DNA of 25,155 nt from contig JAXDQU010000075.1 in assembly GCA_034667685.1 (NCBI GenBank), positions 1-25,155 of the forward strand, read 5' to 3'. This DNA is from Thermoplasmata archaeon. Its GTDB lineage: Archaea > Thermoplasmatota > SW-10-69-26 > JACQPN01 > JAJPHT01. Positions 1 through 25,155 of this stretch are shown in pieces (within the stretch, counting starts at the first letter, position 1; the number at the start of each line of letters is the position of its first letter). The translations under genes were made by a program, and so were the position numbers. The notes beneath the pieces were generated by a model, which was not told the DNA's origin, ran no database searches, and was given only the letters and a program-made list of their open reading frames with translations.

Positions 1-42
1 GGCGACGGGATTGACGAGGAGGCCGAGGCGGCGCGCGCCCAT
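1..42 (-). CDS. 5' end of probable ATP-NAD kinase-family protein (runs off window)
   Basis: ATG at 42 reads MGARRLGLLVNPVA, matching the 'GLxVNPxAG' N-terminus of ATP-NAD kinase/diacylglycerol-kinase-like proteins. TTAAG box at 68-72, about 26 nt upstream. Only 14 codons are visible. Confidence 0.55.
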   Translation of the reverse strand, partial: MGARRLGLLVNPVA

Positions 43-171
43 CGGATCGCGGTATCCGAGGCGAGCCTTAATCCCTTGGCGTGGACCGGAAGCCAACCCC
101 CGGCGCCCGTAGCTCCGGCGCACCACCAGCCCATGTTATGAGCCAACGTTGCCTAGCGCGGCGCGAGCACC

Positions 172-762
172 ATGTCCCGCGCGCCGGACGTCTGGACCAT
201 CGGGCATTCCAGCGTCCCGCTGGCCAGGTTCCTCGAGCTCGCAGACTCGCAAGGCATCCAGGTCGTCGCGGACGTGCGGTCGAGCCCCTTTTCACGATTC
301 GCACCGCACTTCAGCCGGCCGGCCCTGGAATCGACGCTGCTGGAACACGGTCTCCACTATGCGTTCTTGGGGCGCGAGCTGGGGGGCCGCCCCGAAGACC
401 CCGCCTGCTACGACGACGAAGGTCACGCGCTCTACTGGAAGATGGCCCGCACCCCCATATTCGAGGAAGGGCTCGCCCGCCTGGGCATCTGGGCGCGTCG
501 CTATCGCGTCGCGCTCCTCTGCAGCGAGGAGGACCCAGCCGAATGCCACCGCCATCTGCTCGTCGCGCGCGTGCTGCAGGAGCGCGGGATCGAGGTGCGG
601 CACGTCCGCGGCACGGGCGCGGTGGAGACGGATGCGGAGACGAGAGGCCGAAGCCGGCCCCGACGTCAAACCTCGATCCTCGACGCGCGGGAGGAGCCCA
701 CATGGAGATCGCCACAATCGGTTTTACGAAGAAATCCGCCGAAGAGTTCTTCGAGCGGCTGA
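172..762 (+). CDS. DUF488 family protein
   Basis: N-terminal WTIGHS, DVRSSPFSRFAPHF, LGGRP and LLCSEEDPAECHR motifs typical of DUF488. Confidence 0.9.
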   Translation: MSRAPDVWTIGHSSVPLARFLELADSQGIQVVADVRSSPFSRFAPHFSRPALESTLLEHGLHYAFLGRELGGRPEDPACYDDEGHALYWKMARTPIFEEGLARLGIWARRYRVALLCSEEDPAECHRHLLVARVLQERGIEVRHVRGTGAVETDAETRGRSRPRRQTSILDAREEPTWRSPQSVLRRNPPKSSSSG

Positions 763-1139
763 AGCGCGCGGGCATCCGGCAGCTCGTGGACGTGCGCCTG
801 AACAACGTCTCGCAGCTCGCCGGCTTCGCGAAGAAGGACGACCTCCGTTACTTCCTGCGCGAGATCTGCGACGCCGAGTACGTCCACGAGCCCCTCCTGG
901 CCCCAACGCAGACGCTCCTCGACGCGTACAAGAAAGAGGGCGAGGCGTGGCCGGCGTACGAGAAGCGTTTCCTGGCGCTCATGGCAGAGCGCAAGGTGGA
1001 GGAGCGCATCCCGAGGTCGCTCTTCGACGTGCCCACCGTGCTCTTGTGCAGCGAGGACAAGCCCCACCACTGCCATCGGCGCCTGGTCGTGGACCACCTG
1101 GCCCAGAAGTGGGGGCCCATCGCCGTACGGCACCTGTGA
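702..1139 (+). CDS. DUF488 family protein (second type)
   Basis: ATG at 702 after GAGGAG (691-696). MEIATIGFTKKSAEEFF...DVRLNNVSQLAGFAK...LLCSEDKPHHCHR. The ORF-track start at 81 is an upstream extension. Confidence 0.9.
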   Translation: MEIATIGFTKKSAEEFFERLKRAGIRQLVDVRLNNVSQLAGFAKKDDLRYFLREICDAEYVHEPLLAPTQTLLDAYKKEGEAWPAYEKRFLALMAERKVEERIPRSLFDVPTVLLCSEDKPHHCHRRLVVDHLAQKWGPIAVRHL

Positions 1140-1141
1140 GG

Positions 1142-1824
1142 CTACGCGCTCCAGTCCACGGCCGTGGGAAAGTGCACGTTGTTGACCTGGAGCCAGTGGC
1201 GGGGCCGGTCGTCGGAGGGCTTCGTCCACGCGCGGCCGACGCCGACGGCGAGCAGGCATTCCTCTGCGCGGAGCCGTTCGCCCAACCGCTGGGCCGCCCG
1301 GGCGTCGAGGGTCTTCTGGTCGGCCTGGACGAGACGGATGTCGGTGAGCGCGACCGTCAGGTCCATCCCCTCGTCGCGGAAGCGGAGGCGCGGATGCTCG
1401 TCGAAGAAGCTGAGGCTGGGGCGCGTCGGGGGGCGCAGGATGCCCAGCGAGGCTGCGCCCTGCCCCAAGGGCAGCGCCGCCGTCGCCCCCTGGGGCTCCA
1501 GGCTGGGCCCGAAGACGGCCCGGAGCGAGGGGCGCGCGCAGCGCCCAGGACGCGCCAGAACCGGGCCGCGTCGAGACGATCAAGGGGACGCAGCTCGCGA
1601 TAGGCGTGGTCCTCGATCTCCGGCGCGCGCCCGCACGGAAACACGCCGGTGAGCTCCACCACCTGGCCCAGCTGGAACGGGCCGCCCTCGCCGCGCAGCA
1701 TCGCGCGAGGAAAGCGCCTGCCCGGCGTGACCGGACGGATGGACCCGCCGCTGGAGAGGTCCTGCCCGGCGACGCAGATGTAACCCGGGCTCATCCGGGT
1801 GAGGTGGGTAACGGCGAGCCGCAC
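1142..1824 (-). pseudogene. Dual OB-fold (DuOB)-like protein, split by a 1-nt frameshift near 1545
   Basis: GTG at 1824 gives VRLAVTHLTRMSPGYICVAG...IRPV...RFWRVL. The protein continues in another frame as RCARPSLRAVFGPSLE...SLGILRP...LTDIRL...HWLQVNNVH to the stop at 1142. One extra G at CTG-GG-CGC (1544-1546) would fuse the two halves. Family call is from motif recall (CVAG, RPV, SLG, TDxR). Confidence 0.65.
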
Positions 1825-1904
1825 GGAGCAGCCTCGGTAACAGGAGGCGTCGTCACCCCCATTTGAGCACATCGCTTGGGGGCCGCAACAAGGCGGCTAC
1901 CGGC

Positions 1905-3418
<1,514 letters not shown>

Positions 3419-3422
<4 letters not shown>

Positions 3423-4762
3423 GCGATCGCCTCCTGGAGGCGCGCGAGGACGTCGGGCGTGTGCATCTCCGTCGCGCACCAGAGCGAGGCATGGCCGAGC
3501 TCGGGGAGCTGCCTGGTGATATCAAGGCCGCCGCGCAGCCCCGCGCGCTCGACCTTGGCGGCAAGCTCCGCGACGGGCTTGTCGTGCTTCAGGACGAACT
3601 CGTGGTAGTGGGCGCCGGAGAAGGCGGGCTTGAGGCCGTGCGCGCGGGCGAGCGTCTCGCGCGCCTTGGCGGCGTTGGCCGCGCAGGTGCGCGCGGTCTC
3701 GACGAAGCCCTTCTCGCCCAGGAGCGCGAGGTGCACGCTGAACGCGAGCGCGTTCAACGCCTCGTTGGAGCAGATGTTCGACGTCGCCTTGTCGCGGCGG
3801 ATGTGCTGCTCGCGCGTGGAGAAGGTCAGGCAGTAGGCGCGCTCGCCCTTCTCGTCGACCGTCTCGCCCACGATGCGCCCGGGCATCTTGCGCACGTGCT
3901 CCCAGCGCGTGGCGAAGAGGCCCAGCGCGGGCCCGCCGAAGCTGGGGTGGTTGCCGATGGCGCCCCCCTCTCCGACCGCGACGTCCGCGCCGTACGCGCC
4001 GGGGCCGCGCGCGACGCCCAGCGAGAACGGGTCGCCGACGTCCACGACGAAGAACGCCTTCGGGGCCTTGCGGTCCAGGAGCGCGCGTACCTCGGGCGCC
4101 TTGCTCTCCCAGACGCCGAAGAAGTTGGGGTTCTGGAGCACGACGGCCGCGGTGTCGGGCGTGAGCCTCGATTCGAGGTCGGCGAGGTCCATCTCGCCGG
4201 TCCGCGCGTCGAAGGCGAACTCCTCGATCGTGACGGGGAGGCCGACCAGGTAGTTCTTGACGATGCTCTTCTTCTCCCACGAGAGGTTGCGCGGCAGGAG
4301 CACCTTCTTGCCGCGGTTGGCGCGCACGGCCATCATCGCGGCCTCGGCGAGCGCGGTGGGCCCGTCGTACATCGAGACGTTGGCGACTTCCAGCTCGGTG
4401 AGGCGCGTCGCGTAGGTCTGGTACTCGAACATCGCCTGGAGGTAGCCCTGGAGGATCTCGGGCTGGTAGGGCGTGTAGGAGGTGTAGAACTCGCCGCGCA
4501 GGATGATGGGGAGGACGGCCTGGGGGACGTAGTGCTGATAGCTTCCCGCGCCCAGGAAGTGGGGGCGCTTGTCGAAGTCCGCGTTGCGGCCCATCATGGC
4601 CTTCATCTCGCGGAAGACGTCCTGCTCGCTGCGCGCCTTGGGCAGCTTCAGCGTGGTGCGCACGTTGCGCGGGACGTCGGCGAACAGGTCCTCGACGCTC
4701 TTCAGGTCGAGCGTCCGGAGCATGGCTTCCTCGTCGGCCTGGCCGGTCAGGAAGTGCGTCAC
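3419..4762 (-). CDS. gcvPA: Glycine dehydrogenase (decarboxylating) subunit 1
   Basis: FLGAGSY, YTSYTPYQPEI, TREQHIRRDKATSNICSN. Start placed at GTG 4762, 25 nt downstream of CTTAAG. The ORF-track extension to 4882 reads through a palindromic repeat. Confidence 0.95.
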
Positions 4763-4786
4763 GAGAGGCGGGACGGGGGTGCCCGA

Positions 4787-4792
4787 CTTAAG
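4787..4792 (-). promoter_or_regulatory. TATA-like box (CTTAAG) for gcvPA, probably leaderless
   Basis: AT-rich hexamer 25 nt upstream of the GTG. Similar spacing is seen for thrB (CTTAAG 20022-20027), the gene at 1-42, and the ThDP gene (CTTAG 9447-9451). Confidence 0.6.
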
Positions 4793-4812
4793 CCTTGACT
4801 CAACGCGGACGC

Positions 4813-4910
4813 GTGACCCGCAGGGAAAACCCGAGAACCCGCGGACCCGACGACCCCGTTTCGCCGCGGGTTTTCGGGTCATCGGGTCCGCGGGTTTCAG
4901 CCGGGGTCAC
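4813..4910. repeat. Periodic palindrome, 8-bp unit nnnACCCG x4 / CGGGTnnn x4
   Basis: aaaacccg agaacccg cggacccg acgacccc (4826-4857), spacer, then cgggtttt cgggtcat cgggtccg cgggtttc (4867-4898). Outer arms gtgaccc/gggtcac. Confidence 0.85.
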
Positions 4911-4913
4911 TCC

Positions 4914-5312
4914 TCAATGCGCTGTTTCCAGGAACTTCCGGTACGCCGCGGCGTCCATGAGCTTGGACAGCGCGTCCTTGTCCGCGACCTCGATGACGCA
5001 GAACCAGCCCTTGCCGTAGGGGTCGTGGTTCATCAGCTCGGGCTCGTCGTCCAGCGCCGCGTTGGCCTCCACGACCTTGCCGGCGAGGGGGGCGAAGACG
5101 TCGTTCACGGACTTCACGGACTCGACGACGCCCATGGAGTCGTGGTGGCCGAACTCGTCCCCGACGTCGGGAAGCTCGACGTACACGACGTCCGTGAGCG
5201 CCTCCTGCGCGTAGTCGGTGATGCCGATCTTGGCGCGGCTGCCGTGGACTTCGACCCACTCGTGGTCTTCCGTGTAGCGCAGGTGGTCGGGGACCTTCGA
5301 GGGGCCAGCCAT
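4914..5312 (-). CDS. gcvH: Glycine cleavage system H protein
   Basis: LRYTEDHEWV, IGITDYAQEALTDVVYVELP, lipoyl-lysine motif VESVKS, DPYGKGW. ATG at 5312. Confidence 0.96.
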   Translation of the reverse strand: MAGPSKVPDHLRYTEDHEWVEVHGSRAKIGITDYAQEALTDVVYVELPDVGDEFGHHDSMGVVESVKSVNDVFAPLAGKVVEANAALDDEPELMNHDPYGKGWFCVIEVADKDALSKLMDAAAYRKFLETAH

Positions 5313-5407
5313 GCCGGCGGCTACTGAAGCGGCGCGCTTCAAGATTTCTGCGGCAAACGGGGGGCTCGGGGGGCTGAGCCGCCCGACCATATCCTCGGCT
5401 TGCCGCG

Positions 5408-5488
5408 GCGCTTCGCTTTCCGCCATCACGCCAAGACGCCAACACGCCGCGTGTTGGCGTGTTCGCGTGATGGCGGAAAGCGAAGCGC
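5408..5488. repeat. Periodic palindrome, 8-bp unit CGCCAnnA x3 inside a ~39-bp inverted repeat
   Basis: gcgcttcgctttc cgccatca cgccaaga cgccaaca cg-ccg-cg tgttggcg tgttcgcg tgatggcg gaaagcgaagcgc; two mismatches. Confidence 0.85.
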
Positions 5489-5530
5489 GGGCAGGGACAA
5501 CCACCGCAGAGCGTGGTCGTGAAGCAGCCC

Positions 5531-7369
5531 CTAGACCGGACCCAGGCCCGCGTCCAGCCCGCCCACGAGCACGAACGCCGCGAAGGTGTCCGCGTTGTTG
5601 GTCGAGTCGACGTCCACGAAGCGTGGCGCCGAGACGGTGGCCTTCAGGTCGACGTCGCCCGCGTAGCCCACGGGGCTCCAGCCGAACGTGACCTCGCGCG
5701 TCTCGCCGGGCGCCAGGTCCGCGAGCGTCGTGCTGCCCACGAAGCCGGGGGCGAGGATGCCCGTGCGGCCCTGCGCGGTGAGCGTCACCGTGGGGAAGGC
5801 GATCGTCGCATTGCCCAGGTTCGTGACGTTCACGTGCACGTGGCGCGTGGCGACGGGGTTGCCCATGATGGGGCCCGCGTCGGTGCGGATGATGGGCTGG
5901 TCGACGCCGACGATCTTCACGGCCAGGTCGCCGCGCGGGAGCGGCGCGACGTAGACGCTCACGTTGGCGACGTTGTTCCCCTCGTCGCTCTCCTTGACCT
6001 GGGCGCGGCTGTCGGCGAACGCGGTGACCGTGTGCGTGCCGGCGGTCGTGCCGTTCCAGAGCGCGCCGACCGTGTACGTCGCGCCGGGCGCCAGCGAGGG
6101 CACGCCCCGGGTGCCGAGCGCGAGGCCGTCCGCGTAGACGGTGGCGTTGCTCGGGCCGGCGGTGGCCGCGCCGACGTTCTGGACGGTCGCGAAGACGAAC
6201 GTCGACTCGCCCTCGGTGAGGTTGCCGAGGACCGTGACGTTCGAGACGACGAGGTCGGCCTGGTCGGAGGTGACGTTGATGGCGTCCGTGAGGCCGTTCG
6301 TGCCCCACGCGTAGTTGCCCCAGACGTCCTCGACGTACGCGTAGCGGAGCTTGTAGAGGCCCGGGGGCGTCGAGGCGCCCACGAAGCCCGTGGCGTTGCC
6401 GTAGGAGCCGGGCGTCTCGTTGCCGTACCACGACGCGGAGATGCTTCGCTGGCAGCTGTCGTCGAGGCAGTAGTCGAACCACGCCGACTGGATGTTGCTC
6501 GCGTCGGAGACGGTGTAGTTGACGGCGAAGCTGTCGCCCGCGCGCGCGGAGCCGGGACCGGCGACGGCCTCCAGCACCGGGGGCTGGTCGTCCACGGAGG
6601 CGTTCGCGTCGCCGAAGGCGAAGGTGGGTCCGTGGGGCTCGGCGTAGAGCATGTTGCCCCACTGGTCCCAGGCGTAGACGTAGCTCAGCGTGTAGTTGCC
6701 CGGGAGGAGGTTCGCGGGGAGCGTGGTGTACGCGTTGTCGTAGCTTCCGGAGGGCTCGCGCCCCGACCAGAAGACCGAGACCTGGTGCGACGAGCAGTTG
6801 GACTCGCGGCAGAACGTGAACTGCGCGTTCGTGAGGTTGCTCGCGTCCGAGACGTCGTAGGAGACGCGCAGCTCGTCGTTGGCGTAGAACTGCGTGCCGT
6901 TGATCGCGAAGTTGGTCAGGACGGGCGGGTCCACGTCGACGGTCGCGTTGGGGTCGCCCACGGTGAAGCTGAGGTTGGTCACGTTGGACGCGTAGCCGCC
7001 GTTGCCGTACTCGTCGCCCGCGTAGATCCAGACGAGGGAGTAGTTGCCCGGCAGCGTGTCGTTCGAGACGTAGGCCGTGCTGTTGCTGTACGTGCCGCTG
7101 GGCTCGTGGCCCCACCACGTCGTGTCGATCGAGTGGGTGCAGTTCGCATCGCGGCAGAAGAGCGCCTGGACGGTCGTGACGTTGCTCGCGTCGCTCACGG
7201 TGTAGTTGAGCGCCACGGTGTCGCCTGCCTCGTAGTGTGAGGCGTTGAGGTGCGCCGCAGTGACGGAGGGCGGGGTCGTGTCGCCGCCCGCCGCCAGCAG
7301 GGTGGGCGCGGGCAGGAGGACGGCGATCACGAGCAGGATGGCGAGACGAGACGTGTTGGTAACGGACAG
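5531..7369 (-). CDS. Secreted protein with three tandem Ig-like repeats and two CARDB-like domains
   Basis: Hydrophobic signal region RLAILLVIAVLLP. Three ~125-aa repeats DxxPPxx...YxVSDASN...CxxxxC...LPGNY/TPPGLY...DxxGN. Then ADLVVSNV...TVQNVG...ESDEGNN and GDLAV...TNLGN...DSTNN. Start uncertain (CTG 7369 or GTG 7330; the ORF is open to 7483). Confidence 0.8.
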   Translation of the reverse strand: MSVTNTSRLAILLVIAVLLPAPTLLAAGGDTTPPSVTAAHLNASHYEAGDTVALNYTVSDASNVTTVQALFCRDANCTHSIDTTWWGHEPSGTYSNSTAYVSNDTLPGNYSLVWIYAGDEYGNGGYASNVTNLSFTVGDPNATVDVDPPVLTNFAINGTQFYANDELRVSYDVSDASNLTNAQFTFCRESNCSSHQVSVFWSGREPSGSYDNAYTTLPANLLPGNYTLSYVYAWDQWGNMLYAEPHGPTFAFGDANASVDDQPPVLEAVAGPGSARAGDSFAVNYTVSDASNIQSAWFDYCLDDSCQRSISASWYGNETPGSYGNATGFVGASTPPGLYKLRYAYVEDVWGNYAWGTNGLTDAINVTSDQADLVVSNVTVLGNLTEGESTFVFATVQNVGAATAGPSNATVYADGLALGTRGVPSLAPGATYTVGALWNGTTAGTHTVTAFADSRAQVKESDEGNNVANVSVYVAPLPRGDLAVKIVGVDQPIIRTDAGPIMGNPVATRHVHVNVTNLGNATIAFPTVTLTAQGRTGILAPGFVGSTTLADLAPGETREVTFGWSPVGYAGDVDLKATVSAPRFVDVDSTNNADTFAAFVLVGGLDAGLGPV

Positions 7370-7512
7370 GAGGTGAGCCCCCTCGCAGCCGCGCGAGCCC
7401 CCATGCCCCTCTAAACCCTTCCCGTGAGATCGGCTGCGCGTCCGGCCCACCGGGGGCCCCTCCGGCGCTTTCCGAACCTTCATATCGGCAGACGCGCCGA
7501 GGCCACCTTCGT

Positions 7513-7668
7513 ATGACCCAAGCGGTCCACTACCACCACGCCTGCCGCCAGGGCGGCCCCCGCGAGCTCCCGATCACCTGGGACCGCGTGTCCGGTGGCG
7601 GCCGCGTCTCGTGCCCCATCTGCGGCGTGAGCCGGCTTACGGCCACGATCCGCGGCAACACGATCTGA
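7513..7668 (+). CDS. Small CPxCG-type zinc-finger microprotein (51 aa)
   Basis: MTQAVHYHHACRQGGPRELPITWDRVSGGGRVSCPICGVSRLTATIRGNTI*, with HxC...CPICG. CGAA..TTCATAT promoter-like element at 7473-7485, about 28 nt upstream. Pyrimidine run follows the stop. Shorter than any ORF in the track. Confidence 0.7.
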   Translation: MTQAVHYHHACRQGGPRELPITWDRVSGGGRVSCPICGVSRLTATIRGNTI

Positions 7669-7699
7669 TCTCCCTCTTCTTCTCGGCTCGGGCTCCACG

Positions 7700-7768
7700 C
7701 CAGCCACAGAGGATCACAGAGGAACGAGAAAAGTCGCCTCCGTGACCTCTGTGTCCTCCGTGGCTGGA
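7700..7768. repeat. Periodic palindrome, 9-bp unit CCTCYGTGN (copy 1)
   Basis: ccagccacagaggatcacagagg...cctccgtga cctctgtgt cctccgtgg ctgg. 7735-7768 matches 9492-9525 at 33 of 34 nt. Confidence 0.85.
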
Positions 7769-7787
7769 GGCGGGGCGGCCGCAGGAC

Positions 7788-9422
7788 CTACATCGGCTTG
7801 CCGGAGCCCTTGTTCGTGCTCCGGTCAATGACCACGTCGACCACCGACGCCTTGCGCGACGCGAACGCGCGCTCGATGGCGGGCGCGACCTCCTTCGGCT
7901 CCGTCACTCGCTCGCCGTGCCCGCCGCACGCGAGGGCGATCTGGTCGTAGCGCACCTTCTGCGAGAGGCCGGTGGCGACTGCCCTGTCCTCGCCGTAGAA
8001 CGTGAGTTGCGGGTCGCGGATCTGGTTCCATGCGCCGTCGTTGGCGACCACGACCGTGACCGCGATGCCCTGGCGCGCGCAGCTCTCGATCTCCATCCCG
8101 TTGAGGCCGAACGCGCCGTCGCCCGAGAGCACGAGCACCTTCTTGGCCGGGTGGACGAGCTTGGCGGCCATCGCGAAGGGGAGGCCGACGCCCAGCGTGC
8201 CGTACGGGCCGGGGTCGAGCCAGTGGCCGGGTTGGCCGATCTCCAGCACCTTGCCCGCGAGCGCGACGATGTTGCCCCCGTCGCCGATGACCAGCGTGCT
8301 CTCGTCGATCGCGTCGTTGAAGCCCTTGAGCATGGCCAGCGCGTGCATCGGGTCGCCGCCTTCGGCCATCGTCGCGGCGTTCTCGGCCACCTTCTTCTCG
8401 TCGTGCGCGCGCAGCTTCGCCATCCAGCCCGCGCGGTCCGGCATCGGGCGGCCGCGCACGAGCGCGTGCAGGTCGCGCAGCGCGAGGCCGACGTTGCCCA
8501 CGAGGCCGACCTCCACGGGGCGGCGACCCAGCGCGGCGGCGGTCGTGTCCACGTGGACGACCTGCGCGTCGGGGTTCACGCCCTCGCCGAAGTTCATGCG
8601 GAAGTCGAAGGGCGTCGCGAAGTCGAGGATGACGTCGGCCTCCGCGAGCGCCTTGCCGCGCGAGTGGACGAGGAAGCGCGGGTGGCCGCGGGGCAGCATG
8701 CCGCGCGCCAGTCCGTTGAGGTAGAAGGGCGCCTCGTAGGCGTCCGCGAAGGCCCGCAGCGCGTTCTCGCCGTGCCCCCACCAGACGCCGGCGCCCGCGA
8801 GCACGACCGGGCGCTCGGCGCGTGATAGCAGATCGGCCGCGCGGCGCAGGTCCACCTCGTCGGGGCGGACGTGGAACGGCACGCGCTGGCGGCCCGCGGG
8901 GTACGTGGGCTCGGGCGCCTCGGCGAAGAGGATGTCCCAGGGCACTTCCAGGAACGCGGGGCCGGTGCGCGGGCTCGTGGCCTCGCGGAACGCGGTGTGG
9001 ACGTGGTCTTGGAGGAGCCGAGTCTCGAAGCACGACGCGGTCCACTTGCACAGCGGCGCGAGCACGGGCGCCTGCGGCCCCTCCTGGAGCGCGCCCTGGC
9101 CGAAGCGCACGAAGTCGCTCTGGCCGCCGATGACGACCACCGGCGAGTCGGCCGCGCGCGCGTTGGCGACGCCGGTCACGCCGTTCATGACGCCGGGGCC
9201 CGCGGTGACGGCCGCGACGCCCGGGTTGCGCGTGAGGCGCGAGACCGCGTCGGCGGCCATGACGGCGGCCTGCTCGTGGCGCACGTCCACGACGCGGATG
9301 CCCTCGTCGAGGCACCCTTCGTAGATCGGCATGATGTGGCCGCCGCAGAGCGTGAAGAGGTGCGTCACGCCCTCGTCCTTGAGCGCGCGGGCGACCTGCT
9401 TGCCGCCGTGCATGTCTGCCAT
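7788..9422 (-). CDS. Thiamine diphosphate-dependent enzyme, acetolactate synthase-like (ILVBL/2-hydroxyacyl-CoA lyase-like)
   Basis: FTLCGGHI, DVRHEQAA, TAGPG, WLDPGPYGTLGVG, and ThDP motif GDGAFG...NDGAW. Confidence 0.9.
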   Translation of the reverse strand: MADMHGGKQVARALKDEGVTHLFTLCGGHIMPIYEGCLDEGIRVVDVRHEQAAVMAADAVSRLTRNPGVAAVTAGPGVMNGVTGVANARAADSPVVVIGGQSDFVRFGQGALQEGPQAPVLAPLCKWTASCFETRLLQDHVHTAFREATSPRTGPAFLEVPWDILFAEAPEPTYPAGRQRVPFHVRPDEVDLRRAADLLSRAERPVVLAGAGVWWGHGENALRAFADAYEAPFYLNGLARGMLPRGHPRFLVHSRGKALAEADVILDFATPFDFRMNFGEGVNPDAQVVHVDTTAAALGRRPVEVGLVGNVGLALRDLHALVRGRPMPDRAGWMAKLRAHDEKKVAENAATMAEGGDPMHALAMLKGFNDAIDESTLVIGDGGNIVALAGKVLEIGQPGHWLDPGPYGTLGVGLPFAMAAKLVHPAKKVLVLSGDGAFGLNGMEIESCARQGIAVTVVVANDGAWNQIRDPQLTFYGEDRAVATGLSQKVRYDQIALACGGHGERVTEPKEVAPAIERAFASRKASVVDVVIDRSTNKGSGKPM

Positions 9423-9467
9423 GCGTGGTCGAGCGGCCCGCGTTGGCTAAGCCCTTTTCCCTGCGCG

Positions 9468-9525
9468 TCCAGCCGCGGAGGACGAGAAAACCGCCTCCGT
9501 GACCTCCGTGTCCTCCGTGGCTGGA
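9468..9525. repeat. Periodic palindrome, 9-bp unit CCTCCGTGN (copy 2)
   Basis: tccagccgcggagga...cctccgtga cctccgtgt cctccgtgg ctgga. Same orientation as the copy at 7700-7768. Confidence 0.85.
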
Positions 9526-9573
9526 AGCGCGTGAGGACAACATTCACAAGCGCGCGCCCGCGTGCCCGACCAC

Positions 9574-9774
9574 GTGAACGTCGCCGACGCCAAAGGCCTC
9601 ACCTTCGAGTGCCAGCCCGGCTGCGGCTCCGCTGCGGCTGGCGTACCAGCCGGCAATACGCCCTACGCGCCCCGCTCCGCGCCGCAAGCGGCGCTTCGGG
9701 GGCGATAAGCCTGTCCGGTGGGAACGTCCAGGACGCGCGCGGACTCACCTTCGAGTGCCAGCCCGGCTGCGGCT
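9574..9774 (+). other. Duplicated gene 5' end: 31-bp exact direct repeats (9598-9628, 9744-9774) bounding a 115-bp unique insert
   Basis: ctcaccttcgagtgccagcccggctgcggct occurs twice, 146 bp apart. Copy 1 reads GTG-NVADAKGLTFECQPGCG and ends at TAA 9706-9708. Copy 2 reads GGG-NVQDARGLTFECQPGCGFCC and continues into the full gene. Confidence 0.85.
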
Positions 9775-10826
9775 TCTGCTGTACCGCGACGCCGCTGGTG
9801 CTGCCGCACGAGGCGGGGCCGCTGGGGCCGCTCGTCGTGCGCGCGGAGGACGGCACGCTCCGCATCCCGATGACGGGACCGGCGTGCGGCGCGCTGCGGG
9901 CGGATCGGGCGTGCGGCGTCTACGAGGTCCGGCCCAGCGTGTGCCACCTCTACCCCTACCAGGTCCACGCGGGGCGGCGCATCCAGGCGACGGTGAGCCT
10001 GGGCTGCCCCGGAATCGCGGAGGCGCACGCGCTCCACCCCGCGCAGGCGCACCCGTTCGGCGTGGACAAGCGCGCGGAGGACGGGGCCACGCGCGCCATC
10101 GCGCTGGCGCTCGCGCAGCCGGGCGCGCAGGAGCAGGCCGCGCGGGCGAAGCAGACGTTCGTCGAGTTCGACCGCCGCATGAAGGAGTGGGGCGTGCACG
10201 CGACGTCCGACAAGCTGCGCAGCGCGTTCGTGCCGCGCCTGGAGAGCTTCGCGCGGCCCGAGCTGCTCCCCGCGCTCTTCGCCGGCCTCTCCGAAGGCGA
10301 CCTCCTGCTCGACGATCCGGGCGCCGTCGCCGCGCTCTTCGAGACGGAGCCGCAGGCCGACCTCGAGGACCTGCTCGTGGAGGGCGCGGCCGATGCGTTC
10401 GACGAGCCGGACACGGTGATCTGGGTCGAGGCCGACCATGCGTGGACGCAGGCGCGGGCCGAGGCGGGCGAGGTCGTGCTGACGCGCACGCCGGGCGGCG
10501 AGCGCCGTCTCGCGGTGGATGCGCTCCCCACGGCCTGGACCGACGAGGCGCGCGACGCGCTCGCCGCCTACCTCGCGCGGCTCTGCGGGCGCGACCAGAC
10601 CGAAGGAGCGGCGGCGTGGCTCGTCGACGCCTCGGGCTATCAGGCGACGCTTCCCGCCGCGTACGCGCGCGTGCTGGGCGAGGCCTCGCTCCAGGTCGCG
10701 CTGCGCGCCGGCCTCCTCGCGGCGGAGGAGGGCGCGCCGGAGATCACGCTTGCGCTGGCCCGCCGCGGGGTCGCGGCCTACGAGACGAGCTATCATTCTC
10801 TCCCCACGCTGGGGGCCATCCTGTGA
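9711..10826 (+). CDS. YkgJ-family (CxxCxxCC) cysteine-cluster protein; start disrupted/uncertain
   Basis: FECQPGCGFCC, CGALRADRACGVYEVRPSVCHLYPY, CPGI. No in-frame ATG/GTG just before the first motif (CTG at 9711 is the nearest option). The original start is probably GTG 9574, in another frame. Confidence 0.75.
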   Translation: MSGGNVQDARGLTFECQPGCGFCCTATPLVLPHEAGPLGPLVVRAEDGTLRIPMTGPACGALRADRACGVYEVRPSVCHLYPYQVHAGRRIQATVSLGCPGIAEAHALHPAQAHPFGVDKRAEDGATRAIALALAQPGAQEQAARAKQTFVEFDRRMKEWGVHATSDKLRSAFVPRLESFARPELLPALFAGLSEGDLLLDDPGAVAALFETEPQADLEDLLVEGAADAFDEPDTVIWVEADHAWTQARAEAGEVVLTRTPGGERRLAVDALPTAWTDEARDALAAYLARLCGRDQTEGAAAWLVDASGYQATLPAAYARVLGEASLQVALRAGLLAAEEGAPEITLALARRGVAAYETSYHSLPTLGAIL

Positions 10827-11095
10827 TCGACGCGCAGCCCCGCGTCGTGCTCGCGGCCACGCTCTTCCGCGTCGCGATGCCGCGCGTCGCCTCCGCCCTC
10901 GCGCCGCGCAAGCCCGAGGCGCGCACGAAGGAGCTGCTGCTCGCGACGCTGGAGCGCGGCGTGTGGGAGCTGCCCGACGACGCGCTCGCGGGATACGACG
11001 GCACCGAGGCGTGGGGCGACGAGGCGGCCCAGCGCCCCGCGGTGAAGGTGCTCCTGGAGCGCGCGATCATGATGGCCGTCTCGGGGCAGCCATGA
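10823..11095 (+). CDS. Hypothetical protein (90 aa)
   Basis: Coupled to both neighbours by GTGA and ATGA stop/start overlaps; coding-like codon usage. Confidence 0.7.
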   Translation: MIDAQPRVVLAATLFRVAMPRVASALAPRKPEARTKELLLATLERGVWELPDDALAGYDGTEAWGDEAAQRPAVKVLLERAIMMAVSGQP

Positions 11096-11880
11096 GGCGG
11101 CTCGTCCTGCTGCTCGCGGTGATCGCGGCGCCCGTCGCGCAAGCGAGCGCCGAGGGGTTCAGCCACGAGGTGCGCATCGTGGGGCGCGTGGTCGACGCGG
11201 ACGGGGCGCCGGTCGCCGGCGTCACGATCGCGGTCGCGCTCCACGGGGCGACGTCGCTGGGCGGCTGCCTCTTCGGCGCGCACTCCGACGCGACGGACGC
11301 GAACGGCGACTTCGTCCTCTGCCGCCACGTGCACGCGCTGCCGGAGAACGCGACCGCGGCGCTGACCGTCGAGGGCGCCAGCGTCGACGTGCCGATCGAC
11401 GCGCGGCTCCGGCTCGGCGTCGCGCGCCTCCAGCTCAACGGCACGCATGCGGGCGGCGCCATTCCCGCGTCGGTCCGCGTGGCGGGCCGCATCGTCTTCG
11501 CGCACCCCGGGGGCGAGCGGATCGAGGGCGTGAACGTCACGGCCACGCCGCTCTCGGGGCTGCCCGTCACGCTCCGGCTCGACGCGGGCCCGCGCGTGCT
11601 CGCCACGGCGAACGCGACGACGGACGAGAACGGCGACTACGCGGCGGACCTGCCGTGGGCCGCGAACGCGACGGTCACGCTGGAGGCCAGCGGCCGCGTC
11701 TCCACGGCCAGCGTGGACGCCTGGCGGCGCGTGGACCTCGACCAGGTGCACGTCGCGGCGCCTCCGCCCCCCGCGAGGCCTGGCACCGGCACGCCGCGCA
11801 TCCCGGGGCCGGAGGTCGCGCTCGTCTTCGCCGCGATCGCGCTCAGCGCATGCGCCCGATGGAGATCCCGACCAACGTGA
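11092..11880 (+). CDS. Secreted protein with carboxypeptidase-regulatory-like beta domains and a PGF-CTERM-like sorting tail
   Basis: Signal peptide MRRLVLLLAVIAAPVAQA. Two GRV/I...TDxNGDF/Y domains. Pro-rich linker, then IPGPE, a TM helix and a basic tail RWRSR. Confidence 0.75.
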   Translation: MRRLVLLLAVIAAPVAQASAEGFSHEVRIVGRVVDADGAPVAGVTIAVALHGATSLGGCLFGAHSDATDANGDFVLCRHVHALPENATAALTVEGASVDVPIDARLRLGVARLQLNGTHAGGAIPASVRVAGRIVFAHPGGERIEGVNVTATPLSGLPVTLRLDAGPRVLATANATTDENGDYAADLPWAANATVTLEASGRVSTASVDAWRRVDLDQVHVAAPPPPARPGTGTPRIPGPEVALVFAAIALSACARWRSRPT

Positions 11881-13351
11881 TGCCCACCGCGCCGACGCCG
11901 ACGAGGATCAGCACGTAGGCCTTGCCCTCGCGGACCATCGCGTCCATGTCGTAGGTGAACTGCTCGATGGGGCTCTGCTTGGCGGGCGCGGGGACGGTCG
12001 CCAGGAGCGAGGCGAACTGCGGCTGGCCCAGCAGCGTGGGGTCCTTGGCGACCTGGACGGCGGCGATGGCGTTGACGAAGCCGAAGCCCGTGTCGTTGTC
12101 GCGCCCCTTCGGGCCGAGGTCCTGCGCGGTGACGAGCAGGATCTTCTTGACGTCCTGGGGCGTGAGCTGCGGGTTGACCTGGAGCATCAGCGCGACGACG
12201 CCCGCGACGTGGGGCGTCGCCATGCTCGTGCCGCTGAGCGTGCCGTAGAAGCCCGCGCTCTGCTGGCCGAAGAGGCCCGAGACGGAGGAGGTCGAGGGCG
12301 GGACGGTGCTCGTGATGTCAGACCCGGGCGCCACGATGTCGGGCTTCTGGAGGTGCGTCGCGACGGTGGGCCCGCGGCTGGAGTAGCCCGCGATGCGCTT
12401 CTGCTTGTCCACGGCGCCCACGGTGATCGCGTTGGCGGCGGCGCCGGGCGCGGTGATGGTCTGCGGACCGGGGCCGGCGTTGCCTGCGGCGGCGACGATG
12501 ACGAGCCCCTTCTCGACGGCCTGGTTCACGCCCTGGCAGATGGCGTCGTTGCCGTCGGAGGGCGTGCCGCCCAGGCTCATCGTGGCGACGCGGATGTTGT
12601 CCGACTTCATGTGGTCGAGCACCCAGTCGAGCCCCTTCAGGACGACGCTGGCGGTGGTCGAGTTCGCGGCGGTGAAGACCTTGACGTTGACGAACGACGC
12701 GTCGGGCGCCACGCCCTTGTAGAGGCCGCCGGACTGGCCGCCCCCGCCGACGGCGATGCCCGCGACGTGCGTGCCGTGCCCTTCCGTGCCCGCGGGGGCG
12801 ACGACGGTGATGCCGCCCGGGCCGGTGGGCGCGATGCCGCCGGCGTCGAAGTGGTCGACGATCTTGTCCTTGAAGTCGGGGTGCTGCTCGAAGGCGCCGT
12901 CGTCGATGATCGCGACGGTCTGCCCCTTGCCGGTGGCGCCGTAGTCCTTCCAGACCTGCGGCGCGCCGATGAGCGGCACGGAGTCCTTGAGCATCAGGTA
13001 CATCGGCGCGTCGTGCTCCACGAGGACGACGCCGGGCATGGCGCGCAGCGAGGCGACCTGCGCCGGGAGGGCGCGCACGACGAGGAAGGGGAAGTTGTGA
13101 TAGCTCTGCGCGACCTCGATCCCCGCCTGGTCGAGCGCGGCGCGCTGCGCGGGCGTGGGCATCGTCGCGTAGTCGAGGAAGACGGAGATCGGCTCGTGCC
13201 CCGTGAGCGCCTGGAGCGAGTCGTCGATGCCGTCGTGGTCCTGGTCGAGGTAGGTGCGCGTCCACCAGGGCGGGTCGCCGCCCGGGACGGCGCGCGCGCC
13301 CAGCGGAAGGGCGAGAAGGATCAGAATGAGGCCCCAAGCCAGCGCGCGCAC
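11843..13351 (-). CDS. S8 family (subtilisin-like) serine peptidase, secreted, C-terminal membrane anchor
   Basis: Triad motifs VAIIDDG, GHGTHVAG, GTSMATPHVAG; oxyanion AAAGN; signal peptide; DQDHDGIDD motif; C-terminal hydrophobic helix. Confidence 0.95.
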   Translation of the reverse strand: MRALAWGLILILLALPLGARAVPGGDPPWWTRTYLDQDHDGIDDSLQALTGHEPISVFLDYATMPTPAQRAALDQAGIEVAQSYHNFPFLVVRALPAQVASLRAMPGVVLVEHDAPMYLMLKDSVPLIGAPQVWKDYGATGKGQTVAIIDDGAFEQHPDFKDKIVDHFDAGGIAPTGPGGITVVAPAGTEGHGTHVAGIAVGGGGQSGGLYKGVAPDASFVNVKVFTAANSTTASVVLKGLDWVLDHMKSDNIRVATMSLGGTPSDGNDAICQGVNQAVEKGLVIVAAAGNAGPGPQTITAPGAAANAITVGAVDKQKRIAGYSSRGPTVATHLQKPDIVAPGSDITSTVPPSTSSVSGLFGQQSAGFYGTLSGTSMATPHVAGVVALMLQVNPQLTPQDVKKILLVTAQDLGPKGRDNDTGFGFVNAIAAVQVAKDPTLLGQPQFASLLATVPAPAKQSPIEQFTYDMDAMVREGKAYVLILVGVGAVGITLVGISIGRMR

Positions 13352-13388
13352 GTGCGGCGAGTCCGCGCCGGCCTAGGTAAAGGTTGTT

Positions 13389-13416
13389 GGTCAGCGCACC
13401 CGTGGGTGCGCTGACC
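13389..13416. terminator. Perfect 13-bp inverted repeat downstream of the H1-like gene
   Basis: ggtcagcgcaccc-gt-gggtgcgctgacc, 11 nt past the stop at 13428 and just upstream of the S8 promoter. Could be a terminator or an operator. Confidence 0.45.
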
Positions 13417-13427
13417 GGAGAAGCGCT

Positions 13428-13925
13428 CTACTTGCGCTTGCCCTTGGCCTTCTTGGCCTTCTTGCCGCCGGTCTTCTTGGCGACCTTCTTGGTGGCCTTC
13501 TTGCCGCCCTTCTTGGCGACCTTCTTCGTGGCCTTCTTGGCGACCTTGCGGGTGGCCTTGCGGCCGCCGGTCTTCTTGGCGGACTTGGCGGCGACCTTCT
13601 TGGCCTTGGCGGCCTCGCGGCGGGCCTTGGCGCGCGCCTTGCGCTCCTCCATCATGGCCTTGCGCTTCGCCTCGCGCTTCATCTTGCGCTCGGCGGCGCG
13701 CTTCTTGGCCTCGGCGCGCTGCTCGCGCCACTTGCTGCCGCCCTTGCGGCGCAGGATGGGCAGGCCCGTGCGGGTCGTCGTGGCGACCTCGTAGCCCTGG
13801 GGGAGCTCCGCGGGCGAGCCCGACTTGGGCTTGTTGCGCGCGAAGAAGTAGATCGTCTGCTGGCGGCCGCCCTTCAGGGTGACCGTCCGGCTGTACAACG
13901 TGTAACCGTCCTTCTGGAAGGGCAT
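13428..13925 (-). CDS. Small basic domain fused to a Lys/Ala-rich histone H1-like tail
   Basis: ATG 13925. MPFQKDGYTLYSRTVTLKGGRQQTIYFFA...GYEV...TGLPILRRK, a charged helix, then repeated KKVAKK/KKATKK/KKTGG. Confidence 0.85.
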   Translation of the reverse strand: MPFQKDGYTLYSRTVTLKGGRQQTIYFFARNKPKSGSPAELPQGYEVATTTRTGLPILRRKGGSKWREQRAEAKKRAAERKMKREAKRKAMMEERKARAKARREAAKAKKVAAKSAKKTGGRKATRKVAKKATKKVAKKGGKKATKKVAKKTGGKKAKKAKGKRK

Positions 13926-13970
13926 AGATATCCCGCGTGAGAACGCGCAGCGGGGGTGCATAAGGTTGTC

Positions 13971-13980
13971 TTTTTATATC
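13971..13980. promoter_or_regulatory. Strong TATA box (TTTTTATATC / GATATAAAAA)
   Basis: Conspicuous AT-rich block in a GC-rich window, about 46 nt upstream of the H1-like ATG. Reads as TATA-like on both strands. Confidence 0.65.
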
Positions 13981-14145
13981 GGCCGCGGTCCCACCGGGGG
14001 GAAATGGACATGTCCTGACAACGAGGACATCTTCCATTGCCCCTGTCGAAATCGGCGCATCCGAAATTCTGTGGCTCGCGGTTCACTTCCGATGGAAATC
14101 CTATGGGGTACCGGACGTTCGACGCACGACGATGGGCCCAAGACC

Positions 14146-14235
14146 GGGGCTATGGGCTCAGGACTCTGGACTCGGGGCTCTCCGGGTGCGAGGCAAGCGG
14201 GAGCCCCGAGTCCAGAGTCCTGAGCCCATAGCCCC
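14146..14235. repeat. Periodic palindrome, 7-bp unit nGGRCTC x5; perfect 35-bp arms, 20-nt loop
   Basis: ggggcta tgggctc aggactc tggactc ggggctc / gagcccc gagtcca gagtcct gagccca tagcccc. Confidence 0.92.
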
Positions 14236-14261
14236 AAACGTCCGCGCCCGCATCGCGCCGC

Positions 14262-14642
14262 GTGGACTTCGAGCTGATCACGCGCCGCCTCTGCCTGATC
14301 AAGGACACCGGGCACGCCGGCGTCCTGTGGGGCGGCAACATGATGGCGTGGGTGGACGAGGCGGGCGCCATCTACGCCGGACGCCAGGTGCGCAACCGGT
14401 ACATGGTCACGAAGGCGTTCACCGAGATCGACTTCCAGAGCCGCGTCGTGCCCGGCGACATGGTGAGCTTCTACGGCCGCGTCGCCAAGGTCGGACGCAC
14501 CAGCCTCGCCATCGACCTGCGCGTCACCGCGACGCACCCCGCCGACGAGGACGAGCGCGAGGTGCTCTCCGTCACGGGCGTCTTCGTGGCGATCGACGAT
14601 GCCGGGAACAAGGAGCAAATCTCCCTGGCGCGGCGGGCGTGA
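14262..14642 (+). CDS. Acyl-CoA thioesterase, HotDog fold (YciA-like)
   Basis: DTGHAGVLWGGNMMAWVDEAG, IDF...PGD, KVGRTSL, VFVAID. Confidence 0.9.
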   Translation: MDFELITRRLCLIKDTGHAGVLWGGNMMAWVDEAGAIYAGRQVRNRYMVTKAFTEIDFQSRVVPGDMVSFYGRVAKVGRTSLAIDLRVTATHPADEDEREVLSVTGVFVAIDDAGNKEQISLARRA

Positions 14643-14731
14643 CGGCTGCACGTCGCTCCCGGATCGGAAGCGGCCTGGTCAACAAGTGTACCACAAGGGA
14701 GGACGCGGGCGCGCGGCGCATGGCGGGGCTT

Positions 14732-14787
14732 GGTCAGGTGACGAGACACCCTGTCGGGGAGCGGCGGGTCAGGTGACTAGACACCTG
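14732..14787. repeat. Pair of 19-bp direct repeats with internal dyad symmetry
   Basis: ggtcaggtgacgagacacc (14732-14750) and ggtcaggtgactagacacc (14767-14785). The second extends to caggtg-actaga-cacctg. Confidence 0.75.
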
Positions 14788-14951
14788 TGGAAGCCTCGGC
14801 GTCGGCGCGGGGCATCGCGCCCGACTTCCTGGCGGGCAAGGCGACGGCCGTGTGGGTCCGCGCCAAGGCAGTCGGGCGCCATCCATTCTCTTGCTTGATC
14901 CACAGCACGCAGAACGCCGACGGAACGTGGACCGGGATGGTGGGCACGCTT
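14787..14951 (+). pseudogene. C-terminal remnant of a cupredoxin (type-1 copper) gene
   Basis: AKAVGRHPFSCLIHSTQNADGTWTGMVGTL fits GxYxFxCxxH...GMxGxL. In-frame TAG at 14778; no N-terminal half or signal peptide. Confidence 0.45.
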
Positions 14952-14992
14952 TCGATTCCGGGCCCAAGCGTTCGGGCTCGGAATCGAAAGCG
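14947..14992. terminator. 19-bp inverted repeat 9 nt downstream of the S15 hydrolase stop
   Basis: cgctttcgattccgggccc-aagcgttc-gggctcggaatcgaaagcg, with one mismatch. Confidence 0.55.
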
Positions 14993-15001
14993 GAATCCGG
15001 T

Positions 15002-16537
15002 CTAGCTGCTCGTCGGCACGTCGACGCTCAACGAGACCTGGTAGAGTCCGGGCTCGCGGTTCGTGGCGTGCGCGGCGTCGCTCGTGCTGACCTGGAGGCC
15101 GAGGGTGTGGCCCGCGGGGATCACGTAGTCGACGCCGACGAGGTCGACGTCCGCGCGGCTTGCGCTGAGGGGCGAGACGGGCATGCGGAACGCTTGCGTC
15201 TGGCCGTCGAGCACGACGCCGCTGGTCTTGTCGACGAGGCGGAAGAACAGGAACGCTTCGGTGCCCGCTCCGCTGACGCTGAGGTGGACGTGGCCGATGC
15301 CGCTGACCTCGGTGTCGCTCGCGAAGGTCGCGACGGGCACGATGGCGCTGCCCACGCCGTCGTCGAGGACGGGGGCGGCCGCGCCGCCGTTGACGCCGCC
15401 CGCGCCGACGTTGAAGCTGCCGCCGCCCGTGGGGGCCGGGGTGGACGCGAGCTGGAGGTCGGCGGAAGCGTGGAGCCAGCGGCCCTCCTCGGGGGGCCAG
15501 GTCTCCGCGCCGTGCCAGGCGCCGGTGTTGTCCTCCCACTGGATGCCCTGCGGGACGGCGGGGGCGCCCTGGAGCCAGTGCTGGAGCCAGGCGACGGTCG
15601 CGTCGTCCACGACGGAGCCGGGGCCCGCGTAGGGGCAGCCGGCGTGGCCGCCGCAGTAGAGGACCAGCGAGGCGGGGACGTGCTGCGCGCGCAGCGCGTT
15701 GAGGTTCGCCATCGCCTCGTTGGGGTTGAACAGCGTGTCGGGCAGGCCCTGCGTGAGGAGCGTGGGCGCGCGGATGCGGCTCATCCAGGCGGCGGCGCTG
15801 CGCTCGTAGAGGCCCTGCGCGACGTCGGCCGTCACGCCGTTGGTGGCGTGGACCTCGGCGTACCACAGGGGGAGATTGATATCATAGCTCTGGGCCTGCT
15901 CGCCGGCGGGGCCGCCGGGCTCCAGGCCGTACGCGGTGCCGGTGGCGACGCCCGCGCCGAAGAGGACCTGGATCCAGCCTTCCTTGGGCACGCCGCCGGG
16001 GCCGAGGCTCTGGCGGAGGTCGTTCCAGGTGATATCAGGGACGATGGCGTCGATGCGCGGGTCGAAGGCGGCGGTCAGGAGCTGGATGCCGCCCGCGTAG
16101 GAGCCGCCCGCCATGCCCACGACGGGGTCGCCCGCGCCATCGAGCTTGATGCCCGGCGTGGCCGCGAGGACATCCACGAGGGCGCTCGCGTCGCGCACCT
16201 CGTACGCCGGGGAGTCGAGCTCGATGAAGCCGCCCGACTGGCCGAAGCCGCGCGAGTCCCAGGTGAGGACCGCGAAGCCCGCGCCGAGGAGGCGCCCCAC
16301 CATGCCGCCCGCGCTGGTGGCGCGCGAGCCGGCCCAGCCGTGCGTCATGAGCACCGCGGGGACCGGGTGGTCCGCGTCGGCGCCCGCGGGCATGAACAGG
16401 GTGTAGACGATGGGCGTGCCGTCGAAGGACGTGAGCACGCTCGTGGTGATCGACGGGGACGCCTCGGCCGGCGCGACGAAGGCGGGGACCGCCATCATCG
16501 TCGCAAGGGCCAGCGTCGCTAGGGTGACGAGCCTCAA
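15002..16537 (-). CDS. Secreted CocE/NonD (peptidase S15-like) alpha/beta hydrolase
   Basis: Signal peptide, SFDGTPI, THGWAG, WDSRGFGQSGG, nucleophile GGSYAGG, DTLF, CGGH; TTG start. Confidence 0.9.
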   Translation of the reverse strand: MRLVTLATLALATMMAVPAFVAPAEASPSITTSVLTSFDGTPIVYTLFMPAGADADHPVPAVLMTHGWAGSRATSAGGMVGRLLGAGFAVLTWDSRGFGQSGGFIELDSPAYEVRDASALVDVLAATPGIKLDGAGDPVVGMAGGSYAGGIQLLTAAFDPRIDAIVPDITWNDLRQSLGPGGVPKEGWIQVLFGAGVATGTAYGLEPGGPAGEQAQSYDINLPLWYAEVHATNGVTADVAQGLYERSAAAWMSRIRAPTLLTQGLPDTLFNPNEAMANLNALRAQHVPASLVLYCGGHAGCPYAGPGSVVDDATVAWLQHWLQGAPAVPQGIQWEDNTGAWHGAETWPPEEGRWLHASADLQLASTPAPTGGGSFNVGAGGVNGGAAAPVLDDGVGSAIVPVATFASDTEVSGIGHVHLSVSGAGTEAFLFFRLVDKTSGVVLDGQTQAFRMPVSPLSASRADVDLVGVDYVIPAGHTLGLQVSTSDAAHATNREPGLYQVSLSVDVPTSS

Positions 16538-16699
16538 GGGAGCCTCTCCAGGAGACGCCAGGCAGGCTGCCCGTCTTCAAGATTGTCGGACCCGAACGCG
16601 CCTTTCCACCCCTTGTCCGCCTGCTTGGAGCGACCCACGGGCCCCATCGGCCGGACGGCGAGAAGCCACATCCGCCGCGCGCAAGCCAGTCCAGGAGGC

Positions 16700-16981
16700 A
16701 TGGAGCCTCAGGATCAGGATCAGGACCAGACGCGCAAGACCGCCGCCGACCGCGCGTTCGAGGAAGCCAAGGAGACGGTCGGCAAGGGCGTCGCCTCGAC
16801 CGCGGGCGCCGTCCACGGATTCAACGAGAAGATGGACGAGAAGGACCTCTCCGGGAAGGCGAAGGAGGCCATCCAGAAGACGGGCCAGACGACGCGCGAG
16901 ATCGCCGGCACGGCCGCGAAGGAGGCCGTGAAGACCAAGGAGCACGTCCAGGACAAGGCCGTCGAGGGCAAGGACGCGTAA
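16700..16981 (+). CDS. Small hydrophilic LEA/general-stress-like protein
   Basis: ATG 16700 after AGGAGG. A/K/E/T-rich amphipathic repeats (KAKEAIQKTG, AAKEAVKTKE). No Cys, Trp or Tyr. Confidence 0.7.
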   Translation: MEPQDQDQDQTRKTAADRAFEEAKETVGKGVASTAGAVHGFNEKMDEKDLSGKAKEAIQKTGQTTREIAGTAAKEAVKTKEHVQDKAVEGKDA

Positions 16982-17027
16982 GGGCGCCCCCACAACGCTC
17001 AAGAACCGCCCGCAGCGCTCCCGCCGC

Positions 17028-18683
17028 GTGCGCCTCGCCCTCGCGCTCGCCTTTGCCCTCGTCCTTCCGGTGGTCGCCGGCTGCCTCGCCTCGACCTCCG
17101 CGCCGACGACGACGAACGCGAGCGCCCTCCTTTCGCAGCCGCTGTTCAACGCGACGAAGAAGGAGCAGGCGCTCCTCCCGATGGCGGACGGCGTGAAGCT
17201 CGACAACTGGGTCTTCCGCCCCGACGCGCCCGGGCAGTTCCCGGTCCTCATCGAGTCGCGCCCCTACTTCGGCAACGCGGACCCGCCGGCGAAGGACGGC
17301 GGCCAGAAGTTCAGCAAGTGGCTCGCGGAGTACTTCGTCCCGCGCGGCTACGTCGTCGTGCTCCACAGCGTGCGCGGCACGGGCGACTCCGAGGGGTGCT
17401 ACGGCCAGGGCGGCCTGATCGAGCAGAAGGACGAGGCCGCGACGGTCGAGGCGTTCGCCAAGATGCCCTACAGCAACGGCAACGTCGCGATGATCGGCAA
17501 GTCCTACGGCGGCACGACGCCCTGGGAGGCCGCGGTGCAGGCGCCGCCGCACCTGCGGACGATCGTGCCGATCGAAGGCATCACGGACTGGTACAAGTAT
17601 CTCTTCACGCACGGCGTCACGATCGGCTCGCAGGTGGGCTTCGACGCGACGTATCTCACTGAGATCAGCTACAACATGGGCGCTGGCGTGCCGCAGCCCT
17701 CGCAGACGCAGATCGCCAACTATCCGGGCAAGGCGTGCCAGGACACCGCGCAGATGCAGACCTCGGAGGAGAGCGCGCACGCCACCGGCGACAAGGACGC
17801 CTGGTGGCAGGAGCGCGACTACGAGGCGCACGTCGACGCGATCAACAAGGCGAACGTCAGCGTCTACCTCGTGCACGGCTTCCAGGACTGGAACGTGAAG
17901 CCGGACCACGTCGCGACGATCTACAACAAGATCACCACCGAGAAGCGTCTCGTGTTCGGCCAGCAGGACCACCAGTATCCGCTGCGCGCGGACTGGGGCG
18001 AGGACCTGCTGCGCTGGTTCGACCACACGCTCAAGGGCGTCGACAACGGCATCGAGAAGACGCAGCCCGTCATGCTCCTCGACAGCGCGGGCGTCTGGCA
18101 CACGGAGGACAGCTTCCCGCCGGCTCGCGCGGTCGCGACCGTCGTTCCGCTGAAGTTCGACCAGGACAGCTACGTGCCCACGCCCGCGAGCGAGGCCAAC
18201 GACCCGACGGCCGGCCCGGACAAGCTCGTCTGGAAGGGGACGCCCGCCACGGCCGACGTGCACGTCTCGGGCAGCCCCGTGCTCGCGTTCAACGCGACGG
18301 TCGCGGGCGCCAACGCGCAGTTCATCGCGGCGCTCTATGATATCAACGGCTCGACGTGGAAGCCCGTCGACTGGGCCGCCATCGACGCGCGCCACCTGAC
18401 CGACGACACGCAGAGCGCGCCGGTCACGCCGGGCAGCACGTTGGGCGTCAAGGTCGCGCTCTACCCCCTGGACCACGACCTGGCGCCGGGGCATGCCTGG
18501 GGCCTCGTGCTCACCGGGGCGGGCGGCTACTGGAAGGTCAACGACCAGGCCAGCGGCTCGGTCGTCGAGGGGCAGGTCACGGTGGGCGGCGCGACGCTCA
18601 CGTTCCCCGTGCTCCCCGACTTCCACGCCGAGTCGCCCCAGCCCACGATGAAGAAGGCGGACGACCTGCCCTGGACGAGCTGA
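17028..18683 (+). CDS. CocE/NonD family hydrolase (X-Pro dipeptidyl-peptidase-like) lipoprotein
   Basis: Lipobox VAGC, MADGVKL, VRGTGDSEGC, GKSYGG, HGFQDWNV, GQQDH. Confidence 0.9.
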   Translation: MRLALALAFALVLPVVAGCLASTSAPTTTNASALLSQPLFNATKKEQALLPMADGVKLDNWVFRPDAPGQFPVLIESRPYFGNADPPAKDGGQKFSKWLAEYFVPRGYVVVLHSVRGTGDSEGCYGQGGLIEQKDEAATVEAFAKMPYSNGNVAMIGKSYGGTTPWEAAVQAPPHLRTIVPIEGITDWYKYLFTHGVTIGSQVGFDATYLTEISYNMGAGVPQPSQTQIANYPGKACQDTAQMQTSEESAHATGDKDAWWQERDYEAHVDAINKANVSVYLVHGFQDWNVKPDHVATIYNKITTEKRLVFGQQDHQYPLRADWGEDLLRWFDHTLKGVDNGIEKTQPVMLLDSAGVWHTEDSFPPARAVATVVPLKFDQDSYVPTPASEANDPTAGPDKLVWKGTPATADVHVSGSPVLAFNATVAGANAQFIAALYDINGSTWKPVDWAAIDARHLTDDTQSAPVTPGSTLGVKVALYPLDHDLAPGHAWGLVLTGAGGYWKVNDQASGSVVEGQVTVGGATLTFPVLPDFHAESPQPTMKKADDLPWTS

Positions 18684-18688
18684 GACCC

Positions 18689-20026
18689 ATGCGCCGTGCG
18701 ATCGCTCTGCTGCTCGTGGCGCTGAGCCTCGGATGCGCCGCGCGCGAAGCAGCCACGGTCCCCTCGACGCCGACGCCCGCGCACGCCACGCCGCCCAGCG
18801 CGACGCCCGCGCCGCAGCCCCTCGTCCGCGCGAACGCGACGCCCGCGCCACCACCGGCGCCCTCGGCCGTGCCCGCGTTCCGGCGCGTCGTGTCGCCCGC
18901 GGGGACGGCGGAGGACGCTGGCGAGCCCTCCGTCGCGGTGGACCCGCGCACGGGCGCCGTGCTCTACCAGGCGAACCTGGAGACGCTGCGCGTGGACCTG
19001 GCGAACGGCACGTGGAAGGAGGTCGCGCCGCGGACGACGACGCTGCACAGCGAGGACCCGATCCTGGCGCTGGACGCCGCGACGGGGCGCGCGTTCGTCT
19101 CGCAGCTCATGGCCGATTGCAGCATCCTCGCCTGGAGCGACGACGATGGCGCGACGTGGACGACGAACCCGCTGGGCTGCGGCGCGGGCACCGGCTTTGA
19201 CCACCAGACGGTGGGCGGCGGCAAGGACGCGGTCTACTACTGCTCGCACGACACGATCACCACCTCGTGCGCCGCGTCGACGAACGGCGGGCTGACGTTC
19301 CTGCCCGCGGTGCCGGTGAACACCGCCGCGGTCTGCGATCCCACCGGCCCGGGGCACGTGCGCGTCGGCGCCGACGGCACGGCCTACGTCCCCGAGCGCG
19401 GCTGCCACGGCCAGAAGGACCAGGGCTTCGCGATGACGACGGACGGGGGCCGCACGTGGACGCAACGCTTCCTCGCGGGCGTGGGCAGCCAGAGCGAGAG
19501 CGACTCCGCCATCGCGCTCGACGCCGCGGACCGGCTCTACTTCTGCTTCCAGGACGGCCAGGGACGCGCGGGCGTGGTGACGACGTCCGACCGCGGTCTC
19601 ACGTGGTCCGCCCCCGTCGACCTGGGCGCGCCCTTCGGCATCCAGAACACGCAGTTCGAGGTCGCCGTGGCGGGCGACGCGGGCAAGGCGGCCTGCGCGT
19701 TCCTGGGCACGCCGACGCCGGGCGACGACCAGGCGGCCGGCTTCGACGGGACGTGGAAGCTCTACGTCGCGTTCACGTGGGACGCGGGCGCGCACTGGAC
19801 CACGGTGGACGCGGCGCCCGACGACGTCGTGCAGCAGGGCTGCGTCTACCTCGGAGGCAACTTCGGGCCGCCCTGCCGCAACCTCTACGACTTCATGGAC
19901 GCCGCCGTGCTCCCCGATGGCCGCGTGATCGTCGGCTACGCGGACGGCGACGTGGAGGGCCAGCGCGCGACCAAGGGCGTCATCGCCGAGCAGGTCGCGG
20001 GGCCCGGCCTCGTCTCCAAAGCTTAA
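18689..20026 (+). CDS. Asp-box (BNR)/sialidase-like beta-propeller lipoprotein
   Basis: Lipobox SLGC, Pro/Ala/Thr linker, and five Asp-boxes (SDDDGATW, STNGGLTF, TTDGGRTW, SDRGLTW, TWDAGAHW). Confidence 0.85.
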   Translation: MRRAIALLLVALSLGCAAREAATVPSTPTPAHATPPSATPAPQPLVRANATPAPPPAPSAVPAFRRVVSPAGTAEDAGEPSVAVDPRTGAVLYQANLETLRVDLANGTWKEVAPRTTTLHSEDPILALDAATGRAFVSQLMADCSILAWSDDDGATWTTNPLGCGAGTGFDHQTVGGGKDAVYYCSHDTITTSCAASTNGGLTFLPAVPVNTAAVCDPTGPGHVRVGADGTAYVPERGCHGQKDQGFAMTTDGGRTWTQRFLAGVGSQSESDSAIALDAADRLYFCFQDGQGRAGVVTTSDRGLTWSAPVDLGAPFGIQNTQFEVAVAGDAGKAACAFLGTPTPGDDQAAGFDGTWKLYVAFTWDAGAHWTTVDAAPDDVVQQGCVYLGGNFGPPCRNLYDFMDAAVLPDGRVIVGYADGDVEGQRATKGVIAEQVAGPGLVSKA

Positions 20027-20052
20027 GACGTGAGGCCGCGCCTTCCGAGCGC

Positions 20053-20988
20053 ATGCACGCCGAGGCGGAGTCCCCCTGCACCGTGGGCAACTTCGGCCCC
20101 GGCTTCGACGTGCTCAGCCTCGCGCTCCAGCGGCGCGGCGACAAGGTCTGGATCGCCACCGCCGAGACGGACACGGTGCGCGTGCGCGGGCCGGGCCACG
20201 AGCGCGTGCCGACCGAATGGTCGCGCAACAGCGCGTGCGCGAGCCTCGACCACCTGCGCCGCCTGACGGGCAAGGACGGCCCGCTGGAGGTCGTCATCGA
20301 GAAGGGCATGCCGCCCGGCTCGGGCCTGGGCAGCAGCGCCTCGTCCAACGCCAGCGCGGTGCGGGCGTTCGCGCGGCTGCACGGCCTCGTGCTATCACCC
20401 TTCGACGCGCTCGTCGCGGCCGCCGCGGGCGAAGCCGTGGCGACGGGGAGCGCGCACCGCGACGACGCGGCCGCGGCGCTCTTCGGTGGCCTGACCATCG
20501 TGGGGCCGGACGGCCCGGACGCCATCGTGCGGCTCCGCCCGCCGCCGCTGCACCTCGTCGTCGCGCGCCCCGAGATCGCGCTTCCCACGCGCGAGATGCG
20601 GGCGCTCATCCCGGACGCGCTGCCCAAGGCCAGCGTCGTGCGCAACCTGGGCAACGTCGCGCGCCTCGTGCACGCCTGCGACGTGGGTGACGACGCGATG
20701 CTCTGCCGCGCGCTGGACGACCTCGTCTCGCGCCCCTACCGCGCCCCGCGCGTCCCGCTCTTCGCGCAGGCCGAAGCCGCCGCGCGGCAGCACGGCGCGC
20801 TCGGGTTTTTGCTATCGGGCTCCGGCCCCGCGATGATCGCGGCGCTCCCGCGCGACAAGGACCCGCGCGCCGTCGAGACCGCGATGCGCGACGTCTTCCT
20901 CAAGGGCGGCGTCGAGGCCGAGGTCTTCACGACGCAGCCGCTCCCGGAGGTGAAGGACCCTGCGATTCCGCTGCCTGCGCTGCGCTGA
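20053..20988 (+). CDS. thrB: Homoserine kinase
   Basis: PCTVGNFGPGFD, GHMP loop PPGSGLGSSAS, LSGSGP; adjacent to thrC; CTTAAG about 25 nt upstream. Confidence 0.92.
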   Translation: MHAEAESPCTVGNFGPGFDVLSLALQRRGDKVWIATAETDTVRVRGPGHERVPTEWSRNSACASLDHLRRLTGKDGPLEVVIEKGMPPGSGLGSSASSNASAVRAFARLHGLVLSPFDALVAAAAGEAVATGSAHRDDAAAALFGGLTIVGPDGPDAIVRLRPPPLHLVVARPEIALPTREMRALIPDALPKASVVRNLGNVARLVHACDVGDDAMLCRALDDLVSRPYRAPRVPLFAQAEAAARQHGALGFLLSGSGPAMIAALPRDKDPRAVETAMRDVFLKGGVEAEVFTTQPLPEVKDPAIPLPALR

Positions 20989-22117
20989 GACGTGGCCGAT
21001 CCGCGAGGTGCGCTACCGCTGCGCGTGCGGCGGGCTCCTCGAGGTCGAGGCGGACTGGAGGTGGACCCCTTCGGAGGCGCGCGGCCTGTGGCGCTATCGT
21101 TCCCTGCTGCCCGTGCTCGACGACGCGCCGCCCGTCACGCTCCAGGAAGGCGGCACGCCGATCGTGGACGCGCCGCGCCTCGCCAAGTGGGCCGGCGTGC
21201 GCTCGCTGCGCGTCAAGGTCGAGGGCGCGAACCCCACCGGCTCGTTCAAGGACCGCGGCATGACGGTGGGCGTGACGGCGGCCCGCGCGCTGCGCGCGCG
21301 TTCGTTGGCCTGCGCGAGCACCGGCAACACGAGCGCGTCGCTCGCGGCGTACGGCGCGCGCGCCGGCCTGCCCACGAGCGTGCTGGTGCCCGCGGGCAAG
21401 ATCGCGCTGGGCAAGATGGCGCAGAGCATGGCGTTCGGCGCGAAGGTCGTCGAGGTCGAGGGCGGCTTCGACGAGGCGATGGCGCTCGTGGAGGAGCTCT
21501 CCGCCTCGGGGCACGTCTACCTGCTCAACTCGCTCAACCCGCTCCGGCTCGAAGGGCAGAAGACGCTCCTCTTCGAGGTGCTCGAAGCCGGCGCGCCGGA
21601 CCGCGTGGTCTTCCCCGTGGGCAACGGCGGCAACGTCAGCGCGGCGCACAAGGCCCTGCGCGAGGCGCACGCCACCGGCCTCTCGCGCGCCGAGGTCATG
21701 CTCACCGGCGTGCAGGCCGAGGGCGCCGCGCCGCTCGCCACCGGAAGCTATCATCCCGTCGAGAAGGCGGAGACGGTCGCCACCGCGATCCGCATCGGCA
21801 AGCCCGTGAATGCCGAGAAGGCGCTGCGCGCGGTGAAGGAGACGGGTGGCGCGATCACCAGCGTGCCCGACGCGGCGATCCTCGACGCGCAGCGGCGCAT
21901 GGCGCAGGAGGAAGGGCTCTTCGTCGAGCCCGCCAGCGCGGCGCCGCTCGCGGGGCTCAAGAAGCTCGTGGAGGCGGGCGTCGTCTCCGCCTCCGAGTCC
22001 GTCGTGCTCGTCGCCACGGGCAACGGCATGAAGGACCCCGACGTGGTGGCGCGCTGGGCCGCGCCGACGCTCCGGGCCAAGAACGATCTCGCCTCGCTGC
22101 TCAAGGTGCTATCATGA
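20960..22117 (+). CDS. thrC: Threonine synthase (probable CTG start)
   Basis: NPTGSFKDRG, ASTGNTSAS, PVGNGGN, EPASAA, TGNGMKD. The N-terminal CLRC...CACG zinc ribbon requires a start upstream of GTG 21008. CTG 20960 lies 6 nt after GGAGGTGA. Confidence 0.93.
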   Translation: MRFRCLRCAETWPIREVRYRCACGGLLEVEADWRWTPSEARGLWRYRSLLPVLDDAPPVTLQEGGTPIVDAPRLAKWAGVRSLRVKVEGANPTGSFKDRGMTVGVTAARALRARSLACASTGNTSASLAAYGARAGLPTSVLVPAGKIALGKMAQSMAFGAKVVEVEGGFDEAMALVEELSASGHVYLLNSLNPLRLEGQKTLLFEVLEAGAPDRVVFPVGNGGNVSAAHKALREAHATGLSRAEVMLTGVQAEGAAPLATGSYHPVEKAETVATAIRIGKPVNAEKALRAVKETGGAITSVPDAAILDAQRRMAQEEGLFVEPASAAPLAGLKKLVEAGVVSASESVVLVATGNGMKDPDVVARWAAPTLRAKNDLASLLKVLS

Positions 22118-22602
22118 AGCTCGACATCCTCGTGGAGCTGCGGGACTCGCCCGGCCAGCTCAGCCAGGCGCTCGCCACCGTCTCGCGCTTCGGCGGCAAC
22201 GTCATCAGCGTCCTCCACGAGCACGGCAAGCGCAAGGGCGACTGGGTCCCCGTGCGCATCGTGCTCGAAGTGCCCAAGGAGGGCGAGGCGCCGCTCGTCG
22301 ACGCGCTGAAGGCCGAGAGCCGCGTCATCTCCGTGGGCGGCGCGACGGCGCAGCTTCCCTTCGCGTTCCTGCTCCTGGGCCACGTCTTCGAGTCGCAGGT
22401 CCAGGAGATCACCGACGCCGCCTTCGCCGCGGGCGCCGAGGTGCGCCGCTTCAGCGCCGAGATCGCCGGGCGCGAGCAGCCCAGCGCCGCGCTCGTCGAG
22501 ATCGCCGCGAACAACGCCGAGACGCTGGCCCAGGCGCGCGAGCGCGTGGCGGAAGTGGCCCGGGCCAAGGGGCTTCTCCTCGTGGAGGCGCTCGCCGAAT
22601 GA
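22114..22602 (+). CDS. Stand-alone ACT-domain protein (probable homoserine dehydrogenase regulatory partner)
   Basis: ELRDSPGQL...GGNVISVLH, then LLGHVFE in the second half. ATGA overlap with thrC; lies directly before hom. Confidence 0.85.
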   Translation: MKLDILVELRDSPGQLSQALATVSRFGGNVISVLHEHGKRKGDWVPVRIVLEVPKEGEAPLVDALKAESRVISVGGATAQLPFAFLLLGHVFESQVQEITDAAFAAGAEVRRFSAEIAGREQPSAALVEIAANNAETLAQARERVAEVARAKGLLLVEALAE

Positions 22603-22623
22603 TCGTCTCGTCCCGCGCGCCGC

Positions 22624-22699
22624 AACACGAAGGCACGAAGCCACGAACGCGCAAAACGCCCCGCAGCTTCGTGCCTTCGTGCCTTCGTGCCTTCGTGTT
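22624..22699. repeat. Periodic palindrome, 8-bp unit nnCACGAA x3 / TTCGTGnn x4 (copy 1)
   Basis: aacacgaa ggcacgaa gccacgaa, 20-nt spacer, ttcgtgcc x3, ttcgtgtt. Confidence 0.9.
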
Positions 22700-22714
22700 C
22701 CTGGAGGCTTGTCC

Positions 22715-23701
22715 ATGAGCAGAATCCTCCTGGCCGGCCACGGCAACGTCGGCAAGGCGTTCCACGAGCTGCTCATCGAGGAGAAGCCGCGCCTGGAGAC
22801 GATCCTGGGCGAAGCGCCGCGCGTCGTCGGCGTGCTGCGCCGCAGCGGCGCGTGGCTCGACGAGAACGGCGTGGGCGTCGGCGGCACGCTGCTGTCGAAA
22901 CGCCAGAGCATGTCCGTCGTCGAGGCGCTCGACAAGGTGCGGCCCGACGTCTTCGTCGAGCTGACCACGAGCAACCTGCAGACCGGCGAGCCGGGCGCGT
23001 CGTACATCCGCGCGGCGCTGGAGCGCGGCATCCCGGTCGTCACCGCGAACAAGGGCCCGCTGCTGCGCCACTACGAGGGCCTGACCCGGCTGGCGCGCGA
23101 GAAGGGCGTCGCATTCCGCTTCGAGGGCACGGTCGCCGGCTCGATCCCGACGCTGAACCTCCACGAGTTCACCCTGGTGGGGAACCCCGTCCTCCGCTTC
23201 GACGGCATCCTCAACGGCACCTCGAACTACATCCTCACGCGCATGGCCGAGGAAGGGCTCGCGTTCGCCGACGCGCTCAAGGAGGCGCAGGAGCTGGGCT
23301 ACGCCGAGGCCGATCCCACCGCGGACGTGGGCGGGCACGACGCCGCGGCGAAGCTCGTCATCCTGGCGAACCACGTCCTCGGCCTGCGGCTGACGTTCGA
23401 CGACGTGCAGCGCGAAGGCATCGAGCGCATCAGCGCGGCCAGCATCCGCCTCGCGGCGAAGGAAGGCTACGCCATCCGGCTCATCGCCACCGCCGACGCG
23501 CGCACGCGCCAGGCCAGCGTCCAGCCGCGCCTCGTGCCCGTCGACTCGCCGCTCAACGTCCGCGGCTCGCTCAACGTCGTGCGCTTCACCACCGCGCACG
23601 CGGGCGCCTTCACCATCTCGGGCAAGGGCGCCGGAGGGCGTGAGACCGCCACTGCCGTGCTCTCGGACGTGATCCACGTGCTGCGGGCCTCGCGTCCCTA
23701 G
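22715..23701 (+). CDS. hom: Homoserine dehydrogenase (no fused ACT domain)
   Basis: GHGNVG, VVTANKGP, EGTVAG, GILNGTSNYIL, LGYAEADPTADVGGHDAAAK, GKGAGGRETA. GGAGG precedes ATG 22715. Confidence 0.95.
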   Translation: MSRILLAGHGNVGKAFHELLIEEKPRLETILGEAPRVVGVLRRSGAWLDENGVGVGGTLLSKRQSMSVVEALDKVRPDVFVELTTSNLQTGEPGASYIRAALERGIPVVTANKGPLLRHYEGLTRLAREKGVAFRFEGTVAGSIPTLNLHEFTLVGNPVLRFDGILNGTSNYILTRMAEEGLAFADALKEAQELGYAEADPTADVGGHDAAAKLVILANHVLGLRLTFDDVQREGIERISAASIRLAAKEGYAIRLIATADARTRQASVQPRLVPVDSPLNVRGSLNVVRFTTAHAGAFTISGKGAGGRETATAVLSDVIHVLRASRP

Positions 23702-23750
23702 GCGCGCTTCCCGCGGCGCCGAAGGCGCGAACGTTGAAGACCGGCCGGGC

Positions 23751-25112
23751 GTGTCGCCGCGCGTGCACCTCGCGGCCCTGGCGCGCTACCCCTTCCTCCC
23801 CGAAGCGGCGCAAGCCGCGGCGGCGGAGGGGCCTTCGCTGGAGGAGCTGATCGGGGACCGCGTGTGGGCCGGCGCGCGCCGCCAGGGCATCGAGCGGCTC
23901 CGGCAGGCGATCGACCAGGGCGAGCTTCCCCCCGCGGCGCTGGGCGAGGCGTCGGGGCGGCGCGAGCTGCTGGAGGACCTGCTCGCCTACGTGTACGCGC
24001 GCATCCTGGTGTGCGCGCTGGACGACGCGTACGTGGTGCGCCGGCACGCGCTCGCGGAGGCGGTGCGCGTCAAGTCCTTCCTGGAGGGCGAGGCCGACCT
24101 CGATCTCGTCGCGCGCGCGGCGGTCACGCTGGGCCTGGGCTTCGAGCCGGAGCCGGACGGCAGGCACCTGCGCGCGCACTTCACCGACTACCTGCGCTAC
24201 GCAGTGCACCTGAAGGACATGGAGTGGAAGCTCGTCACGCAGCCCCTGGAGCATGGCTGGGTGCGGCTCGACGCGCGCAAGACGAGCCGCCTCGTGCAGG
24301 AGGCGCTTCGCCGCAAGATCGAGTCGGAGCTGCCGCGCGAGATCAGCGACGAGGTGCGCAAGGCCGTCGAGCCCGACGCGGCGCCGCTGCGCGAGACCGC
24401 GCGCGTCCGCAAGGAGGCGATGTCGCCCACGCAGTTCGGCAAGGTGCGCCTCGACGCGATGCCGCCCTGCATGGGGCACCTGCTCGCCGAGCTCCAGCAG
24501 GGCGTCAACGTGGCGCACAACGGCCGCTTCGCCATCACCACCTTCCTCCACAAGATCGGCCTGGGCAGCGAGGACATCATGCGGCTCTTCGCGCAGGCGC
24601 CGGATTTTCGCGAGGACCTCACGCGATATCAGGTCGAGCACATCACGGGCGTCACGTCGAGCACCGTCTACAGCGTGCCCGGCTGCGACAACCTCCAGAC
24701 GTTCAACATGTGCTACGCGGACGACCTGTGCCGCAGCAAGACGAAGGCGGGCGTGGCGCGCGTGAAGTATCCCGGCGACTACTACCGCTACGTGTCCGAG
24801 GCGGCCGACGTCGTGGACGCCCTCGCGGCGAAGGCGCGCGTCGCCGACCCCAAGGCGCTCACGGGCGCGCTGGCGATGAGCTACGGCCCGATGGCGCGCC
24901 TGCGCGAGATCACAGGGAGCCCCGAGTTCGCCGCGATGGATCCGGCCGCGCTCGCCGCGTGGATCGACCGCACGCCCGGCGTCCCCGCCTCGGTCGTGGA
25001 GGGCGCGCCGCTCCTGCTCGTGGACGGGAAGGACACGTGGGCGCCGGTCAAGGTGCTCGAAGCGTTCCTGGGGCGGAACGTGGGGCGCCAGAACCCTGCA
25101 CCCCAGACGTGA
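23751..25112 (+). CDS. priL: DNA primase large subunit with C-terminal extension
   Basis: ARYPFL N-terminus, WKLVTQPLEHGWV, PPCM, HNGRF, PDFREDLTRYQVEHI, and YSVPGC...MC...LC (four Fe-S cysteines). Start may be GTG 23763, 23 nt after TTGAAG. Confidence 0.93.
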   Translation: MSPRVHLAALARYPFLPEAAQAAAAEGPSLEELIGDRVWAGARRQGIERLRQAIDQGELPPAALGEASGRRELLEDLLAYVYARILVCALDDAYVVRRHALAEAVRVKSFLEGEADLDLVARAAVTLGLGFEPEPDGRHLRAHFTDYLRYAVHLKDMEWKLVTQPLEHGWVRLDARKTSRLVQEALRRKIESELPREISDEVRKAVEPDAAPLRETARVRKEAMSPTQFGKVRLDAMPPCMGHLLAELQQGVNVAHNGRFAITTFLHKIGLGSEDIMRLFAQAPDFREDLTRYQVEHITGVTSSTVYSVPGCDNLQTFNMCYADDLCRSKTKAGVARVKYPGDYYRYVSEAADVVDALAAKARVADPKALTGALAMSYGPMARLREITGSPEFAAMDPAALAAWIDRTPGVPASVVEGAPLLLVDGKDTWAPVKVLEAFLGRNVGRQNPAPQT

Positions 25113-25131
25113 CCCCTTCCGGGGCCGCTTG

Positions 25132-25155
25132 AACACGAAGTCACGAAGCCACGAA
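25132..25155. repeat. Left arm of the 8-bp CACGAA periodic repeat (copy 2, cut by the window edge)
   Basis: aacacgaa gtcacgaa gccacgaa; 23 of 24 nt identical to 22624-22647. Confidence 0.85.

Follow-up and report, generated by a model that had tools for sequence, protein, structure and literature searches.

Families of small palindromic repeats have been studied in depth in bacteria but barely described in archaea. REP sequences and REPINs, of which a genome characteristically carries tens to hundreds, are mobilised by RAYT (Y1/HUH, IS200-type) transposases, and to our knowledge REPINs have so far gone undetected in archaea. MITEs, in archaea and bacteria alike, depend on a transposase supplied in trans. 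Repeats of short period include the cyanobacterial heptamer repeats (STRR) and long simple-sequence repeats with 5–11 nt units, integron attC sites follow the core consensus RYYYAAC / GTTRRRY, and archaea terminate transcription at T tracts.

As described for bacteria, a REP carries a conserved GTAG or CGTC tetranucleotide at one end, outside a stem of 5–13 bp, two inverted REPs form a REPIN, and most REPs are found just 3′ of coding regions (PMC3733652). For the TAACTGA repeats of Beggiatoaceae, only one inverted case is reported (PMC4679880), and a survey quoted in that article proposes that abundant heptanucleotide repeats stem from polymerase slippage. Foldback-type transposons, such as FB of Drosophila and Galileo, have terminal inverted repeats made of tandem subrepeats (PMC3573991). 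In the GC-rich archaeon Haloferax volcanii, 503 transcript 3′ ends were reported to have a hairpin upstream, and for a single hairpin termination reached 59% of transcripts (PMC7237163).

We analysed a window of 25,155 nt from a soil archaeon of the Thermoplasmatota, the window being the whole stretch of DNA. An earlier note had listed seven intergenic palindromes of tandem units there, and all seven were located as claimed, with element lengths of 58–98 bp. In the list below, arm lengths and identities come from the inverted-repeat search, periods and copy numbers from TRF, and folding values (energy in kcal/mol, z score) are given for the plus and then the minus strand.

E1, 4813 to 4910: palindrome of 8-bp units, core ACCCG; begins 3 nt past the gcvH stop (4914–4916) and lies 50 nt short of the gcvPA start (GTG 4762); arms 21 nt, 95%; period 8, 3.5 copies; −60.8 (+) and −70.2 (−), z −4.2 and −6.2.
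E2, 5408 to 5488: near-perfect 81-bp palindrome with 1 nt separating the arms, inner part of 8-bp units, core CGCCA; 42 nt past the stop of a CARDB gene and 95 nt upstream of the gcvH start; arms 40 nt, 95%; period 8 in each arm; −76.8 and −75.8, z −11.9 and −10.0.
E3, 7700 to 7768: 9-bp family (CCTCYGTG), termini CCAGCC...GGCTGG; left arm of two units at 10-bp rather than 9-bp spacing, right arm of three 9-bp units; 19 nt past the stop of a TPP-enzyme gene (− strand) and 31 nt past a 51-aa ORF (+ strand); TRF rows at 7705–7723 and 7737–7762; z −5.7 and −7.7.
E4, 9468 to 9525: second copy of the 9-bp family, oriented as E3, left arm lacking 12 nt; in a divergent gap, 46 nt upstream of the TPP-enzyme start; arms 21 nt, 90%; z −8.0 and −5.5.
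E5, 14146 to 14235: perfect 35-bp arms of 7-bp units (GGRCTC) around a 20-nt loop; in a divergent gap, its end 26 nt upstream of a thioesterase gene start (GTG 14262); arms 35 nt, 100%; period 7, 4.1 copies; −93.4 on both strands, z −13.3 and −14.2.
E6, 22624 to 22699: 8-bp family (CACGAAG), left arm of 3 units, right arm of 4 exact units; termini are inverted repeats, AACACGAAG...CTTCGTGTT; 21 nt past the stop of an ACT gene, its end 3 nt ahead of the GGAGG of hom (ATG 22715); arms 32 nt, 88%; right arm 3.9 copies, 100%; −46.3 (+) and −58.5 (−).
E7, 25132 to 25155: second member of the 8-bp family, of which only the left end falls inside the window; 19 nt past the PriL stop.
Comparison hairpin, 14947 to 14992: non-periodic 19-bp stem without tandem units, 9 nt past the stop of an S15 peptidase gene (− strand); arm identity 95%; −39.3, z −6.8.

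The last of these is an eighth strong hairpin, positioned like E1–E7 and kept for comparison only. A frame opened by the ATG at 4882 runs through E1 and is a false ORF extension.

The layout proposed for the elements was largely borne out, in that units of 7–10 bp are arranged in inverted arms; the exceptions are the 10-bp spacing in the left arm of E3 and the outer third of E2, which is non-periodic. One layout is common to five unrelated cores, and the claim that the cores differ also stood: within the window the three-unit patterns of all five are confined to the elements, and none occurs in 80 other loci (1.35 Mb), three related Thermoplasmatota loci (L001–L003) among them, which makes the cores lineage-specific. 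As for the gene contexts listed earlier, two elements do lie between divergent genes (E4 and E5), while a convergent setting applies to E3 only and rests on the 51-aa ORF (GC3 0.92).

Palindromes and periodic arrays coincide in the window. The inverted-repeat search returned 66 pairs; E2, E5 and E6 give the three longest, and E1 and E4 are also included. TRF returned 41 rows, and all seven with period 7 or 8 fall inside E1, E2 (two rows), E5, E6 (two rows) and E7, and the right arms of E3 and E4 give rows of period 9. Across the arms, periods range from 7 to 10 with 2.8–4.1 copies each, the right arms show the greater regularity, and complementarity between the arms extends to the variable unit positions (35/35 in E5, 38/40 in E2). 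A gap-free hairpin detector (arm at least 14, identity at least 0.85, loop at most 40) found six strong hairpin places, all six intergenic, compared with a mean of 0.27 and a maximum of 1 in 30 dinucleotide shuffles of the window. The 80 other loci held 55 places in 1,346,576 bp, that is 1.03 per 25,155 bp, or 1.20 among those with GC of at least 0.65. The window is far richer in hairpins than either chance or the other genomes would suggest, and most of the larger intergenic gaps seen there carry such hairpins. The detector missed E3, whose arms have unequal unit spacing, and E7, which is cut by the window end. RNA-fold z scores ranged from −4.2 to −14.2 across the elements, the stems reach −45 to −93 kcal/mol, and none of the 200 shuffles matched the stability of an element, whichever strand was folded. 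A search of Rfam 15 at E ≤1 gave seven matches, none of which reached its gathering threshold and most of which are microRNA-precursor look-alikes at E2, E3 and E5; the elements thus fit no known RNA family.

E3/E4 and E6/E7 are two-copy families, and the other three of the five are single-copy in the window. The right arms of E3 and E4 are identical at 33 of 34 nt (blastn), and in the alignment their identity runs from CCAGCC to GGCTGG, loop and termini included, between unrelated flanks. The left ends of E6 and E7 agree at 23 of 24 nt, likewise with unrelated flanks. Copies in each family vary by whole units and at variable unit positions. Judged from these alignments, the elements are discrete repeat families with sharp ends, not site-specific signals. 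To look for further copies or remnants, each element was compared with the window and the 80 loci by blastn-short; only E3–E4, E6–E7 and two 16-nt chance matches came up. That the window ends within E7 would be expected if the assembly breaks at a multi-copy repeat. Target duplications, which the earlier note had raised, were sought at E3, E4, E6 and E7, where no direct repeat abuts the ends and no conserved target is apparent either. The sequence GCGCGT lies near both ends of E4 with a 2-nt offset, which is unremarkable at ~70% GC.

The description of these families as REPIN- or MITE-like holds for their discreteness, sharp ends and inverted termini, and not for the REP tag or target duplication, both of which are lacking. 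Like REPs and REPINs, the elements are small, GC-rich intergenic palindromes with several families per genome, they lie mostly downstream of coding regions, they have no target duplication, their length of ~60–100 bp is that of a REPIN (~100 bp), and they may have RNA-level side effects at mRNA ends. However, a tag (GTAG/CTAC or CGTC/GACG) next to the stem was found in none of the seven when ends and flanks were read, and each element is a single long hairpin with arms of 21–40 bp made of tandem 7–9-bp units. On both counts, tag and stem length, they depart from REPs. No transposase, HUH or RAYT gene was detected among the window ORFs scanned with Pfam. MITEs share with the elements a non-coding, intergenic, multi-copy nature and terminal inverted repeats, as found for example in E3, E4 and E6, but here target-site duplication is absent and the whole element is the hairpin, whereas a MITE has two short ends around an unrelated core. 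No parent insertion sequence with matching ends was found in the window or in L001–L003 (blastn).

Short-period tandem repeats resemble the elements as intergenic arrays of 7–8 nt with variant units, often gene-adjacent, and the arms do consist of head-to-tail units within the 5–11 nt of STRRs and long simple-sequence repeats, the inverted pairing being an extra feature outside that class definition. The bacterial repeats are direct arrays, whereas each array in the window is paired with an inverted copy to give a hairpin, and two families in the window recur as whole elements. With foldback transposons the match is one of layout only, including a subrepeat number that varies among copies; those are eukaryotic, kilobase-scale and have known transposases, whereas the elements here are under 100 bp with no coding partner. 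The ends do not fit the attC core consensus of integron cassettes, and Pfam found no integrase in the window. A plasmid search with E5 gave no match. The match obtained with E6 is a direct array of ~12 copies of its octamer beside T-DNA-border-like sequence on pRi1724, and was rejected as a unit coincidence given the direct array, the AT-rich context and the lack of common ends.

The gcvH–gcvPA junction, to which the earlier note had pointed for comparison, was aligned with related loci, of which L001 is the closest (GcvPA 73% identical). The gap measures 151 nt in the window, where it holds E1, ~5 nt in L001 and ~70 nt in L002, the latter with only a small GC hairpin and a T run; in L003 the upstream gene differs and no element is present. 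An equivalent of E1 is found at this junction in none of the three, and by this comparison the elements are not positionally conserved. E1 adds ~146 nt to a junction that in L001 has no seed array, and relative to that tight junction would represent an insertion-like state. Elsewhere the same grammar appears with other cores, both in relatives and in loci of Planctomycetota and Chloroflexota with 7–8-bp arrays. Short-period arrays often adjoin gcvPA in unrelated bacteria; the loci sample was centred on gcvPA, so no conclusion on enrichment beside this gene follows.

The reading we prefer, and hold with moderate confidence, is that several families of small palindromic repeats, non-autonomous and with arms prone to slippage, coexist in this archaeon. 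Each element is one long hairpin-forming inverted repeat, its arms being short arrays of 7–9-bp units, and would spread by copying into intergenic DNA, probably as a single-stranded hairpin, handled in trans by a putative enzyme encoded elsewhere in the genome. Replication slippage would lengthen and shorten the arms, while hairpin pairing would maintain complementarity between them; the several pairing registers (three in E6, by the hairpin detector) and the greater regularity of right arms are consistent with slippage. Survival would be mainly just downstream of stop codons, where five of the seven lie (at 3–42 nt) and where the very stable transcribed RNA hairpin may serve as a leaky terminator or 3′-end protector like bacterial REP elements, the former role matching the partial termination reported for one Haloferax volcanii hairpin (PMC7237163). 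In favour of this reading stand the sharp-ended families in unrelated flanks, the insertion-like state of E1, the lineage-specific cores and the hairpin density; the lack of target duplications, of T runs and of a transposase among the scanned window ORFs, the divergent setting of E4 and E5, the closeness of same-family copies and the direct or strongly asymmetric arrays of L001 weigh against it.

It is possible, if unlikely, that the elements are not mobile and grew in place as slippage arrays, which template switching or hairpin-templated repair then turned into palindromes. Neighbouring family copies would then stem from local duplication or gene conversion, and the shared grammar from a mutational process with no dedicated protein. 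Such growth would account for one layout with five unrelated cores, for arms that match even at variable positions, for unit-number differences between copies and for the several pairing registers, and it agrees with the slippage origin of heptanucleotide repeats proposed in the survey quoted by PMC4679880. Copies of the same family lie only 1.7 and 2.4 kb apart, so that local duplication or gene conversion could suffice without transposition. The short-period arrays of L001 are direct or strongly asymmetric, one of them upstream of gcvH, which shows that no palindromic mobile unit is needed for such arrays to arise; the comparable arrays with other cores in Planctomycetota and Chloroflexota point the same way. 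However, independent growth would not give E3/E4 and E6/E7 a shared whole-element sequence with sharp boundaries and unrelated flanks, nor does it fit the addition of E1 where L001 has no seed array.

An extension of the preferred reading, which we regard as speculative and rather doubtful, is that mobile hairpins form a distinct class in Archaea, Planctomycetota and Chloroflexota, whose arm units would be read by a putative enzyme with a specificity for each family.

We consider it improbable that the elements are host-selected RNA signals, each a gene-specific terminator, attenuator or mRNA stabiliser in which the periodic units are incidental. Five of the seven (E1, E2, E3, E6 and E7, at 3, 42, 19, 21 and 19 nt) and the comparison hairpin do lie shortly past stop codons, as do stable hairpins linked to termination in Haloferax volcanii (PMC7237163). 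E1 directly follows gcvH, where it might stabilise the upstream message and yield more H protein relative to P protein. But E4 and E5 sit in divergent gaps, so a 3′-end role cannot apply to them. No T run of at least 5 occurs in the 40-nt flanks on either side of any element, and directly after the hairpin there is none of the T run that marks a T-tract terminator. Both points agree with the earlier statement that a simple terminator would not predict such elements. Unlike the hairpins tied to termination in GC-rich archaea, they are multi-copy, unconserved at the orthologous junctions of L001–L003 and far longer and more stable than termination needs. Just 3 nt separate the end of E6 from the hom ribosome-binding site, so transcription must pass through E6 to reach hom, and strong termination there would silence the gene. 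The sense strand has no consistent folding advantage, E6 folding better in antisense (−58.5 versus −46.3 kcal/mol), which points to a palindrome at the DNA level and not to RNA shaped by selection.

That the elements are binding-site arrays of a dedicated protein, or the boundaries of empty cassettes, with the direct pairs E3...E4 and E6...E7 bracketing movable genes, is very unlikely. A fixed core with variable flanks and a regular period does recall repeated protein-binding sites, and the directly oriented copies enclose the TPP-enzyme gene in one case and hom and priL in the other. Yet the period of 7–9 bp disagrees with the helical repeat, the genes so enclosed have housekeeping roles (by Pfam, homoserine dehydrogenase and primase large subunit), Pfam scans of the window revealed no integrase, nuclease or other candidate handler, and no ORF-containing form of the kind that the cassette idea supposed was seen. 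The link to GxxExxY (TIGR04256) and four-helix-bundle (TIGR02436) proteins that the earlier note brought up also found no support, with NCBIfam hits in 0 of 150 ORFs scanned beside comparable bacterial arrays (of 157 within 700 nt, 12 loci), a small sample that does not disprove such a link, and we found no literature linking GxxExxY, TIGR04256 or TIGR02436 to repeats. An artefact of the metagenome-assembled contig, hinted at by the window end inside E7 and by two possible frame changes at other places, which suggest imperfect sequence, is hardly credible, given that six elements are internal with unique flanks, the genes on either side are intact and syntenic with relatives, and members of the two-copy families differ at a few positions.

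Overall, the elements look like spread small repeats and not a new gene-handling system. To call them an undescribed system in archaea was an overstatement, as their grammar is common to bacterial short-period arrays and their behaviour is like that of known REP/MITE-like repeats. Should the distinct mobile-hairpin class be real, it would give archaea their first REPIN-like replicator system, and prokaryotes a counterpart of foldback transposons. In practice, such repeats break metagenome assemblies and produce false reading-frame extensions, as from ATG 4882 through E1. This GC-rich archaeon would offer a good case for asking by what means hairpin repeats spread when no transposase gene lies nearby, how palindromes and short-period arrays give rise to each other, and whether strong hairpins serve 3′-end control inside operons such as gcvH–gcvPA and the threonine genes.

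We found all seven intergenic palindromic elements (E1-E7) claimed in the earlier note; they are placed here among the genes of the window, which were mapped from Pfam matches and the codon-position G+C profile.

Genes (with strand) and palindromic elements (with unit core and period) of the window. L001 is a Thermoplasmatota relative.
172-1139, +, two DUF488 genes
1142-1872, -, unknown gene
1905-3479, -, gcvPB
3419-4762, -, gcvPA, start placed by alignment with L001
4813-4910, E1, ACCCG, 8 bp
4914-5312, -, gcvH
5408-5488, E2, CGCCA, 8 bp
5531-7483, -, CARDB protein
7513-7668, +, 51-aa zinc-ribbon-like ORF
7700-7768, E3, CCTCYGTG, 9 bp
7788-9422, -, TPP enzyme
9468-9525, E4, CCTCYGTG, 9 bp
about 9.6-11.9 kb, +, CxxCxxCC-domain gene, then large secreted-protein region
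11843-13351, -, S8 protease
13428-13961, -, lysine-rich protein
14146-14235, E5, GGRCTC, 7 bp
14262-14642, +, thioesterase
15002-16537, -, S15 peptidase
17028-18683, +, S15 peptidase
about 20.0-23.7 kb, +, threonine-pathway block: GHMP kinase, PALP enzyme, ACT protein, homoserine dehydrogenase
22624-22699, E6, CACGAAG, 8 bp
23751-25112, +, priL
25132-25155, E7, CACGAAG, 8 bp

The window (G+C ~71%) is archaeal and encodes a predicted primase large subunit (DNA_primase_lrg, Pfam E 2.4e-29). GcvPA had only three close relatives among 80 loci from species-representative genomes, a collection from which the source genome itself is absent: L001, L003 and L002 (73%, 72% and 58% identity, respectively), all soil 'Thermoplasmatota archaeon' assemblies. 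The remaining 77 loci were bacterial (39-47% identity). The DUF488 ORFs (172-762 and about 756-1139, +) lie in differing frames, and the minus-strand gene at 1142-1872, which has a weak 'dual OB' (DuOB) match, changes codon phase near 1580; possible explanations are errors in the sequence or a frameshifted pair of genes. Two codon-position G+C phase changes at about 10300-11200, in the plus-strand region with CarboxypepD_reg and Big_1 domains, suggest either frameshifting or overlap among several genes. About 50 nt from the start of the CxxCxxCC-domain gene (its 5' end) occur twice (9574-9625 and 9722-9775, 31 nt identical); a distance of 148 nt puts the copies out of frame, and the first starts 49 nt right of E4. 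The lysine-rich protein encoded next to E5 (13428-13961; 177 aa, no Pfam match, a long lysine/alanine-rich tail with KKVAKK repeats) is possibly a nucleic-acid-binding protein.

An inverted-repeat search returned 66 pairs within 150 nt, the longest three being E2 (arms of 40 nt, 95% identity), E5 (35 nt, 100%) and E6 (32 nt, 88%), with E1 and E4 also among them. Tandem Repeats Finder gave 41 rows for the window; all seven rows of period 7 or 8 fell inside the claimed elements, period-9 rows marked the right arms of E3 and E4, and a period-10 row the left arm of E3. A simple, gap-free hairpin detector, which missed E3, whose arms have unequal unit spacing, as well as E7, which the window end cuts, found six places, all intergenic (E1, E2, E4, E5, E6 and a non-periodic hairpin at 14947-14992), compared to a mean of 0.27 in 30 dinucleotide-preserving shuffles of the window and 55 places in 1.35 Mb of the 80 other loci (about 1.0 per 25 kb, or 1.2 where G+C was at least 0.65). 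Every element folded with z between -4.2 and -14.2 on both strands (0 of 200 shuffles equally good), and three-unit core patterns occurred within the window only in the elements and in none of the 80 loci. The periodic palindromes are real and well beyond chance. The layout described in the earlier note, with tandem units, a short spacer and inverted units, held overall, except that the left arm of E3 is spaced at 10 bp and the outer third of E2 lacks periodicity; placement between convergent genes applied to E3 only, and E4 and E5 occupy divergent gaps. The non-periodic hairpin (19-bp stem, -39.3 kcal/mol, z -6.8) is the eighth strong hairpin in the window, and its arms lack periodic units.

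Elements E3 and E4, and likewise E6 and E7, form discrete repeat families, homologous inside and unrelated outside. The E3/E4 alignment spans CCAGCC to GGCTGG, with right arms identical at 33 of 34 nt, a left arm 12 nt shorter in E4, unrelated left flanks and few bases in common in the right flanks; of the 24 nt of E7, 23 agree with E6's left end, and here too the flanks are unrelated. Copies vary by whole units and at 'variable' unit positions, E6 has at least three pairing registers 8 nt apart, and Tandem Repeats Finder shows greater regularity in the right arms than in the left. Unit-number variation, several registers and unequal arm regularity are marks of slippage-prone arrays, and a slippage model for heptamers is quoted in a survey of the TAACTGA repeat (PMC4679880). 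We consider it rather unlikely that the elements grew in place.

The gcvH-gcvPA junction allows a comparison with relatives. Synteny of gcvH-gcvPA-gcvPB is kept in L001, where about 5 nt separate the gcvH stop from the gcvPA start, and in L002, where the gap is about 70 nt and holds only a small GC hairpin and a T run; L003 has a different gene upstream of gcvPA and lacks the element. The gap in the window is 151 nt, with E1 beginning 3 nt past the gcvH stop and followed by 50 nt, containing a CTTAAG stretch, before the gcvPA GTG. E1 is not positionally conserved, being absent from all three relatives, and looks like an insertion relative to them. The gcvPA start was set by alignment with L001, and the more extended ORF that begins at ATG 4882 was rejected as a false extension running through E1. 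We give the reading of E1-E7 as mobile palindromic elements about an even chance.

Tandem arrays of 7- to 10-bp units also lie immediately upstream of gcvPA, or in the gcvT-gcvH gap, in several unrelated bacteria (L005 9906-9935; L018 3555-3582; L055 9946-9977; L064 1-33; L066 9937-9970; L074 9950-9980; L020 8591-8677), a place equivalent to that of E1; the loci were sampled around gcvPA, and enrichment is not inferable from them.

Short-period arrays with other cores were found in L001, including a degenerate CCTCG array that closely precedes gcvH and one exact 8-bp array (7.4 copies), and were direct or strongly asymmetric, not balanced palindromes. Balanced hairpins of units, spacer and inverted units, with 7-bp units, occurred in Chloroflexi (L005 3524-3609), Pirellulaceae (L023 12285-12358) and Planctomycetota (L066 9357-9447), and direct 7-8 bp arrays were common in such bacterial loci. 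Together these indicate that the layout belongs to a broad class of short-period repeats. A 400-nt intergenic mosaic of several short-period units in L001 (100-560) contains the ending CCGCGGTGAGCGG four times, after xCTCCGCG-like unit runs, and a CGAGGA-type unit reappears inverted 9.2 kb away (9440-9531). A palindrome without periodic units, with 21-22 bp arms, occurs twice in L002 (2381-2436 and 11166-11217) and opens with the motif CAGGTGAC, similar to a direct repeat of the window (GGTCAGGTGACnAGACACC, two copies, 14733-14790) in the convergent gap past the thioesterase gene. About 12 direct copies of the E6 right-arm octamer occur in the Rhizobium rhizogenes Ri plasmid pRi1724 (L081 1500-1595, NC_002575.1), beside what we take to be T-DNA-border-like sequence; we judged this direct array in AT-rich DNA a coincidence of unit. 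The class is little studied: reports of repeats of 6-9 nt are described as rare (PMC4692102), and the TAACTGA survey mentions just one inverted case (PMC4679880).

Among known kinds, bacterial REP/REPIN sequences are closest in behavior, but E1-E7 lack the GTAG or CGTC tag of REP elements, and their stems are far longer and repetitive internally (PMC3733652). No RAYT-type gene was found in the window, and REPINs are stated in one preprint as not detected in archaea (10.1101/2021.07.10.451892). MITEs share the terminal inverted repeats, but no target duplication was seen at E3, E4, E6 or E7; eukaryotic foldback transposons share internally repetitive inverted repeats, an analogy of layout only (PMC3573991). 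The elements fit neither integron attC sites nor any known RNA family. We rate E1-E7 as archaeal palindromic repeats of a REP- or MITE-like kind whose arms are short-period arrays.

The earlier interpretation is supported in part: the elements are repeat families and not simple terminators, but no evidence was found for cassettes or for a dedicated system. Neither an ORF-containing version of the elements nor a candidate handling protein was found, and the suggested association with genes for GxxExxY (TIGR04256) and four-helix-bundle (TIGR02436) proteins was not reproduced in a small test, with 0 matches among 150 ORFs (12 bacterial loci had 157 ORFs close to arrays), nor found in the literature searched.

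Five elements follow genes closely, at 3 (E1), 42 (E2), 19 (E3), 21 (E6) and 19 nt (E7) past the stop codon, and the non-periodic hairpin is similarly positioned, 9 nt past an S15 peptidase stop. None of the elements is followed by a T run, which sets them apart from classical terminators. E6 stops 3 nt short of the GGAGG ahead of the hom start codon, such that hom must be transcribed through the hairpin and E6 is an intra-operon element. The sense strand folds better for E1 and E3, the antisense for E6, and the two equally for E2 and E5; with no consistent sense-strand advantage across elements, the pattern is in keeping with palindromic DNA that gets transcribed at times and not with RNAs adapted to a single strand. 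Hairpins are reported to precede 503 transcript ends in Haloferax volcanii, which is also a GC-rich archaeon, and one hairpin ended 59% of transcripts in vivo (PMC7237163). By analogy with these hairpin-linked ends, it is plausible that the five elements past genes would act as leaky terminators or 3'-end protectors.

What the first reader, a model, noticed from the sequence alone, without database searches (positions are those of the whole stretch)
9574..9774. YkgJ gene split by an attL/attR-like 146-bp insertion carrying a diverged replacement 5' end
Seen: exact 31-bp direct repeats. Upstream of them the two copies encode the same peptide with different codons (GTG AAC GTC GCC GAC GCC AAA GGC versus GGG AAC GTC CAG GAC GCG CGC GGA), so this is not a fresh tandem duplication. 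Copy 1 has the promoter-like ATTCACAAG and the GTG start but stops after 44 codons. Copy 2 is in frame with the gene but has no canonical start. Removing 146 bp between the repeats restores a clean gene, MNVADAKGLTFECQPGCGFCC. The insert is structured (ggctgg-cgta-ccagcc; gcgccg-caag-cggcgc inside cgcccc...ggggcg). Inference: the scar of an integrative element that targets a protein gene and supplies a new N-terminus, or an excision/splicing-controlled switch.
Basis: partly seen in the sequence, partly recalled or inferred. Interest (0 to 1): 0.7.

Follow-up and report, generated by a model that had tools for sequence, protein, structure and literature searches.

The report
Hairpin element carrying spare gene start
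The 146 extra bases inside this archaeal gene are one copy of a small, folded, non-coding repeat that arrived together with a foreign-looking second copy of the gene's first codons, a pattern that recurs at gene and tRNA ends across this genome and points to a poorly known way for DNA to move.

Summary
In detail: an exact 31-nt direct repeat (9598-9628 / 9744-9774) lies inside a 53-nt imperfect one, 146 nt apart. The DNA between is a 77-nt two-hairpin non-coding repeat, here called E (9635-9711). It has 13 copies in this soil archaeon and 12 in one congener.

Eight of 8 orthologous loci lack the insert and show one gene start, MNVADAKGLTFECQPGCGFCC. One is a near-identical strain in another soil sample.

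Fifteen of 24 E copies are flanked by 18-109-nt direct duplications. These are not fresh target duplications:
- They always begin at a gene terminus.
- The gene body is always on E's 3' side (14 of 14).
- The two copies differ almost only synonymously (30 codons against 2 at eight other loci), with different stop codons at 4 of 6 gene ends.
- Three E copies are identical although one pair of flanks differs at 12 of 63 sites.

Best reading (about 0.5): a unit of E, spacer and a homeologous gene terminus integrated at the homologous gene. This stranded the native start as a 44-codon ORF and left the CxxCxxCC gene without an adjacent in-frame start.

The enzymology is unknown. This scan noted the same kind of element before on other archaeal and CPR DNA. 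I did not find it in print.

The parts
9574..9634 (+). H_L: the displaced native start of the CxxCxxCC gene (GTG 9574-9576 plus about 19 codons). It abuts the 5' end of the element and its last about 6 nt are frayed (TCCGCTG where the gene has TTCTGCTG).
   Evidence: Identical over 9555-9597 to the empty-site contig of run X3. Same peptide as the orthologs of G003 and L075.
9574..9708 (+). Residual 44-codon ORF: the native start read into the element and closed by the TAA inside the element's GATAAGCC tail.
   Evidence: No Pfam match for the ORF listed from 9562.
9598..9628 (+). Exact 31-nt repeat, copy 1.
9635..9711 (+). Element E: a 77-nt non-coding repeat running from CGGCTGG to GATAAGCC. 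It has 13 copies in this genome and 12 in congener G003.
   Evidence: No Rfam family matches.
9635..9652 (+). Hairpin 1 (CGGCTGG-CGTA-CCAGCCG), which forms the fixed 5' boundary of the element.
   Evidence: all 7 pairs are formed in 23 of 23 aligned copies. Two pairs show changes on both sides (GC 15 / CG 8; GC 22 / AU 1).
9668..9704 (+). Hairpin 2: outer stem CGCCCC/GGGGCG around an inner stem GCGCCG-CAAG-CGGCGC.
   Evidence: all 7 inner pairs are formed in the 17 of 17 copies that have this stem. Two pairs are flipped (GC 6 / CG 11; CG 5 / GC 12). The outer stem is formed in 22-23 of 23 copies.
9712..9721 (+). Spacer F (TGTCCGGTGG) between the element and the second gene-start copy. It holds the out-of-frame GTG at 9718.
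9722..9781 (+). H_R: the element-linked copy of the gene start. Its first 22 nt differ from H_L at 8 sites (NVQDARG). It then runs seamlessly into the gene body.
9744..9774 (+). Exact 31-nt repeat, copy 2.
9720..10826 (+). Body of the YkgJ-family (CxxCxxCC) gene: 368 codons with no canonical start next to it.
   Evidence: Pfam PF03692, E = 1.2e-7, residues 12-81. In-frame starts listed.
9609..9611 (+). The nearest upstream in-frame canonical start (GTG), inside H_L. Using it would add 37 residues read through the element.
   Evidence: Its use is an inference and is not shown.

Best explanation
SHOWN. The 146 bp consist of three pieces:
- one copy of a small, non-coding, two-hairpin repeat element (E, 77 nt);
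- a 10-nt spacer;
- a second, foreign-looking (homeologous) copy of the first roughly 20 codons of the CxxCxxCC gene.
Relatives and a near-identical strain have the uninterrupted gene.

SHOWN. Across two genomes, E copies that carry flanking duplications share one architecture: native gene-terminus copy, then E's fixed 5' hairpin end, then E, then a variable 3' extension, then the element-linked gene-terminus copy, then the gene body. The two terminus copies encode the same peptide with different codons.

INFERRED. The mobile unit is E plus spacer plus the terminus of the gene that E lay beside in another lineage. It integrated at the homologous gene of this lineage in two ways. On the gene side it joined by recombination inside the conserved 31-nt stretch, which gives a seamless junction. 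On the other side it joined by an imprecise, non-homologous joint exactly at the foot of E's 5' hairpin, which gives a frayed junction. Formally this equals either Campbell-type integration of a small circle of E, spacer and gene terminus, or homology-facilitated illegitimate recombination of a hairpin-capped fragment.

CONSEQUENCE (read from the sequence). The native GTG start now opens a 44-codon ORF that ends at a TAA inside E. The gene body has no adjacent in-frame start. It is therefore either freshly inactivated or translated from GTG 9609 through the element.

UNKNOWN. The enzyme, the form of the intermediate and the donor lineage.
For: 1. Multi-copy element. 13 copies in the own genome (nhmmer) and 12 in congener G003. 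Both hairpins are kept by compensatory changes.

2. Empty sites. G003, G001 and G004, four metagenome orthologs (4 of 4), and one X3 contig that joins 9597 to 9744. That contig has 0 mismatches on 9555-9597 and 2 on 9744-9802.

3. Flank duplications. Present in 8 of 12 own copies (control maximum 17.5, n = 132) and 7 of 12 G003 copies (control maximum 13, n = 132). Both copies map to one place in the other genome for 5 of 7 G003 loci.

4. The duplications are not fresh target duplications:
- Differences fall in one codon phase at 25 of 29 sites.
- 30 differing codons are synonymous against 2 non-synonymous at eight other loci.
- Stop codons differ at 4 of 6 gene 3' ends.
- The C88 copies encode the same 20-residue tail with 9 synonymous codon differences, including Ser AGC versus TCG. 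Each copy resembles a different species: G004 matches H_L at 8 discordant sites and H_R at 1, while G001 matches H_R at 7 and H_L at 2.
- The E copies at C68, C41 and C88 are identical (79/79), although the C88 flanks differ at 12 of 63 sites.

5. Every duplication starts at a gene terminus: 6 stop codons, 4 start codons and 4 tRNA 3' ends. That is 14 of 15; L027 is unclassified.

6. The gene body lies on E's 3' side in 14 of 14.

7. The element-linked copy is the atypical one:
- In the window H_L equals the empty-site strain and the congeners, while 8 of the first 22 nt of H_R differ.
- In C111 the outgroups side with H_L at 4-5 of 7 discordant sites.
- The third positions of H_R are A/T where H_L has G/C 14 times, against 3 the other way. 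This is my own count on the list printed.

8. The window's E is closest to a G003 copy (73/77) and not to own-genome copies (at most 72/79). Its inner-stem variant occurs in no other own-genome copy.

9. The spacers share motifs among copies (the M2 module; GGCCGAGG; TGTCC), so the 3' end of the unit is variable while the 5' end is fixed.
Against: - No donor state was found. No lineage has E resident beside the ykgJ-like gene, and no E lies at the orthologous loci of the C88 and C111 genes in five relatives. An NVQDARG-type native gene was not found among 8 orthologs.
- No enzyme candidate was found. Reverse transcriptase 0 of 5 genomes. Y1 HUH transposase 0 of 5. The single DDE transposase gene has no E-like ends. 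Tyrosine recombinases are not on E contigs.
- The homologous side would need recombination over short or diverged stretches. The longest identical run in the C88 pair is about 17 nt.
- The element-linked start in the window is itself defective. Where the orthologs read GTG AAC, it reads GTG GG AAC, which is out of frame. A working replacement start was therefore not delivered, or it has since been lost.
- All genomes are metagenome bins. No single read or contig spans both repeats.
- The codon-phase and polarity counts pool related loci from only two genomes.
Confidence: 0.5

Rival explanations
1. True transposition with long, variable target-site duplications, as IS1634 and IS1549 make. Ordinary allelic recombination with diverged lineases later replaced one flank up to the element, so the two copies now look homeologous.
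For: - The flanks are single-copy at empty sites.
- Duplication length varies from 18 to 109 nt.
- Several G003 duplications are identical or nearly so: L028 32/32, L030 18/18, L025 51/52.
- In L027 the sequence beyond both copies is still weakly alike and matches G000.
- Long variable direct repeats are on record for IS1634 and IS1549, at 8-514 bp and with no model proposed (PMC2266710, passages read).
Against: - It does not predict the gene body on E's 3' side in 14 of 14 cases.
- It does not predict duplications that begin within 0-9 nt of a start or stop codon in 10 of 10 protein-gene cases.
- It does not predict a spacer between E and the right-hand copy in 14 of 15 cases.
- E copies are identical (79/79) where the flanks differ at 12 of 63 sites.
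- No transposase with E-like ends was found.
Confidence: 0.2
2. E was already resident beside the gene terminus, so the copy on E's 3' side is native. A foreign fragment carrying the other copy of the gene end plus its outer flank was then joined illegitimately at E's 5' hairpin.
For: - Copies without duplication sit 7-59 nt from the stop of a convergent gene on their 3' side: C35, C31, C110, L032 and L035.
- The DNA beyond the left copy is often not collinear with relatives: 0.6-1.1 kb of extra DNA at L031 and L028, and other contigs at L029 and C88.
- The junction between H_L and E is frayed.
Against: - In the window the near-identical empty-site strain matches both the left side (43/43) and the gene body (57/59), so the odd piece is the 22 nt next to E and not the left side.
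- At L031 the outer flank of the left copy is the one alike to G000.
- H_R carries the atypical A/T-ending codons (my count).
- Synteny between the two species is fragmented every few kb anyway.
Confidence: 0.12
3. A gene-less miniature integrative element (CIME-like) moved in trans by a tyrosine integrase, with the duplicated gene terminus serving as its att site. This follows the pattern of e14 or phage 21 in icd and of tRNA-targeting islands.
For: - Gene-terminus duplication with synonymous differences is the hallmark of e14/icd (PMC13626634, passages read).
- The four tRNA duplications run from the T-loop or anticodon loop to the 3' end. I recall that as typical of integrase att sites.
- Tyrosine recombinase genes exist in G000 (5) and G003 (3).
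Against: - One element family sits at at least 15 different targets, and identical E copies (79/79) lie at tRNA-Thr, tRNA-Leu and a protein gene.
- The junction falls at the outer foot of the palindrome, not in a core overlap.
- No integrase lies on any E contig.
- G002 has 7 recombinase matches and no E. G001 has none and no E.
Confidence: 0.07
4. Assembly artefact: two strains' versions of the gene start were stitched together across a repeat in a metagenome bin.
For: - The genome is a 124-contig bin, and the two copies look like alleles of different lineages.
- No single contig spans both repeats.
Against: - The junctions H_L-E and E-H_R each stand in Logan contigs of two runs, at the same depth as the flanks, and no alternative path is reported there.
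- An H_L-E junction cannot arise from strains that lack it.
- The same architecture recurs at 15 loci in two bins from different studies.
Confidence: 0.04
5. A programmed switch: the 146 nt are removed at the DNA or RNA level to turn the gene on.
For: Exact 31-nt direct repeats would allow precise deletion, restoring MNVADAKGLTFECQPGCGFCC. An empty-site form exists in another sample.
Against: - No deleted junction appears in the two runs that hold this genome, although contigs do drop rare variants.
- The same architecture at tRNA ends and gene 3' ends leaves those genes intact, so nothing there needs switching.
- No intron-like or ribozyme family matches.
Confidence: 0.03

Closest known systems
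Integrative elements that replace the end of the gene they enter (e14 and phage 21 in icd of E. coli; tRNA-targeting islands)
   Same: After insertion the live gene ends in an element-borne copy. The displaced native end remains as a fragment on the other side. The two copies differ mainly at silent positions. For e14, PMC13626634 (passages read) describes icd extending into e14, an icdC fragment beyond it, and synonymous changes on excision.
   Different: Those are kilobase elements with their own integrase and one fixed target. Here the element is 77-120 nt and non-coding, with at least 15 different targets in two genomes and no linked integrase. The junction is at a hairpin foot and is frayed.
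[quoted passage not shown] 2000, recalled; Furuta et al. 2010, PMC2853133, passages read)
   Same: The insert is flanked by direct repeats of tens to hundreds of bp that are single in the empty-site genome. No transposase is involved and the mechanism is unknown.
   Different: That phenomenon was described for restriction-modification gene units in bacteria, with nearly identical repeats (for example 44/46 and 47/47). That paper's screen retained no archaeal case. Here the insert is a tiny hairpin repeat, the repeats are homeologous, they are tied to gene termini, and they show a fixed polarity.
IS1634 / IS1549 (IS1634 family), which make long variable-length direct repeats
   Same: Variable duplication length, given there as 8-514 bp. 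The family is said to be common in Euryarchaeota (PMC2266710, passages read).
   Different: Those are 1.5-2 kb elements with a DDE transposase and terminal inverted repeats. E has only a 5-nt terminal inverted match. The one DDE gene of this genome has no E-like ends.
MITEs, REP/REPIN and BIME repeats
   Same: Small, non-coding, multi-copy, hairpin-forming and mostly between genes.
   Different: E has no short fixed target duplication, no real terminal inverted repeats, no RAYT/Y1 gene (0 of 5 genomes) and no matching autonomous element.
Homology-facilitated illegitimate recombination (HFIR)
   Same: One end of an incoming fragment is integrated by homology and the other by an illegitimate joint (PMC3240628, abstract seen in the search listing). 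That matches the seamless gene-side junction and the frayed hairpin-side junction here.
   Different: HFIR is a laboratory-defined route in competent bacteria, with no special element at the illegitimate end. Here the illegitimate end is always the foot of the same hairpin. No experiment was done.

Membership tests
YkgJ / CxxCxxCC family (Pfam PF03692), for the interrupted gene | Match to the family profile above its cut-off, with the CxxCxxCC motif | tested here: met
   32.7 bits against a cut-off of 23, E = 1.2e-7, residues 12-81 of the 368-residue product. ECQPGCGFCC is present in H_R plus the gene body. In the 44-codon ORF it is broken to ECQPGCGSAA.
MITE | Terminal inverted repeats matching those of an autonomous IS | tested here: not met
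   Only CGGCT/AGCCG (5 nt) match at the ends. The one DDE_Tnp_1 gene (G000:C118) shows no E-like ends. nhmmer finds no E halves separated by a gene.
MITE | Short target-site duplication of fixed length | tested here: not met
   Flank duplications are 18-109 nt, of variable length, and absent in 9 of 24 copies.
MITE | Small, non-coding and multi-copy | tested here: met
   60-80 nt (127 nt with a nested insert). 13 copies here plus 12 in G003.
REP / REPIN with RAYT | A Y1 (HUH) RAYT transposase gene in the genome | tested here: not met
   PF01797: 0 of 5 genomes of the genus. The control search found it in 6 of 14 control genomes.
IS1634-type elements with long variable direct repeats | A DDE transposase carried between the element's ends | tested here: not met
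   E is non-coding.
IS1634-type elements with long variable direct repeats | Long direct repeats that are copies of the target made at insertion, and so identical at first | tested here: not met
   E copies are identical (79/79) while the C88 flanks differ at 12 of 63 sites. 30 synonymous against 2 non-synonymous codon differences. Stop codons differ at 4 of 6 gene ends.
Integrase-borne gene-end-replacing integrative elements (e14/icd type) and their gene-less remnants (CIMEs; name recalled) | Duplicated gene terminus whose two copies differ at silent sites | tested here: met
Integrase-borne gene-end-replacing integrative elements (e14/icd type) and their gene-less remnants (CIMEs; name recalled) | One specific target per element family, and a cognate integrase | tested here: not met
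   At least 15 different targets, including tRNA-Thr, Leu, Ser and His and 10 protein genes. No recombinase gene lies on an E contig, and recombinase presence does not track E.
Insertion with long target duplication (Furuta et al. 2010) | Flanking direct repeat longer than 30 bp that is single in an empty-site genome, with no other mobile gene | tested here: met
   In the window: 53-59 nt, with 8 of 8 empty sites. Eleven of the 15 duplications are longer than 30 nt.
Non-LTR retroposon-like (SINE-like) element | A reverse transcriptase available in the genome | tested here: not met
   PF00078: 0 of 5 genomes. The control search found it in 3 of 14 control genomes. The fixed end and variably truncated other end do fit.
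Homology-facilitated illegitimate recombination | Integration shown to depend on a one-sided homologous anchor | not testable with these tools
   Only the junction anatomy fits: seamless on the gene side and frayed at the hairpin side.

The most novel reading that the evidence does not exclude
A so far undescribed class of very small mobile DNA in archaea (and, by this scan's earlier notes, in CPR bacteria). A hairpin-capped non-coding element travels between lineages together with the end of the gene it sits beside. It uses that gene end as a homing arm to integrate at the same gene of a new host. It therefore needs no site-specific enzyme of its own, and it leaves a homeologous spare gene end as its footprint. 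The hairpin foot would define the non-homologous joint, either as a nuclease-resistant end or as a nick site.
Probability: 0.35. Interest if true: 0.85.

Novelty: new variant of a known kind. Interest (0 to 1): 0.72.

Why it matters
If the reading holds, three things follow.

1. Some direct repeats around small prokaryotic repeats are read as target-site duplications. They would instead be records of DNA exchange between lineages. That changes how such repeats should be used to infer transposition mechanisms.

2. Gene and tRNA ends would be entry points for foreign DNA without an integrase. The footprints would give a way to measure inter-species recombination in uncultivated archaea.

3. Annotation is affected. 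In this window the insertion strands the real start codon. It creates a spurious 44-codon ORF and leaves a 368-codon gene with no adjacent start. Gene callers will probably extend or truncate that gene wrongly.

The same architecture at other inserts of this genome, and in this scan's earlier notes on other phyla, suggests the phenomenon is general. It is testable by transformation experiments in model archaea.

Tried and rejected
- Rfam: no credible family on 9400-9900. The best match was a microRNA model at E = 0.025, far under its cut-off.
- Viral contigs: 0 matches to the E 5' pattern.
- Species-representative genomes: 26 pattern matches, but full-length E only in the record that is G003. 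The rest are hairpin-only chance matches.
- Autonomous partner or enzyme: RT 0/5, Y1 0/5, one DDE gene without E-like ends, tyrosine recombinases not linked to E.
- Third copies of any duplicated segment, which would make the extra DNA an att-flanked island: none on the contigs or 10-kb loci.
- Idea that E caps a 10-kb foreign island at the tRNA-His locus of C105: not supported. The genes of that stretch have homologs at other places in G003, so it is a rearrangement.
- Consistent microhomology at the H_L-E junction: seen in the window (GCTGCGGCT) but not at other loci, by eye.
- RNA-derived (processed) origin of the duplicated ends: the tRNA copies carry no CCA, and the two classes of gene ends would need opposite element strands.
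- A paralog as source of the diverged copy: the only paralog is 29% identical.
- A second element family shared by the C72 and C84 inserts: not supported by BLAST.
- Expression: no RNA holder listed among 24 runs.
- Donor state: no E at orthologous loci of the C88 and C111 genes in five relatives.
- X4 contig 30 (9722-9835, 13 other letters) could be either type of gene start. The tables do not let me decide.
- In print: four searches found no paper describing small hairpin repeats flanked by homeologous gene-end duplications. Only listings and the passages cited elsewhere in this report were seen.
Full report
WHAT IS THERE

Positions 9576-9628 and 9722-9774 are a 53-nt direct repeat (85% identical). 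Its last 31 nt are exact (9598-9628 = 9744-9774) and the spacing is 146 nt.

Copy 1 begins right after a GTG at 9574 and is read for 44 codons to a TAA at 9706-9708.

Copy 2 is in frame with a 368-codon gene body (9720-10826). That body matches the CxxCxxCC / YkgJ family (PF03692, E = 1.2e-7). It has no adjacent start. The GTG at 9718 is out of frame. The nearest in-frame canonical starts are GTG 9609 and 9531 upstream, and GTG 9798 downstream of the first Cys cluster.

The peptides are close but not identical: NVADAKG... against NVQDARG..., with 2 silent and 2 non-silent codon differences.

The organism is an archaeon. TBP genes are present, and the control search found that family only in the four archaeal control genomes. 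Its DNA is 71% G+C. Earlier notes of this scan call it a soil Thermoplasmata. I did not test that label.

THE INSERT IS A REPEAT ELEMENT

The core of the 146 nt (9635-9711) recurs in the same genome. nhmmer finds 13 copies: 10 full-length, one with a 48-nt nested insert, one with an internal deletion, and one cut by a contig end. I call it E.

E starts with a 7-bp hairpin (CGGCTGG-CGTA-CCAGCCG). A second, composite hairpin follows. E ends in GATAAGCC.

Both hairpins are kept by compensatory changes:
- Hairpin 1: all 7 pairs are formed in 23 of 23 aligned copies, and two pairs change on both sides.
- Inner stem of hairpin 2: formed in 17 of 17 copies that have it, and two pairs are flipped. The window's own variant is among these.

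No Rfam family matches.

Among 41 genomes of the lineage, E was found in this one and in one congener, G003 (12 matches). A third genome gave one 27-nt weak match. A pattern scan of all species-representative genomes gave full-length copies only in the record that is G003. A scan of viral contigs gave none.

IT IS AN INSERTION, AND A RECENT ONE

Eight of 8 orthologous loci have one copy of the gene start and no E:
- congeners G003, G001 and G004;
- four metagenome contigs, 63-74% identical in protein (L075 is nearly the G003 sequence);
- one contig of a soil run from another study (X3). It joins 9597 to 9744, with no mismatch on 9555-9597 and two on 9744-9802.

G003 reads GTG AAC GTC GCG GAC GCC AAG GGG CTC ACC..., that is MNVADAKGL.... 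Copy 1 is therefore the native start, and copy 2 is the odd one.

In the two runs that hold this genome, independently built contigs reproduce both junctions (9599-9666 and 9637-9773) at the depth of the flanks. They show no deleted junction and no indel in the G run at 9718-9722. These are contigs, so rare variants would be missed. No single contig spans both repeats.

THE FLANKING DUPLICATION IS A FAMILY TRAIT

I aligned the 150 nt left of each copy with the 150 nt right of it.
- Eight of 12 own copies show direct duplications far above mismatched controls (control maximum 17.5, n = 132).
- Seven of 12 G003 copies do the same (control maximum 13, n = 132).
- The duplications are 18-109 nt long.
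- For 5 of the 7 G003 loci, both copies map to a single place in this genome.
- No third copy exists nearby.

So far this looks like a transposon making long target duplications. That behaviour is on record for IS1634 and IS1549 (PMC2266710) and for restriction-modification units (PMC2853133).

BUT THE DUPLICATES ARE NOT FRESH TARGET COPIES

Four results say so.

1. Silent differences.
- Differences between the two copies sit in one codon phase at 25 of 29 sites.
- At eight other protein-gene loci, 30 differing codons are silent and 2 are not.
- At C88 both copies encode ...GGYERVHLPDPYSTESPL* with nine silent codon differences, including Ser AGC against TCG.
- At the 12 discordant C88 sites, one copy resembles the G004 ortholog (8 to 1) and the other resembles the G001 ortholog (7 to 2).

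2. Gene termini. Every duplication begins at a gene terminus:
- within -2 to +9 nt of a stop codon at six gene 3' ends;
- within -4 to +8 nt of a start codon at four 5' ends;
- at the 3' ends of tRNA-Thr, Leu, Ser and His.
At four of the six 3' ends the two copies use different stop codons.

3. Age mismatch. The E copies at C68, C41 and C88 are identical (79/79), although the C88 flanks differ at 12 of 63 sites. The difference therefore existed when that copy was laid down.

4. Fixed polarity. The rest of the gene lies on E's 3' side in 14 of 14 classifiable cases.
- The copy on the 5' side abuts the foot of hairpin 1 within 0-8 nt, often with small mismatches or indels.
- The copy on the 3' side is separated from GATAAGCC by a spacer of 0-41 nt whose sequences share motifs among copies (a 36-nt module M2; GGCCGAGG; TGTCC).
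- That copy runs seamlessly into the gene.

WHICH COPY IS FOREIGN

In the window:
- The copy on E's 5' side (H_L) equals the empty-site strain and resembles all congeners.
- The first 22 nt of the copy next to E's 3' end (H_R) differ at 8 sites. The following 31 nt and the next 28 nt are identical or nearly identical to the empty-site strain.
- A junction therefore lies inside or just after the conserved 31 nt.

At other loci:
- At C111 the outgroups side with the 5'-side copy at 4-5 of 7 discordant sites.
- At L031 the outer flank of the 5'-side copy is the one alike to this genome.
- At silent third positions the 3'-side copy has A/T where the other has G/C 14 times, against 3 the other way. 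This is my count on the list. It is unusual for a genome with third-position G+C near 0.9.

The window's E is also closest to a G003 copy (73/77), against at most 72/79 for own-genome copies. Its inner-stem variant occurs in no other own-genome copy.

I therefore read the inserted unit as E plus spacer plus a gene terminus from another lineage.

HOW IT MOST LIKELY WORKS (INFERENCE)

In some lineage E lies in the intergenic DNA beside a gene terminus. The copies without duplication do this: a convergent gene's stop lies 7-59 nt from their 3' end.

A segment with a fixed end at the foot of hairpin 1 and a variable end 18-109 nt inside the neighbouring gene reaches another lineage. It integrates at the homologous gene. 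The gene side joins by homology. The hairpin side joins by an imprecise joint.

This can be written in two ways. One is Campbell-type integration of a small circle. The other is homology-facilitated illegitimate recombination (abstract of PMC3240628, seen in the listing).

It reproduces the anatomy of e14 in icd (PMC13626634). It does so with no integrase, and with one element family at many targets.

WEAK POINTS

- No donor state was found.
- No enzyme was found: RT 0 of 5, Y1 0 of 5, the single DDE gene has no E-like ends, and tyrosine recombinases are not linked to E.
- Homology on the gene side is short or diverged at some loci.
- All genomes are metagenome bins.
- The main rival is true long target duplication followed by allelic replacement of one flank. 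It explains the nearly identical G003 duplications and L027. It does not explain the polarity, the terminus rule or the spacers.

CONSEQUENCE FOR THE GENE

The native start now heads a 44-codon chimeric ORF closed by E's TAA. The element-linked start region reads GTG GG AAC where orthologs read GTG AAC, so it is out of frame.

The gene is either a fresh pseudogene or is translated from GTG 9609 through the element, with 37 added residues. Neither is shown. No RNA run was listed. Precise deletion between the 31-nt repeats would restore the gene, but I saw no sign of it in the source runs.

WIDER CONTEXT

- Other inserts in this genome show the same footprint. Examples are a 161-nt duplication with 7 of 7 differences in one codon phase at C72, and a 135-nt duplication with 19 of 24 in one phase at C84. 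Several duplications start or end at stop codons and carry Ser codon-family switches.
- This scan's earlier notes describe the same kind of thing in DPANN, Micrarchaeota, Methanocaldococcus, Altiarchaeum and CPR bacteria. Those notes are unchecked leads.
- Four literature searches found no description of it.

VERDICT

It is wrong about the agent: this is not an integrase scar and not a switch.

The finding is one member of an apparently undescribed class of tiny hairpin elements tied to homeologous gene-end duplications. Interest 0.72.

Noticed in passing
window 9463-9530: A 21-nt-arm palindrome (90% complementary) built of CCTCCGTG-like units lies between the divergent promoter region and the gene start. 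Contig depth there jumps to 182x and 386x, against about 6-11x for the flanks, in the two source runs. It is therefore a very high-copy repeat in that soil community. G003 lacks it at this locus.
   Followed up: partly
own genome C72:14778-15187, C84:15569-15950, C13:12681-12910, C79:66420-66590, C76:7073-7320, C84:8765-8905, C12:59749-59880, C54:61738-62050: Further small structured inserts that are not element E are flanked by 33-161-nt direct duplications. The differences fall in one codon phase (7 of 7 at C72; 19 of 24 at C84). Several duplications begin or end at stop codons and carry Ser (AGC/AGT against TCG) or Leu codon-family switches. The footprint is therefore not tied to E's sequence.
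   Followed up: partly
own genome C105:20626-20780 and G003 locus L030:398-600: At the tRNA-His 3' end, E lies in opposite orientations in the two species. In G000 its 5' hairpin abuts the intact tRNA with no duplication. About 10 kb follow whose genes sit elsewhere in G003. In G003, E's 3' side faces the tRNA, with an 18-nt duplication.
   Followed up: partly
own genome C110:8445-8573 and G003 locus L032:489-551: E plus a second 36-nt module (M2) sits at orthologous places in both species, just past the stop of a convergent gene and without duplication. The G000 copy carries a 48-nt nested hairpin insert. This shows the family is at least as old as the two species.
   Followed up: no
own genome C111:18835-19150: Here the duplicated unit includes the last 26 nt of E as well as the last 33 codons of a lipoyl/biotinyl-type gene. 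A 5'-truncated E, then a gene end, then a full E, then the gene end again lie in tandem.
   Followed up: partly
own genome C8:82749-83822: Four TBP-domain matches lie in tandem, probably two adjacent TBP genes. In G003 an E copy sits at the 3' end of the ortholog.
   Followed up: no
locus L042-L067 titles: The congener that shares E (G003) is deposited under a title calling it a Proteobacteria bacterium, although it groups in the same genus as this TBP-bearing archaeon. The deposited label is probably wrong.
   Followed up: no
own genome C118:43104-44480: A single 458-residue DDE_Tnp_1 transposase gene with a SWIM-like Cys/His stretch. One such gene was also found in G002, G003 and G004. No inverted ends were recognised.
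   Followed up: partly
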